A stretch of DNA of 64,000 nt. It comes from Euglena gracilis. Lineage: Eukaryota. Location: the NCBI GenBank assembly GCA_039621445.1, contig CP154954.1:10683521-10747520 (forward strand). The letters run 5' to 3'. This document shows positions 1 through 64,000 of the stretch, piece after piece. The notes below the pieces were generated by a model. It saw only the letters and a program-made list of their open reading frames with translations, was not told where the DNA came from and searched no databases. Positions within the stretch are counted from its first letter, which is position 1; every line of letters starts with the position of its first letter. Made by a program: the position numbers and the translations under genes.

Positions 1-47
1 GTAAGCGAGCGGTCGTGGGTTCGAACCCCACCGTGTGTGCACTTTTT
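1..47 (+). tRNA. 3' half of a tRNA or tRNA-derived repeat (possibly Thr-NGT), cut by the window start
   Basis: GGTCGTGGGTTCGAACCCCAC T-arm/B-box followed by TTTTT (Pol III terminator-like); the 5' half lies outside the window. Confidence 0.5.
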
Positions 48-110
48 AACCATATTTGTAGGAGAAAAATCTTTTAATATTATACATTAGGCAAAAATAT
101 GAGGAAAAGG

Positions 111-183
111 TGCACACAGCAGGGTTCGAACCCGCGACCTCCCTGTCATGAAGCAAGCACTGTACCAACTGAGCTATGTGAGC
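111..183 (-). pseudogene. tRNA-like sequence (pseudo-tRNA or SINE head)
   Basis: Minus strand GCTCACATAGCTCAGTTGGTA...GGTCGCGGGTTCGAACCCTGCTGTGTGCA: A and B boxes and acceptor stem are present, but the D and anticodon stems pair poorly. Confidence 0.55.
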
Positions 184-214
184 GATGCATACATTCTCAG
201 AATCATCACTACCA

Positions 215-387
215 CCCCCCCCCCCCATATTGTCCCACCGACCTCTCCCCCGGAGGCCCGAAGGGACAATATGGGGGGGGGACAATATGGGGGTACCAAA
301 GGAAATTTCATTGACCGAGCCAAAAAAACCCCTCGTCGGCCGGGCCGAGGGACAATATGGGGGGGGGGACAATATGGGGGGGGGGGT
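215..387. mobile_element. short MITE-like inverted-repeat element
   Basis: CCCCCCATATTGTCCC at left; GGGACAATATGGGGG occurs four times internally and at right. Confidence 0.45.
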
Positions 388-547
388 AAAGGGTGTCAGC
401 CATATTTTATGGAATTTGGATTTTGTGGAAGCCATCAACTCCAGCCAGTGGGGGGGGGGGGTGAAAAAAATGAAATAGGGGTGGGTGGTTAAAAAACAAA
501 ACCAAAATAGGGGGGGCGATTTTTACCACAAAAGTGGAACCAAAAAA

Positions 548-617
548 GACGAGGTGGGAATCGAACCCACGACCACACGGTTGACAGACAAACGCTGTAC
601 CACTATGCCACTCGCCT
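548..617 (-). pseudogene. degenerate tRNA-like sequence
   Basis: Minus strand GGCGAGTGGCATAGTGGTA...GGTCGTGGGTTCGATTCCCACCTCGTC followed by a T run; anticodon stem is not paired. Confidence 0.45.
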
Positions 618-652
618 TGTGATTCTAAGAGCTGCTTTTACATTGGGGACAA

Positions 653-740
653 GGCAGTACAGTTGGTCAAACCTTGGGACCCCCCCTCCCCCTGTACAGT
701 TCCAACCCCCCCCCTCCCGGGACCCCCCCCTTCCCCCCCC
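653..740 (+). repeat. dispersed repeat, with other copies at ~2375-2468 and ~3588-3636
   Basis: Shared GGCAGTACAGTTG...GGGACCCCCCCTCCCCC...T(G/A)TACAG motif at three places. Confidence 0.55.
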
Positions 741-1252
741 CATTCCAACCCCCCCCCCGCGACAGGTGAAAAAAAAAATATTAAAAAACGGGTTGTTGTT
801 TTTGAAACAAAAAAACATGCTTTTTTAAGGGGGTGGTGCGGGTCGCGGGGGGGGGGGTCATGGGGGGGGTCACGGGGCGGGGGGGGGGGGTCACGGGGGA
901 AGTATGCCACTTTGCAGGTGGCCCGGAGGCAACATCCATGACGTTGCGTGATAAAATTGGTCATTTTTTTGAAAGGGAATTTTGTTAGGATTTTCTTGAC
1001 CAACACGTCTTTGGGATGAAGTTTGGGCCATTTTTGAGAAAATTCCGTTTTGGGTGGGGAAATGCACCAGTTTTTGGCACTTCTTTCAAAGGAAAAGTTT
1101 TTTGGCCATTTTTGGGTATGAAGGTGCATTGGGCGGATGCATGAAAGTTCATTGTTTTTTTAAAAAAATGCTTTAAAAAAAGAATGGCGAAGGATCGATT
1201 CTCGGGTCACGGGGAAAACAAAAAACCGTAATGACAACCGTAATTACCATGC

Positions 1253-1492
1253 CCCCCCATATAAGACCCCCCCTGGGATTTTGGCTCCCAAGGGAGATCA
1301 GGCAGTGAACTTTGGGTTTTTCGGGCGGGACCCCCCCCACCCCCCCGTCTTCATTGGAAATACATGGCGGTGAACTTCACCGGTGAACTTCACCGGTGAA
1401 GTTTCTCATTGAAATTCCTTTAGGGGCGAAGCCCCCAACCCCCCCCCCCCCCACCCCTGCCTAACCTCCGAGGGGGGGTCTTATATGGGGGG
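1253..1492. mobile_element. MITE-like element with ~22-bp terminal inverted repeats
   Basis: CCCCCCATATAAGACCCCCCCT / AGGGGGGGTCTTATATGGGGGG; internal GTGAACTTCACCG repeats; related motifs recur at ~3217-3400. Confidence 0.55.
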
Positions 1493-1584
1493 TCTCTGAG
1501 CCCTTATCCCTTTATGGGTAAGAGCGAAGCTTACCCGTGGGGGAAACACCCCCCCCCCCGAACCCCCCCTCCCCCCCTCGGAGC

Positions 1585-1873
1585 CATGATGGCCATCATG
1601 ACCCATGATGCCCATCATGACCCATGATGGCCATCATGACCCATGATGGCCATCATGACCAATGATGCCCATCATGCCCCATGACGCCCATCATGACCAA
1701 TGATGCCCATCATGACCCATGATGCCAATCATGGCCAATGATGGCCATCACGACCCATGATGCCCATCATGACCCATGATGGCCATCACGACCCATGATG
1801 GCCATCAGGCCCCATGATGGCCATCATGACCCATGATGGCCATCAGGCCCCATGATGGCCATCATGACCCATG
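1585..1873. repeat. 19-bp tandem repeat with a palindromic core (~15 copies)
   Basis: Unit CATGATGGCCATCATGACC; the 16-bp core CATGATGGCCATCATG is a perfect palindrome. Confidence 0.9.
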
Positions 1874-3698
1874 TACCCCCTAAGAAAAATAGTAGTACCC
1901 CCTTAAAAAAAAACCTCATGGAGGGTTTGGGGGAATTTTTTTGAAACTTGTTTTTTTTTAGAAAAAAGGTCCTTTTTTCATCTCTACAGCTTCGTAGTCC
2001 GTAAAGGGTGCTGGATCAAGTGTCTGGAAAAACTAAAAAAACGTCACTTTTGATGACCAAAAAAATGACCTTTTTCCTCAAAAAATGGCCATTTCGCAAG
2101 GAAAAAGGACAGTTTTTTGTGTTTTTTTTGAAAAAAAAATTTTGTTCTTTGTTGAAAAACAAAAAAACGTCAACCTTAGCTCAATTCCGCATGGTGTGCC
2201 AAGGGGGAGTGATTGAAGCTGCTTCCTGCCTTTCTGCTGAGTGTTTAAAGTGAAAACACTGGCTACCATTCGTTTTACAAGAGACAAATATTTCGCAAAA
2301 TGCATCTGAATTTCGCAAAATCCATCATTGCCAACCTCAATTGGACAAAAAATGTTGCAACTGTCACGGGGGTAGGCAGTACAGTTGTGATTTTCTGGGG
2401 ACCCCCCCTCCCCCCCCCCTATACAGCTTCCAACCCCCCCCCCTCGGACCCCCCCCTCCCCCCCCCCCTGTGCCTTGTCTCCATTAAATGACCACGTTTT
2501 TGAACAAAGAAAAAACATAGGCAATCCCAAATTTCAGAAGGACGCAAAACAAAAATTACACGACCGTAATTTAAAAATAAATTACGCTGTAAGTTACCTG
2601 TAAGTTACAGGCGAAACTTACATTTGTAAATTACGTCGCAATGCTACCCATAAGGCCTGCCAGTACAACAAACTGAGGTGCGCTGGAGGAAACAATTCGT
2701 TGGGAAGATGCTCACATACCGTCTCCTGAAGTGGACTTCGACAAACAACTACCGCAGTCGACCTCTACAGAGCAGCCAAAGCAAGCAGGACTCCACACCC
2801 GCCACGCCACCAACGCAGCACGTCGGAGCCTCAACGACGCCCCCGAGGAGCCGCAGGGCGCGAAAGACAGCGGAAAACGGAATCACCGGCCCCGTCATCA
2901 ACACCCACCTTAAACGGCACCGAGCCCTGCCACCTCCCCATTGCCTGCCCAACCACTCTAACTCGCGTGGCCGAAGAACACCGGAAGCTGATCAACAGCG
3001 GCCTCACCTCGCGCCTTCTACTATTCTCTAAGCTCGTCCCCTTTACCTTCCCTCCCTTCACCAGCGTGCACAGACTGTTGCCTCTGTACATAGCCTTACT
3101 CCCCTGAACTCTTCAAACCGCTTGGACAGCGGTGGCCCCGTGGCAGTGGATGTCACAATACGCCACACCCTTCACAAAGGAGGTTAGGCAGTACGTGGGG
3201 GGGTTGTGGACCCTGTCAGTGAACTTCACTGGTGAAGTTCACCGGGGGGGGGGGGGGCAGGCGGTGCTTTCGGCCGTGAACTTCACCGCCGAGTTCACCA
3301 GTGAACTTCACCGTTTTGATGGTTGGTGGTGAATGGCCTCGCTCATTTTCCACTACCATGCCCCCCCCCCCATATCAGACCCACCCCATGTAAGACCCCC
3401 CGCCCCTGGCCAGCCGAAGGCTGGCCCTTTTGGTTGGAACCTGAACCCCCCGGAGCCCAGGCACTGGGGGGGGGGGGTCCCGCGGGGCCTCCCTGTCGGG
3501 TTGCGAGCCAACCGGACCGGTCAGGTTCGAGGGGGGAGGGATCTAGGGTCTGGAATAATGAAATTTGTTGGAGAGCCCAGGGGCGACGGCAGTACAGTTG
3601 GGGTTTTTTGGGGACCCCCCCTCCCCCCCTGTACAGGCCAGGGTCAAAATAACTAGGACAATCTCGCATGGGCGTTAAACCTCTCCCCACCTTATGAT

Positions 3699-3999
3699 GG
3701 CACGGCTCGGCACGGCTCGGCACGGCTCGGCACGGCTCGGCACGGCTCGGCACGGCTCGGCACGGCTCGGCACGGCTCGGCACGGCTCGGCACGGCTCGG
3801 CCCGGCTCGGCCCGGCTCGGCCCCGGTCGGCCCGGGTCGGCGCGGGTCGGCACGGGTCGGCCCGGCTCGGCCCGGCTCGGCCCGGCTCGGCCCGGCTCGG
3901 CCCGGTTCGGCCCGGCTCGGCCCGGCTCGGCCCGGCTCGGCCCGGCTCGGCCCGGCTCGGCCCGGCTCGGCCCGGCTCGGCCCGGCTCGGCACGGCTCG
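3699..3999. repeat. 10-bp tandem repeat GGC(A/C)CGGCTC (~30 copies)
   Basis: Read directly from the sequence. Confidence 0.95.
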
Positions 4000-4349
4000 C
4001 ACGTGTCTTGCGCGTGTCGTGCCCGCGCGTCGCCCGTGCGGGCGTGTCGCCCGTGTCCGCGTGCTGTTCTTTGCCGTCGGGACGGGTCACCGCGAGCCGT
4101 TGCACCCGCCTGTCACTTGGGCGCTTTCACTTCGATTCTCGATGGCCTTACCCAGAGGGGTGTGGGCCCTTTTCTATTTTTTTTTGTGTCGGAGATGGTG
4201 CTACCATGTCCTCTTCCGAGGGGTCTCACCTCGGGCGGGTGCACTGGATGCGAATGGGGCCGACAAGGGTCCCATCCTCGGCTTGGCGCACTCTTTGCCA
4301 TCCTTCCATGTCCACCGCCGACACTGCGGTGGCTCCTTGTATGCTCCTG

Positions 4350-4630
4350 GTTCTCGTCGGCGTCTCTTGCGGCGTGGCCGTTGGAGGTAATTCCTCATGC
4401 CCTCTGGTTGTAGCGGCGGCAGAAAGCTGTTCAGCCACAAAGGCCATCAAGGTTGCGGATATACGTTGCCAAATGTCTGCGGCCAGGTGCTGCCTTGCCC
4501 ATCCTTGCTTGTCACCGAGGGCTTGCTTCACCAAGCGGCCGAGGAGACCAGACCCCAATGGGCCCAAGCCCGACCACGGATGGAAAGACAGGGGGCTGAA
4601 TAACCAGCCTGCGGCTTCACAGATGATGGG
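4350..4630 (-). pseudogene. C-terminal fragment of a CRE/R2-type (REL endonuclease) non-LTR retrotransposon ORF
   Basis: CEAAGWLFSPLSFHPWSGLGP...LLGRLVK...WQRISATL resembles the end of CRE-clade REL domains. Confidence 0.5.
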
Positions 4631-4737
4631 ACTCGTACGCGTTGTCTGCGAATGCGGACGCGAATGTACGCCGTAGGGGGACATTAGGGGGACATTTGAC
4701 GGCCTCGGTTTCGTGCAGGTCGAATTCCCGGTCCCGA

Positions 4738-5357
4738 ACTGTGCTTTTTCGATGCGTTCAAGAGTGAGATGTAAATGTTTAAAGCCTATTTGGGGAATGC
4801 CTAATTTGCACTATGGGCTTTTTTCTCCATTCCACTTGAAGAACAGAAGCCCTAAATGTAAGCAGTCGAACTGTGCCATTTCAGCTGTTGTCTCCGTCAA
4901 TGGAGAGGTTGTTCTATTCCTCTTTTTCCTTACTTTTTTCAATGTTGCTTCAGAGCTTTTACGAGGGAGGATGCCTCGAAGGGCTGAGACATTTGGACAA
5001 TCCCAATGCCACGAACTCCGAGAAAGGACAAGGAGAAGGAAAGGAAGAACTGTGCTTTCGATCCGCTCAAGAGTGAGATGTAAAGGTTTAAAGCCTATTT
5101 GGGGAATGCCTGATTTGCACTATGGGCTTTTTTCTCCATTCCACTTGAAGAACTGAAGCCCTAAATGTAAGCAGTCGAACTGTGCCCTTTCAGCTGTTGT
5201 CTCCGTCAATGGAGAGGTTGTTCAATTCCTCTTTTTCCTTACTTTTTTCAATGTTGCTTCAGAGCTTTTATGAGGGAGGATGCCTCGAAGGGCTGAGACA
5301 TTTGGACAATCCCAATGCCACGAACTCCGAGAAAGGACAAGGAGAAGGAAAGGAAGA
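4738..5357. repeat. direct tandem duplication of ~310 bp
   Basis: 4738-5047 and 5048-5357 are near-identical, each ending GGAGAAGGAAAGGAAG. Confidence 0.9.
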
Positions 5358-5499
5358 TTTACAACACACGCGGACAAGCCCATCGAGTGTCGTAGGACAC
5401 TCCAAGCCCAAGAAGATCCCCAAGATCTAAGATCACCATGTTCGAGGACGTGGAACGAAGCTTTCGGTATGACCAAAATCACTGCCATGCAGCCGAAGC

Positions 5500-6334
5500 C
5501 ACCCTGCTTTTTGGAAAGAGCACCCCCAGAAACCCTAGAATTTTTTTTTAGAGCAAGGGCAAACAAGCCACGGGGCCAGAGTTGTGGCCCCGCAAGGTTT
5601 CGGCCCCAACCGCGCCCCCCGAAAGTACCTTTAAGAGCATTTAGGCAAAAAAGGGGCATCAAAAAACTGGCCAGCCACCCTAGCCCCTCCATTTTTTCGG
5701 AAAGAGCACCCCCGAAAACCTTGAAAAAATTCATTAGAGCAAGGGCAAACGCGCCACGGGGCCAAAGTTATGGCCCCGGCAAGCTTTCGGCCCCAACCCC
5801 CCCACTACAAAGTACATTCACGGCATTTCGGCCAAAACTGGGTCTCCAAATTCTGACCGTCAGCCCCAACCAAGCAGTTTTTTTGGAAAGAGTACCCCCA
5901 AAACCGAGAAAATTTTTTGGGAGCAAGGGGTAACGAACCACGGGGCCAAAGTTATGGCCCCGGCAAGGTTTCGGCCCCGGCAAGGTTTCGCCCCCAACCC
6001 CCCCCCCCTACAATGTACATTCACGGCATTTAGGCCAACTGGGTCTCCAAATTTTGACAGTCAGCCCCAGCCAAGCAGTTTTTCGGAAAGAGCTCCCCCA
6101 AAAACTGCAAAAATTTTTTTGGAGCAAGGACTAACGAACCACGGGGCCAAAGTTATGGCCGCAGCAAGGTTTTGGCCCCAACCCCTCCCCCACAATGTAC
6201 ATTCAGGGGCATTAAGGCCAAAACTGGGTATCCAAAACTGGACTGTCAGCCCCAACCAAGCAGTTTTTTGGAAGGAGCACCCCCAAAAACCCAAGAATTT
6301 TTTTTGGAGCAAGGGCTAACGAACCATGGGGCCA
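5500..6334. repeat. ~185-bp satellite array, left part, split by E1
   Basis: CACGGGGCCAAAGTTATGGCCCCGGCAAG-like motif at ~5569, 5755, 5939 and 6140, with a fifth unit broken at ~6324-6334. Confidence 0.8.
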
Positions 6335-7175
6335 GTTTTCCCCTCTCGCCGGTTCGGTGACCGTGCGCGGAATGGGCTCCCCGGCAGGCCGAGTGGGGGA
6401 AAAACAGTCACCCGGCGCTCCGGTAAAAATAGGCACACGCGCCCCAAAAATTCCCTTTTTTTGTGTCTTTCGGTCCCTGAATTCAGCCAGAACCTGGGTT
6501 CCGGCAGCCAAATAATTCAAAAATTGGGGGGGGGAACGGTATTTTTGGCCAACTCCTTGGGGGTGCCTCTGAAGTAGTAGGGGGGGGGGAGGAAAAGCCT
6601 GGTTTGAATTTAAAAAAAGGGTAGCGGGGGGGACGGAAGAACACCTTCACCTTGATTTCCAGCGCCGCTTGCTCTTCCTTTTTTGAATTTGAATTCTTTC
6701 CTTTTGATTGACCTTCCGGATTGACTCTTTGAAATTCTTGAACAATTGTTTTCTTGAAATCAGATTGAATTTTTGATATTCCTTCCTTCAGCATGCACAA
6801 TTCTTTGAATGAAACATTCGGAAGAGAGAGAACCTGGGGGGGAAAAGTACACAGGTAAAAAAAGTAGCGGAATGGGGCAGAATGTTCGCTAATTCCAGTG
6901 CGCAGGGGGGTCGGCACGCCGTGGCGAGCCGTCCGGCTAGGGGGGGGGGGAGGGGGGTTTTTGGCGTGGCGAGGGGGTCCCGGATGGGGGGGGGGAGGGG
7001 TGCGCGGGGGTTTTCCAAGAAAATTTTCTTTGGCGCGGCTGACATGGCGTGGCGAGGGGGTCTGAAAAGGGGGGGAGGGGGGGGGTAAAATGGCGTGGCG
7101 AGGGGGTCGGTGAGGGGGGGGGGGGAGGGGTGTGCCGACCCCCCGCAGGCGCCAGGCCGCCTCCCGCCGCCCACA
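6335..7175 (-). repeat. E1 3' LTR (contains a MITE insertion)
   Basis: Near-identical to 17629-18228 once 6905-7147 is removed. Confidence 0.92.
6905..7144. mobile_element. 240-bp MITE in the E1 3' LTR
   Basis: TIR GGGGGGTCGGCAC / GTGCCGACCCCCC and 3-bp TSD GCA; the 5' LTR shows the empty site (GTGCGCAGGCGCC). Confidence 0.9.
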
Positions 7176-7186
7176 CTCCCCTTCCT
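7176..7186 (-). promoter_or_regulatory. E1 polypurine tract
   Basis: AGGAAGGGGAG directly before the TG of the 3' LTR on the minus strand. Confidence 0.8.
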
Positions 7187-7733
7187 ACCGAGGCACCCGG
7201 CCTCGCCTGCCATCGGCTAACCTCGGAGGCGGGAGCGGGGGGCGATGCGCACCTCATCGGCGTAGTAAACAAACTGTACAAACAAACATCGGGGCGGTTC
7301 GGGTATAAGGAGGGCAGGGGTGTGGCCTTGGCCTCGGCCTTGGCCTTTGGCGTTTGATGCCCGGGGGCGCCCCTCGTGTGTGGCGTCGCGCGCCACAGGA
7401 GCCTGGTCGGGGGCTGGCGTTGGTCCCCGGGCGGTCTGCTGGCAGGCCGGCCGCAGGCTCCTATGGGCGCCTTGGGTGGGGGTGGAACTCCTCCGGGCTC
7501 TGGGCGGGGGCCGCTGTCGTGCTGGGTGGCTTGGCAGCCGCGCCGCGCCGACCTGCAGGCTGGTGGCAGAGCCCGGAGCATTGAGCCTTTCGGGGGGGCT
7601 GTGCTCCCCGGCTGGTTGGGGGGGGGGGGGCGGTCCCTTGGGCTCCCTTGGGTCTTTCTGGTGCCTGGGGGGTCTCTTCGGCTCGCCTCCTTTGCCCCCT
7701 GCCTGGCCTGGCTGGCTGGGGGGGGGGGGGCGT

Positions 7734-9633
7734 GTTCTGGTGTCTTGTTAAATTTTCGGAACTTTCTTCCAAATCTTCCCCTTCAATCCCAATTGAGCGC
7801 GCACTGCAAGATGGCCATACTGAGTCAAAGAGTTCAGGTTTTTTGTCACCTGAACAAAATGTACAATTCTGGGGCCTTTGCCTGGGAAATTAGGAACAGA
7901 GAATCTTAATTCGTCTGGTTTCGTCTGCCAGCGCCCCCCCCGCCGCCAACACCCCCTTCCCTGACCGCTTGCGTACCGCCTTCGGCAATACACAACGGCG
8001 GGGGGATATTTTCAGGATTTTTTTTTTCAGGAGGGGGGGGCGGATTATTGTACACTGTACATAGGCCGGGTCAGGTTTCCTTAAACCTTTTTGGATGGCA
8101 GGGTGATCTTGGGGCCGATTTCACACCAGTCAAGTCAGATGGTAAAGGTGAAAAAGGTCACACTGGGGTGCATCCCTTCCAATGAGCCTCAACTAGGGCT
8201 CATAGTGAGCTGATCTAGGGGCATCATAGTGGGAGCCACATCCAATGCCAACCCTTGGCATCCACAACCTCCAAGCCTCAACTCCATCCAGGAAGGAGGG
8301 GCATTGAAAGGGGAGCCACCACCAGAATACATCATAGCATCCCAACCCAGCAAGCCTCAACTCAATTCAAGAAAATGAGGGGCATTGAGGGGGAGCCATC
8401 ACCAGACAAAACTGCAAATTGTGGTGAACCTGATGCCGACCAGGTACCAGTGGTGCACCGCATAGTTGGCACAAATTGCAACGATTTGTCCAGTGAACGT
8501 CGTCGGGAAGGAGGGGAGGGGGCCAGGGGTATCACACCAGGTGAACCACAACTGGGCTTGAAGGGCATCCCGAGGAGAAAAGGAGCCTCGATTACAAGCT
8601 GTGGGCAGCCCAGGCACCACACCCAATGACCTCAACCCAGCTCAACTCCAATCGAAATAGAGACGAGCTGCACGACGTTGTTGCCTTCTCCTGCAACTTT
8701 TTGTCTTTTTGAATGTCCCATCCAACTCTTGTGGTGTGTAACTTTTGCCTGGCTGCAAAAATTCTTTGTTATCATAATCACCTTGCACGTAATAAGCCCA
8801 CAAGCCCCATTTGGTTCCAGCACAAAACTGACCATCATCCAACTGAAACACTTTAGTCCCAGGTGGGTAAAAGTAGCTTCTGATGACAAAGTCTTGAATC
8901 ATCTTCCACCATTTTGTGCTTCTCCAATCTGGCAAAACCAAAATGGCTTCTGCCTTGTCTTCAATCACCTTCTTGATGGTCTTCTCCAGTGCACTGTAAG
9001 GGGGATTCATTCACAGAAGTCCAGTGCCTGGCCCCCAATTGGCCCCAAAGGCATCTGGAACTTCGCCCCCATTGCCAAACCATCTTGCCATCCTTTTGTT
9101 CTTGTCATCTGCAAAAACATCAATGTCTGGTCGTGGCAGTCGCAATCTCATCAAAATGTCTCTGACAATTCCTTCTCTTACTGCATATCTTTCAGACACC
9201 CACTGCCTGGGGCCTGATCCCTTGGAAGCTGCAGATGCAATTGAAATACCTTTTGAGATTGCCAAATCTGGCCCAGAATCTTCATCATCTGAATCTTCAG
9301 AATGTCTCCTTTTCTGGGTGCCACAGTCTTCCGGCCTTCCCTGACTTTTGGCCTCATGGCCACCTTGCAGTCTTTGGCCACTTTTCATGATATGTCAACT
9401 CTTTGAACTCTTTGTGTTCTGGTGTCTTGTTAAATTTTCGGAACTTTCTTCCAAATCTTCCCCTTCAATCCCAATTGAGCGCGCACTGCAAGATGGCCAT
9501 ACTGAGTCAAAGAGTTCAGGTTTTTTGTCACCTGAACAAAATGTACAATTCTGGGGCCTTTGCCTGGGAAATTAGGAACAGAGAATCTTAATTCGTCTGG
9601 TTTCGTCTGCCAGCGCCCCCCCCGCCGCCAACA
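7734..9633 (-). mobile_element. non-autonomous 1.9-kb mini LTR element (TRIM-like or deletion derivative) carrying an amino-MTase, nested in E1
   Basis: ~218-bp direct repeats at 7734-7951 and 9416-9633; TSD GGCG(T) at 7729-7733 / 9634-9638; PPT AGGGAAGGGGG at 7952-7962; no PBS and no gag/RT/INT seen. Confidence 0.85.
8642..9388 (-). pseudogene. phage-Dam/DIRS-MT-like DNA amino-methyltransferase with one in-frame TGA
   Basis: SERYAV...IDVFAD...DAFGANW...LL*MNPPY...AILVLPDWRSTKWW; the TGA at 9011-9013 replaces the conserved Trp of WxNPPY. Confidence 0.85.
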
Positions 9634-10084
9634 GGCGTGCCTTTCTCTCCCTTGCGCCTGCTCGGTTCTCTTGTGGCGCTCTGGGGGGGGGGTGCTCCTT
9701 GCGCCCTCTTCGGTTCTCCTTTGGCGCTCTGGGGCTCCGGTGGGTGTGCGCGCCTCTGGGGGGGGGGGGCGCTTTTTTTGTTGGGCGCCCCTGGGGGGGG
9801 CGCTTTTTTTTTGGGCGCCCCTGGGGGGGCGCTTTTTTTTTTCGGTCCGGGGGGGTCCGGGGGCGTTTTTTTTTTTTTTTTCCCTGGGGGTCCCCCTGGG
9901 GTCTTTTGTCTTGGTGTGTGGGGGGGTCTTTGGTCGTGCTCTCCGGGCCCCCTGGGGGGGGGGGGGCGGCCTGGGTTGGGGGGCTCTGGGCCCCCGGGGG
10001 GGGGGCGGTCTTGGGTTTGTGGCCTCTGGGCCCCGGGGGGGGGGGGGGGGGGCTTGGTTGCCTCTGGGGCCCCCTGGGGGGGGT

Positions 10085-10505
10085 CCTGGCTCGGTGGCCC
10101 TCTGGGGCCCCCTGGGGGGGGGCCTGGCTCGGTGGCCCTCTGGGGCCTCCTGGGGGGTCTTGGCTCGGTGGTCCTCTGGGGCCTCTCGGTGGCCCTCTGG
10201 GGCCTCTCGGTGGCCCTCTGGGGGGCCCTGGCTCGGTGGCCCTCTGGGGCCTCTCGCCTTGCTGGTGCCCCCTGGGGGGGCTTTGGCTGTTCGGTTCCCC
10301 CTGGGGGGGGTGGCTTCGGTTCCCCCTGGGGGGCCTGGCTGGCTTCGGTTCCCCCTGGGGGGGGGGTGGCTTCGGTTCCCCCTGGGGGGCCTGTCTGGCT
10401 TCGGTTCCCCCTGGGGGGGGGGTGGCTTCGGTTCCCCCTGGGGGGCCTGGCTGGCTTCGGTTCCCCCTGGGGGGGGGTGGCTTCGGTTCCCCCTGGGGGG
10501 CCTGG
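10085..10505. repeat. G-rich minisatellites in the E1 3' region
   Basis: CTCGGTGGCCCTCTGGGG units followed by GGCTTCGGTTCCCCCTGGGGGG units. Confidence 0.8.
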
Positions 10506-11635
10506 CTGGCTTGTTTGTGTGGCCTCCGCCCCCCGCTCTCTCCCGGCCGTTGTCTTCCCTTGGCCGGCTGGGGGGGGTCTGCTCTGCCCCTGGCTGCCGC
10601 CCGCCTCTGGCTTCCGGCCTTGGGCGCCAGCCTCCTCCTGCCTCCACAGTATCAGTGTCAGTGTGAAGGACAGGGGCAGAGACATCCGCTGCCATCCGTC
10701 GGCTCGCCTCCGACGGTGTAGTCTCCACGTACCCAGCCTCCGCCAGCGTCTTGGTCCACGGCGCAGCAGGCACTCTGGCGAATCGGCAGGCAAGGAACGG
10801 CAGCAGCAGCAGCAGCCCCACAAATACAACCCCCGCTACCCAGTACGGTTTGACGCCAGGCTTTTCCAACCACCCCCGGGGCGGTGGGCTGGCATGGGTA
10901 GCCGTGGGTAGGGGAAAATGGGTGGCCTCCGGGTTGGGGCCGGAAAGGGCCGGGACTCACCAGGCCTGCGTTGGGGGGATTGAGGACGCAGACACCGGCG
11001 GTGGTGCCCTCTCGCCGCCTTGAGGCTGAGGACGGGTCCTGGAGGTGCAACGGGAAGGAGCCATGGGTGGCGAAGGCTCCATCGGGACAGGGGATGAACG
11101 GGGCGCACTGGGTATGGGGGTGCGCTGGCAGGAAATGGTGTGAGAGGAACGGGGACGGCGTGGCACAGGCCGGCGGCATGGGGGGGTGCCGGCCCGTACA
11201 CACCGGGAAGGCCGCAGGCGGAGGGGGCACCGCGTCCCCGCCCGCAGCCGGGAAATGGTTCGGAATGGGCACATACGGAGAATGGGTGAACATCGCAGAG
11301 GCAGCCACAGCCGCCTGGGGGGCAGCCACAGCAGCCTGGGTGGCAGCCACCACCGTCGCCTGGGGGGCGGCCACAGCAGCCTGGGAGGCAGCCACAGCCG
11401 CCTGGGGGGCAGCGTGCGGCAGCAAATGAGCGAACGCAGACACGGGCTGCGCACACTCAGCTCCTGTCGATGGACACACCAAGGTTGATACCGCAGCAGA
11501 GGGGATCTGGGGATCAGCCTCCTGCGACAGCTGGGGAAACGCAGAGACGGAGGGACGGTCGGACGGGTGGCACGAAGTGCAGCGGGGCGGGCTGGCGCGC
11601 TGCAGCGGCGGCGAAGGCTCGCGGTCGATCCTGAC

Positions 11636-13200
11636 CTAGCGCTGGCGGTGGATCGCGTGTGTCGGGACGTGCTGTCCTGCAGGCACCGCTGTGCCCACTG
11701 GGGGGTCCGCTGACTCCCCTTCCTGGCTGCTTGCCTCCTCGTCCTTCTTGATGTCCTCGTCGGGCCAGACCCACTCCTCGGGGGGGTCTTCCCACTCGGC
11801 GTTATTGATGACCTCCTGCTCCTGCTTCTTCACCTCCGCGATGATGACCGCCACCTCAGCCGGGTTGCGGTGGAGGTAGTCCAGCAGGTCCACCTTGAGC
11901 TTCTTGGACTTGGCGTACTCGATCATCTGGTGAGAGTAGCGATGGAAGAAATTCTTCAACGGCTCCCACGTGAGAGTCGGGTGGCCCTCCCACTTCACCT
12001 CGAACTCCCAGTCGCCGTCGTCTCGTCGGCGGTGCCGCCGGATCTCCTCCACCGTCCACTCCTCGATGTCCACGTCTTCTTGCGGTCTGGCCTGCCGGTA
12101 GACGAACATCTTGGGCGGGCCCCACAGCCGCGTGTCATCGCGGTAGGCCTTCAGCTGGCAGCGGTGGGCCTCTTGGCGGCGGCCCTCCTCCAGCTCCAGC
12201 TCGTACGAGTGCTCGCCACGGCGCGCGGTGACCCGGGCTGGGCCAAGCCAGTAGCTCTCGAGCTTCTGGCCCGGCCGCCTCGGAGGCCGGAGGTACCACA
12301 CGAGGTCTCCCTTGGCGAACTCCTCGAGGTCCTTCCTGCTCCGGTTCTTCTGGTCCGCTTGCCGCTTGTGGAGGTCGTTGAGGACGTCGGCGACCTTCTG
12401 GTCCACGGCCTTCTGTCTCTCGAAGAACGACACGGCATCCTCCACCATGACCGGGGCCTTGTACGGTACGCCACCAGTCCACCGATGCCGTCCATACAGC
12501 ACCTCGTACGGACTCAGGCCGTGCTGCGCCTTGGAGTCGTTCAGCTTCTGCACTGCCCTGGGCAGGGACTCCACCCAGGTGATCGGGGCCTCGGCCTTCT
12601 CGCTCCGGATCCGCTTCTGCAGCTGCGCACCGAGGGACTCCGCCCGCCCGTTCGCCGCGTGGTGGTACGCCTGGGCATAGGCGTGGCGGATCCCGTGCAG
12701 GCCGCACATGCTGCGCCACCACGCGCCAGCAAAGTGCGGCCCGCGATCACTCGTGATCACGCTGGGCAGCCCGTGCGGCGACCACCACCCCGGTACATCG
12801 CCTTGGCCACGGTGGCGGCGGTGAGGCCGCGCGTGTGGTGGGCCGTGGCCACGACCCACCCACTGTGGCGATCGACGCAGGCGGCGAACACGTTGTACAG
12901 CTGCCCCTCGAAGTCCACCTCCGGCATCACGAAGAGGTCGATGGCCACCGACGCCATGATGTACGGCGGGACGGGCGTCGGGCAGACCTTCAGCCGCAGC
13001 GGCTGGTGCGGGTGCTCGGTGGCCTGGCACACCGGGCACGTCCGCTGCAGCCCGCCGGCCACCTTCGCCGCCTCCATCCGGTCCGCGAAGACGTAGGTGC
13101 GCTCGGCCTCCTCCACCAGCCGGTCCCCGCCAACGTGGCCGGAGAGACCGAGTGCTGCTCCCTCAGCACCTCCGCCAGCAGCCCGCTCGGCACACACCAC
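11636..13200 (-). pseudogene. pol: E1 integrase (HHCC plus DDE) and C-terminal chromodomain, frameshifted
   Basis: GHVGG...CPVCQ; VAIDLF; ITSDRGPHF; NGRAE; YWLGP; WTVEEIRRHR...FEVKWEGH..LTWEP at ~11950-12065. Confidence 0.93.
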
Positions 13201-14019
13201 CTCCCCGCCGAGACGAGCCGCCCATCCACCAGCTGGAACCCGCTGGGCCAGCCCGGGCCGTTGTGGGCCTGGTCCCAGACGGGCTTCCACCGCGGGCACA
13301 CCGCATACGCCTTGCTCCAGTCCATGTCGAAGACGTTGATGTCCAGGTCAGGCTGCGGGGGCACGGGATCAGCGGTTGACGGCACACCTGCTGCGGGCGC
13401 TGCAGACGGGACTGACGCGGCCGGTGACGGCACACCGGCTGCGGACGCTGGGACGGGCATGGCCGGTGATGACACACCGGGCTGTGGGCGCTGCGGACGT
13501 GCGATGGACTGCGGTGCGGTGGACTGCGGTGCTGGTGATGGGACTGGCGATGGCGCGTTGGATGATGGTGCTGGCACGGACGCTGGTGATGCGATGCACG
13601 ACGCAGACGGTGGGACTGCCGCAGACGATGCCGACGGTGGGACTGCTGCGGCCGCGGGAGACGAGGCTGACGGGTGCATCTCGCGTGGGTGCTCGGGCCG
13701 CATACGGTGCGGGGCGTCTCGGGGTGCGTCTCGGGCTGAGCACTGCGAGTCCGGGCGGCATCGCGTGATGACGGCGATGTGGGACGCTCGCGGGACCGCG
13801 GCGAACGACTCGAGCGGGATCAGCTGGATGACGTCCAGACCTCTAACCCCCTTCAGGGTGGACCTCTCCACCTGTTCCGCCTTGGTCTCCTCGTCCTCGG
13901 GATGCACCGCCTTCGGGGTGGACTTCTCGCGCAGCTTCTCCTCCAGGATGTGGGCCTTCATCTCCTTCGTGTCGGCCTCGGTGCCGTGCCACGAGGTGTC
14001 GCGCCAGCCTTGTGAGGCC

Positions 14020-15450
14020 GGGTAGGCCCAGCGGGACATGGCATCGCCCACCACGTTGGTCTCGCCGGGGACGTGCACCACGGTGATGCGGAACTCGTTG
14101 AGCTTCGCATGCCATCTGGCCCGCCTCCCCTGCGGGCCCACTCCGGCGACGTACTCCTTGTACCACGACTCCAGGCTGCGGTGGTCGGTCAGGACGAGGA
14201 TCTCGTTGTCCAGCAGGAAGCCCGCCCACTTGTCGAGGGCGGCCACCACGGCATACGTCTCCTTGTCCCGGACATCCCACCGAAGGCGCTGCCCCTCAGT
14301 GAGCTTCCGGGACATGAAGGCCACCGGGACGGAGGCCCCCGGCCGCAGGTCCTCCACCCGCGGCACGCCGTCGATGTTCGGGAACTGCTCCAGCACCGCT
14401 CCGATGGCGTAGTCCGACGCGTCGGTGCGCAGGACGAACGGCTTGGCTGGATCGATGTGGTACAGCTCCAGGTCGGCGACGAGGGCCTTCTTCAGCTTCT
14501 CGAACGCCTCCTTCTCCTGCTCCGTCCACACCACTGGGTGCTTGGATCCCGCCTTGGTCAGCTCCCTCGGCAACTTCAGCTTCTCCTGCAACGGCGCCGC
14601 CAGCTCCGCGTAGAGTCTCACGTAGCCCGCATAGTAATTGCAGACGCCGAGAAACGCGCGGAGACTGCTGACCGTCGGCGGCAGCTGCCAGTGCTGCACC
14701 GCCGACAGTTTGCCTGGGGCAGGCGCCCTCCTGCCGTGCCCCAGGACATGCCCCACGAACTCGACCTGCCTCATGAAGAGCTTGACCTTGCGGCTGTCGC
14801 TAACCCATCTGTCCTTCTCCAAGGCCAGCAACGTCTCACGGACGTCTCGGGCATGCTTCTGGTAGAACTCCTCGTCCGTCTCCTCCACTCCCTGCCGCGT
14901 AATGACGATGATGTCGTCGAAGTACGGGCGGGAGTGCGCCTTCACCGCCGCGCAGGTGGCGTCGATGTCCCGCTGCAGGAGGGCGGGCCCGACGTTGATC
15001 CCCTGCGGGACCACACGCCACTGCCACAGCCCACCCGGCAGCTGGACGTTCGTCACCGGTCGGCTCTCCTCCGCCAAGGCCACCTGGTGGAACGCGTCCC
15101 GCAAGTCGATGGTGCTGAAGAGGGTACACTTCGCCTGCTCCGCCACGATCTCCTCCGTCAAGGGCAAGGGGTAGCTGTCCGCCATGATCTGCAGGTTCGT
15201 CACCGCGTAGTCACACACCATCCTCCACTTCCCGTTCTTCTTCCGAATCGGGAAGGCCGCCGCCCGCCACGGGCCGCGGCCCGGCTCCACCTTCCGGTCG
15301 CGGCAGCACTCCTCCTCCATCTCCCGCAGCGCCTCCAGCCGCTCGCCCTTCAGGTGGATCACCCTCCCCACCACCGGCTGGGCGTTTGGCTTGAGACGCA
15401 GCACCGCCATCCCGTGCTGGCCTCGGGGCGGCGGATCGGGGTGGACGCGG
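14020..15450 (-). CDS. pol: E1 reverse transcriptase and RNase H (within ORF 12990-15545)
   Basis: KKNGKWRMVCDY, IDLRDAFHQ, PQG, PYFDD (14913-14924), LRTDASDYAIGAVL, TDHRSL, NVVGDAMSR. Confidence 0.95.
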
Positions 15451-15829
15451 TCGCAGAACGCTGCCCTCGAACTCCTTGAGCATCTCGGCGCGCAGCTGGA
15501 CGGCCAGCGGATGCTGCTCCTCCGCCTCGGCCGTGACCACCCCACGGACTTCCTTCGCCTCCTTGGCCGCGTCGATCAGCACCTTGGCCACCATTGCCTC
15601 CTCCTCGGCGTCCAGGGCCTCGTCCTCCTCGTCTCCGTCGGGGCCGTTGACCCCGACGGTGAGCCTCATCTTCCTCACCTCGGCCTCCATCTCCTCCTCC
15701 ACTTCGGACGGCGTGCGGGGCAACGGCGATGGGCTGCGGGCTCGGACGGTCGCGTGGGTGCGTGTGCTTAGCGCTGCGATCTCGCTTGCTTCGGTGCCGG
15801 CGATGACCCATCGGGGGTCGTCGTGGAGC

Positions 15830-16200
15830 TGGAGCGCATCCCGCCAGGGTTGCACATCCAGCCTGTGCTCCTTCAGCCAGGGGTAACCCAGAATCAGGTC
15901 ACACCCTATATCACCGTCATGGACGGTGATCTGGCTGTGCCACCTCTTCACTCCTCAACTCCTCTCTCCTTCACTCCTCGCGTTGAACACCAGGAGGACG
16001 TCCGCCTCGTTGCTGCCGCCCGCCAGCAGGTCGCCGTTCACGGTCCGCAGCAGCAGCGGCCGCTCGCTGCGGCGGAAACATCCGTTCGGGAACAAGTCCC
16101 GACGGATCAGCGATGTCTGCGCCCCCGTGTCGATGAGGGCCTTCGCCTTCTCCTCCCGGCCGTCGATCTCGATGACCACATCCAGCATCAGCTGGTAGCT
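15830..16200 (-). pseudogene. E1 aspartic protease, with an in-frame TGA at 15955-15957
   Basis: ALIDTGAQTSLI ... DLILGYPWL in the same frame across the stop. Confidence 0.9.
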
Positions 16201-16539
16201 GCCGCCCCGCCTCTCAATGCGGCCCACCTGGAAGGGCCGGCTGGGGCGGTACTGCCACGGACGGACGGTGACCTTGTGGACCTTCCGCGGGTGGTGTGGC
16301 TCGTCGGCGGCGGTGGTGACGGGCTCGGCGGGTGGATCGTTGTGCGGCTCGGCGGGGGTGCACGATGCTTGGTGGGTGCACGATGGCGGTCGTTGGCGCG
16401 GGGCTTGGGACAGCGCCGCTGCTTGCGGGGGCAGCGCCGTCCGGATTGGTGGTGCGGTGGCGGACGCGGGTGCGGGTGCCGGCGACGGCGGTATCGCGCT
16501 GGGCAGCACGGCTGCTTGGCGGGTTGGTGGGGTGCGCTC

Positions 16540-17103
16540 GCACAGGTATCGGACTACTCCTTCGGGAATGCGATACGCCTGCTCTTGGGTACCGCGCTGC
16601 TGGGATGCCCCACCCAGCTGCCGTCGATGATGTCGTCGTCCATCTTGCTCCTCCACGATGTTCTCGCACTGGCCGTCGCACACGATGTCCTGCATGGGGG
16701 CCATGGAGTCCGCGATCCAGAAGCGTGTGGGCTTGCGATAGCCCCACGCCTCGAACATGCAGTAGTCCACATCGACGTACTGCATGTCCTCCACGACCTT
16801 GCGGTGGCGGAGTTTCCCATAGCGGGGATTCTCCAGCCACCACAGGGACGGCCGCAGGTAGGCGATGATCTCCTTCGTCTTGCGGACCAGGAAGTCGGCC
16901 TTCCGCAGCCGCCGCCTCCTGGTCGTCATCGCGCTGGAGTACTCGGTGCACGGCGGCGAGGCGGCGACCAGCTCGAAGTCGCCGGGCCAGTACTCCTCCC
17001 AGTACCGCCAGCGCCGCACGTCCACCGTCTTGTCCGCCTTCCACCGCGGGTCGGCATCCACCGAGATGACGGAGTAGCCGAGCTTCTCCAGCGCCCGCCT
17101 CAC
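16540..17103 (-). CDS. E1 C5-cytosine DNA methyltransferase domain (motif I missing), fused in frame to the protease
   Basis: LGYSVISVD, ASPPCTEYS (motif IV, 16948-16956), WWLENP (VI), YRKPTRFW (VIII), YRIP (X-like). Confidence 0.88.
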
Positions 17104-17558
17104 TCGGACGGGAACGGGAACGGGAAGGACAGGGAAGGGATCAGCTGGGGGAAGGGTGGGGTCCCGGGGAAAGGCTGAGAGGGTGGAGCCCCGGGTGGTA
17201 GCCAGGGGGTCGGGTCCCAGCTCTGGGGCTGGGCTGATTTCGGTAACAGGAGGGGGACTTGGGACGAGTCTCGAGGGCTATCGACTAGGGACTCGGATTG
17301 GAGGGGGATGAGTGGGAGTTGGGGTGGGGCTGGGAGCGCGGGAAACGGGGATTGTGGGGATGGGAGCGGGGATGGGGCAGGGGATCGGGGGTATGTTTTC
17401 GGGGTGTTTTCTTGCGCTTCCCGAGGGCTATCGGAAAGACTTGCGGTGGGGGCTACCACTTCAGAGTCCGCCGCAAAGGTTGGCATCCTGTCTGTGTCCC
17501 GGTGGGCCGCAGCCTCTTCGTGTGTGGAAAATTCTGGGGTGGTGTGCACGCTTTGCAT
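17100..17558 (-). pseudogene. gag: Pro-rich N-terminal gag remnant; the rest of gag appears deleted
   Basis: Lies just after the PBS; no capsid or CCHC motif; joins the DNMT abruptly. Confidence 0.4.
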
Positions 17559-17616
17559 TTCAAAAAGAAGGCACTCGAGAAAAATGGCCTTCAATGGAAA
17601 ACGTAGAACGAACAAG

Positions 17617-17628
17617 CCTCTGCTACCA
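17617..17628 (-). promoter_or_regulatory. E1 primer-binding site (initiator tRNA-Met)
   Basis: TGGTAGCAGAGG directly after the 5' LTR, complementary to the typical tRNAi-Met 3' end. Confidence 0.88.
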
Positions 17629-18228
17629 GTTTTCCCCTCTCGCCGGTTCGGTGACCGTGCGCGGAATGGGCTCCCCGGCAGGCCGAGTGGGGGAAAACAG
17701 TCACCCGGCGCTCCGGTAAAAATAGGCACACGCGCCCCAAAAATTCCCTTTTTTTGTGTCTTTCGGTCCCTGAATTCAGCCAGAACCTGGGTTCCGGCAG
17801 CCAAATAATTCAAAAATTGGGGGGGGGAACGGTATTTTTGGCCAACTCCTTGGGGGTGCCTCTGGAGTAGTAGGGGGGGGGGGAGGAAAAGCCTGGTTTG
17901 AATTTAAAAAAAGGGTAGCGGGGGGGACGGAAGAACACCTTCACCTTGATTTCCAGCGCCGCTTGCTCTTCCTTTTTTGAATTTGAATTCTTTCCTTTTG
18001 ATTGACCTTCCGGATTGACTCTTTGAAATTCTTGAACAATTGTTTTCTTGAAATCAGATTGAATTTTTGATATTCCTTCCTTCAGCATGCACAATTCTTT
18101 GAATGAAACATTCGGAAGAGAGAGAACCTGGGGGGGGGAAAAGTACACAGGTAAAAAAAGTAGCGGAATGGGGCAGAATGTTCGCTAATTCCAGTGCGCA
18201 GGCGCCAGGCCGCCTCCCGCCGCCCACA
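17629..18228 (-). repeat. E1 5' LTR
   Basis: Starts TGTGGGCGGC and ends GGGGAAAAC on the minus strand. Confidence 0.92.
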
Positions 18229-18720
18229 GGCCAAAGTTATGGCCCCGGCAAGCTTTCGGCCCCAATCCCCCCCCCCACGATGTACATTCAGGGTATTTCG
18301 GCCAAAACTGGTTCTCCAAAACAGGACAGCCCCAGCCAAGCAGTTTTTTGGAAAGAGCACCCCCAAAAGCCCCAGAATTTTTTTTACACCACGGGCTAAA
18401 GAAGCACGGCGCCAAAGTTATGGCCTCGGCAAGGTTTCGGCCCCAACCCCGCCCCCCGAAAGCACATTTTTGAGCATTTTGGCCAAAACTGGGTATCAAA
18501 ACTGACCAGTCAACCCCAGCCCCCATTTTTTGTTGAAAAAAAAACCCAAAACCCCCAGAAAAATTTTTTTAGAGCAAGACCAAACGGGCCACGCAGCCGA
18601 AGTTATGGCCCCGGCAAGGTTTCGGCCCAACCCCGTCCCATGAAGGTAAATTTTCAAGGGATTTCGGCCAAAACTGGGTGCCCATAAACCGGCCAATGAG
18701 CCCCAGCACCATGGGCCGCA
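18229..18720. repeat. ~185-bp satellite, right part
   Basis: GGCCAAAGTTATGGCC resumes exactly where the array broke at 6334; further units at ~18406 and ~18590. Confidence 0.8.
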
Positions 18721-18764
18721 AGGGGAAACTGCCACCCATTTCTTTGAGCACAGAATTTTCAACC

Positions 18765-19920
18765 GAACCCCGGAGGGGAACCCTCTACAACTACTTACAC
18801 TTCGCTTACAGCACACCGGTCCCACTCTTCTGCGGAGGCAAGGCCTCACCTTCGAACACCGGCACCCACCAGGGCGGCGCACTGGGCCCAGTGGGATTCG
18901 CCCTCGGCATTCACCCCATCTTTCCATCACCTGAAGCAGGCTGGCGATCTCCTGTGGAATTGCTGCTACCTAGATGACGGGTTTCTCGTAAGATTGAGCG
19001 GGCATTTAACTTTATCGGGAGTGAGGCCCCCCGCATTGGACTAAACCTGAACCTCCAAAAATGCGTACTTTGGGGCCCACCAACCGCCCTGGTCCCAAGT
19101 CACGCCAAAGCAAGGACAATACCCTGGAACGAAACGGCCGGTACCACCGTGCCTGGCATCCCCATCAACCACCCAGGCACCGCGCCCCAGAGCATCCCTG
19201 CGTGGGAGGACGCCACCCAACGGCCGGTGAGCGCAGCAGACGCTATAACACACATTCTGGACGTTCAAGTGACTCACCAACTTCTTCGGTCCTGCTTGGA
19301 TTGCTGCAAGTTCAATCGCCTCCTCCGGGCAGACGACACATACGCCAACAAACACAGCGTGGACAGATGCTCCGAGGTCATCATCTCCGCCCTTGATGAC
19401 ATCCTAGGCAACGCCTTGGGACCCGAACAACGTTCACAAGCCGCCATGTCACTGTCCAATGGCGGCCTAGGACTGAAGATCCCATCGGTGACACAGCCCG
19501 CAGCACGGATCGCCTCGATTGTCACTTTCTACACATCCCGCACACAGCGGGTCGGCACTCCCGCCTACGCCACAGCGGTTGACGCGGCAACCACACGACC
19601 CGTAATTGCGAACCTCCTCACAAGCTGAGCCCAAACCACACAACCACCAACGCCCTTACGCCAACCTCTCCAAATTCAGCCAGGGCGACACCGAAACCTG
19701 ACAGCAACAATGGTGGTCAAGGTAGCTTGGAAAAGAGGACATGGACCGCCTGATCGGTGCTTCTGCTCCGCAAGATCAAAACCGACTGCTGGAGCAAGCC
19801 AACGGCATCGGGCATGGTTGGATGGACGTGCCCCCAAGCACCACCTTACCTACCACCATCCCAAGCGGTCAGTACCTGCTAGGCCTACTTTGGTGGCTGG
19901 GTCTGCCAATCATGGATGAC
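18765..19920 (+). pseudogene. degenerate CRE/SLACS-type non-LTR reverse transcriptase fragment
   Basis: GTHQGGALGPVGFALGIHP, CYLDDG (~18962-18981), LSNGGLGL...AARIAS, GWMDVPP...LGLP; frameshifted. Confidence 0.75.
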
Positions 19921-22349
19921 GCGAGCTCCATTGTCGGTGGTAATATAATTAGGACAATGGGCTAGCTTTCCACCTGTAGACTTGGTGTTGGATATATGAC
20001 AGGAAGTCAGGGAAAATCTTTGCCAAGCCATTTAATATTTTGTCAGGGGTGCAAACTGACTTTTTTTGAGATAATCAAAATTTTTCATGGAGAACACAAA
20101 CAAAAAAAATAAGTAATTTGTTTACAGAGGGAAAATTGCGAGGCTAAGATGATTGCTGTGGCTTTTGTGGGTCATGCTTGAAAAGGTGGCGCAGGGATAC
20201 GTGTAGAAATTTGTGCCACAAGCTGGGGCGGGACAAAGTAATTCCAAATGTGTGGAGGAATTGGAAAGTGTCCTCTAATTGCGGAGTCCATTTCTGTGGT
20301 GTAACTGGCACGCAAATCTTCATTGAAATAATACAGTCGTGTGTAATTGTAGCAGAAGTGCCAAAAAAGGCGTGCAGTGAAAGTTGAATATTGCATTTCG
20401 TCGTTGAAAATATACTGCTAAGAGCTGTCGTAAGGCGAGGAAAATTTTTTGCCTTGTCAATGAATGTGGTAAGGGTAAACGAGAGATTTCCCAGCCGTGC
20501 CCTACAATGTGTTGCGTAACTTTGATGTTATAGTTGGGGTTCGTAGGAGGTGCTCATGTTTGCGGTCTTCCTCTGCTTTTCCGTTTTACTTGAATCTCCT
20601 CCCAACCAGAAAGTGTATTTGGGCCTGCAAAGCCGCCCCCCAACTTAGGCCTGCAAAAGACATATACTGTCAGGCCTGCAAAGGCCCCCACCAAACTGAG
20701 GCCTGCAAAGGCCTATATTGTCGGGCCAGCTATGGACCCCCTTCATTTTTGCAATATTGTCAGGCCTGCAAAGGCCAGACTTTCTGTGCATGCCCCGTTC
20801 ACTTCTGCTTCTGCTCTGTTTCTTGTCTCTGGTCCCAATTGAACATTCTTCATGTTCCTTCTATGGCCAAATCAATACACTTCCTGTCAACAATAGCCCC
20901 AATCCCATTCAGCCGCTGGCTGAAGGTAAGGTATGGGAGAAGCCCGAGGTATTCTTTTCCTAACGGTATTTTCTAAGCCCCCCACCCCCTTGACTGTTTG
21001 GGGGATATGGAAGAGGGAAAAGGAGCGGTGTGACTTGGAAACGGTCTGTGTGATTTCAATTTGGTTTGAATGTAATTTGATGTTGAGTTGAACAAGGGAG
21101 AGTGACTCCACAGGTATATATATCCGGCGTGCACCTTTTATGTATACGGTGCTCTAGCAGGTCAGAGATACACATTACACGTGGTCCCGAGGGACTCATG
21201 GGGCGTTCTATTTACAACATTGACAAAGGGAAGGGTGAGGGGAAGGTTTCCACAATTCACATCATCGTAGGTGGTGAGAGTTTTTTAGTGAGATTATAAA
21301 TGAGCAATTTGAACAAAGACGTGAGATTAAGCTACAGCACAGATGCATGCAAAGCGTGCGTGACGTCCACACCTCATGTATTTTTTCCGGGATCACAGTC
21401 AATTCAAAATGCTGACTGCAGTTTGCTTAGATGCCCAATTGGTATCGAGAGCGGGATTGAAATATATCTCCTGAAGGACTAAAATTTGTTCTCACATCCT
21501 CCCAGGTTTATTTTTATCTTTGTGTTGGTTGTTGTGTTGTTCTGTGTTGCTGTCAGCATTGCGGGTTGTCTGTGGCAGCAATGCTGCAAGCATTGCGAGG
21601 TGTCTGTGGCAGCAATGCTTGCAGCACTTCCGAGTGTTTGTGGTTTTGCTTTTGCTTTGCTTTTTTTCTTCAAAGGCCCAATCGGAGCCCCTGCGTGAGC
21701 GCCAGCCCTACATGAAGATGAGAAGCCAAGCGGACAAAACCGGTGTGCCAATGGTGGTTCGAACAGGCCTCTAAAGTGGTTGTGCCGTTCAGGTTCATGC
21801 TTGTTGTTTGTCGATCCGAGGAACCGTTCCTCGCTGTGTTTTTTCTCTTTTCTCTTTGTTGCTAAAAATCAAAAAAAACTTTTCCAAGTGAGGAAACCTT
21901 TTTTCAATGAAAACTTTTTGTCCATTTTTTTGAACATCTAGAATTTTTTTTTGAAAATACCAACCCCCCAGAAAAAAATACAAGTCGAAATTTTTTCCTC
22001 AAATTTTTTCAGCTTTCTCCACTCAGTCACACGACTAAATTCTGTCTTCTTGCTTCTTCGTGCCATGGTGAAAAACTGCATGTCTTGCGCAGAATGTTTC
22101 ACGTCCGAAAAGAGGAAGTCCTTCAAAGCACAAAGGGAAGAGAAATCAGACAAAAAGCGGCCACCGAAAGTGCATCAGCGCAGCAGCACTTTCAGCACGG
22201 CTAAAAAGTCGAATTGACAAAAATGAGAGGCAAAAAAAAAGCCGAAAAGCCGAAAGTGAACGGCATAATCGCCGAAAAGCCGAAAAACAACGGCTAAACA
22301 GCCGAAAATCCGCAAAAAAAACCGTCAAAAAACCGAAAAGCCGGAATAA

Positions 22350-23991
22350 ACCACTCATGTGCGGGAAAAGGAAGCCTTTCCACCCCGTTTGATTCGGGCT
22401 TTGGACCCTCGCATGTATCTCATTCAAGAGCTTGTAAATTTTCTCTTCAAAATTTTTCATGCGAGTCAAAAAATTATGGGCTTCGAGACATTGTACGGGG
22501 GTGTATGGCAATGCCGCCAAACCTCGATCCTCCCAAAAACTAATTGGTAGGGAGTATACCCGGTTGAATGGGCCAAATCATGTTGAAGCCGTAAAGCTGT
22601 GGGCAAGGCTTCGACCCAATTTAGCCTCTCCTCCATGTGTAGCTTCCTTAGGATTCCTTGAAGGATGCTTCCACAAACCTCCGCCCGGCCATTTGCTTGC
22701 GGGCGGTGTGCTGTGAAATATGTCCTCCTTATTCCCAATCGACCACACATGGTCACCCAAAATAGAGACACAAGTCGGGGACCCCTATCGCTGGTGATCA
22801 CATTTGGAATACCCATATCTCCCCAACTCCCATCAATGAAGAGATTAGCCGCCCGTTCCCTGGTGAGCCGTTTCTCAACACTTTGTAGATCCACCATCGA
22901 ACCAGTCAAACGTTCCACACACAAAACATAAAAATTGTATGTGTGTCCAAACCACGTACCTCCGGCATGGAGAAGACAGGCACGCACACGTGGGACCAAA
23001 AACGCTCAAGAACTGCAGTGAATTCAATGGGTCTTTTCGTGGACCAATTCAGGGGTTCACACACTTGACACACCAAACATTCTGTTTTCACCTTCTCCAC
23101 CACTTTTTCAAATTTTTGGTGGTCAGTAGAAAATATCGGCGTTCCGATTCACGCCTAAATGCCCCATGGCAATGTGGTGCTCTCGTGTGACAACTTCCAC
23201 CTATTTTTCCGGGACACACAACCTGTCCCCCTTGTACATTTCCCCATCAAAAATCCGAGTGCCACCTGGCCACTCCTCCCCTTCGGACTTGGTTTTTTTC
23301 CACTCATCTGCCCAAAATTCAGAATGATAATAAAAGTTTGACAATTTTATCCTCACATGTGTACGAAATTTTGACCTCCCCCCTCGGATCCACGGTGGTG
23401 GTGGGCTTCCGACCCGTGACGCCGAGGCGTTTCCCTTTCCACAACGATGACGAGGGGGGGGGGGGGGCACGAAAAAAGATTTTTTTGGACTCTCCAGGGG
23501 GGGTTTCCACAATTTCTGGTCGGTTCGAAACCCCAAACCCCTCAACCGATGGGGGTTCTCCAGCACCAAAGCAGTCCATGGACGAAGAAATTTCCGCTCC
23601 CTTTTCCTCCTCAAGGGTATTTCCTTTTCGAGAGGGAGGGGGAGGATCAGGGGAGGGACGGGAACACACCTTCTCTCCTCCTCCTCGGCACATTCTTCTT
23701 CGTTGTCCACCTGTCCCACCATCGTATCCTTTCTCCTTTGGGCTCGCGGAGAAGATTCACGAGGGGTTTTCCCGAGGTGTTTCGACTCCCCACCTCTCTT
23801 ACATCTCCATCCATCGCCGTTGAATCGGCGGTATTTGCCGAGTCTTCTCGTGCTCCGTCTTGGATCCTCTGTCTAGTCGCCATTTATTCGGAACCTGTGG
23901 GTGAGGTTCTACAACACTCGTTCTCGACTCCACCCCCTTGCCATTGTTGATGGAACGGCGGCAGAGTAGGAGGTTCCTCCTGACTAATCCT
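22350..23991 (-). pseudogene. pol: E3 3' part: degenerate linker and integrase
   Basis: WPGGTRIFDG...LCVP, CLVCQ, ITSDRGP, QANGRAE; homologous to E1. Confidence 0.85.
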
Positions 23992-24626
23992 TGCGGACTA
24001 TTTACTAACCGCCTGAAACCGAACTTTGTATTCCTAATTCGAACCTTTCCTCCTGTGCAGACAGCTGGCTCTGGATGTCATTGCATTGATTGTGTTACGT
24101 CTTTGGGGACAATTGGGATATCAAGAAAAATTGGGAATCCGAGGATTTCAATAAAAACAAAAGAATATTCTGAGAGGTCCAAAGTTGGTCGCAGAGGTTT
24201 GTTGTTCCAATCGTCCAAGACGTCTTCGAGGAGATTCAACGTTGTTTCACTGGTTATTGAAGTTCCAGAAGTTCGTGTTCCTGAGGGCAAGGTTAACCAA
24301 GTTGCTGGTACAGAACAACATCTTCAACAAGAAGTTGACATTGAGGCTGTGGTGAACAAGTTCACAGTGGAGAGATTGTCAACAGTTGTGGTATTGGTTT
24401 TTTGGTTGAGGAAGCTTGTAAGTGGTGCTGTTCACCTTGCTGTCCAGAACAAGATCTTGGTGGAGGCAAGTTCTTCATCATCTTGCTGACCTGGTCCTGA
24501 ACCAAGTGGTTGGTTTTCTGTTCTGGTTTCTTCAGTTTTTGTTTGTTTTTTGGGTTGGCCAGTGTTTCTGTTTCTCCCAGTTTTCAGAGCCAGTGGTTGA
24601 GTTTTTTTTGAAAGTGATCTGCAGAA

Positions 24627-27600
24627 ATGTCCTCCATTGAATATTTGGAAAGAAGGTTGCAAGAATTGGAAATCAAATCAGCCAGCAGCAGTCAGTCTGT
24701 GTTTACCCCTGTGAACCCCATCACCCAGGTTGAAACATTTCTGAAGCAAATTGTGGAACCAAATTCCAGCAACCCCAGCCAAAGTTCAACCCAAAGTTCA
24801 AGATTACCCCCTGTGAAATTGCCTGAGTTTGATGGCACAAATTGGCCAGAGTTTTTGAAAGATTTTGGCAGATGGTTGAGGTTAACTGGTGCTGTTGCAT
24901 TTGGAAATGTCCAGAAAAAGGATTGGCTGTTGGAATGTTGCACCCCCAAGGTGAAAAAACTGGTTGAAAAAGTGATGGATGAGAATGATGATTTTGAAAA
25001 AGTGCTGTTGGAAATTGCAAATTTGTTCCCAACACTGGAAAATGACATGACTTTGAGGTCTGCCATTGACAAATTGCCAGCACTTTCCCAGAACCCTGAA
25101 CCCCAAGACATCAAAAAACTTTTCATTGAGTTGGACAATTTGATGGCCAGGTTGAGCCCCCAGGCCATGAGTGAACAGGAAAAGTTTTTGGTTTTGCTGA
25201 GGAAATTACACCCCAGAATGTATGCAGACATCAAGGCAGACAGATTTTACAAACATCGTTCTGAGACAGTCACAGATTTGACAAAAACGATTTTGGAAAA
25301 AAGTTCTGAAGATTGGTTGGAGAGGAATTTGCTGAAAAAAGAAAATCTCAGACCATTGATTGAAAGACCCCCTGATCAATCTGAAAAAGTTGGTGAAAAT
25401 GTCCCAGAATCTGGAAAAGGTGGAAAATCTGGTGGAAAAGGAAAAGGCAAAGGAAAAGGCAAAGGCAAGGGTGAAAGAAAAGTTGATGACACCCCAGCCC
25501 CACGATTTGGAGCCACAATTTTCTGTCGATTTTGTCACAAAAAGGAGCATTATGAAGACAGATGTTGGTCAAAAGAAAAGTTTGAAAAGAAGAAGGCAGC
25601 AGCCCAGAAGGGGGCAGGCAAAGGGACCCCTTCGGTTCAACCCCAGGGAGTGCAAACCCAGGTTACCCCCCAGGGTGAGAACCCCAAAAAGAGAAAGGCT
25701 GATGCTTTGCAGTTGCTCCAGATGGTGTGTAAAACTTATCTTTTGCCAGTGAAGGTTTATGGAAAGGAAATTCAAGCCATTTTGGACACTTGGGCCACCA
25801 TCACTGCAGTTTCAAAGAAATGTGTTCCAGAGAATAAAATTCAACGGAGTGCTGCGGTACCCCTGCAGATCGGCAACGGGGAGTACATTTTTTCTGAAGG
25901 AGTGTGTGAGGTGAGTTTGGAGTTGGGACGAAAAATTCTAAAGCTTAAAGCGGTTGTTGTTGAAACAAATGCCTTCGAGGCAGTTTTGGGGACTGACTTT
26001 ACTGAAAGTGAATTTTTTGGTGGGTTGCTGACCAGACCCCCCAGAATCATCATTGATGGTGAGGAGTTTTTACTTCAGAGCCATGATGGGGACCACACCA
26101 TCAAAAGAATTTTCAGACTTGTCAAGACAGAAAGCTACACTTTGGTGAAGCCAGTGAAGACAAAAGCTTTGGATGAATTGAAGATTTCTGAGGGTCAGAT
26201 TTGCATTGATCTTTTTGCAAACCACCTGAACCACACCCAGTCTTTGTACATGACAAAAGGGAATTCAGCCTACAGGTATTCATGGGAAAGGTTGTTGTGT
26301 GACATTGGTGCTTCCAAGTTTCTGTGGGCAAACCCCCCCTTCAGCCAACTAAGCAAAGTGGTGACAAAGTTGTGCATTGAAGAAACAAAAATGGTCCTGG
26401 TACACCCAGACTGGGTGGACCAGTACTGGTCCCCCCTGCTGGAAAGGGTGACCGTGGCTAGGGTGAAAAGTTCAAGTGGGGTTCCCTTGTTTGTGGGTGA
26501 CAGGTGCAAAAAGGTGCTGCCCTCCCCCCTGTGGAACACTTTTGTGAGTGTGGTGGACACTGTGCAATTCAAAGTGGATTTTGAGCTTTTGGACCCCAAA
26601 ATTGTCAGTTGGCTCAGAAAAGTTTCAAGGAATTGGAGTTTGGATGAACTGAGAGGTGAGATCAGGAAGTACCCCACAGTGGATGATGGAATTCAAGTTG
26701 ATTTCCCAGATCTTCTTGATGTTCCCCCCCTGCAGCAGGCACCCCAGCCTGCCAGTCCACCTGCAGACAAGCAAGTTTTTGAAAGTCCAAGTTTTCCTTT
26801 GGAGAATGTTCCCCCCAAGGAATCAGAAGAAAAGGTGAAAGAATGGTTGGACAATGTGGTGGTGTTTGAACCAATGAATGAGCATGAAAACATCAATTTT
26901 TTGGCTGAGTTGACCAAGGACATTGAAAGTGAGCTGAGTCTTTTCCAGGAGGTGAGAAAAGATGTGGAGGTGATGTTTTTCCAGCTGGCCCAGCCTGTGG
27001 AAGATGTGCAGTTTGCAAAACCTGTGAAGACTCCCAAGGCAACAATCAAGATGGATGAACTCAAAAGCATTTCCCAAGTTTTGCATGAAAAGATTTGGAC
27101 TTTGGAGGCCCAGAAAAAGGCTGATGAAAAAAGCAACAAATTGTTTACTGAGAATCTGAGTGGAGAGTTTGAAAAAGAAGTTGAGAAATTGAGAGACCAC
27201 CCCAGGTTGTATGAGCTTTTGGTGAAATTTTCTGATGTTTTTGGACCATTGCCCGCAATTTCTGAGTCCTCCCCCCTACCAGTTTTGATGGACATTGAGC
27301 TAAAGCCTGAATGGGAAGGCAAATCCCTAAGGCAAAAGTGTTGGCCCATGCCCCAGGAGGATGAAAAAGAAATTGACCTTCAGTGTGAAGAATTGCTAAA
27401 GTCAGGGTTGATTGAGCAATTCCCAGTTGGTGAAATTCCCCAGGTGTGCAGCCCCACATTTTTGGTGGACAAAAAAGGGTCAAGTACCAGAAGGATGGTC
27501 ATCCATTATGGAAAATTGAACGCCAGAAGCAAGGCACATGCAGGTTATTTGCCAAGCATGGAGGTTTTGATTGATAGTTTGGCCAAATGTCGGTGGAAAA

Positions 27601-28403
27601 GTACCCTGGACATGAGGAGTGGGTATTGGCAAATCCCAATCACAAAAAGAGCAGCAAATTTGTCTGCATTTTGCATTCCTTCTGGGAGGTGTTTTCGTCC
27701 CAAAAGGATGATGTTTGGCCTAAGTAATGCACCGGGTATTTTTCAGGAGCTGATGGAAATTCTAACCTCCCAATGCAAAACGGATTTGAGGGTGAGAGAG
27801 ATTTTGAAGGATGGACACCTGGCTTCTTTTTTTGATGACACAGGGGTTGGTGCAAACTCTGAGGAGGATCATTTGTATCTTTTGGAAAAGTGGTTTGAAG
27901 TTTGCAGAAAGAACCAAGTGAGAATCAAATTGAGCAAATGTTCCTTTCTGAATCAGTCCATTGACTATTTGGGTTTCTCGTTGGGATGGGGAATGTGGCA
28001 GGCAAACAAAAGAAACATTGAACCAATTCTGAGTTTTCGAGTTCAGAATCAAAGGGATTTGATGCGAATTTTGGGAGCCATGAATTTCTACCGCAGACAC
28101 GTGAAAGGTTTTACTTTTGACTCAGCCCCGCTCACAGATCTTCTGAAAAAGAATGTGAAATGGAGGTGGACTGAAAGGGAGGAGAGTTGTTTGAATGCAT
28201 TGAAAAGGAAGTTGTCTTCTCTTGATGTTTTGGGTACCCCCAGGAGTTCAGGAGAGATTGTTTTGGTGACTGACAGTTCCGATTTGGGAGGTGGTTCTGC
28301 TTTGTTTCAGTGGCAAACCCTCCAACAAACACAAATTCCTGAGAATTTTTCGAACAAGTGGTGTGAAGGTGGATGGGGCCCTGAAAAACAACTACCCCAG
28401 TGA
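24627..28403 (+). CDS. gag-pol: E2 gag-PR-MTase-RT-RH(N) polyprotein, 1258 aa
   Basis: LPEFDG, CRFCHKKEHYEDRC knuckle, AILDTWA (DTG altered), Dam-like domain, LDMRSGYWQ, FFDD (27828-27839), LVTDSSD. Confidence 0.93.
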   Translation: MSSIEYLERRLQELEIKSASSSQSVFTPVNPITQVETFLKQIVEPNSSNPSQSSTQSSRLPPVKLPEFDGTNWPEFLKDFGRWLRLTGAVAFGNVQKKDWLLECCTPKVKKLVEKVMDENDDFEKVLLEIANLFPTLENDMTLRSAIDKLPALSQNPEPQDIKKLFIELDNLMARLSPQAMSEQEKFLVLLRKLHPRMYADIKADRFYKHRSETVTDLTKTILEKSSEDWLERNLLKKENLRPLIERPPDQSEKVGENVPESGKGGKSGGKGKGKGKGKGKGERKVDDTPAPRFGATIFCRFCHKKEHYEDRCWSKEKFEKKKAAAQKGAGKGTPSVQPQGVQTQVTPQGENPKKRKADALQLLQMVCKTYLLPVKVYGKEIQAILDTWATITAVSKKCVPENKIQRSAAVPLQIGNGEYIFSEGVCEVSLELGRKILKLKAVVVETNAFEAVLGTDFTESEFFGGLLTRPPRIIIDGEEFLLQSHDGDHTIKRIFRLVKTESYTLVKPVKTKALDELKISEGQICIDLFANHLNHTQSLYMTKGNSAYRYSWERLLCDIGASKFLWANPPFSQLSKVVTKLCIEETKMVLVHPDWVDQYWSPLLERVTVARVKSSSGVPLFVGDRCKKVLPSPLWNTFVSVVDTVQFKVDFELLDPKIVSWLRKVSRNWSLDELRGEIRKYPTVDDGIQVDFPDLLDVPPLQQAPQPASPPADKQVFESPSFPLENVPPKESEEKVKEWLDNVVVFEPMNEHENINFLAELTKDIESELSLFQEVRKDVEVMFFQLAQPVEDVQFAKPVKTPKATIKMDELKSISQVLHEKIWTLEAQKKADEKSNKLFTENLSGEFEKEVEKLRDHPRLYELLVKFSDVFGPLPAISESSPLPVLMDIELKPEWEGKSLRQKCWPMPQEDEKEIDLQCEELLKSGLIEQFPVGEIPQVCSPTFLVDKKGSSTRRMVIHYGKLNARSKAHAGYLPSMEVLIDSLAKCRWKSTLDMRSGYWQIPITKRAANLSAFCIPSGRCFRPKRMMFGLSNAPGIFQELMEILTSQCKTDLRVREILKDGHLASFFDDTGVGANSEEDHLYLLEKWFEVCRKNQVRIKLSKCSFLNQSIDYLGFSLGWGMWQANKRNIEPILSFRVQNQRDLMRILGAMNFYRRHVKGFTFDSAPLTDLLKKNVKWRWTEREESCLNALKRKLSSLDVLGTPRSSGEIVLVTDSSDLGGGSALFQWQTLQQTQIPENFSNKWCEGGWGPEKQLPQ
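26120..26560 (+). CDS. phage-Dam/DIRS-MT-like amino-methyltransferase domain between PR and RT
   Basis: TESYTL...IDLFAN...NSAYRYSW...LWANPPF (26325-26342)...LVHPDWVDQYW, in frame in the 1258-aa ORF. Confidence 0.88.
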
Positions 28404-30569
28404 AATGAGGTTGGTGCCCCTGGGCCACTACAACTGGAAATGGAGTGAGGCAAGAAAAAAATACACTACCTGGGAAAAGGAAATTTTGAGTGGTGTGCTG
28501 ACCATTGCTTCACAAACGAGGATTTTGCAAAATCCGCCAATTGTGTGGATGACAGACAATGAGGCAGCCACCTCTTTTCTGAAGGGTGAACCCCCCCTCA
28601 ACAAAAGACTGAGAAGGATGTATGTGTTTTTGCACCAGTTCAAACTGAATATCGTTCATGTGGCAGGTTGCAAAAATGAATTGTGTGATTTTTTGTCTCG
28701 TGCTGATTTTGAGAACAAATTTGAAATTCATTTTGAGGAAGAAGCAAGGAACGCTTTTCAGAAAATGGATGTGCAGCTTGACCTGTTTTTACAGAAGATT
28801 TTCAGTTTGTCCCACAGAGTGCAAGTGTCAGAAAAGGATTTTTTGAATTCAGAGCTGAAGGAGTTTTGGGAAAAAGTGGAGGTTTCAAAACCCTGTTTCA
28901 TTGACAATGAGTTTTGGTTCAGATCTGCCAAGGCCATGTATTGTGAAGGAAAGTTGGTTGTTCCATCTCATTTGTTGAACGTTTGTTTGGATGAATGTCA
29001 CAAGGCAAGCAACCATGTTGGTGCTGAAAGGACATTGTTGTTTTTTTTTTAGCCATTTTCAGTCCAAGGTTTCCAAGAAAGACATGTTGGAAATTTGCAG
29101 GGCCATTGTGATGACATGTGAAATTTGCACCCTTTCAAAACAAAACCGCCCCAGTGACCGTGGAAAGGTGGGTTCTTTACCGATTCCAACAGTGAGCAAT
29201 GAAGTTTTGTGTTTGGATTTTGTGCAAATGGACCCCTACAATGGTTTTGACTATGTGCTGACTTTGGTCGACAATTTGTCCCATTTTTTCCAATTCATCC
29301 CCACACAGAAAACGGTAACCGGAGAAGGTGTTTTGAGACTTATTTTGGACCGGTGGATTTCTGTTTTTGGAAAACCGTCTATTGTGAGGTCTGACAACGA
29401 CGTGCGATTCAGACAGCCCAGTGGTTTTTACCAGACAGCCCTGAAAGCTCTCGACGTGAAATTATCGTTTTCTCTGCCCAGGAACCCCCGATCAAACGGT
29501 TTGGTTGAAAATGTCAATAAAATGTTCTTGCAGAATATGCGAGCATTGAGTCTGTCTTCCAAGGACAAAAATTGGGTGCAGCTGATCCCGTATTGCACAT
29601 TTTTGATGAATTCGCAGATTTCCCCCACAACAATGTTGTCACCCCATGAAATGTTTTTGGGCAGACCAGCTTGGAGGTTGGAATTACCCCCAGAACCGGT
29701 GACAAATCCAGAAACCCATTCTTGGCTTTTGACCCAGATGGAAATTCAAGAAAGAGCTTCCCAGAGATTGAAAAAATTGAGGAAAAAAGATTTTGAGAGT
29801 GCCAACAAAGGGAGGGTACCAGCAAAAATTGAAGAAGATGACTATGTTTTGGTGCACAACAAAAGATGGCCAAACAAATCATGGCCCAAGCTTTCCCCCC
29901 CCCTGGCAAGGACCTTTTCGGGTTCTCAAATCGAGGTTCAATTCAGTGCAAATTGCAAGCAGTCCATCTTTGGGAGGGGTCATTGATGTTTCTTTGGGTT
30001 TGTGCAAAAAGTGGGAGGTTGCTTTGCATGAAGAAAGCCTTTTGGAAGAAGACCCAGACCTTTTGACCGGTGAAGCGGTTGTGGAAGACCCAGTGGAGGG
30101 TGACACCCCCATGCCAGACCAGGGAGGGGATCCCCCCCTTCAGATGTCAGAAGAAGAACAAGCTCAGTTGGGTTTTTACAATGTTTACAAGATTTTGAAG
30201 CACAAGTACCAAGGGGGATGGAAATTTTTGGTTTGGTGGGAGAATTTTCCGGCAAGCAGCAGTACATGGGAGCCTGTGGCTTCCTTTGTGCAACCAGGAG
30301 GCAGAATGAATGAGGTTTTCAAGAATTATTGTGTGGATCACAATTTACAATCGATCCTACGCCAGGCGCTAAGAATGTTTTGCGACGTTTCAGAATGTGA
30401 ATGGGGGTTGGCATCTCAAGAGACAGCCTGGCCTCCCCCCAAATGTTTTGATCGTGCTTTCAGTCACGCGGGAGGAAAGTCAAGCCCCCCAGGGGGCCTT
30501 TTGGATGGTTTTTCGGGTCAGGAGACACCAACCCGCCTCGCCATGGGTGGATTGTTGTCTAACCTTTGA
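28350..30569 (+). pseudogene. pol: E2 RNase H, integrase and chromodomain, with frameshifts at ~28350, ~29045 (poly-T) and ~29900 (poly-C)
   Basis: WMTDNEA, CDFLSR, H...HVG...CEIC, CLDFV, RSDND, SNGLVE, WQGPF, YNVYKILKHK...FLVWWENF...TWEP. Confidence 0.92.
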
Positions 30570-31045
30570 AGGCTTTCAGTCACAAACCTGCCATTGATGC
30601 GAGGAGTTTCGCCCAGGTTTGTGTTACTTTTGAATGGCAAGCCAACCACGAAGTGAAGGGACCACGGTGAACGTCGGAAGTAACCTCTTTTACCTTCCTT
30701 TGTGTTGACATTTGTCGTTCTGAACCTTTTTTGTGGACAACTCGTGTTGAACACCATACATTCGTGCTTGAACCATAGTAAAGCCATTTTGTTTGTGGTG
30801 TGATGCCGTTTCGTCCTGTGCCTGTGGCGCTGCGTCCTCCGGCATGGGGGGCGTGTGCGGACTATTTACCAACCGCCTGAAACCGAACTTTTTATTCCTA
30901 ATTCGAACCTTTCCTCCTGTGCAGACTGCTGGCTCTGGATGTCATTGCATTGATTGTGTTACGTCTTTGGGGACAATTGGGATATCAAGAAAAATTGGGA
31001 ATCCGAGGATTTCAATAAAAACAAAAGAATATTCTGAGACGTCCA

Positions 31046-34000
31046 ATCCTCAACCCCAAATTGGGGGTATTTTTCATCGGCCTAAGGTGGCGCGGATGAT
31101 GTTTGAGAGGAAGTGCTGACACCCGATCGGGTAACTACCCGTATATCCGTTGCCCCCCCCTCACCAACAATCTTTCTCTTTTCTCCCGGTTTCCCGCCGA
31201 ATCAAGCCCACTAAGCCCCATTCCCTGAGTTCACCCTCCATCATGGATTTCACCTCTTCCCGGGTTTCCAAGCTCCAGTGGAAGCTTACATCCTCCTGCG
31301 CGGAAAAAGCCCGGTAGGCATATCGTGACATGGCATCCGCCACGATATTTGTTGGACCGGGGACGTATACAATTTCTAGGTCGGACTGAGATAGCGTCTC
31401 GTGCCATCTCGCCTGCCTTCCTCGGGGACCCGAGTGAGTGTTCACACCCTCGTTAACCCAATCCTTCAACGCCTTGTGATCGATCGTGACGATCACGGGT
31501 TGGAAGCCAATGTAGCTCCCCCATTTTCTTAGGGCTGCAACCATGGAATAGGTTTCCTTTTCACGGGCAACCCAATTCAATTGGCTCTCGGCCAACTTCT
31601 GTGAAAAGAAACCCACGGGCACGGGTCGACTTTTGCCGACTTCAATCCCCGAAGATTTTCCCTGTTCCTCGGGGTGAATTTGTTCCAAAACGGCTGCAAT
31701 GACAAAATCAGTTGCATCACACCTCAAAACGAATGGACCATTAGGGTTTTTTTGGAAGTGCTCAAGCTCCCCCCTCAGTTTTTCCTTCAGCCGATGAAAA
31801 GCCAAGATTTCATTCTTGGTGCATTCCGAATTTTTTGAGATCCATTCCACCAGTCATGTCGATTCAACCACACTTTGGCCATGAGGGGGCAACAAATTCG
31901 GCATAGTGATGAACATACTCCGAATAATGGTTTGTTCCCAAAAAGGCACGAAGTTTGGTCACCACCGTTGGAAGCCTCCTCCTTTGGATCGGTAAAAGTT
32001 TTCCTGGGGAGGGGCTCCTTCGACCGTCCCGCAAAACATACCCACAAATCTCAACCTCCCGCATTCAACCTCCCGCATGATGAAGTGGGTTTTTTCGAGG
32101 CTACACACGAGATTATTTTCGTTGAGACGTTGCAAAATGCGCTTCACATTTTCGGCATGACTTTGGATAACCTCCTCCTCCGTTTCCCCCGTGGACCCAA
32201 TAATGATTTCATCCACATAGGGATAGACTCGGGGAAGGTCTCACAAAACTCATTCAATCATCCTTTGGAACTGGGCATTTCCATTTTTCAATCCCATGAC
32301 CAAAGCTTTCCATTGCATAGTCCCTCGGGAGGTTGACGTGCAAATGATGTTGTCGGTGATCCTTTTTCAAGGGCATTTGGTAATAACCATCCGTCAAATC
32401 AAGCACTGTCCAAATCTTCAACTTGCCTTATCTTTGGAGGATGTGAGAAATTTTGAGGAATGGATGTCCATCTTTCAAGGTTAAAAGATTTTGGGGTGGC
32501 AAATCCTGTACAAAGCGATACTTTCTTGGGGGTTTCTTGGGTACCGAAAAGATGGTGTATTCCACGGGCGCAAGCCGGGCGCCACTTTCCCCATTGTCAA
32601 GGCGTCATCCACAAGACGTTGATGAGACTCCCGTCTCTCACCCGTCATGTGATAGGGCTTTTGACTAACGGGCTTGGCACCCTCCCGCAAACCGAAGGCA
32701 AATACCAGAAAGTGATGAATCCCGAAAGTGTTCAACAAAATCCTGTTTCAGCACTTCCCCGAGGGCTTCATTCGTCTCCCACCTCATATCAATTGCACCC
32801 TTCACTTCACTTCACGGATGACATTCTCCCCCTCATCCTCCATTTACAAATGGGCACCCGGTCTGGCCGAAAGTCGCATTTTTTTTCGCCATCTCGACCG
32901 CTTGGCGGATTTCCAATGGGTAAGTCGGAGAATCACCCTCCCCAAGAAAATCATCTGGACATTCGGGCATTGAATCCACTAAATTCTCATTTTTGGTCTC
33001 CGCTTCCTCGTCCGTCGTCAAAACTCGAGGTGAGTCCAAAACATGGTCCCCCCCAAAACCATTTCCTTGCTGTTGGAGGTAAAAACACACAGATGTTCCA
33101 CCAATCGGTAAGGAATTACGATAGGTGAGCTCCTTTTTTGCACTCCCATTTGCCCCCCCCACCAAGCTTGGCTTTATGTGCTCGAAGCTCGTTCGGATTG
33201 TTGAGATCCTTCCCAACCAAATCGGATTGTTGGGATCCTTCCCCCACAAACGACATTGCGCAGTGAAAGCAAATGCTGACTCCAAAAAAATGTGGTGGTT
33301 TTTTGATATCCCCACCTTTCATATTGGCAATGGTTCGCATCCAGAACTGGAACTTCGCCTAAAGAGCACGCCGGGCAAGAATTCTTGTTCGGAGGGTCTC
33401 CAACCACCAAACCTTGGGTATCAAAAACTTGATAATCTCAAGTGTTCCTCGCAACAATGCCAGAGCCGGCTCCAACCTCCTCGACCCACGGCTTAAGACC
33501 AGACTGAACTCGGTACAGCGGGAGGCATGTAGTTACAATTTCAAATTCACCCGGAGAAAAAATTTTCTGGTAACCACTGGTTAAAATATCCACACGTGGG
33601 GTGGGTTACAACCTATCATCCACATCCAGGGATATCACTTCGTATCCGTGGTCCAGTAATATCTTCCCGACACTCCCTCTGCAGGAAAAAATATACAAGG
33701 CTTTGGGACGAAATTTGTGGACCGCCTGAATGGACACGGGGGGGACGGGTTCGATGAAGTCTACGATGGCCCCCCACCATGTGAGAACACCGCAAATCCA
33801 AACCGAACAACCTTCGGGAATACCTTGAATCTCATGTCTCCTTGGCACCACATTCAATTTGCTTTCAGCCAACCACACATATCAGGATCACAGCTTCCTC
33901 CACGTCGGCCTCATATAAAAGCGTAGGAATTTAGAAAACAACCACATTTTTGGTGTCTTGCACCACCCCTGAAAATTTCAATTCTACCAAGGTCTGATCC

Positions 34001-35300
34001 GACCCGCCCTTCACCCTTTGGTTGTTGGCAGCAACCAAGTTGACGGGTTTTTCCGATGGAGCGGAAAAAGCACGGGGCAGCAAATTTCTTTTCGCCAAGC
34101 AAACTTCTGCCCCGTGTGGACCAAGGTCCGAAACTGCCGGGAACCACTCAAGACATCAAGTTTGGTTAATAGATGCAAATGGACCTCCTTCACCCACCCC
34201 GCATTCAAAGACATTAACCGTCACTCACGTAAAACCTCCCGGATGGTTTCACCATCCGAATTTTCGAGTGGCATCAATTTTTTTCCTTTAAAAGATTCCC
34301 CACTGCCTCCTCTTCCTCAGGCGATGCTTCATCTGACAATGGTGCGGGTGGTTTTGATTAAGAGGCCTCCGACAGTGCCTCGATCACGTAGAGAGTTATC
34401 AAACGTGTCAAACAAGGAGGGGTTGTAGGAGGCAAAACACCCCTCACCCCAAGGATGGGAAATTTGCATCTGCAGAACGGACTCCCGAATCGCTCTGACC
34501 CCCCTATTAAGGGGATTGGGCGATGGGAGGAGTTTCCTTCACCCCCTTCGGCCCGCTTTCGCCGGACTTTGGAGACCAAACCCCCGAACAAGCCTTTCGC
34601 GCAAACGAGCATTTTCTGAAGTCATGGAGGAACTCCCTGCACGCCTTTTTGCAAGTGAAGCACTCCCCTTGGACGATGGAGATTTTGCACCTGGGCCCCT
34701 TCCATGGGAGGATGGTTTACCACCCCCGTTCTACGGGTAGGATTGAGCCTTCGGCTTCCAAGATGATTTTCCTATGGTCGGAATATTTTTCTTGGTACTT
34801 TCCCCACCACGTTCTTAGGAGGGTCATCAACAAAAACTTGCATGTTTGCTGTGGAGGAGGATTTTGTCTTTTCATACAAGCGATATGCATTCCGAGTGGC
34901 AACATACTCCTTCTCCGTCCGAAGGAATGAGGTGACAAATTCAAAAATTTTATCACCCGTCATTTGGTTTTCATGACAGGTTGCAGAAACCTTCAGGCCA
35001 TCCACGAGGAACCCATCCAAAGCTAAGAATTGATCCCGTTCAGCAAACAACTACGCACCGCCTCGTGGTTCCTCCAGAGTCAGTGTGCAATCACCCGCAC
35101 CAACTCCTGCAGAAACGGTTCACCCATCAGATTCCGGTCGAGGGAAACCGAACCCACAGTTTGTACCTCCTTTTTTTGCCGGCTCAACCATCACCTTTTT
35201 TATACAAAAATGGGGGCATGTTGCAAAAAATGACTTGCCATTACAATGTGTGAATTCCCAGGTGCGAGATTTTTTTTCAATAAAACCACACGTTTGAAAA
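31046..35300 (-). pseudogene. gag-pol: E3 5' part: degenerate gag?-PR-C5 DNMT-RT-RH
   Basis: RH LRCDATD...IDHKAL...ADAMSR (31161-31850); RT remnants at 31900-32700; PR LVHTGAEVCL at ~34100. Confidence 0.82.
33090..33710 (-). pseudogene. degenerate C5-cytosine MTase of E3
   Basis: ALYIFSCRGSVG (motif I), GYEVISLD, PGEFE, CTEFS, WWLET, CQYERWGYQKTTTFFW and LTYR match the E1 DNMT motif by motif. Confidence 0.8.
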
Positions 35301-35649
35301 GCGTCCTCGACGAAGGGTTTCCGTGCCACTGTGGTTTTTTGGATCTATCTTATTTTCCTGCTTTGGTTTGAAAAAAAAAATATCACCGAGTGTCTCCATT
35401 TCTCATTTTGGGTTGGGTTAAACCATATAAAGCATAACCTTTTTTGCAGGTCTTTGACACAGAAGATTTCAATGACCTACTCGGTATCAGTGATTTTTAT
35501 TAAGTTTCGCATATATTAGCCGTATTTTCGAAAATCGTCGTCAGCAGTTTTTGCTAATTCCCTATCCCCCCCGCTTTAACATGACAACCCCTGGGGGTCA
35601 TTACCCACCCACTTCAACTCCTCGACGGGGGCGCCTGGGGTACCTCAAT

Positions 35650-36930
35650 TTCGTCCCATAAACGCAAGGCACAGGTGTTTTTTGTGGACCAGAAAATGTT
35701 TTACAACGCTTTTTTGCCTAAGTCCCCCGGCATCTGTTCGTGCTTCCACCCGGTCCCTCTTGACCACAAATTCCGCTGCTAATTTCACACAATCTAAAAT
35801 GATGAGTTTTGCGCTGGGAGACCCGAGCATTTGAGTGAAACCCGATGCCATTAAGCCCGACTTTGTTTGATGGTACCCACCCCAAACTCTTTTCCAAATT
35901 CTTCACGAAAACTTTTGTAGGTCATATTCCTTTCCCTATTCACACGGGTTTCATTTTTAGGGATGTTGCCTCGTCGAGGCAGCTGCGAAATTGCATCAAA
36001 GTGGCAAATTCGGAGAGATCGTAGCGGGAGGTTTCCTGAAAAATTCTTTCGACCTCCTCCCATTCTCTTTCAAGCTCGGGGGCATCTTGCACGTACCAAG
36101 AAAATCACGGTTGTCGTCCAACATCTTGCATAATGGGTTTCAATGACGTCATTGCCATAAATCCCGGAACACCTTGCACCATGACCTTGACCTGGGTTTG
36201 GGGACCAATGCTCTCAAAATTGTTTCAGCTAGGTGCTAAATAAAAAGGAGTGTTCATGGGCATGAAACCGGAAGGTTCCTGTGAGGGTTGAACAATGTGT
36301 TTCGGTGGAACCAGCCTTGTACTAGGGTTTTGAGTTGAAGAACCACCTTTTCAGGTTATTCGAAAAAGCGGCACCTGTAATTTGACCCGAATCACTTTCC
36401 CTTCCCCAAATCCTGTAACGGCGAAGGTCGCAAATCCACCTTGCGCTGGATTCGCAAGCTGCCATTTCTTCCCTCAAATTTATAATTTCACTTTCCAACC
36501 CCACACTTGTGGCCACCGCCGTTGCTGCTGCTTTTGGCTGCACCATCATGCACCGCCGTTGCTGCTGCTTATGGCTGCACCATACAAATAGCTATACTTC
36601 TGAACAAGTCGGCAGGGCTGAGGGCTTGGCTTCTGTCAGAGGCGTTATGGGCCTTGGCTTGGATTGGGCCCCTGGCTTCCGTTGAGGCCTTGGCTTCGCT
36701 GGGGGCCTTGGCTTCTTGCCAAGCTTGCAGCTCCTGCACTTTGCTGACGAGGGCCCCTAGAACAGGTTGGAGCCCCCACAAGGCACCGTCCAATCACGAC
36801 ATTTTCTCGTGCAAGGATTGGATCTTCCAAATGCCAAAAGACAGCCTCTATTAGGTACGTTGCAGGAGATTTCGTTGAAAAAGGGAAATTCACCACAATT
36901 ATTTCGACGGCTCAGATCACAGCGGGGGGT
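35650..36930 (-). pseudogene. possible degenerate gag region of another minus-strand LTR element (E6), with PBS/LTR possibly at 56618 onward
   Basis: Fragmented coding-like ORFs; PBS-like TGGTGAGCAGAGG on the minus strand at 56618-56630, just beyond E4. Confidence 0.35.
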
Positions 36931-37343
36931 TGTGTACCAGGCAGCCATTCTGCCATGGCACTGTGTACCAGATACAATGGGCTACGGCCTACAAGCTGGC
37001 TACGGCCGGGCTGTACACAGTGGCATGGTTAAACCATAAGACAAAGAGAGAATGTCAGAGCTAGCAAAAGCTTAGCAAAAGCAACTGGTTCCCAATTCAA
37101 GGTTATTGGGTTTGGTGCTTTGCAATTCTCTTTTAGAATTCTGAGGTCGAAGTCCCGTTTGAATACAAGTTTTATTTCTTTCTTTTACAAAGCTCGAAAG
37201 AGCAAAAGTCACTTTCCTATAAGGGACTGCGGTCCCACCAATTCTTCTGCTCTTGTGCTTTGCATTCAAAAGGGAAAAGGAAATCAAATTTTATTGTTAC
37301 TCCCCCCACGGACTTTTCAGGAGGAAAGCATAAGTAGAGAAGC
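36931..37343 (+). repeat. LTR copy, probably the 3'-truncated 5' LTR of E4
   Basis: Clearly similar to 56168-56581; starts TGTGTACC. Confidence 0.8.
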
Positions 37344-40300
37344 CGAAACACACATGCTGAATGCAAGGAAGAACCCAGATGAAAGAGGGAAGAAAAAACC
37401 AAAACTCCATAGGGGAATGTCAAACAGATAATGCGAAAAATTTACACGGCAACACAGATCGATGTGAAGAAACCAAGCTAAATTGTGTTGTGAACAAAGT
37501 GGGATGGAGGTTGAATGACATCCATTTTGAAGAAAAGAGGCATCACTGACAATCATGGACATGGGAGAGGGAGAACGAAAATCACAATGATGAGACATCG
37601 ATCGTAGCACGCAAAAGGGAAAGGCTAACACGTGTCAAAAGGGGGATGTGAAAAGGGAACCGGGTGGTAATTCCAAAAAGCTAGACCACGATAAAACGAT
37701 GCATTCATCAAAGCAATTAGAAAACATCAAATTCAGAAGTTAATACGAGAAGGAAAAAACCAGATGCGTGACGCAAAAGAGCAACAACGTCGCGTGTCTC
37801 AACCACCTGCACGTCAAGGAATTCTGCAGCAGCGCGAGAACATCGGAGAGCGCACGGCATAACCGAGAATAGAGGCTTGGGCAAGCTATCCAGCGACCAG
37901 GATGGGCACCAGCGAAAACATCAGAAAAACGTCACTCTGGAACTTGAGAAAAAGCAAGAGGAAGGACACAAAAACAGCGGAGCTCAAAGGCAAAGGTGAA
38001 GAAGCAGAGGGACAGCAGGATCACCAAACAGATTCCCAACAACGGGCATCAAAGGAAACTCCATAAGGTAAACAGGACAGAAGATTCAACAAAGCGGATG
38101 TTTGGCGGCAGACAAAAACATTTCAAATTTGAAGAAAAAAAAACTTGGAGAGTCTGAAAAAAAAACACCTGCTCGAAATGTCAGTATGGGGGGGGGAAGA
38201 AATAGATGAAGCTCATTAAGGTACAAAGGGGAAGAGGAGAACGACCAGGAAAATGTATACCCTCAGTGGCAAGCAGTCGGCTCGCTCTTGCCATTGAGCT
38301 GAAAGAGTGATGTGTCGACAGTCATGCTGTGCAGGGGAGCGAAATTCTGTTAAATGCAAACAAACTGGAAGACAGAGAAAAACGAGCAAGAGCGTCCACG
38401 AACCGGGGCAGTGAACACGCTGAGAAAACCTTTGCAATTGCACAGCAGCATTGCCACAGAAGAGGTACAATTTTCCAGGGACATCGCGAAGTAAAAACAA
38501 TACGCACAAACGAGCCAATTCAATGGAAGAGGCACACATTGTGGGAAGACTCCATGAGAACCAAAACGCCTATTGGTGACCGTAAACAATAACAACCCCC
38601 ACACCAGCACACCGGCTTGACACACCATCAGAGGGTCATCCGGGACTGCGAGGCCAGCATCTGTGGTGACAAACAGGACAGGGCTGCTGAGGAGATGTTC
38701 TGAGAGAGTCGGGAGGGGGGGTGGCGTAAATGGATGCGGGCAGTGAAGAGCTGCTATAAAATTGCTGCAGACACAAAACAAATGATTTGCATCATCATCA
38801 CCAAGAGGGAGAGAGACCGTCTGTTGCAGAAGAAGGGTCCGTCAAACAAAACACTCCTGCTGAAAAGAGTCTTAAAATAGCCATGCAGAAAATTGAGGTC
38901 ACAACACACAGAAAGAGAGGGACAGCCCCATCCAAAAAAAAAGGAAACAGGGGTGGTCAAAATATGAGTGGTGTGTCATGGGGGGCTGATAATAAACACC
39001 GAAAGACGGACCAAGGCAGCAACACCACAGAGAGGAAGGACAGGCAATTTGGAGGCCGTCAAAGTCATCAAACCTGCCATACCGGACCGCAGCTGCTGAA
39101 GGGCATGGGTGAGGTGAGGTTCATTAAAGACCAGATCTTTCTGCTACAAGCAGCGAAATCGAATCCGTTCGGGCAAAGAGTCAAACCATTCAGCATGAGA
39201 CAGGAGGCAAAAAAAAATGTGGAAAAGCTTGGATCATCATTCGGAGATGGGAGATTGGTTGACAGGAAATGAGGCGGGGAAGGTCCGTACACATGCCGCA
39301 CGATCCATGGTAACCTTGAAGCTCCGCGGCAGCAAAAACGAGAACAGCAGCTCTAGAAAGATGAACATGAGAAGGTTCAGGCAAAAGATCCGATATGGCT
39401 GATATGACTTCCCTGACGAGAGGCGCAGCAATCAGGAGGTTGAGATAAAATATATACACAGCCAAGAACATCAGTGGGCAAGCGCAGACCATGCATAAAG
39501 AGTCTTTGCTTCAGTGCTTCCCACTACTTCTGCAAAAGCTCAGGGTTAACCAAAAAGGAGGGAGACAAAAAACAGCGAGAGGGGGAGGAACATGGAACAA
39601 GACAGGGGTTCGCTGGGATGAGAATAGAGTCAGCCAAATAGCAGAAACAAAAAAATACATGCATCAGGGTGAAAAGAATGCCACTTTAGCCACAACCAAT
39701 AAATCCTCAACAAAATGGCTACGCAATTTCTTTGATGAGGAGTGCACGCATGATGCTCATGTCGACGGGTGGGAGAAAAAGAAACTGGAAGAGATAGAAG
39801 AAGAGAACCTGTTAAACATACATGACTGTTTAAACCAGGAAGACGGAGAAAAGACGAGAGGCCGAACTGCCAGGGAATTAAAATATAGTCAATTTCAGTG
39901 ATAGATAGACGACCGGCACGGGAAACAACGTTTGTGTATTGACCGGGGGACTCCAAACAGTTGCCGGCCTGCATCGGTCTGTGAAGCAAAGACCTGGGGC
40001 GACGTGGAATGTTGAAATCGACATACTAGGGAAACGAAGTGCTGTATGTGATGTAACAAAGCAACAATATGAGAGAGCTCAAACTCCTTGGTGTGAGGGG
40101 AGAGGTGGGTATCCAGATGAACATTAATGAATAAAAAGAGGGGCTGGTGGGGTTATGAACAGCTGTTGCAAACCAATTCCAACCATCATACAAAACAGTT
40201 AACTCCAAAGTGTCCATGAAAAAAAGATGTCCATACCCCGCCCAGGACCACGTTCTGTACTCTTGATGATCAAAAAAACACTTAAGCGACGGGACAGAGG

Positions 40301-42200
40301 CAAAAGAAACATCCCACATTTCTTGCAAGAAAACTGCATCGAGGTCAACAGAAAAAAGGAGTGAAAAAAAGGTGGTGAGGAGAAATCCAGGACCTCCACA
40401 GTTCATGGAAAGAAAAGAGACTGAATCAGAAGGGCTGCTCCCGCGAGGAGAAGGAGGTGGCGACTTCCACAGCTATCCCCACGAAGGGACCCGGAGCCCT
40501 GGGGAGGGGTGGGCCAGGCATTGAGTATGAGAAGAGAAAACTGGTTGAACATGACCAAGAGAAAGATTCTCAAAAAAGGTCCGGCCAGGCAACCGAGCGT
40601 TGGAGATAAGGGTAAAAAAACCACACGTAGCAAGTGCAGCCAGCCCGTTGGCGAGAGCCATATGACAAGATGAATGCAATGGGGGAGGCCCACAGCGTGG
40701 ACAAAAGTTAGGGCAGGCCAAAAAAAGGGGGGGCACGGAGCTTTTGGGAAGGGGGGTTAGGTGAGGAGAAATTTCAGAACAAGGGAGCGTTGAAGCACCA
40801 GAGTGCAGGCAGCATGAAAATCAAGGGGTGAAAAATGGGACGCCGAAGTTTCATGGTGGTGCGCAGTGCAAATTATGGGAGCCCAGCATTTCAAAGGAGA
40901 AAGGAGCAAATGAGAAACTGGTGCAGGAAATGAAGAAAAGCAAGCCACCAAAACGTTCATGACGGATGGGTCCGGGTCCAACGTGTAAGCGGGGGGAGGA
41001 AAATACAGGGGTTGAGTGTGGTGGCCAAATCGAAGCACTATGACAAACATCATTGACGAGACTCCATCACGGAACCCAGGACCAACATCCGCTGTAAATA
41101 ACAGATGGCTGAATGGGAGGGGAAATCTCAACCGCAAACACAAATACAGAATTGATAAATTGTGAAAACTGCCCCCGGGAAAAATGTGAGGCCAGACAAA
41201 AGAGGATGGTGTCCAGGGAAAATATACATAACTGGGGCGCAGAGGTGGTAATCATAACCAATTCTGAGTAATACCACCAAAAAAAACCTGAGGTGCTGTC
41301 AGATTGGCACACGCCGAAAGGTTTTGGATGAGGGATTGGGGCTGAAATGTAGGTGGTCTCAAAAGCAATGGAATGGTCGGAGGCGACAGTGACGTCCAAG
41401 AAGAACTGTACAATAATGGCTGTGATGGGTCAGGGCAGTCCAAAATGGCAAAAACAGAAAGAAGGAAAAACGAAACATAAATAAAAACATAGATTGTGGG
41501 AGACCTTGCAAAATAACAGGAACAGGAAAACCAGATTGGTTGAAAGAGAACCTGTGATATGTACAAGCCTGTTAATTGGAATAAGCAAATAAAAAAACCC
41601 GTACTCATGTTCATACACTGTTTTTCTTTAAATGTAATACACTGGCCCGATGAGGACACTTATGAACAAAGAGAGAAAAAACTAACAATTGCCGGAAACA
41701 AATATAATAGGGGAAAAAAACATACGGAAAACGCAAAAAGAAAAACTGTTTTGCCTCAAAATCAGAAAAAACAACAACAAAACAGCGACCATCACCACCG
41801 CCAGCAACAACGACAACAACAAAAACAACAGCAAAAAGACAATGACAACAACAACGACAACGTCGACAACAACAACAACAACAACAACAACAACATCCAA
41901 GTCAGCAGCCACAGCATCGGGAAACAGAGAAAACGCGATAGAGACGACGTGGGCAAAGAGAATGTGCCAGGCAGACGAGCAAAAAGCCAGAGACAATCTA
42001 GGGAGGAGAGGAGGGAATGCGGATTTGCAAATAACGACAGGGGACTTGGTGGAGGAACAGTGGGTGCCACGGCAAGAGAAATAATCACACCTGGAGTATG
42101 GAATAAAAACCCAAAAGACAACAATAACAACAACAAGGTAAGTGCGAAAAAAGTAAACCAGTAAATAGAAAACAGATATAATAAAAATTAGCACGTAAAG
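37344..42200 (-). mobile_element. degenerate APE-type LINE
   Basis: MNCGG...DAVFLQEMW (40406) and TEIDYIL APE motifs; RT remnants GVFPQCVPL and FVDA at ~38400-38550; boundaries approximate. Confidence 0.6.
41770..41895. repeat. (AAC)n-rich microsatellite
   Basis: Read directly from the sequence. Confidence 0.85.
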
Positions 42201-42478
42201 ATTCGTATAGAAAATATACAGCTACCGTTTGTGCACTCGTTCACCACAATGTGGCTACCACCTCATCCCTCAGAGGATAGAGCACCGTCGAGCCGTGGTA
42301 GCCCCGCTGACGGTCCTAAGCGCGGGCGAGGTGTCTCAGGGGCACAAGTGGCTACGGATGCATCACAAAGCCTCTGAGCCCCCACCTTTGCTTATCTTTT
42401 TGGGTCTTTTCACACAAATTTTTACAATTTTTACAATTTTTCCGATTTTCACAAAAAATTTCCAATTTTTCATCAGAA

Positions 42479-45400
42479 ATGCAAAGCGCACATGCGCACA
42501 CGGGAAACGCACCTTTTAACTATACTTTGTTAATAGGTTCGCTTCGTGGACTGCAGAATGCAGACGGAGTCGCTACGGCGACAGGAAATTTTTCCTTACA
42601 ATGGGCGGATGCCCAAGTTGCTTTAGCGACAGAAAATTTTTATCCACAAGGGGCGGATGCCCAAGCCGCTTCTGCGGTGGCAAATTCTTCCATACAAGGG
42701 GCGGACGCCCAAGCCGCTTCGGCGGTACCCCCCCCCCACAACTGGCTTTTCGAACCCAAACCACATTAGCGGTCCCCCCCCCCTACAACAAGCCGCTTCG
42801 GCGGTACCCCCCCCCTCCAAGTGTCTTCGAACCCAAGCCGCTTCGGCGGTACGCCCCCCCCCCTCCAAGGGTCTTCGGACCCAAGCCGCTTCGGCGGTGC
42901 CCCCCCCCGTACAAGGGTCTACGGACCCAACCCGCATTCGCGGACCCACCGTTAAAACCGCCGCATTTGCGGTGCAACATAACCCTACAATGGGTCTACG
43001 GACCCACCCCCCCCCCCGCTTCTGCGGAGTCGGACTCACAAGTGGGCCGAATGCCCGAACGGGACTGGCAATTAGTGCCTTTTGGCACCCAATTGCCTAC
43101 AGATCCCCCCCCCCTTACGAGGACGGGTTGGAAACACCTTGTTTTTCCAACCCCCCCCCGGCTCTACCACCGGTAAGCCCCATTCGGGACTTGCCCCCCC
43201 CCCTCCACAATTTGGAGAAATCCCAGAACTACCTTGGTCCGCTGAAATGCGGTTGGTGGTCCCGGACACTGCCGGTGTCATTGTTCCCATGGACAATGAC
43301 CCCGAGGAAGACCGGGATTCGGTCTCCAGTAATACCGTTGAGCGCGTAGTCGCAAATTTACAGGAGAACCACCCACTACAACAGCAATTTCGACACATCG
43401 AAGCATGTATCCAAAATTGCGCTAAAACACTGAACCAAGTCCTACAATTTGATGAAGACAGTCACAAGGCCGTTTTCGGCAAGCTGGACTTCCTTTGCCA
43501 ATACATCCAAGAGTTTGGACAATTTTGCTAAAAGAATTTCAACTCCACTACAATGGACCTTCAGAACCTCCACCAAGGTTTTGACGCATTTTTGCGCAAC
43601 ACCTTGGTACAAAACTTCCAACAGGTACAAGAGACCCTCCACACCGCGAAATCGCGGAATAACGCAAAATTTTCACATTTACAACAAAATCTACAACAAT
43701 TGTTTATATAACTGGAAAACTTTTCTTATACAATGCAAGAATTGCAGTCCCGCCTACAACAACGGGATAATGCGCCTACGGGTGCGGAACTTGGCTCATA
43801 TGTCTCATATGAGCACTTCTCAACCCTGTCCAATGTTGTACAACAATCCCAAGAACGCATTTTGTGTTTGGGTGATGAAAACGCGAGTTTTAATCAAAAT
43901 TTTGCACAAATACGCGAAACCTATGTACAAACAGCTTTTGCTCAACAACTGGAAGAGCGGATTGCTCGTTTGGAACAAACTTCCTGAAAATGCGGTGAAG
44001 TTTCCCCCAATTTGACCTCATTGCACACTCAAGTGGCGGAAATCGCGCATCGGCAAGATTTCCTCCATGAAAAGTGGCAAAACGACATATAAAAACTTGA
44101 AACTGCTTCCAATGCGCTACAAACCGCTACTCCAATCCCGCGATGCGGTGATTCTTAGCTTACAAACCGCGAATGCGGAACTTCAAGACCGAGAAACGGT
44201 CATAACTACCATCCAAACCGTGAATGCGGACCTCCAAATTGCGTTTGCAGACCTGAAAACCGCTTACTACAAACCGCAATTGGGGACTTACAACGCCGTT
44301 TTGCGGAAACTTCCACCAAAAATCCCAGTATGGGAGCATTACGATCCACTGTAACCGATTTGCACAATCAGTTCCAAGCGGATGTGAACAAAATCGAATC
44401 CGCGTTTGCGGATTTGCACAAACGGTGCAACGGTATTCAAAAATCATTTCCGGATGTCACCGGCATTGAAACCGCACTTGCGGATTTGAATACCCAACAC
44501 AAAACCATACAATCCACCACTTCCCATTTACAAAAACGCATACAAACACTTTCTACAAGGGTCTCTGGACTCCAACCGTCCTCGGATGGACAACCGGTTC
44601 GCGAAGTCGAACTACCCCTTGACTGTCGCACATTTTACGACCAAATGCTTGCGAAAAATCAGGAAAACTTACAAGAAGTTTGTGAAACCTTGATGAGGAC
44701 CGAATTCGGTCACCCAACAAGTTCTCACATTAAAACAACAAATTTCGGTGTTGGACAACCGACTTTCTACAATGATGGATGACAAAACCGCTGAAAATGC
44801 GGTAGGGGTACCCCAACCCACGTTGGGTACCACAACCCCACAAACCGAGAATCGGTTGAACACCCTTACAACCACAATGGAAACTTTGGTTAAGCAGGTC
44901 CAATTCTTGGACACCACTTTTACAAAGCTTTCCGCGGACTTTGACTCCATTGTTGACAAATTACCACTTTTGGACGAGTTACCCTCATACCGCAAACGTA
45001 TTAAGCGTGTGCAGGGTGATGTTGAACGAATTTCGGACCATTTCCAAGTGGCTGGTTCATTGGAACAAAGTATCCAAGATTTTGCATTGAGTTTGGACGA
45101 GATTCATGCAAAATCCCGCAACCCCCCGCACTTTGCCCCTGAAAACCGTGTTTTCTGTGGTCAAAATGCAACTTCCAGCTCACAACGCGCTTGTCGCGCA
45201 TCAACCGAAGCATCTTCGGATGCCCGACATCCGAAGATGCGACTTTGTGCATCAAATTCGCGATTCGTTGGATGCCAATCCTTCCAAAAGCGCAGTATGC
45301 GCACCCTTACAAGCATCTTCGGACGCACATGCCCTACAGGCATCCAGGGATGCACATGGTCATGAACATGCCTACAATCGCGATTACAATCGCCCGTGTA

Positions 45401-47282
45401 TACCACAACTTAAGATTCCCTCCCTAAGGGTGAATCTTCGGATGAGGAACCGGTTTTTACCACGAAAACCGCGAATCCTCCGGTTTTACAACAAGAATTT
45501 CGCGAATCGGGACTGATTCGCGGTATGAGCCATACCCCCTACCCCGGGTATTTGCCATGGATCGCGAATGCGAAACACGGAATTTACCGCGGTTCCCCTA
45601 TTTCCGGGTGAAACAACGGGATTCCTACCCCCTGGTACGTTACCACACCCCGAATCGCGGAATCGCGACCCTTCACAATCCGAATCGCGGAATCGCGAAC
45701 CACAACCATACAATTCGCGGAATTGCGATGTACCAAATACCCATGGTACCTACGATACCATGAGTACCATCACGGATGTGCATTCGCGCATGCCACAACA
45801 ACAACCTTACCTTAACCATCAAGATGGAAATCGCGGTCCACAACGCGATTTCAAAGGTACCATTACAATTGCCAACAAGGTAAAACAACAATGGGATGGA
45901 GATCCCACAACTTGGAAACGATTTTGGCGCGACTGGACATACTCCTGGGACTTGAAGCGTCCAACCCAAGACGGGAAGCCTGATGTAATCAAGATGGAAT
46001 TCATTGATTGCCTCCCCAAGGAAGAAAAAGAACGCGCCCGACAACTTGTGATCCGGAATCGGACAACTTTTGATGAACTTTTTGACCAATATGTGTCAAC
46101 TTGTTCAAGCCTCATTTCGCGAATTACGCTGCAGAAAAAATGGCGGCAATTCGCGCCCAATGACCGAAAATGGAAGTCAATCGACCTTTGGTATTCCAAA
46201 TGGTTGGGATTGGCTTCTGAGGTTGATGAACTGGGAGAGAACCAAATGAAAGAACAATTCGATGCGGTTCTCCTCCATTTCATTCCTACAATTATCAAGG
46301 ACATTCACCGTGAGGAACTCGCGGACAAAAAACTCACACTTGAACAACGATGGAAGTATGTGTCCAAACAAATGAAACTCTCACAACTTTTGGGACAGAT
46401 ACGATCGGCTTACACCCACCACCCTACCGCTGGTCTCCCTAGCGGTACGGTAAGTGCCCTACAAAAGACTTCTTCTCCGAAATCGCCAAAATCCCCACGG
46501 GGATACGGTAAACATACAATCTCCCCAAGGGGAGATACAAAAACGCGCTATCCGCGCTCATCTGACTAATCTTCTGACAAAACTGGCTTTTTGTGCAACA
46601 AAGCGGGGCATACGTCCCGTGACTGCCCCCACCCTGATACGTGAAAGCGGTATCAGAGTCCAAGGGGTTCGCAATCCTCACGGAGCTCACGCTCCTTCGG
46701 ATATTCACACAAATCTGGACAATCACAATCGTCGGGTTATCGATAAAGGTCCCGATCACCGTTCCGCGACCGCGGACGCGATCACCCACCTCGTGGTCGA
46801 TCACCCCGACCCCCTTACAGGCGTGATACAAATCGCGACTCATCGCGATCACGTTCGCGAAGTGGATCATCTTCTTCGCGATCGTCATTCGGGAAACCGG
46901 GTTACAACAACCGTGGTCGAACGGGATTCCGTTCACCAAGACCTCCAATGGGTGAAAGCTCATCACACAACCGACAACAGTCACAAAACCGACAAAAGTG
47001 TCCCTTTGTGGATCACATAACAACCATTTCTCCAAATGTTATCGTTCTCGCTCTCCCCGTCCGAACCAACGTCACCACAATGATGCAAAACACAACAACA
47101 AACACAAGGTCGGGTTCAAAATCTCCTCTTTGGAGGAGGGAACCCCGGCTTCGGGCAGGGAGGGGGATGAGAACTCCGAATCCTCGTTGGAGGACGACCG
47201 CAATGCGGTCCGCGCATTGCGCGCTATCTACTCACACAAGAAAACGATAAACAGCCGAAGTGCTGAATCGGACTTGGAGTAG
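42479..47282 (+). pseudogene. gag: E4 long gag (coiled-coil N-terminus, capsid-like core, knuckles, RS-rich tail), disrupted
   Basis: Homologous to E5 gag (MQS..FNY.L; WDGDPTTW...IKMEFIDCLP); 48-bp repeats at 42600-42930; ends ESDLE-TAG. Confidence 0.8.
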
Positions 47283-50200
47283 GGGAGCCCGAGGTCTGTG
47301 GGCACGGACCTCTGGGCTGATGAACAGACGGAAGTAGGACCTGATCAACCTTACTTTCCCTGCCTATCTGCCTTTTTGGTCGGTACCCGGAAAATTTTCG
47401 GGTCCCCCACCCCCCACTCCAAATTTCTGCCTGGAATGCTGAGCAAAGAAGGAACGGGATCCTGGAATAGTTGGAGAGACAACAATTTTACACCGGATCC
47501 TGCACTTTGCGTACCCCCCCATGGAACTTTTGGTCCAAGCGGAAATCGGAACACAAAATTTTTCTACCAAATGCAAAATTTTGGTCCACCCAGGGTGTCG
47601 AATCCCTCTTCTCTTTCGAACGGGATTAATTCCCTACTCCCTCTTGGTGAAAGCCAAGTACCCCATCAAAATTATGACTGCTGACAACAGCCCCATGTGT
47701 GGTGGTGACTTGGGATGCTTTTTGGACATACTCCTCCCCATCATCCCCAAGCACCACTCACAGCCCCCACACATACAAAATTTTCTGGGTACCTGGAGTT
47801 ACGAATCGGGTATCCGCGGGTCTGACGTAATTTTGGGTTTTCCATTCTTGCGTCAGAACCGCCTTGTTGTGGATTGTCCCTCCCTCGGTTTGCGCACTAC
47901 TTCACGCACACAACCCACACCACCGAATTTCTCCCCCATGACATCTCCCCAGATGTCCCCCCGCCTTGCCACAACGTTTTCTACAACCGAAAACACCGTG
48001 TCCTACCCTAGGGGTAAAGAGAAAGGTGCCCCCCTGCCACTACACTTTTAGTGCACGTTTCCCATGCGGTAGGGAAAGAGAGTAGCTTAACCCCCACGTT
48101 TCACTGGGTTTCAAGGCGAAAGCCCAAAGGCCTGAAGAAACTTCGGTGTCGAGTAGCCGCCCAGCTGCACAACGTTTACGTTTTCCACCAGGTGTGTCGA
48201 TTTCGGACACCCCTGTACACCTCCCAGCAGCTACAACCTCCAACACCCCCATACACACAGTACACATGACTGACATGCACTTCCAGACCGACACTTCCTA
48301 CCAATGCGCACATTGCCGGAGAATTTACACACAACCTGATTTCGACTGTGGATGTATTGTTGAACCTTCCAAACTAATCGCTTTACACAACAACCAGAGT
48401 ACACTTGTAACCGGAACCGGTACCGAGTTTACCCTGACCGCTGAACGAGAACACAACACACGGGTTTGTTACCCGTTGTGTGTTGAAGTACATCGACAAT
48501 TGGACAAATGCGGAATCACGTCCCTGTTCGGAATCGCGATAACCGCGCAGCAGGACCTCCAATGGCAGAAAGCCAATCTCTCTGACCCCGAACGGCAGAA
48601 TGCCAACCCCTCCAATGTCCCTGCATACAAGTGGCGGAATGCCAACAATAATTGTACTTCTTACAATACACCTGACATATTTCGTACAATGATTGATGAA
48701 GTGTCTTCGGACACACCGCATTACCAATGTGGCTCGGTAAACTGTGTTTCAGGCCTCCATAGGACTGAAACCGCGACAGTTTTCGCGAACCGCATCTTGA
48801 ATGCGTTCAATTTTGGACAATACCGCATTTTGGAAACTTGGTTTTCCAAAATCGCACAAATCGCCAAGTCGATGGACCTACAATTGGAGATTGACGCATT
48901 TTCGTCCAAAGCACATTCTCGTTTATCCAATTACTGGTCAAGCCCTACAAATGCGTCTGATAAGTTTTGGGGTGATGTGGTCCTGTGGCTACATCCACCT
49001 CTGAAACTTATCCCTCTTGTCGTTGACAAGATCCTTCGGGATCAAGCACGCGGTGTGCTACTGATTCCTATAAATCCCGAAGCAGAATGGTTCCAACAGC
49101 TGACGTATGTCACTTTTCAGTGGTGGGATTCACCGAATGACACCCCTTATCTGAAGATTTTTGTGGTGTCATGTTACCACCATTGAAAGAAAAATCATTT
49201 TTCGTGTTTGTTTCTTTGATGGATTCGGAACTGTTGACCACACTGACAAATTCATACGGGATAAAGGTCAGAGTGACCAAATATACCAAATATCCGCAGT
49301 GATAGAAAGCGGTGGTCAACATCCCAAATCACAAGAACTATGTAAAAAGATCAATCGCGAATTCAGTGGTGTTTTGGAACATCCTATCTATGCCCATGAC
49401 ATAGATCCTGCAATTCGCAGACCTTTTGGTGTCTGTAAAATCAAACTCAAAGAAGGTGCACAGCCCATGCACCGAAAATTATTTCGCTGTTCAGGCGAAA
49501 GAGAACAAGCTCTTAATACAATGATCGAAAAACTGATTGAACAAAAAACGGATCATACCCTCCAAAAGCGAGTGGACCTCACAAGCTTTTGTTGTACCCA
49601 AGCCTCCCGATGCTTCTGGAGAGAAGAATTGGAGACTTGTGCTGGATTACCGATACTTGAACTCACAGACAAAAGACGATCCATTTCCGTTACCACTTAT
49701 CGAAGACCTGATTACAAAACAAGCGGAAAACCGCCCCTGGTCGATTTTCGACTTAGAGGATGGTTTTCACCAGATGCACTTACACCCTGACTCACAACCA
49801 TACGCAAGCATTTGTAAAAATCCCGTGGAGTTTACCAATGGACGGTGTTACCAATGGGTGTTAAGAATGGCCCAGCCATGTTCCAAAGAATGATACAATG
49901 GATTTTACGAGACTTACCGTTTGCAATGGTATACATTGATGACGTGCTGATTTGCACACCTCCTCCACTTACAAATTCGGGTAGTGATATCCTTGATATT
50001 CACTACCGCGATATACGTTCCGTACTGACAACGTTTCAAAAACATTTGCTTTTCGTCAAAGGTGCGAAAATGCATTTGTTTCGCGAAACGATAAAATTTT
50101 GTGGACACATTCTTAACAACGGACAAAGGAGAGCGCAGTATTACGCGATTTACATGAAGGATTTCGCGAAAATCGCGGTACCACTGACACGACAACTCAA

Positions 50201-52411
50201 AAATCGCGCTGCTGACAATACAAAGATACAATGGGATGATACAATGCGAGAATCGCTAACGACAATTGAACAACTGATGTTGGACAACGTTGTACTTGAC
50301 ATTGCCGATCCGTACAAACCATACGTACTGGAGGTCGACAGCAGCGACTATGCTGTCGGCGGTGTGTTGAGTCAACAGAACTTGTCCAATGAACTGCGCC
50401 CTGTAGCATTCTTCAGCAGAAAGCTACAAGGTGAAGACGGAAAAGGACAGGTCAAATGGAGCATACGAGAAAAGGAGACGTATGCCATTGTCCTTATCCT
50501 ACAAAATTTCCGAAGTTGGGTCGCCAGTTCACACGTACAAATACTAGTGTTGACAGACCATGAGTCTCTCCAACACTGGTACACCGAAGACTTGAACAAA
50601 GCCATGTCCTCAGTTGGCCGAAGATGCCGCTGGCACGAATTTTTGAGTCAATTCAACCTGGCGGTAGTTTACACACCAGGTCATACTCAAAAAGTCGCAG
50701 ACCCACTTTCACGTGCACCCCGGCATTACCCTGGTAACCCTGACGATGTTGATGCCACGTTCCACGGAAGTCGCGAAGCCGACGAATACGCAAGGCGCGC
50801 AGACGCCGCTGACAACCTACTTGACAATTTTCCTGTCTCGCGGATTTGGCGGCGGATGCCGATAGCCCCCGTACGGAGAAAACGACAACGCGGCAGAATG
50901 CCGGGCCCCCGCCGGGTCACGCGATCCGAATCCCCATCCCCTCTCTTCTTTCGAGAATGGGATTATTCCAAGGATGATTTCTACAATGATGTCTTACAAA
51001 GATTGCGTAATGGTGAATTGGTTGAGAATTATACCTTATCGCCTGTACGTTTGATTTTTCGGAATGATACCGGTTACAAGTACTGCATACCCTGTGACTC
51101 GGTTGATGACGTACTTTTATGTTATCACAACCAAGGTCACCCTGGGGCCCCCAAACTTCTTTCTTTGGTGGGTCGCAGGTACTGTACAACCCTGACCGAA
51201 AAAGATTTGTACAAGCGCTGTTTTCAAATTTCGCAACGATGCCAAATTTGTCAAGCTGTAAAACCGCGCAGAGGTACCCCCCCTGGTACGATGGACTTCT
51301 TTCCCGTACCACCAGACATTTTTACATCCCTCTGCATGGATTTTCTGGAGCTTGAACCTTGCAAAGGAACGGATGACAAAATTTACGATTACGTTCTTGT
51401 TGTCGTCTGTCGGCTGAGTGGGTACATTGTAGCCATTCCATGCCAGAAAGCAGGGTTGACAGCACAAGTTTTGGGACAAATGTTTTTAGAAACATGCATT
51501 TGCCTCATGGGTTACCGAATGAAATCGTGAGTGATCAAGACCATTTGATTTCTTCTCGATTTTTTACAACTCTTTGCGGTTTACTCGGAATAGAGAAGCA
51601 TTTTTCTATCATTCATCGTCCAAAAGGCAATGGTCGCGCTGAAGCGGCAGTGAAAGCTGTATTCATCATGCTACGACTTTCACTGGCCGAATCTCACAAC
51701 GCCTGGCTACAAGTATTACCCTGGTGTTTATTTTACATTAACACTTTACTGGGGTTGATACTACAATACTCACCGTACAAGATCGTCTTCGGACGTGATC
51801 CCCCAGCCATTGGCGACATCCCGTCAGAACGACCTGCTCGTTCCAGCGTGAGTTGCGAAACATGGTTCACTGAAGTAGAAACATTGTGCACGGATGTGCA
51901 AAAGCGCGTAGTCGCCATACACTTGCAAAAACAAAGACAACTCTTACAAGCTTACAAATCACCGATATACAACCCAGGTGACCGCGTGTGCGTTCGGAAC
52001 ACTAGAACCCGCATGCAATCCACGAAGTTGGACCACCTCTGGATTGGACCATGTGAGATCCTCGATCGGTTGGGTATAAGTGGGCGCTAGAAAGTCGCTT
52101 TACCCAACGGTGTCGAGGATGTGCACATGGATGACTTCAAACCATACCTGAAACCACCAAACGGTAAAGCAATACCCTGCCTCTACTTCAAACCACGGTC
52201 AAAACTGCCTGAGACAGATGATTTTGTCGTTGACAAAATCCTCGACCACAAAGTAGACAGACGTGTACATTACTGGAAAGTACGGTGGAAAGGATATGGT
52301 CCCGAAGAGGACACTTGGGAACCAGCAACTAGTTTTGTTGGTTACATCCAACAAGACTGGAAGCTATTGAACAAACAAAAAAACATTGACATTTCTGTAA
52401 ATACCTTCTAA
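47283..52411 (+). pseudogene. pol: E4 pol: PR, amino-MTase, RT, RH, INT and chromodomain, disrupted
   Basis: DVILGFPFL; FDLEDGFHQM; VYIDD; VDSSDYAVG; HPG...[23 protein letters not shown]...[16 protein letters not shown]. Confidence 0.92.
48810..49150 (+). CDS. Dam-like amino-MTase domain of E4 with the variant catalytic motif WLHPPL
   Basis: IDAFSS...NYWS..TNA...W...LWLHPPL (48986-49003)...GVLLIP..PEAEWF. Confidence 0.78.
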
Positions 52412-52427
52412 GGGAGGATATACAAAG

Positions 52428-55400
52428 ATGTCCAAGATTTTGTCCATAGCATGGACTTTTGACTTTGTTCATTGCAAGAACTTCGGTTCATTTGCAATGC
52501 CCGCCAGCCAATCACACTACTTGCCACATCCAAAGCTACAATACGGATGGGAATCGTCCCTTGACGCGCTGAAGACAATTTTCGACAATATCCGAGAAAT
52601 CGGACCACAAGGCATACAATGGGAAGTATTCCCACTTCCAAAGGATATACAACTGGTGACACACGAAATGTTCTGTTACAACTACCAAATTTTCCTCAAC
52701 GAACACTACGGCCCCCACTTCCAAGTGGTCGGAATCGACCTGACATACCCACAAAAATTCGTGCTTTGGTGCACCCACTGCCACCACAAGTTCCCCGTGG
52801 ACTTCTGGGGCTTTGGTGTGCGCGGTCGGACAACCGACCGCCCAAACGCCCCACCAACGCGAATGGGCGGAGGCCCAGCAACAACGAAGACTACTTGGAC
52901 ACATCTGCCACAATCCCCTCGAAGTCAGGGAAATCGGACACGCCAGACGAAACCACCGACAAATGCTTCTGCACATGCAGACATTCCAATGGAGAGCATG
53001 GGTGTCCTATGCTCTGGAAATCTACCATTTATTCAACCCAAAACAACAACTCCCACAAGAATACCTTCCTCTTCGACCCGAATGGGACGAAGACGGAAAA
53101 CGGAAGTACATCAAACGCCTGTTTGGCGAAACCCTCCGAAGAGAGGACTTTGCCCCATTTTTCAAGGGCAAACGTACAAATAAGGATGGGTTCGCCATCC
53201 CAATACTGTACTGGCTTCCTCGCGGATCGGGAGGAAACAAATTTGTCGGATGGCAAAACTTCCGTCTGCGACCACGTATAAAACTCCCTGAACCTCAGCC
53301 GGCGCAGTCCGAAGCAGCGCAGTCTGCAGTTGAACAACCTCCAACGGCGGCATCATCTACAACGTCAATATCCAAAGCAGCAGCGAAGCCTGCAACCAAA
53401 CGTTCGGAAGAACGTTTGCCACAACCTCCACCTACACCTACAATGTCTGTGGAACACACTCCCGTACACTCTTCAGACTCTTCGTCCGTTTCCTCTTCCG
53501 GGTCATCCAGTGATGAGGAAATGGAAAAAGGGACAGACAATGAACACAGTACACGCTCCGTCTCCTCCGCATCTGTGGAGTCTGAACCCGACGATGCCGG
53601 CGTACAACATGCTCTAAGGGCCGAAGTGCCAGCTACAACGCCTGCTCAAACACGGCCACAAACACCATTGCCAAACGCGGAACCTGACGCGCCTGCAGAA
53701 TTTACAATGGCCGAAGTGCCTGCAGACTCCACAACGGCCGCAGCGCCTTCGGCAGACGTGGTTCCACCTACTTCCCGCACATGCGGAAGCTGGACAGGAA
53801 GTAACTGATGCTGAGATAATCGCATTTCGCGAACTAATCACAAGACAACAACAGGAAGGTATCGACAGATACCAAGACCCAGACGATTTTATATTCATAC
53901 CTCCACAAGTTGGACGCGCTGCAGAACGCATCCTCGGAAGCGTCCGAAGTCGCGTAGCCTCGATGGTTGCAATGGTGCGATCGAGGTCTTCTTCTTCTTC
54001 AACGCGAAGTCCCTGTTACTCGGGACTTGGCGAGAAACCAACACAAGAAGTTACGGCTTCCACCACAGCCCTGGCAGCAGACGCGTCCAGCTCTACTCCT
54101 GATGTCCAAACACACGAAGTGGTGACAACAACCGAATCGACTACGGTCGAACAAACGCCACCACATGACACAACACCCGTAGTGGTACACACACCTGAAC
54201 AGGTGGTACCGACGGCTCCTGACGTACCACCTACCACCACACCAACGGTCAAACATGCTCCAAAGTCGCCTGCAGAACGCCCCCTTCCGCCACAGCGGAA
54301 AGAGAAAGGCAATAAGCCTAAGGCTAAACCACAGCCTACAGAACCGTGCAAACCTGCTGAACGACACAACGAACCAAAACCACCTCCACCTGGGAGTGGT
54401 AGCAAATCAGGAAAGCGGGCGAAGACCCCAGCTGCTACCACACCGGCACCAACATATACCGAAGCGGCCGGGAAAAGCCGGGTCACTTCTACCCTCCGAG
54501 GTAGAACTCGACAAGATACAACGTCTGAGACCTCGCAAGAGGAAAACATGCCGGTTGACGATATTGCCACCCTTTGGCAAGAGGACATTATCTCCAACCT
54601 GCCGAGCGTCGAAGAACGCATTGCCATGATACAATCAGCCCGCGAACGCGTAATGTTGTTGAACAAGTGGATTGAACCATTGTTTTTCAACGAACAAAAG
54701 TACAACTACTATGTTCGTCATATTTGGCGATTCTACAATGCCAGTTCACCAAGAGTGTTTGCCCAATACCTTGGGGAAACATTCCTGTTGGACAATAGGC
54801 CGAATGGTCAAACAACGTGGCTCTGTACTGTTTGTCACAACATTCATAACAGCATGCCAGCTGTGCATGTCTGTTATGCGGACAACAAAAGGAAAATTTT
54901 TCACCACAACGAATTCGTTCCAAATACAGCCGCTTTGATTTGCGGTGATTGCATCCTTGCCTGGAGAAAACTGAACAACTTCCGGTGGTCGGAAGAGGAC
55001 AGAGACCGTGACGTACCAGTTTTCTGTGTCAACTGCCTACGGGCAGACATATATTTGCCCGCAGATGGCGAAAGTCTCAAGATCGAACCCGGAAGCGAGG
55101 ACGTTCTGGAAGATTTCCTCAATTTCTACAAAACAAAACGACAAATGTACCAACACAAAAGCTTCAAGAAAGCTGAGGCTTTTGACCACGGCGGAATCGC
55201 CTTTGACTTCCAAACTGATTCCGGCGGAATCAGACTTGCTGTGGAATGTACAAAAGCGCGATTGCCCTTACTCTTCAATGATGACGACTGGAAACGAGTC
55301 ATATACCCACTCTTTACAAAGCCTTCAACGGTTTCGGAAACCACACAACGATGGTTATTGCCTGACTATCCACCTGAACGACATGGTTACGAACATTATT

Positions 55401-55784
55401 CAGAATGGTTTGGAACCATTCTGAAACCACACATAACCCGCTGTGCCTGTGCATCCCGCGCGCATAACGTTGATTTCAACGCTCTGCCTGGGATGCCACC
55501 ACAGGTACCAGCAAACCGTCCAAGATGGAACTATTACATATGGCCTATGGCCTGCAACTGATCCGAGAGTTTTCTGGGAAAATTTGCAGATGTACCTCCA
55601 CAAGCGAGCTGAAATGCTCAAAACCGAACTGCCCAAGGAAATACAAGAACTCAAAAGTTGGGTTATCCCACGGATCAACATGGACGATCCTGACAAGGAT
55701 ACCTTAGACTTACGTCCAACTGAAATGAACTTGGTACAAGACCCACACATGGGTGAGTACTTCAAGGAAACCCACAAACGTTGA
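52428..55784 (+). pseudogene. E4 extra ORF3 region between pol and the 3' LTR, function unknown, Cys-rich
   Basis: Chain of sense ORFs (251, 331, 532 and 113 aa) with CxxC motifs (CTHC, CTVC, CGDC, CVNC) and a Pro/Thr/Ser-rich middle. Confidence 0.6.
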
Positions 55785-56167
55785 GGGTTTCCTGCCTCGT
55801 ATAATCAGCTACGGCTGAAATAGGCGTAGTCCAACATAATGAGCGAAGTCTCGAGCGTGAATACGCACGTCATCATCGCGTTCAACACCGTTTCAAGACA
55901 CAATGGCGGAATCGCCTTAAGTTTGGTGGATAACACGTTGATCGCGAAGATTCAAGACCACAAAGACACTACGGTGTCAAGTAAGAAGACACACGAAGCA
56001 CAGCATGCGCGCCAGAATTCTTTTGTGCTTTGTGCTCCAAACACGGTACCGTAATTGGGAACCAGACCATGGTATCCTGGTACTGTCTCCCTGAACCTGG
56101 GACTGTGCCTGGCATCCCGACTGGCCTGGTCCAGAAGGGAAATCGGGGAGAGCCCTGGGAGGGGGAT

Positions 56168-56596
56168 GTGTACCAGGCAGCCATTCTGCCATGGCACTGT
56201 GTACCAGATACAATGGGCTACGGCCTACAAGCTGGCTACGGCCGGGATGTAGACAGTGGCATGGTTAAATCATAAGACAAAGAGAGAATCTCAGAGCTAG
56301 CAAAAGCTTAGCGAAAGCAACTGGTTCCTAATTCAAGGTTATTGGGTTTGGTGCTTTGCAATTCTCTTTTAGAATTCTGAGGGCGAAGTCCCATTTGAAT
56401 ACAAGTTTTATTTCTTTCTTTTCCAAAGCTCGAAAGAGCAAAAGTCACTTTCATATAAGGGACTGCGGTCCCACCAATTCTTCTGCTCTTGTGCTTTGCA
56501 TTCAAAAGGGGAAAAGGGAAGCAAATTTTGTTGTTACTCCCCCCACGGACGTTTCAGGAGGAAATCGTAAGTAGAAAAGCCAGGGTGGGACGTACA
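56168..56596 (+). repeat. E4 3' LTR, with PPT GGGAGGGGGA at 56158-56167
   Basis: TGTGTACC...GACGTACA; the same termini as the E5 LTR. Confidence 0.8.
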
Positions 56597-57301
56597 CTGG
56601 GATTTTCTGAATGTGAACCTCTGCTCACCATGTTAAGTCCTAAGGCGGAGGAACCTTCGGTGCCTCGGTTTCCCCTAGGATGCGGGGGATCGATTTGCCT
56701 ATCCGGCACCACATCCCCTTTTACCTGAGCCCAACCACCCATTTAAAGCCCTTTTACCCAACCCAGACCCCTGTTTCCACGAAACCCAACACACTGCCAT
56801 GAGGAGCTGCCGCTCCTCCCGCCGGCGTTTCCTCACCATTTGTTTTGCCCTTGCACATTTCTTTTTTCAATTGGATATCCATTTCTTAAATAAAAGAAAT
56901 CATTGAACCAAAGATGGAATGCATGGAGGAAAGTACTTTGGGAGCTGTCCAAGGTGCGTGGGTAGGTGCGACGTGCAGCTTATGCTTGTCAACACCCAAA
57001 ACTTTACTATGTCAATGTCATTGTGTGTACCAGGCACGTCCCAGCTCTCTAGGATAGCTGCAGAGTGGGTTCTATGCGATCGCACCACTGTGCAAACGCA
57101 GCTGGTAAGGTCGTGGCAGACCCTTCTGGGAGCTCCCCCTGGTCACGTCAGCACTTTTCTCTCCTTTTCCCACGGGTGGTACTCCTTTGTTTCATTGTTT
57201 GAAAGTTTGTAGGTTTGATTCGTCAGAGGGAAAAACGCTCAGAACAACTGAACTTGGTTGCAGAGGAAACATCTGAAGTTTTTCCATTGTGCTTTGCCTC
57301 T

Positions 57302-57907
57302 TGAGTGGGGAACACCGGGGTTCAAACCCTGATTCCCTGCGACCCCGGCGTCCCTGGGTGGTTCTTGAACTTTTCTTTATCCAATTCATCAATTTTCCTG
57401 ATACTCATCCTGGCGCTGCCATATCCCCACTCTTGAGTGGGCGATGCTGAAGCAAACCTTTTCTGAGGGTGAATCCTATTAAGAATTGGGAATCTTCATT
57501 ATTATCTTCATTGCTTGGTTTTAATTTGCAGTAGACACTGAAGAGTGGGTATATGGCAGCGCCAGGAGGATTATGAGTAAAAATGATGATTTGTGTTCCC
57601 ACCCATCTGAAGCCCTTTTGTTTCAAAACGGCTTTTCGGCAAAACGGCAAAAAAGCCGGTTAGCCGTCAGCAAACCGGCAAAAAAGCCGTTTCGCCGTTG
57701 GCAAAACGGCAAAAAAGCCGTTTCGTCTTTGGGAAAACGGCGAAAAAGCCGTTTTGCCCGCCAAAAATGAGAAAAATGGCAAAAAATCCGAAAAGCCGAA
57801 ATGAAACACATACGGGTGGGAACATGGATAAAGAAAAGTTCAAGAAGCACCCAGGGGCGCCGGGGTCGTAGGGAATCAGGGTTGGCGGCCCCGGTGTTCC
57901 CCACTCA
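57302..57907. mobile_element. MITE-like element with ~80-bp TIRs and a nested inner inverted repeat (57408-57569)
   Basis: TGAGTGGGGAACACCGGGG...TTCTTGAACTTTTCTTTATCCA mirrored at 57825-57907; internal AAAAGCCG repeats like those at 22195-22345. Confidence 0.75.
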
Positions 57908-59436
57908 CGGTCAACTCAATTGTTGTGTCATTGGTCACATGCCTGAAGTCCAGATGGAAGATCAACAAAGGAAGAACCAAGAGGAACATAAGACATTATC
58001 GCCGGCACACGCTCAGACAGAGGTGTGTAAGTCATCGGAAGAAGAACAAGATGAATTTTCGGGTTTACACTACATTTTAGGAAGTGACGTGGAAGATGAG
58101 ATGTGATTGCAACCTACCCCCACCAGTGCTGCGGCCGGTGGGGCAATGACAGCTGGGGTAGCTGCAGTCCCCAGTTCCTCTGGGTCCAAGGCCAGTGATG
58201 CAGTTGAATCCGGGGTTGGTGTGTACCAGGCGTATGCTTCTGTCCTCTTCCGTTGAGGAAGTTAGGATGGAAGCAGATCCTATTAGGATCTCCTAATGGG
58301 TGCCCCTTCTCTCTCCACAGGTGGTATTCTTCTTTATACCTTTTCCTTCCTTTCCCTCGGACCGGACTTGGTTATCCAGTCCGTCCTCCCTGCATTGCTC
58401 TGTGCTTTGCTTCTTGGTAAGTGGGAAAAGGGTTTTTACTGTTACTCTGATTTCAGTTCCCAAGTAGGTGCGCCAAGGTGAAAGCGAAGGCTTTTGGGAA
58501 TTGGGAAAAGGGGAATTGGGAATCAGACGTACACTTGGTAGCAGCTTAGGTCACGATCCTACACATACAGCCCATACAGAAAGAAAAAACGCTATCAAGT
58601 ATTACACTTGATAGCAGATTGGTTCGATCCTACGCTGACTGGCAGCGGAGAGCCCCTGCACCGTTATTACACGGTCGCAGCGTCAGCTCCCGGCTTCTAG
58701 TCAACGTCTAAGCAGACGAGCAGGCTCCGGGAGGCTCTGTACGGTATTACCCGTTACAGCACCTCTGGTGCCAGCACAACTGCTTAGTTTTGAGGGTTTT
58801 TGCTGTTTTTGTCATCAGAAAGATGCAAAGCACAGGCCCCAACCATCAATTCAATTATGCCTTATTACAGGCATCATTGCAAGACATTGACCAAGAAAAT
58901 GGGGATTGGAAGCTTTTATGTGAAAGTGCTTCCAGTTCCCACGCCGATGAGGCACAATTGGCTCAATTGTCAAGATTGCAACATTTGTCATCACGACAAA
59001 TGTTGACAGTGGTCATGATCATCATGACATTGACAGTGGTCGGCGATGAGCCCTCCATATCATTGGCTTCAGAGGCTAATGCGGCCTCTTCCGCACTCAC
59101 CTTGCCACAACGGGGGTATTTGCCTCTGTCTGCGGCAATGGTGCAGCTGCTCACACCGGAGAGACCCGTGGTGATTCCGCCACCGGGCTTCTCTGGTGAT
59201 GGTGGGTTGTAAACCCCGTGTTTCTTTCAACCTCCACCCGTTCTTCCACCGGGCAGCCCTTACAGAGCTTTGCCACCACCACCCGATCTCGGGTGCTATC
59301 CCGCACTACCTTGGCAACCGGAGACTCGCCTCGTGTTGCTGGAATTCTCCGGCACGTCCCAACCCATGGATGGCTATGTGAAGGGCACTGGTGAGCTCCT
59401 TACCGCTGAGGATGGCTTCCAGGGGATCACCCCCTT

Positions 59437-62400
59437 GTGAGGCAGTTCAACCATGTGCAACAATGCGTTGCAGAATGTGCAACCGCACTAAACAAAGGGC
59501 TCCAGTTTCATGAGGACAACCAAAAACATGTCTTCACCAAGCTGGAATTCTGCTGGAATTACTTGCAGGAAGTTGGCAAATATTGCCAGAGGAATTTCGA
59601 AAGTGCTGGTATTGACCTTGCAAACTTTCGGGAAACCTTTGACAAAATGTGCCAACAACTCCCGCAACACTTCCGGCAAATTAGTGATTGCATGCATGAA
59701 GCGGAAACGCGGAATGACTCCAAGTTTCTGCACTTGCATGACTCACTACAACGGTTATCGGGACAAATGGAGTCCTGTTCATCCGCGTTGTTGCATTTGC
59801 AACAACAGTTGCATGCACGAGATTCCTCGTCTGCAACATCCAGCAGTGGTGGATTTGTGTCTATGGACCATTTCACCACATTGTCCGCAACTTTCCATGA
59901 ATCGCAACACCGCATTATGCAGTTGTGCGATGAAACGGAAAAGTTTCGGCAATTCCAGTCACAAGCCAACGAGAATTTTGCTCCCCACACGTATGTGCGG
60001 CAGTTGGAGGAGCGAATTTCCCGTTTGGAGCAGAAAAGCTGCTATTGTGACGCGAATCAGGTTGGATTATCCAATCTGAGCGCGAAACTGGCGGAAATCG
60101 CACAACGGCAGGATTACATGCAGTTGCAGTTGCAATCCGACATTGGCGGGATTAAATCGGCCATTGCGGGTTTGCAACAAAGCTATTCCGCACTTTCCCA
60201 CCGAGTTCCGGACATTAGCGGTATTCAAACTGCTATTGGGGAACTCCAGACCCGGTATGCATCGGTGTCTACCAAAGTAACGGAAATGCAGTCTCTACCT
60301 GCAGGTTCCAGTTCTCGGATTACCGAGAACCCTGATTTCAAGGCATTTTATGACAAAATGCTCACTAACAATCAGGAAACCTTGCAAGATTTCCGCAATA
60401 GCCTATTACGGCTTGAGGAATCGGTGAATCGGAATGCCCGATCCACGCAAAGTGAGATTACCAGGTTGGATGAGCGAATTTCCGCGTTTTTGGATAAACC
60501 ACAACCTGGAAATTTACCCGTGGATACCACAACCGCGTTCTCGGATAACCCTGCGGTTGCACCCACCACCACACCTACCAAGGTGACATCACCTTTGCAG
60601 ATTCTCTCAAATGCTGTAAAAGCATTAATGGGACAACTCCAAATACTGGATAAGTCTCACGGGAAACTTGTCCAAGATGTTACCGGAATTTCCGAAAGGA
60701 TTCCGCACTTGGATGACTTTTCCCGTTACCGCAAGCGTATTCGCGCTTTGGAGGATGAAGTTGACCGAATTTGCGGCCAACTCCAACTTGTTGAGCATTT
60801 GGAGCAAAGTGTGCACGACTTGTCTGTGGGTTTGGATAATGTGTCCAACCAACAGCGGGTTTCACACCGCAATTCGGCAGTATGCATTGCCGAAGATGCG
60901 CCAAATGTTCCAGAGTCGCGTTCCCATAACCCGGCTCTGGGTGCACATGCACCACCACCACCCGTGTCCCGAGTGTCACAATCCGCGATTCCGCGAATTG
61001 TACCAGCATTGGCCTTGCCTACAACTCAAAACCAGTTTTCGGATGAATCTCCCATTACGGGAACCGAATTTTCGGAGAACACGGCGATTCCGCCAAGTCT
61101 CCACCAAGCAATCCATTATTCCATGCTTGTGCGTGGAATGAGCCAAACCCGTACACCAGGAGTGGGTCACATGTTGCATGCGCGACATACCCCCACACCG
61201 GAGTGTCCCCCTATTACGGGTGACCAACAGGGTTTGCGACCGGATTTCCGGTACCAGGATTCACCTTCACCAGAAATTTCGCGACTCCGACAAGAATCCA
61301 GAAAGGATACGCTTGGTGCTCGAGCGTACCCGGGCCCGAATCCACGGAATACCACCGAGGGCCAACAGGTTTTTCAGAAAGACTTCAAGGGCACCATCGC
61401 AATCGCGAATAAGGTGAAGCCCCAGTGGGACGGTGACCCAACCACATGGAGACAGTTTTTCCGGGACTGGGAGTACTACTGGGCATTGAAAGGGCCAACC
61501 CAGGACACAAACCTGGAGGTGATCAAGATGGAATTCATTGATTGCCTCCCTAGGGATGAGAAGGAGCGCGCGCGACAAATCGTCATTCGCTACCGCGTTT
61601 CCTTTGATGACCTGGTGGAGCAATACGCTTCCACCAGTTCAAGTTTGGTCGCTAGGATTACCCTGGAGACCAAGTGGCGGCAATGCGCCCCACCCGACCG
61701 CAAGCGGAAGTCCATTGACCTTTGGTATGCCAAATGGTTAGGACTTGCCGCTGAAGTGGATGAACTCAGTGAAAAGCAAATGCGCGAACAGTTTGACGCT
61801 GTTCTCATGCATTTCACGCCTAGCCTCATCAAGGATATCCATCGTGAGGAGTTGGCGGGTAATGCAATGACTCTTGACCAACGCTGGAATTATGTTTCCA
61901 AGCAACTGAAGCTATCACAGCTTCTTGGTCAGATTCAATCCGCGTATACCGCACACCCAACCGCTGGATTACCGGCTGGTTTGGTGAACGCATTGCAAAA
62001 ATCACCGGTTTCACCCACTTCACCCACCACGGGATCGAAAACGCGATACCCGCGTTCTTCGGACCAAGCCACGGATAAAGTGTGCTTTTTGTGTAACAAA
62101 TCGGGACATATGTCTCAGGAATGTCCTAACCCTGAAGCGCGAAAGCGTATTCAGAGTCCGCGAGGCTCGACCTCATCACGAGGTCGGGTTCCTCCGCGTT
62201 TTCACGCCAATCGGGCAATTCACGGTCATCGGGTCCCCGTTCCGGTGGTATTAGCCCCCGGATCCCGTTCCGCGATGAGCGGAAACACGGTACCCCTCGG
62301 GGTAGGTCACCCGGTGCCCCGGCCAAGAAGCGTGATTCTCATCGCGAGACATCGCGATCGCGTTCGCGAAGCGGATCATCTTCTTCGCGATCCTCATCGG

Positions 62401-62601
62401 GAAAACCCCGATACACCGGTCATGGTCGACGGGATACCCGGTCGCCACGACGGTTTGACGGGAAATCAGGAAACCGATCCCCCCGCTATCCAGGTTCGCG
62501 ACACAAATCTCGGTGTTCGCTTTGTGGATCGAGTGATCACCACTCATCCAAATGTCCGCGTTCTCGTTCTCCCCGCCCTGGCCAACGTCATCGCGGTATG
62601 A
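59437..62601 (+). CDS. gag: E5 gag, main 1054-aa open segment (true start probably 58823, true end at TAG 62813)
   Basis: Coiled-coil region, WDGDPTTW core, CFLCNKSGHMSQEC knuckle. Confidence 0.82.
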   Translation: MRQFNHVQQCVAECATALNKGLQFHEDNQKHVFTKLEFCWNYLQEVGKYCQRNFESAGIDLANFRETFDKMCQQLPQHFRQISDCMHEAETRNDSKFLHLHDSLQRLSGQMESCSSALLHLQQQLHARDSSSATSSSGGFVSMDHFTTLSATFHESQHRIMQLCDETEKFRQFQSQANENFAPHTYVRQLEERISRLEQKSCYCDANQVGLSNLSAKLAEIAQRQDYMQLQLQSDIGGIKSAIAGLQQSYSALSHRVPDISGIQTAIGELQTRYASVSTKVTEMQSLPAGSSSRITENPDFKAFYDKMLTNNQETLQDFRNSLLRLEESVNRNARSTQSEITRLDERISAFLDKPQPGNLPVDTTTAFSDNPAVAPTTTPTKVTSPLQILSNAVKALMGQLQILDKSHGKLVQDVTGISERIPHLDDFSRYRKRIRALEDEVDRICGQLQLVEHLEQSVHDLSVGLDNVSNQQRVSHRNSAVCIAEDAPNVPESRSHNPALGAHAPPPPVSRVSQSAIPRIVPALALPTTQNQFSDESPITGTEFSENTAIPPSLHQAIHYSMLVRGMSQTRTPGVGHMLHARHTPTPECPPITGDQQGLRPDFRYQDSPSPEISRLRQESRKDTLGARAYPGPNPRNTTEGQQVFQKDFKGTIAIANKVKPQWDGDPTTWRQFFRDWEYYWALKGPTQDTNLEVIKMEFIDCLPRDEKERARQIVIRYRVSFDDLVEQYASTSSSLVARITLETKWRQCAPPDRKRKSIDLWYAKWLGLAAEVDELSEKQMREQFDAVLMHFTPSLIKDIHREELAGNAMTLDQRWNYVSKQLKLSQLLGQIQSAYTAHPTAGLPAGLVNALQKSPVSPTSPTTGSKTRYPRSSDQATDKVCFLCNKSGHMSQECPNPEARKRIQSPRGSTSSRGRVPPRFHANRAIHGHRVPVPVVLAPGSRSAMSGNTVPLGVGHPVPRPRSVILIARHRDRVREADHLLRDPHRENPDTPVMVDGIPGRHDGLTGNQETDPPAIQVRDTNLGVRFVDRVITTHPNVRVLVLPALANVIAV

Positions 62602-62813
62602 ATCGCGGTGACAAGGGTCACTCCTCCAACCGCCATAAAGTCGGTTTCATGATATCTTGTTTGGAGGATGACACCCCGGCTTCGGGCAGGCAGGGGAATG
62701 AGACCACGGATACCGATTTCGACGAGGCCCGCATGGCGGTGCGCACGTTGAAATCCGTTTATACCTCTAAAAGGCCCATAGCCGGCTATTCGGCCGGTTC
62801 GGACCTGGAGTAG

Positions 62814-63485
62814 GGGAGCCCGAGGTCCGAGGGCACGGACCTCTGGGCTGATGAACAGATGGAGGTAGGACATGATCAACCCTGCCCCCCCTGCCCATCT
62901 GCCTTTCTGGTTGGTACCCGGAAAATTTTCGGGTCCCCCACCCCCCACTCCAACTTTCCGCTCGGAATGTTGTGCAAAGTAGGAAAGGGTTCATGGGAAA
63001 GCTGGCAAGAAAACGTATTTTCGCCAGACCCTTCACTTTGCTTACCCCCCATGGAACTTTTAGTCCAAGCGGAAATCAAAATCCAAAATTTTTGTACAAA
63101 AGTCGACATTCTCATTGACACTGGTTGTCACATTGCACTACTTTTTTGGTTCGGGTTGATACCAACCCCGCTCTTGGTGAAAGCCAAGAAGCCGATCAAA
63201 ATTACGACGGCTGACAACACCCCCATGTGCGGTGGTGACTTGGGATGCTTTTTGGACATTGTCCTACCCCTCATCCCCAAGCACCACTTACACCCCCCCC
63301 AACCGCAAAATTTTCCCGATACCTGGGGATATGAATCCGGAATCCATGGTTCTGACGTAATTCTGGGATACCCCTTTTTACGTCAACACCGGATGGTAGT
63401 GGATTGCCACTCCCACGGTTTGCGCACATCACCGTTCTCTTCATTGCCCCCAAACCTTCATCACCTGTGGCGTCAACCGCGATAG
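62814..63485 (+). CDS. pol: E5 protease, in frame after the gag TAG
   Basis: ILIDTGCH (~63117), DVILGYPFL. Confidence 0.88.
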   Translation, partial: GSPRSEGTDLWADEQMEVGHDQPCPPCPSAFLVGTRKIFGSPTPHSNFPLGMLCKVGKGSWESWQENVFSPDPSLCLPPMELLVQAEIKIQNFCTKVDILIDTGCHIALLFWFGLIPTPLLVKAKKPIKITTADNTPMCGGDLGCFLDIVLPLIPKHHLHPPQPQNFPDTWGYESGIHGSDVILGYPFLRQHRMVVDCHSHGLRTSPFSSLPPNLHHLWRQPR

Positions 63486-64000
63486 CCACCAATTTTTCCA
63501 CACCGTTTTCGAAAACTTTTACCCCGTTACCAACCACACCAACCAACGTTTTCCACACCGGGTGTACCGAGAAAGTTCACCCCCTGCCCGTTGACACACC
63601 AACTTCCGTTCCCCATGAGGCAGGGCAAGCGAGTAGCGGTACCCCCCTCGTTCCACTGGGTTACAAGACGAAAGCACAAAGGCCTGAAGTTATAACGGTG
63701 TCGAGTAGTCGCCCAGCTGCACTAATACCCCGTTTTCCACCAGATGTGTCGCTTGCAGATACATCTGTACATCCCCCAGCAGCTTCAAAAGCGCATCCCA
63801 ACTTTTACACACACCCTCACCAGACCAACATGCGCGACCAGGACCACTACTCCGACACTTCCTTCCAATGTGTGCACTGTAAGAGAATTTCCGCCCAGCC
63901 AGATTTCGATTGTGGATGTCTAGTCCAAACACCAACACTAATCCCGATTTCGCGTAACCATACACTTGGTTGCTGATCGCATTGCGCGACCGTACATCAA

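What the first reader, a model, noticed from the sequence alone, without database searches (positions are those of the whole stretch)
6335..56596. Chromodomain-integrase Ty3/gypsy retrotransposons carrying DNA methyltransferases of two unrelated classes
Seen: five LTR elements carry a DNA MTase. E1 and E3 have a C5-cytosine type (PC/ENP motifs); E2, E4 and the mini element have an amino type (xPP motif after an IDxFA/S SAM motif). In E1-E4 it lies in the pol region, and E1, E2 and E4 end in a chromodomain. Known: Dam-like MT domains are typical of tyrosine-recombinase DIRS1-like elements, and C5-DNMT-bearing retrotransposons have been reported in Symbiodinium and Klebsormidium. I know of no DDE-integrase gypsy lineage using both classes. 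Inference: the MTase is packaged in the particle with RT and marks the new cDNA, for example to mimic or evade host epigenetic control, or acts with chromodomain targeting.
Basis: partly seen in the sequence, partly recalled or inferred. Interest (0 to 1): 0.95.

Follow-up and report, generated by a model that had tools for sequence, protein, structure and literature searches.

The report
Gypsy retrotransposons carrying DNA methyltransferase domains
Five nested, decayed gypsy-type retrotransposon copies each carry a DNA methyltransferase domain of the cytosine or the adenine kind, which is real but matches element families described in a 2026 preprint.

Summary
A six-frame scan with family profiles finds five methyltransferase (MTase) loci in the window, each inside an LTR element.

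- **C5-cytosine type:** E1 and E3 carry a compact domain of about 195 aa. The model has pLDDT 89, and its Foldseek top hits are all DNMT3, DNMT1, MET1 or DIM2.
- **Dam-like adenine type:** E2, E4 and a 1.9-kb mini element carry this domain. The model has pLDDT 90, and its best viral matches are phage DNA N6-adenine MTases.
- **Not separate insertions:** the domains lie in frame with protease and RT.
- **Chromodomains:** E1, E2 and E4 end in one.

All five copies are damaged:
- E1 lacks the SAM-binding motif I.
- E3 has stops and has lost the PC and ENP motifs.
- E4 reads HPPL instead of NPPF.
- The mini copy has TGA in place of Trp.
- E2's Dam motifs are intact, but its pol is frameshifted.

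An RT tree puts E1, E3 and E4 in one clade of 66 rows. In that clade 60 rows carry a DNMT, a Dam or both. E2 belongs to a separate all-Dam clade.

A May 2026 bioRxiv preprint (10.64898/2026.05.21.726589) already reports DAM-LTRs and dual "EpiLTRs". So this is a new member of a known kind. The possible additions are the DNMT-only arrangement and the Dam-only mini element.

The parts
6335..18228 (-). E1: GC-rich chromovirus-like LTR element, order DNMT-PR-RT-RH-IN-chromodomain, with at least two frameshifts in pol. LTRs at 6335-6906 and 17626-18202, plus 26 extra bases to 18228. TSD GGCCA at 6330-6334 and 18229-18233. Inserted in a 186-bp satellite.
16519..17103 (-). E1 compact C5-cytosine MTase domain. 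Motif IV (SPPC), motif VI (ENP) and the KPTR motif are kept. Motif I (FxGxG) is absent. No in-frame ATG lies upstream.
16027..16173 (-). E1 aspartic protease, in the same open frame as the DNMT domain.
   Evidence: weak, E 0.005; conserved in relatives
14091..15248 (-). E1 reverse transcriptase and RNase H.
11915..12058 (-). E1 chromodomain (24.1 bits; cut-off 25.1).
7733..9633 (-). Mini LTR element nested in E1. LTRs 7733-7951 and 9415-9633 (100% identical, TG..CA). TSD GGCG at 7729-7732 and 9634-9637. Polypurine tract AGGGAAGGGGG. Its only ORF is a stand-alone Dam-like protein.
8654..9208 (-). Mini-element Dam-like domain, IDVFA ... LL*MNPPY. TGA at 9011-9013 stands where relatives have Trp. 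The N-terminal ~100 aa of intact relatives (P0282-P0284) is missing.
23992..31045 (+). E2: chromovirus-like LTR element inserted into E3, order gag?-PR-Dam-RT-RH-IN-chromodomain. TSD ATCCT at 23987-23991 and 31046-31050. Pol is split into four overlapping frames.
26100..26732 (+). E2 Dam-like adenine MTase domain with IDLFA and LWANPPF intact. It lies inside the 1261-aa ORF 24618-28403, between PR (25746-26000) and RT (27525-27980).
30177..30281 (+). E2 chromodomain (24.8 bits; cut-off 25.1).
31051..34187 (-). E3, 5' part: degenerate element with order PR (33883-34140), DNMT, then RT-RH (31188-32811). No LTR found.
33063..33680 (-). E3 C5-MTase pseudogene with stops and frameshifts. Motif I reads FSCRGS, motif IV reads RC, motif VI reads ETL.
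22341..23986 (-). E3, 3' part (integrase and beyond), separated from the rest by the E2 insertion.
36925..56581 (+). E4: 19.7 kb between LTRs 36925-37344 and 56161-56581 (95.5% identical). Contents in order: 5-kb purine-rich leader; gag from 43358; PR about 47527-47874; Dam; RT-RH 49272-50801; IN; chromodomain; then 3.7 kb of unexplained 3' sequence. TSD unresolved.
48788..49156 (+). E4 Dam-like domain, decayed. It reads IDAFS ... LWLHPPL, where its nearest relative P0222 has LWMNPPF. The C-terminal part is cut by a stop or frameshift.
52223..52330 (+). E4 chromodomain (42.4 bits, above the cut-off). One stop codon separates it from the integrase frame.
59410..64000 (+). Partial sixth element of the E4 family (69.6% nucleotide identity over 2.6 kb). 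It has gag with a CCHC knuckle and PR. The window ends before its expected Dam region.

Best explanation
The window is a pile-up of Ty3/gypsy chromovirus-like LTR retrotransposons. They belong to lineages that have built DNA methyltransferase modules into their polyprotein.

- E1 and E3 carry a compact C5-cytosine MTase. E1 has it before the protease and E3 has it after.
- E2 and E4 carry a DIRS/phage-type Dam-like adenine MTase between protease and RT.
- A 1.9-kb non-autonomous LTR element carries only a stand-alone Dam ORF.
- E1, E3 and E4 belong to one RT clade in which nearly all members carry one or both MTases, in many domain orders. E2 belongs to a second, independent Dam-bearing clade.

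These match the DAM-LTR and EpiLTR kind of element described in the 2026 preprint.

Inferred mechanism, not shown here:
1. The MTase is translated with Pol.
2. It travels in the virus-like particle.
3. It methylates the reverse-transcribed DNA or the RNA-DNA intermediate.
4. The new copy then enters chromatin carrying a mark that suits the element: 6mA to look like active host chromatin, or 5mC together with chromodomain targeting.

The five copies in this window are relics. Only E2 keeps an intact catalytic motif set, and its pol is frameshifted.
For: Shown here:
- **Loci:** five MTase loci, all inside LTR elements.
- **Reading frames:** DNMT and PR share one open frame in E1. PR, Dam and RT share one 1261-aa frame in E2.
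- **Insertion marks:** TSDs for E1, E2 and the mini element.
- **C5 domain, sequence:** 1866 representative proteins at E<=0.001 in the 1.84-billion library. A profile of 30 members hits DNMT1 in the PDB at E 1.3e-4. Five of 10 relatives scanned reach Pfam's PF00145 cut-off.
- **C5 domain, fold:** model pLDDT 89.1; 148 PDB matches at E<=0.001; every listed top row is a DNA C5-MTase.
- **Dam domain:** model pLDDT 90.4. PDB neighbours are N6-adenine MTases, PCIF1 and KsgA (7 at E<=0.001). Against viral models there are 29 matches at E<=0.001, and 7 of the top 10 are named phage methyltransferases, mostly DNA N6-adenine MTases.
- **Same architectures elsewhere:** 13 PR-Dam-RT-IN-chromodomain proteins, and DNMT-PR-RT-RH-IN-chromodomain in P0017.
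- **RT tree of 87 rows:** a clade of 66 rows (SH-aLRT 99) splits into DNMT 25, both 19, Dam 16 and none 6. A sister clade of 15 rows has none. The E2 clade has 6 of 6 with Dam.

From the literature:
- The preprint reports DAM-LTRs, EpiLTRs and 6mA enrichment on DAM-LTR insertions.
- Retrotransposon DNMTs methylate CG de novo (PMC5890265, abstract).
Against: - No copy in the window is intact, so nothing here can be active as it stands.
- E1 lacks motif I. E3, E4 and the mini copy have lost catalytic residues or carry stops.
- No window copy reaches Pfam's curated cut-off for either MTase family.
- The preprint reports that eukaryotic Dam domains expressed in E. coli gave no 6mA, so catalysis on DNA is unproven.
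- The nearest solved structures to the Dam model are RNA adenine MTases, with TM only about 0.45.
- The MTase labels on the RT tree rest on gene calls that may be truncated. The tree is a quick LG+G4 search with SH-aLRT support only.
- Transcription is not shown. The RNA-library contigs that hold E2-family sequence may derive from DNA.
Confidence: 0.85

Rival explanations
1. The Dam-like domain methylates RNA, or the RNA strand of the replication intermediate (m6A), rather than DNA. For example, it could mark the element's genomic RNA for packaging, stability or evasion of host sensing.
For: The closest solved structures to the E2 model are RNA N6-adenine MTases: PCIF1/CAPAM cap-adenosine MTase and KsgA/Dim1/Erm. 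Giant-virus PCIF1-like proteins also appear among the viral matches. The preprint saw no 6mA on E. coli DNA after expressing eukaryotic Dam domains, and itself raises an RNA-DNA hybrid substrate.
Against: The best viral fold matches are phage DNA N6-adenine MTases, at lower E-values than the PCIF1-like hits. The only Pfam family hit is the phage DNA Dam family PF05869. The preprint reports more 6mA on DAM-LTR insertions in three species.
Confidence: 0.15
2. The MTase domains are kept as non-catalytic modules, for nucleic-acid or SAM binding, as a polyprotein spacer, or to recruit host AMT1 or DNMT. Any methylation on the elements would then be laid down by host enzymes.
For: The preprint's heterologous assay was negative, and it suggests recruitment of host AMT1. 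E1 keeps a long open frame through a DNMT domain that lacks motif I.
Against: Catalytic residues are the most conserved columns across relatives. In 53 aligned DNMT sequences the invariant columns include the Cys and Ser of the PC motif (PCTEYS) and the Glu and Pro of ENP. Of 57 Dam domain hits, 47 keep NPP followed by F, W, Y or C. Retrotransposon DNMTs of other lineages methylate CG de novo (PMC5890265 abstract). E1's loss of motif I fits simple decay, since its pol is also frameshifted.
Confidence: 0.12
3. The MTase segments are unrelated nested insertions or assembly chimeras, not part of the retrotransposons.
For: The window is heavily nested: E2 lies in E3 and the mini element lies in E1. 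The preprint warns of chimeric or nested artefacts in one lineage.
Against: - The domains are in frame with PR and RT, with no internal repeats or TSDs around them.
- The same orders recur in dozens of independent database polyproteins.
- E1 has a sister copy that is 94-96% identical at the protein level.
- Contigs of several runs cover the PR-Dam-RT stretch of E2.
Confidence: 0.02

Closest known systems
DAM-LTRs and EpiLTRs (Fernandez-Moreno et al., bioRxiv 10.64898/2026.05.21.726589, May 2026)
   Same: These are Ty3/gypsy or chromovirus-like LTR elements with a DDE integrase and a Dam-like domain derived from DIRS elements, often with a chromodomain. Some lineages also carry a C5 DNMT. Domain orders vary and domains are exchanged between RT lineages. 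One relative in E1's RT clade carries a source name that points to a Euglena transcriptome, and Euglena is the lineage where the preprint reports mixed Dam/DNMT elements.
   Different: - No element in this window carries both MTases.
- E1 and E3 are DNMT-only, with the DNMT before or just after the protease. The preprint describes a DNMT at the 3' end of pol in Cymbomonas and a 'structurally distinct' order in Euglena. Its supplementary figures were not available to me.
- The preprint searched from Dam, so DNMT-only members (25 of 66 rows) would have been missed.
- The Dam-only mini LTR element is not mentioned. Searches of the preprint text for non-autonomous, stand-alone and DNMT-only found nothing.
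KnitGypsy-Dnmt3 of Klebsormidium nitens (de Mendoza et al. 2018, PMC5890265)
   Same: A Gypsy LTR retrotransposon with a C5 DNMT inside the Pol polyprotein, catalytic residues conserved and under purifying selection.
   Different: That DNMT is a Dnmt3-type domain of normal size. Here the domain is compact, about 195 aa with no obvious target-recognition domain, and its DNMT class was not resolved. The preprint places EpiLTR DNMTs sister to DNMT4; I did not test this.
DIRS1-group retrotransposons with a methyltransferase (MT) domain
   Same: They have the same Dam-like domain type (DLFA ... NPPF), which hits PF05869. According to the preprint they are the source of the Dam domain.
   Different: DIRS elements use a tyrosine recombinase and split or inverted repeats. 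The elements here have direct LTRs, TSDs and an rve DDE integrase. No ORF scanned gave a tyrosine-recombinase hit.
SymbioLINE-Dnmt and SymbioDIRS-Dnmt3 of Symbiodinium (PMC5890265)
   Same: Retroelements that encode a C5 DNMT and are proposed to methylate their own cDNA.
   Different: They have LINE and DIRS backbones, not LTR/DDE elements with a chromodomain.

Membership tests
Ty3/gypsy chromovirus | Direct LTRs flanked by a short target-site duplication | tested here: met
   E1 GGCCA, E2 ATCCT, mini GGCG. E4's TSD is unresolved. No LTRs were found for E3.
Ty3/gypsy chromovirus | Pol order PR-RT-RNaseH-IN with a DDE (rve) integrase | tested here: met
   Pfam RVT_1, RT_RNaseH and rve occur in this order in E1, E2 and E4. 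The rve score is just below the cut-off in E2 (32.1 against 32.6) and weak in E1 (20.1). Relatives P0164 and P0222 score 39.9 and 30.6.
Ty3/gypsy chromovirus | Chromodomain at the C-terminus of integrase | tested here: met
   E4 scores 42.4 bits, above the 25.1 cut-off. E1 at 24.1 and E2 at 24.8 fall just below it.
C5 DNA methyltransferase (Pfam PF00145) | Score at or above the curated Pfam cut-off | tested here: not met
   The E1 domain scores 13.9 bits against a cut-off of 22. Five of 10 relatives scanned reach it, at 22.9-29.1 bits.
C5 DNA methyltransferase (Pfam PF00145) | Motif I (FxGxG, SAM binding) | tested here: not met
   Motif I is absent from E1 and degenerate in E3 (FSCRGS). The family consensus has LDLFSGTGS.
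C5 DNA methyltransferase (Pfam PF00145) | Motif IV (PC, catalytic Cys) and motif VI (ENV) | tested here: met
   E1 has SPPC and ENP 42 residues apart. Both motifs contain invariant columns in the alignment of 53 relatives. E3 has lost both.
C5 DNA methyltransferase (Pfam PF00145) | C5-MTase fold | tested here: met
   The model has pLDDT 89.1. Foldseek gives 148 PDB matches at E<=0.001, and all listed top rows are DNMT3A/B/C, DNMT1, MET1 or DIM2, with TM 0.43-0.57.
Dam-like adenine MTase (Pfam PF05869; DIRS MT domain) | Score at or above the curated Pfam cut-off | tested here: not met
   Window copies score 17.6-21.9 bits against a cut-off of 28.1. Relatives P0282-P0284 and P0222 score 37.8-44.7 bits.
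Dam-like adenine MTase (Pfam PF05869; DIRS MT domain) | D-x-F-A/S motif followed by the catalytic NPP[FYW] motif | tested here: met
   E2 has IDLFA and NPPF intact. The mini copy has IDVFA and NPPY, with a TGA two codons before the motif. E4 has IDAFS but HPPL. Only E2 meets this feature fully.
Dam-like adenine MTase (Pfam PF05869; DIRS MT domain) | Fold like phage DNA N6-adenine MTases | tested here: met
   The model has pLDDT 90.4. Seven of the top 10 viral matches are named phage methyltransferases, mostly DNA N6-adenine MTases, at E 1e-7 to 5e-6. PDB neighbours are RNA adenine MTases at TM about 0.45.
EpiLTR (preprint definition: Dam + DNMT + chromodomain in one LTR element) | Both MTase classes in the same element | tested here: not met
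   No window element has both. No Dam was found upstream of E3's protease, even though 8 of 12 rows in its RT subclade are dual. Nineteen database relatives in the clade do carry both.
DIRS retrotransposons | Tyrosine recombinase instead of a DDE integrase | tested here: not met
   Pfam scans of the element ORFs gave rve and Integrase_H2C2 and no phage-integrase family.
Dnmt3-type retrotransposon DNMT (KnitGypsy-Dnmt3) | DNMT domain branches with Dnmt3 | tested here: inconclusive
   The best Foldseek hits are DNMT3, but the best profile hits are DNMT1. No reference DNMT set was at hand to build a tree.

The most novel reading that the evidence does not exclude
Inside one chromovirus RT clade the MTase modules are near-obligatory cargo (60 of 66 rows) that is shuffled freely between positions. 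This clade has spawned a lineage of about 1.9-kb LTR-bounded, non-autonomous elements whose only gene is a stand-alone Dam protein of about 300 aa. That protein is kept open and catalytically intact across relatives that are 51-55% identical. The result would be an 'epigenetic-only' parasite of a parasite: it borrows Gag-Pol in trans and keeps the methyltransferase for itself. If so, the MTase benefits the element copy that encodes it (acting in cis, or on its own cDNA) and is not a general polyprotein function.
Probability: 0.25. Interest if true: 0.6.

Novelty: new member of a known kind. Interest (0 to 1): 0.4.

Why it matters
Retrotransposons that carry their own DNA-modifying enzymes show mobile elements writing, not just suffering, epigenetic marks.

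This window independently confirms from raw sequence what a 2026 preprint reports: DDE-integrase chromoviruses carry Dam-like MTases, C5 MTases or both. It adds three things.
- Two unrelated Dam-bearing RT lineages and a DNMT-bearing lineage sit within 50 kb of one genome.
- DNMT-only members place the DNMT at the very start of the polyprotein.
- A tiny LTR element is reduced to a Dam gene.

These give concrete test objects for whether the enzymes act on the element's own cDNA. Because the main point is already in print, the surprise for a specialist is moderate.

Tried and rejected
- **Whole-genome search:** not possible, because no genome is held for this window.
- **phmmer of the E1 domain alone against the PDB:** found nothing at E<=10. 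A profile of relatives was needed.
- **PPC...ENV pair in the partial sixth element (62886-63010):** considered as a third C5 domain and rejected. It gives no hit to the DNMT profile or to Pfam, and the conserved part of that ORF is protease.
- **Dam domain upstream of E3's protease:** searched for because most of E3's RT relatives are dual. None was found at permissive thresholds.
- **E3 LTRs:** not found.
- **E4 TSD:** not resolved.
- **E4 ORF 53618-55561:** no Pfam hit. The Atlas gave only a lead at 0.88 to DUF6570, which I do not rely on.
- **Atlas search with stand-alone Dam protein P0282:** no usable hit.
- **Earlier notes of this scan:** none on this genome or topic.
- **Expression:** one metatranscriptome run (X20) holds E2-family contigs in 26 of 30 bins, and runs guessed to be RNA hold more. 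The tool states that DNA may be present in such libraries, so I do not count this as transcription.
- **Copy number:** depth figures of DNA run X1 are summed over contigs and give no copy number. I report only that 13,306 contig pieces were laid.
- **DNMT class assignment (DNMT1, 3, 4, 5 or 6):** could not be done without reference sequences.
- **dN/dS:** could not be computed, because only protein relatives and no further DNA copies were available.

Full report
**Anatomy**

The window is eukaryotic repeat-rich DNA with nested LTR retrotransposons. Self-comparison gives four LTR pairs:
- 6332-6906 with 17626-18202, 99.1% identical (E1).
- 7732-7951 with 9414-9633, 100% identical (mini).
- 23992-24182 with 30856-31046, 97.9% identical (E2).
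- 36925-37344 with 56161-56581, 95.5% identical (E4).

A sixth, partial element at 59410-64000 is 69.6% identical to E4's gag-PR region over 2.6 kb.

E1 sits in a 186-bp satellite. The monomer breaks after GGCCA at 6334 and resumes with GGCCA at 18229, which is a 5-bp target-site duplication (TSD). E2 has TG..CA ends and the TSD ATCCT. The mini element has TG..CA ends, the 4-bp TSD GGCG and a polypurine tract in front of its 3' LTR. E4's TSD could not be resolved.

E3 has no detectable LTRs. The E2 insertion splits it: its integrase lies at 22529-23491, and its PR, DNMT and RT lie at 34140-31188. After E1's 5' LTR comes TGGTAGCAGAGG. From memory this resembles an initiator-tRNA-Met primer-binding site; I did not test that.

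**Backbone**

Pfam finds PR, RVT_1, RT_RNaseH, rve or Integrase_H2C2, and Chromo in gypsy order in E1, E2 and E4. E4's chromodomain scores 42.4 bits. Those of E1 (24.1) and E2 (24.8) lie just under the 25.1 cut-off. No tyrosine recombinase was hit, so these are DDE-integrase, chromovirus-like elements and not DIRS.

**C5-type domain**

The E1 frame 15958-17277 (minus strand) holds a ~195-aa segment with SPPC and ENP 42 residues apart, and the protease follows in the same frame.
- On its own it only grazes Pfam DNA_methylase (E 0.036) and hits nothing in the PDB by phmmer.
- An exhaustive HMMER search finds 1866 representative proteins at E<=0.001, of which 902 are at <=1e-10.
- Their consensus shows the C5 motifs in order: LDLFSGTGS, SVD, ASPPCTEYS, ENP, DYCQF..KPTR and YRIP.
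- A profile of 30 members hits DNMT1 catalytic domains at E 1.3e-4.
- Eight of 10 relatives scanned hit PF00145, and 5 of the 10 reach the curated cut-off.
- The AlphaFold model of the E1 segment (53-row alignment, pLDDT 89.1) gives 148 PDB matches at E<=0.001. Every listed top row is DNMT3A/B/C, DNMT1, MET1 or DIM2.

So the fold and family are C5 DNA MTase, in an unusually short form.

The E1 copy has no motif I, only a Pro/Val-rich stretch where relatives have LDLFSGTGS, and no upstream ATG. E3's copy is 25% identical to E1's (E 1.7e-11). It is a pseudogene with stops and frameshifts, and it reads RC for PC and ETL for ENP.

The domain order differs between the two. E1 is DNMT-PR-RT and E3 is PR-DNMT-RT.

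**Dam-type domain**

E2's 1261-aa frame has PR at residues 377-461, a Dam-like stretch at 525-590 and RT at 970-1121. E4 and the mini element also hit PF05869. All three hits are sub-threshold (E 1.6e-4, 3.3e-3, 8.3e-4).
- Thirteen database polyproteins match E2's PR-to-RT spacer at E down to 5.5e-109. Their precomputed Pfam lists combine Dam with RT, rve and Chromo.
- The model of E2's domain (pLDDT 90.4) is nearest to N6-adenine MTases in the PDB: PCIF1 and KsgA/Dim1/Erm, with 7 matches at E<=0.001 and TM about 0.45.
- Against viral models there are 29 matches at E<=0.001. Seven of the top 10 are named phage methyltransferases, mostly DNA N6-adenine MTases.

Motif state of the three copies:
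- E2 has IDLFA and LWANPPF intact.
- E4 reads IDAFS and LWLHPPL, where its nearest relative P0222 has LWMNPPF, and its C-terminal part is cut.
- The mini copy reads IDVFA ... LL(TGA)MNPPY, and the TGA stands where relatives have Trp.

A six-frame scan with both local profiles finds these five loci and no others. The profiles include window rows, so scores for the window's own copies are inflated.

**Are the domains part of the elements?**

Yes. They share open frames with PR and RT, they have no flanking repeats of their own, and the same orders recur in many independent proteins.

**Lineages**

Relatives of E1's RT were fetched with the 'longer' length setting. That search found 261 proteins at E<=0.001, of which the best 120 were listed. 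I scanned all stored proteins with the local profiles.

I then built a tree from 87 RT rows:
- the first 73 of the 120 listed proteins;
- 10 proteins from earlier searches;
- 4 window elements, with E3 and E4 represented by their longest tblastn stretch and stops written as X.

The tree was a quick LG+G4 search with SH-aLRT support only. Its main results:
- E1, E3 and E4 fall in one clade of 66 rows (support 99). That clade splits into DNMT only 25, both 19, Dam only 16 and neither 6.
- Its sister clade of 15 ordinary chromoviruses has none.
- E2 falls in a separate clade of 6 rows, all with Dam (support 100).
- The labels need at least 22 changes on the tree, against a shuffled mean of 48.6.
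- Positions differ widely: DNMT first, Dam then DNMT, DNMT then Dam, and either domain after RNase H.

A caveat applies: truncated gene calls can turn 'both' into 'one'.

A Dam-domain tree of 57 rows splits into two types at support 99. Type A (E2's type) occurs in both RT clades, which points to domain exchange between lineages.

E1 has a sister copy, P0164, that is 94-96% identical at the protein level. Its pol frame runs on through the low-complexity region after the chromodomain.

**The mini element**

The mini element is 1.9 kb and its only ORF is a Dam protein. Three database proteins of 293-324 aa, on contigs of 1.35-1.8 kb, are 44-60% identical to it and 51-55% identical to each other over their full length.
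- They start with Met, keep LMWMNPPY and end in the same basic tail.
- They pass Pfam's Dam cut-off at 37.8-44.7 bits.
- In the Dam tree they form a group with the window copy (support 100), nested among Dam domains of dual elements.

The window copy lacks their N-terminal ~100 aa and has the TGA, yet its LTRs are identical. So a defective copy was mobilised recently, presumably in trans.

**State of the copies**

None is intact. E1 has at least two frameshifts and no motif I. E2's pol is split over four frames. E3 is heavily decayed. E4 has several breaks. Whatever these families do, these copies are relics.

**Abundance and RNA**

E2-family sequence is abundant and diverse in a DNA run of the coded organism A. 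In that run 13,306 contig pieces were laid: 5487 at >=99% likeness, 5054 at 95-99% and 2765 at 90-95%. One metatranscriptome run holds pieces in 26 of 30 bins. The tool warns that such libraries can hold DNA, so transcription is not shown.

**Mechanism**

What is shown is that the MTase domains are encoded within the polyprotein next to PR and RT, and that their catalytic columns are the conserved ones across relatives.

What is inferred is the rest of the model: co-packaging with RT, and methylation of the cDNA or the RNA-DNA intermediate before or at integration. In that model 6mA mimics the host's permissive mark, and 5mC acts together with chromodomain targeting.

This is the model of the two papers. 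The preprint supports it with more 6mA on DAM-LTR insertions. Its own E. coli assay, which found no 6mA, weakens it.

The rivals are an RNA or hybrid substrate, which the RNA-MTase structural neighbours suggest, and a non-catalytic or recruiting role.

**Comparison with what is known, and novelty**

I read the abstract, Results and Discussion of the preprint 10.64898/2026.05.21.726589; its supplements were closed. It reports:
- Dam domains in non-DIRS LTR elements, with and without chromodomains;
- EpiLTRs with Dam, DNMT and a chromodomain in Cymbomonas and Euglena.

PMC5890265 (abstract and two Results sections read) reports a Gypsy element with Dnmt3. Four literature searches found no other paper on the subject.

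Three things may go beyond the preprint's main text:
- DNMT-only chromoviruses of the same RT clade, with the DNMT at the start of the polyprotein.
- The Dam-only mini LTR element. The words non-autonomous, stand-alone and DNMT-only do not occur in the preprint, and it treats orphan Dams as degenerate remnants.
- Two independent Dam-bearing RT lineages in one locus.

I rate this a new member of a known kind, of moderate interest.

Noticed in passing
not in the window: proteins P0225-P0252: More distant RT relatives of E1 (37% identity or less) are chromoviruses whose precomputed Pfam lists include a SET domain (PF00856). That would make them chromoviruses carrying a histone methyltransferase module.
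   Followed up: no
not in the window: protein P0219: A record that NCBI names as a Genlisea aurea (land plant) hypothetical protein carries Dam plus the compact DNMT by my local profiles. It sits inside the MTase-bearing RT clade. It could be a contaminant or a transfer.
   Followed up: partly
window 37345-42345: Between E4's 5' LTR and its gag lies 5 kb of non-repetitive, purine-rich DNA (A 0.34-0.45, A+G about 0.65 on the plus strand). Its ORFs give no Pfam hit. Its origin is unexplained.
   Followed up: partly
window 52412-56160, ORF 53618-55561 (+): A 647-aa open frame lies after E4's chromodomain, with a Ser/Thr/Pro-rich first half and a Cys/His-rich second half. It gives no Pfam hit. The Atlas offers only a weak lead to DUF6570 at 0.88. 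It could be an accessory gene or a fragment of another element.
   Followed up: partly
window 5508-6334 and 18229-18705: A 186-bp satellite array is the insertion target of E1. It shows that E1 is a single clean insertion.
   Followed up: yes
window 1584-1873, 3699-3999, 4736-5357: Three tandem arrays lie left of the elements: a 19-bp unit x15, a 10-bp unit GGCCCGGCTC x30, and a 309-bp unit x2.
   Followed up: no
window 9638-11636 (-): E1's region after the chromodomain is GC-rich, with 21- to 56-bp tandem repeats. In sister copy P0164 the pol frame stays open through it, as a low-complexity Ala/Pro/Gln-rich tail.
   Followed up: partly
relatives P0167, P0169, P0016; window 17104-17625: In E1's subfamily the called polyprotein starts directly with the DNMT domain. 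E1 has only about 510 nt between its primer-binding site and the DNMT, so there is no room for a gag there. Only P0017 has 626 aa upstream of its DNMT. Where these elements get Gag is open.
   Followed up: partly

What the first reader, a model, noticed from the sequence alone, without database searches (positions are those of the whole stretch)
16540..17103. Compact C5-cytosine MTase fused upstream of the protease in E1
Seen: SPPCTEYS, WWLENP, YRKPTRFW and YRIP in one ORF with a Pro-rich linker and the DTG protease. Motif I is missing where an apparent internal deletion joins the gag remnant. Inference: a minimal DNMT with little target-recognition region, more like viral or phage enzymes than Dnmt1/Dnmt3, captured by a gypsy family. 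This copy probably cannot bind SAM.
Basis: partly seen in the sequence, partly recalled or inferred. Interest (0 to 1): 0.82.

Follow-up and report, generated by a model that had tools for sequence, protein, structure and literature searches.

The report
Broken virus-type DNA methylase in retrotransposon
A jumping gene of the Ty3/gypsy kind carries, in front of its protease, a small cytosine DNA methyltransferase of a type otherwise found in giant viruses; this copy is broken, but intact relatives exist, adding a variant to the known cases of retrotransposons that bring their own DNA-methylating enzyme.

Summary
On the minus strand, ORF 15955-17277 holds DNMT motifs IV, VI and VIII, a conserved Cys pair, a YRIP motif, a Pro-rich linker and a DTGA protease.

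It lies in a young LTR element, 6332-18202, with 99.1% identical LTRs and the order PR-RT-RNaseH-integrase-chromodomain.

The window copy alone misses Pfam PF00145 (12.2 bits, cut-off 22). It does hit a phage DNMT family at 4e-14, and 18 of 24 aligned members hit PF00145. Its model matches DNMT folds, best a 218-residue giant-virus enzyme (TM 0.71).

Intact relatives keep motif I and the same DNMT-protease-RT order in single ORFs (L081, P0031). Homology in the window starts at 17103, just after motif I, where contigs of another run also break. So the copy lacks its SAM loop. It also has an in-frame stop and three frameshifts.

The upstream piece shows no gag.

Retrotransposon DNMTs are known from a 2018 paper and a 2026 preprint. 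This is a new variant: a compact virus-type enzyme placed upstream of the protease. Activity is untested. Interest is moderate.

The parts
17626..18202 (-). 5' LTR of element E1
   Evidence: Direct repeat with 6332-6906, 99.1% identity over 578 columns. Sequences read.
17617..17628 (-). primer-binding-site-like TGGTAGCAGAGG at the end of the 5' LTR
   Evidence: Read. Its likeness to initiator-tRNA primer sites is recalled, not tested.
17100..17558 (-). N-terminal ORF: ATG, 152 Pro-rich codons, stop at 17102-17100. It is in a different frame from the DNMT.
   Evidence: No Pfam family. No match to family proteins or loci. Covered at about 98% identity by an X5 contig that stops fitting at 17103.
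17103..17104 (-). junction: homology to the DNMT family starts here, directly after the place of motif I
   Evidence: tblastn and alignment starts. X5 records 22 and 23 both stop fitting at 17103.
16540..17103 (-). C5-DNMT domain remnant, 188 codons: motifs IV, VI and VIII, Cys pair, YRIP; motif I missing
16936..16959 (-). motif IV, SPPCTEYS, with the catalytic Cys
   Evidence: The Cys is invariant in 24 of 24 rows.
16825..16842 (-). motif VI, WWLENP (ENP where textbook enzymes have ENV)
   Evidence: E, N and P are invariant. Aligned to the DNMT1 ENV region.
16717..16740 (-). motif VIII-like, YRKPTRFW
   Evidence: G, Y, K, T and R are invariant.
16660..16683 (-). short target-recognition stretch with the invariant Cys pair (VCDGQCEN)
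   Evidence: Modelled as a beta-hairpin region.
16564..16575 (-). C-terminal YRIP motif, at the position of motif X
16258..16539 (-). Pro-rich linker between DNMT and protease
   Evidence: It is much shorter in relatives.
15805..16257 (-). aspartic protease (DTGA at 16131-16120), interrupted by an in-frame stop
   Evidence: Pfam gag-asp_proteas E 0.005 and RVP E 0.011, both below cut-off. Aligned to the proteases of P0004, P0009 and P0031.
15955..15957 (-). in-frame stop codon, private to this copy
   Evidence: Nearly all laid depth of X1, X5 and X15 reads another letter at its first position (table 3).
14745..15248 (-). reverse transcriptase. A frameshift lies upstream of it, near 15445-15458.
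   Evidence: RVT_1 8.3e-22. Change of frame between the tblastn pieces.
14091..14528 (-). RNase H
   Evidence: RT_RNaseH 2e-23 and RT_RNaseH_2 4.5e-22.
12300..13337 (-). integrase, split by two frameshifts (near 13113-13143 and 12787-12793)
   Evidence: rve 8e-4. Three tblastn pieces to P0031 in three frames. Other copies show small indels at these two places (table 4).
11915..12058 (-). chromodomain
   Evidence: Chromo 3.5e-5, 24.1 bits, cut-off 25.1. The relative P0031 scores 28.2 bits.
6907..11635 (-). 3' internal region: G-rich tandem repeats, a low-complexity ORF, and a nested piece 7732-9633 with a Dam-like fragment
6332..6906 (-). 3' LTR of element E1

Best explanation
The stretch is the remnant of a compact C5 cytosine methyltransferase domain. 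It is encoded as the first enzymatic domain of the Pol polyprotein of a Ty3/gypsy, chromodomain-bearing LTR retrotransposon (E1, 6332-18202, minus strand). The domain order is N-terminal low-complexity part, DNMT, Pro-rich linker, protease, RT, RNase H, integrase, chromodomain.

Shown here:
- The domain belongs to a large family of about 200-residue DNMTs found in giant-virus and other viral contigs.
- The retrotransposon-borne members form one group within that family.
- Intact members keep motif I and all catalytic motifs, in single long ORFs.
- The domain has evolved under purifying selection.
- The window copy has lost motif I at a junction at 17103. It is out of frame with its start codon, and it carries one in-frame stop and three frameshifts.

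Inferred:
- In intact elements the protease releases the DNMT, which then methylates cytosines of the element's own new DNA copy. This is the self-methylation idea of de Mendoza et al. 2018. It would let the copy blend into, or be quietly parked in, methylated heterochromatin, where the chromodomain directs integration. E1 does sit inside a 185-bp satellite array.
- The window copy itself cannot make an active enzyme. It is a dead, recently inserted member of a very abundant family.
For: Sequence family:
- 23 homologues, the best at E 3.6e-72.
- 7019 clusters at E<=1e-3 and 991 at E<=1e-30.
- 18 of 24 alignment members hit PF00145.
- A profile of the family aligns motifs I, IV and VI to DNMT1.

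Fold:
- Model pLDDT 84.5, pTM 0.79.
- The PDB hits listed are all C5-DNMTs, E 3e-7.
- Best viral hit: Tetraselmis virus 1 DNMT, E 1.4e-16, TM 0.71.
- phrog_757 at 4.1e-14.

Part of the element, not a neighbouring gene:
- L081 is one 1196-codon ORF with DNMT (motif I intact), PR, RT and RH.
- P0031, 2513 residues, continues through integrase and chromodomain.
- P0027 has the same order.

Element anatomy:
- LTR pair at 99.1% identity.
- RT 8e-22, RNase H 2e-23, chromodomain 3.5e-5.

One retroelement group:
- 28 of 29 motif-labelled retroelement rows lie in a set of 64 rows with support 98 and no viral-contig row.
- 33 rows lie on one side of a branch with SH-aLRT 93. The window falls in an 8-row DNMT-before-PR subclade with support 98.

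Selection:
- dN 0.36 against dS 1.8 for the window versus L082. dS is saturated in the other two pairs.

Defects of this copy.

Abundance: 16193 contigs of run X1 were laid on 8 kb.

Satellite on both flanks.
Against: - No enzymatic activity or substrate was tested. DNA methylation, and its sequence context, are inferred from family membership.
- The window copy alone misses PF00145 (E 0.12, 12.2 bits against 22) and has no PDB sequence hit.
- The family departs from textbook motifs: ENP for ENV, and YRIP where motif X usually reads GNAVP (that comparison is recalled).
- The trees are unrooted, so the direction of transfer (virus to element, or element to virus) is open.
- Support for the retroelement group is 93, which is not starred. 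I took the 33 rows from the earlier FastTree set, so the two trees are not independent.
- No Gag was recognised anywhere in E1 or in the 620 N-terminal residues of P0031. The element's full biology is therefore unclear.
- No expression was shown. RNA raw reads of X23 give next to no depth over E1 (74 reads laid, 69 of them only partly). The metatranscriptome contigs of X15 cannot prove transcription.
- The junction at 17103 rests on two contigs of one run. I could not see the letters beyond it.
Confidence: 0.85

Rival explanations
1. The family enzyme acts on RNA, or on the RNA-DNA hybrid of reverse transcription. It would then be an m5C RNA methyltransferase in the manner of DNMT2 or DNMT6, not a DNA methyltransferase.
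For: - The domain is small and has no companion DNA- or chromatin-reading domain of its own. The MBE 2025 paper notes the same of DNMT2 and DNMT6 (passages seen).
- Weak profile hits to DNMT2-type chains exist, E 0.05-0.08.
- The enzyme would meet the element's RNA in the particle.
Against: - Profile and fold hits to DNA enzymes are stronger: DNMT1 at 8e-4, DNMT3B and DNMT1 at 3e-7.
- The closest relatives are viral and phage DNA methyltransferase families.
- Retrotransposon DNMTs tested in 2018 methylated CG in DNA de novo (abstract of PMC5890265). Those enzymes belong to other DNMT families.
Confidence: 0.08
2. Motif I was not removed by a deletion. It decayed in place: the seven codons PVPVPVR stand in register where FSGTGS stood, changed by point mutations and repeat slippage.
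For: - The number of codons fits.
- Each Ser/Gly/Thr-to-Pro/Val change needs only one base change, assuming common codons. That is my inference.
- The stretch is a CCCGTT-type microsatellite, which can spread by slippage.
Against: - Both X5 contigs stop fitting at exactly 17103, and both hold further letters that lie off the window.
- The ATG-started N-terminal ORF stays open for 152 codons and ends exactly at the junction in another frame. That fits two coding pieces joined out of frame.
- Every other family-invariant residue of the domain is intact. That does not fit local decay dense enough to erase every motif I residue.
Confidence: 0.2
3. The DNMT is not part of the retrotransposon. A host or endogenised viral DNMT gene merely lies next to a gypsy insertion, or was fused to it by assembly.
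For: - The window copy's DNMT is out of frame with the upstream start codon.
- No Gag was found.
- Standalone relatives are common in viral contigs.
Against: - The DNMT and protease share one ORF in the window.
- They also share one ORF in independent records from other sources: L081, L082, P0004, P0005, P0006, P0009, P0027, P0031.
- The whole unit lies between 99.1% identical LTRs.
- It is laid at uniformly very high depth in X1.
Confidence: 0.03

Closest known systems
EpiLTRs of Euglena gracilis and Cymbomonas tetramitiformis (bioRxiv 10.64898/2026.05.21.726589, May 2026; passages and section 7 read, supplements not seen)
   Same: - Chromovirus-like LTR retrotransposons whose Pol carries a C5-DNMT together with a chromodomain.
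- The family found here also has members with a Dam-like domain plus the DNMT and a protease (P0029, P0075, P0084, P0086).
- The window itself holds three Dam-like pieces, two of them at the head of LTR-type elements.
   Different: - E1 and its 8-row subclade, including the full-length P0031, have no Dam domain in the polyprotein.
- The DNMT sits upstream of the protease, not at the 3' end of pol as described for Cymbomonas.
- The preprint places its DNMTs sister to DNMT4. Here DIM2 is no closer by fold than DNMT3B or DNMT1, and the best match is a giant-virus enzyme.
- Whether the two DNMT clades are the same could not be tested, because no sequences were at hand.
KnitGypsy-Dnmt3 of Klebsormidium nitens (de Mendoza et al. 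2018, PMC5890265; sections 6, 7 and 9 read)
   Same: A DNMT inside the Pol ORF of an LTR Gypsy retrotransposon, conserved under purifying selection. The proposed role is methylation of the element's own copy.
   Different: - That DNMT is of the Dnmt3 family and host-derived. This one is a compact enzyme of about 200 residues whose nearest kin are viral.
- Membership in Dnmt3 was not tested by phylogeny here.
SymbioLINE-Dnmt and SymbioDIRS-Dnmt3 of Symbiodinium (same 2018 paper)
   Same: Retrotransposon-borne DNMTs in very high copy number. SymbioLINE-Dnmt is an 'orphan' DNMT lineage outside Dnmt1 and Dnmt3.
   Different: Those carriers are LINE and DIRS elements, with no protease, no DDE integrase and no chromodomain. 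E1 is an LTR element with PR, RT, RH, INT and chromodomain.
Compact viral C5-DNMTs: putative cytosine DNA methyltransferase of Tetraselmis virus 1 (BFVD A0A2P0VN45) and phage family phrog_757
   Same: - Same size and fold over the whole length: TM 0.71/0.73, 27% identity.
- Same motif set.
- Standalone relatives lie beside NCLDV capsid and ribonucleotide reductase genes.
   Different: The viral enzymes are free-standing genes. Here the domain is fused into a retrotransposon polyprotein, and the retroelement forms group apart from the viral-contig forms.

Membership tests
C5 cytosine DNA methyltransferase (PF00145 superfamily) | Motif I: FxGxG loop that binds S-adenosylmethionine | tested here: not met
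   The window reads PVPVPVR at 17124-17104. Relatives read LDLFSGTGS. The family has the motif; this copy does not.
C5 cytosine DNA methyltransferase (PF00145 superfamily) | Motif IV: Pro-Cys with the catalytic cysteine | tested here: met
   SPPCTEYS at 16959-16936. The Cys is invariant in 24 of 24 rows.
C5 cytosine DNA methyltransferase (PF00145 superfamily) | Motif VI: ENV with the glutamate | tested here: met
   WWLENP at 16842-16825. E, N and P are invariant, with P in place of V. It aligns to the ENV region of DNMT1.
C5 cytosine DNA methyltransferase (PF00145 superfamily) | Motif VIII arginine(s) | tested here: inconclusive
   KPTRFW has one invariant Arg. Its equivalence to the textbook QxRxR motif is inferred from position only.
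C5 cytosine DNA methyltransferase (PF00145 superfamily) | Score at or above Pfam's gathering cut-off (22 bits) | tested here: not met
   Window copy: 12.2 bits, E 0.12. Relatives P0031 (25.3), P0037 (27.2) and P0075 (29.1) pass. 18 of 24 members hit at E<=0.01.
C5 cytosine DNA methyltransferase (PF00145 superfamily) | DNMT fold | tested here: met
   Model pLDDT 84.5. The Foldseek PDB hits listed are all DNMTs, E 3e-7, probability 1.0, TM about 0.5. Viral DNMT TM 0.71.
C5 cytosine DNA methyltransferase (PF00145 superfamily) | Transfers methyl to C5 of cytosine in DNA | not testable with these tools
   Needs expression of an intact relative and a methylation read-out.
Ty3/gypsy LTR retrotransposon, chromovirus type | Long terminal repeats flanking the coding part | tested here: met
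   6332-6906 equals 17626-18202 at 99.1% over 578. The target-site duplication was not resolved.
Ty3/gypsy LTR retrotransposon, chromovirus type | Pol order PR-RT-RNaseH-INT | tested here: met
   Protease motif plus weak Pfam hits. RVT_1 8e-22, RT_RNaseH 2e-23, rve 8e-4, in that order on the minus strand.
Ty3/gypsy LTR retrotransposon, chromovirus type | C-terminal chromodomain | tested here: inconclusive
   Chromo E 3.5e-5, but 24.1 bits against a cut-off of 25.1 in the window. The homologous stretch of P0031 scores 28.2 bits.
Ty3/gypsy LTR retrotransposon, chromovirus type | Gag / capsid protein | tested here: not met
   No gag family in the 152-codon N-terminal ORF, in P0001, or in the 620 N-terminal residues of P0031. 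A divergent Gag is not excluded.
EpiLTR (DAM + DNMT + chromodomain LTR elements) | Dam-type adenine methyltransferase domain in the same polyprotein | tested here: not met
   There is no Dam hit in the E1 coding frames or in P0031. A Dam-like fragment at 8645-9394 lies in a nested piece bracketed by 100% identical 220-bp repeats, with lower G+C.
EpiLTR (DAM + DNMT + chromodomain LTR elements) | DNMT of the clade sister to DNMT4 | not testable with these tools
   The preprint's sequences and Supplementary Fig. 2D were not available.
KnitGypsy-Dnmt3 | DNMT belongs to the Dnmt3 family | not tested
   No reference Dnmt3 sequences were at hand for a tree. By fold, a giant-virus compact DNMT (TM 0.71) fits better than DNMT3B (TM 0.52-0.55).

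The most novel reading that the evidence does not exclude
One compact, giant-virus-type cytosine methyltransferase was taken up once by chromodomain-bearing LTR retrotransposons of protists. It then became a movable module: placed before or after the protease, with or without a Dam-type adenine methylase, in elements that show no recognisable Gag. On this reading, viruses and retrotransposons of microbial eukaryotes share one pool of self-methylation enzymes. Standard PF00145 screens have under-counted this pool, because many of its members score at or below the cut-off.
Probability: 0.45. Interest if true: 0.6.

Novelty: new variant of a known kind. Interest (0 to 1): 0.42.

Why it matters
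Retrotransposons that carry their own DNA methyltransferase invert the usual picture of methylation as a host weapon against them. Only a few such families have been described.

This family differs in several ways:
- The enzyme is of viral type, not a host Dnmt3.
- It is the first catalytic domain of Pol.
- It occurs in at least four domain arrangements.
- It is widespread in environmental sequence.

Because many members fall at or below Pfam's cut-off, surveys based on PF00145 probably miss them.

Intact relatives (for example the ORFs of L081 and P0031) give a small, easily expressed enzyme. With it one could test whether retroelements methylate their own DNA, and in which sequence context.

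The window copy itself is a dead member and of no functional consequence.

Tried and rejected
- Own-genome search: no genome is held for this window. Sister copies could therefore not be fetched.
- phmmer of the ORF against PDB sequences: no hit.
- First repeat scan of 8000-20000: no LTR pair. A wider self-BLAST found the pair.
- Gag remnant: the N-terminal ORF has no Pfam hit and no likeness to relatives' N-termini. My first attempt used a wrong frame and was repeated.
- Target-site duplication: not resolved from the flanks.
- Host lineage: Rfam and ARAGORN gave only two tRNAs. Run labels are coded. A euglenid-like host is only a guess from the mix of Dam- and DNMT-bearing elements, and it is not used as evidence.
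- Expression: the RNA raw reads of X23 laid 74 reads on 8 kb, 69 of them only partly. X15 is a metatranscriptome kept as contigs, which cannot show transcription.
- dN/dS: dS is saturated in two of three pairs, so only one rough ratio could be given.
- NCBIfam: no family for the window remnant, P0004 or P0019. L017 gave a weak dcm hit, 22 bits against a cut-off of 100.
- Prokaryote genomes: only 5 of 30 pattern matches are relatives, all on MAG contigs. The scan is pattern-based, so this is a lower bound.
- Earlier findings: none for this genome or this sequence.
- Literature: five searches found no paper describing a DNMT upstream of the protease in an LTR element, or a giant-virus-type DNMT in one. 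The 2026 preprint may overlap, and its supplements were closed.
- The second fold job, the complex prediction and the protein atlas were not used.
Full report
**What is there.**
The window's minus strand holds an ORF of 440 codons, 15955-17277. It reads, in order:
- a Pro-rich lead
- VRRALEK (17103-17083)
- SPPCTEYS (16959-16936)
- WWLENP (16842-16825)
- YRKPTRFW (16740-16717)
- a Cys-x3-Cys stretch (16683-16660)
- YRIP (16575-16564)
- about 95 Pro-rich codons
- an aspartic-protease DTGA (16131-16120)

**It is a real DNMT domain, not a chance motif set.**
- Sequence. The 196-residue stretch finds 23 proteins among 5.8 billion, the best at E 3.6e-72 and 61% identity. A profile of the 24-row alignment A1 finds 7019 cluster representatives at E<=1e-3 and 991 at E<=1e-30.
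- Pfam. The window copy on its own gives only E 0.12 (12.2 bits, cut-off 22) against PF00145, and nothing by phmmer against PDB sequences. However, 18 of the 24 alignment members hit PF00145 at E<=0.01. Longer relatives pass the cut-off: P0031 25.3, P0037 27.2 and P0075 29.1 bits. The family profile aligns motif I and motifs IV-VI to DNMT1.
- Fold. An AlphaFold model of the window domain has pLDDT 84.5 and pTM 0.79. The PDB hits listed are all C5-DNMTs (DNMT3B, DNMT3A, DNMT1, MET1, DIM2) at E about 3e-7, probability 1.0, TM about 0.5.
- Conservation. All 16 invariant columns of A1, including the catalytic Cys and the ENP triplet, are kept in the window copy.

**It is compact and of viral type.**
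- From motif I to the end of the YRIP helix the retroelement forms span about 215 residues. The stretch between motif VIII and YRIP is about 50 residues, with two invariant Cys and a near-invariant His.
- In the viral structure library the best match is the 218-residue putative cytosine DNA methyltransferase of Tetraselmis virus 1 (E 1.4e-16, TM 0.71/0.73, 27% identity). It matches over its whole length and clearly better than any PDB DNMT.
- The window remnant hits the phage family phrog_757 at 4.1e-14. It hits no NCBIfam bacterial model.
- In IMG/VR, 378 of 588 candidate stretches encode relatives at 30-43% identity, including two giant-virus MAG contigs.
- One relative (L017) lies 1.5 kb from an NCLDV major capsid gene (Capsid_NCLDV 5.5e-48) and near a ribonucleotide reductase small-chain gene. 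Another (L033) lies beside a ribonucleotide reductase large-chain gene and an SNF2 helicase.
- Only 5 relatives turned up in one genome each of 185,579 prokaryote species, all on MAG contigs. This scan is pattern-based, so the count is a lower bound.

**It belongs to an LTR retrotransposon.**
- Domains. Downstream on the same strand lie RT (RVT_1 8.3e-22), RNase H (2e-23), integrase (rve 8e-4) and a chromodomain (3.5e-5, just under the cut-off).
- LTRs. A self-comparison shows direct repeats 6332-6906 and 17626-18202, 99.1% identical over 578 columns. TGGTAGCAGAGG follows the upstream one. Reading that as a tRNA primer site is from recall.
- Insertion site. Outside both repeats lies the same 185-bp satellite, at 5490-6334 and 18221-18705. 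The element apparently inserted into a satellite array, which fits chromodomain-guided integration into heterochromatin. That link is an inference.
- Composition. E1's coding part has 68% G+C and a CpG observed/expected ratio of 0.97. The whole window has 52% and 0.77.

**The domain is part of the family's polyprotein.**
Independent records carry the same fusion in single ORFs.
- L081 is one 1196-codon ORF: low-complexity lead, DNMT with LDLFSGTGS, protease, RT and RNase H (59% identity to the window).
- L082 and P0004, and also P0005, P0006, P0009 and P0027, show DNMT followed by protease.
- P0031 (2513 residues) runs from a 620-residue low-complexity lead through DNMT, PR, RT, RH, INT and chromodomain.
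- Other members place the protease before the DNMT (P0008, P0012-P0014, L083). Some add a Dam-type domain (P0029, P0075, P0084, P0086).
- In the 64-row retroelement set I could assign 10 DNMT-before-PR, 7 PR-before-DNMT and 4 with an added NPPx (Dam-type) motif. The other 43 rows are fragments and could not be assigned.

**Phylogeny.**
- In a FastTree of 255 domain rows, the window lies in a set of 64 rows with support 98. That set holds 28 of the 29 rows labelled as retroelement by protease, RT or Dam motifs, and no viral-contig row.
- In an IQ-TREE (quick) tree of 68 rows, the 33 retroelement rows are one side of a branch with SH-aLRT 93. The window falls in an 8-row DNMT-before-PR subclade with support 98. 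The PR-before-DNMT forms are a separate clade with support 98, and the Dam-bearing forms are scattered.
- Caveats: the 33 rows were taken from the first tree, the support of 93 is not starred, and the trees are unrooted. One origin is therefore likely but not proven, and the direction of transfer is open.

**Selection.**
Window versus L082 gives dN 0.36 and dS 1.8. In the two other pairs dS is saturated. This is consistent with purifying selection on the domain.

**Why this copy is dead.**
1. Motif I. Homology to all relatives starts at 17094-17103. The seven codons before that read PVPVPVR instead of the SAM-binding loop.
2. Frame. The only upstream ATG (17558) opens a 152-codon Pro-rich ORF that ends at 17102-17100 in another frame.
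3. Junction. In run X5, one contig fits 16695-17103 and another fits 17103-17594. Both fits stop at 17103, and both contigs hold further letters that lie off the window (table 8). I read this as a deletion or recombination junction that removed motif I and shifted the frame. In-place decay through the CCCGTT repeat remains possible (about 0.2).
4. Stop codon. An in-frame stop lies at 15957-15955. Nearly all laid depth in X1, X5 and X15 reads another letter at its first position (table 3).
5. Frameshifts. The frame changes near 15445-15458, 13113-13143 and 12787-12793. Other copies show small indels at the last two places (table 4).

The family is very abundant: 16193 contigs of run X1 were laid on 8 kb.

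**Gag.**
The upstream ORF has no Pfam family and no likeness to relatives. The 620-residue lead of P0031 has no recognised domain either. Whether these elements have a Gag at all is open.

**Mechanism.**
- Shown: family membership, fold, fusion into Pol, conservation of the catalytic residues in relatives, and the defects of this copy.
- Inferred: the protease frees the DNMT, which methylates cytosines of the new DNA copy. The chromodomain steers integration to heterochromatin. This follows the self-methylation idea in de Mendoza et al. 2018, whose abstract reports de novo CG methylation by other retrotransposon DNMTs.
- Not tested: substrate (DNA or RNA) and sequence context.

**Comparison with the literature.**
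- De Mendoza et al. 2018 (PMC5890265; sections 6, 7 and 9 read) describe SymbioLINE-Dnmt, SymbioDIRS-Dnmt3 and KnitGypsy-Dnmt3.
- A May 2026 preprint (10.64898/2026.05.21.726589; passages and section 7 read, supplements closed) describes EpiLTRs. These are chromovirus-like elements with Dam, DNMT and chromodomain in Euglena gracilis and Cymbomonas, with DNMTs 'sister to DNMT4'.
- An MBE 2025 paper (PMC12344493; passages only) notes 'orphan' eukaryotic DNMTs of viral origin.
- Five searches found no description of a DNMT upstream of the protease or of a giant-virus-type DNMT in an LTR element.
- E1's subclade has no Dam in its polyprotein, so a Dam-based screen would have missed it. Relatives with Dam may well be the preprint's Euglena elements, but I could not compare sequences.
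It is a parallel case and was not tested here.

**Verdict.**
This is a new variant of a known kind: a dead copy of a family of chromodomain LTR retrotransposons that carry a compact virus-type C5-DNMT ahead of the protease. Interest is moderate, 0.42. The family is worth an activity test; this particular copy is not functional.

Noticed in passing
window 31161-34113 (-): A second, older DNMT-bearing gypsy element with the other domain order: protease 34113-33771, DNMT 33710-33078 (stop codons, motif IV decayed), RT-RNase H 32723-31161. About 26-28% identical to P0008 and P0012.
   Followed up: partly
window 26070-30569 (+) and 48797-52336 (+): Two LTR-type elements that start with a Dam-like adenine methyltransferase piece (PF05869, E 4.7e-5 and 3.6e-4, below cut-off), followed by RT and integrase. 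The first also has a chromodomain-like end. They resemble the DAM-LTR elements of the 2026 preprint.
   Followed up: partly
window 7732-9633: 100% identical 220-bp direct repeats (7732-7951 and 9414-9633) bracket a frameshifted Dam-like ORF (8645-9394, minus strand; PF05869 E 8e-4). The piece has lower G+C than E1 and looks like a recent nested insertion in E1's 3' part.
   Followed up: partly
window 5490-6334 and 18221-18705: A 185-bp satellite lies on both sides of E1, so the element appears to have inserted into a tandem array. No target-site duplication could be read.
   Followed up: partly
window 9700-10520: G-rich tandem repeats of 38 and 56 bp inside E1's 3' region. They overlap a 508-codon low-complexity ORF (9430-10956, minus strand) rich in Pro, Arg and Gly. 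Meaning unknown.
   Followed up: no
alignment A1 (window residues C134, C161, C165, H178 of 16480-17160 minus strand): Three invariant cysteines and a near-invariant histidine around the short target-recognition stretch. This may be a zinc site, as a signature of this compact DNMT family.
   Followed up: no
proteins P0007 and P0010 (metagenomic): Short proteins that fuse this compact C5-DNMT directly to a Dam-type domain. P0010 hits PF00145 and PF05869 (8.5e-12). They form their own clade with support 99 inside the retroelement group.
   Followed up: no
window 109-183 (-) and 545-618 (-): Two tRNA genes, His (anticodon read as ATG by ARAGORN) and Gln (CTG). These are the only Rfam matches in the window.
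   Followed up: no
window 38000-42000: Strong AT skew (0.37-0.42) over about 4 kb in the composition profile. Not examined.
   Followed up: no
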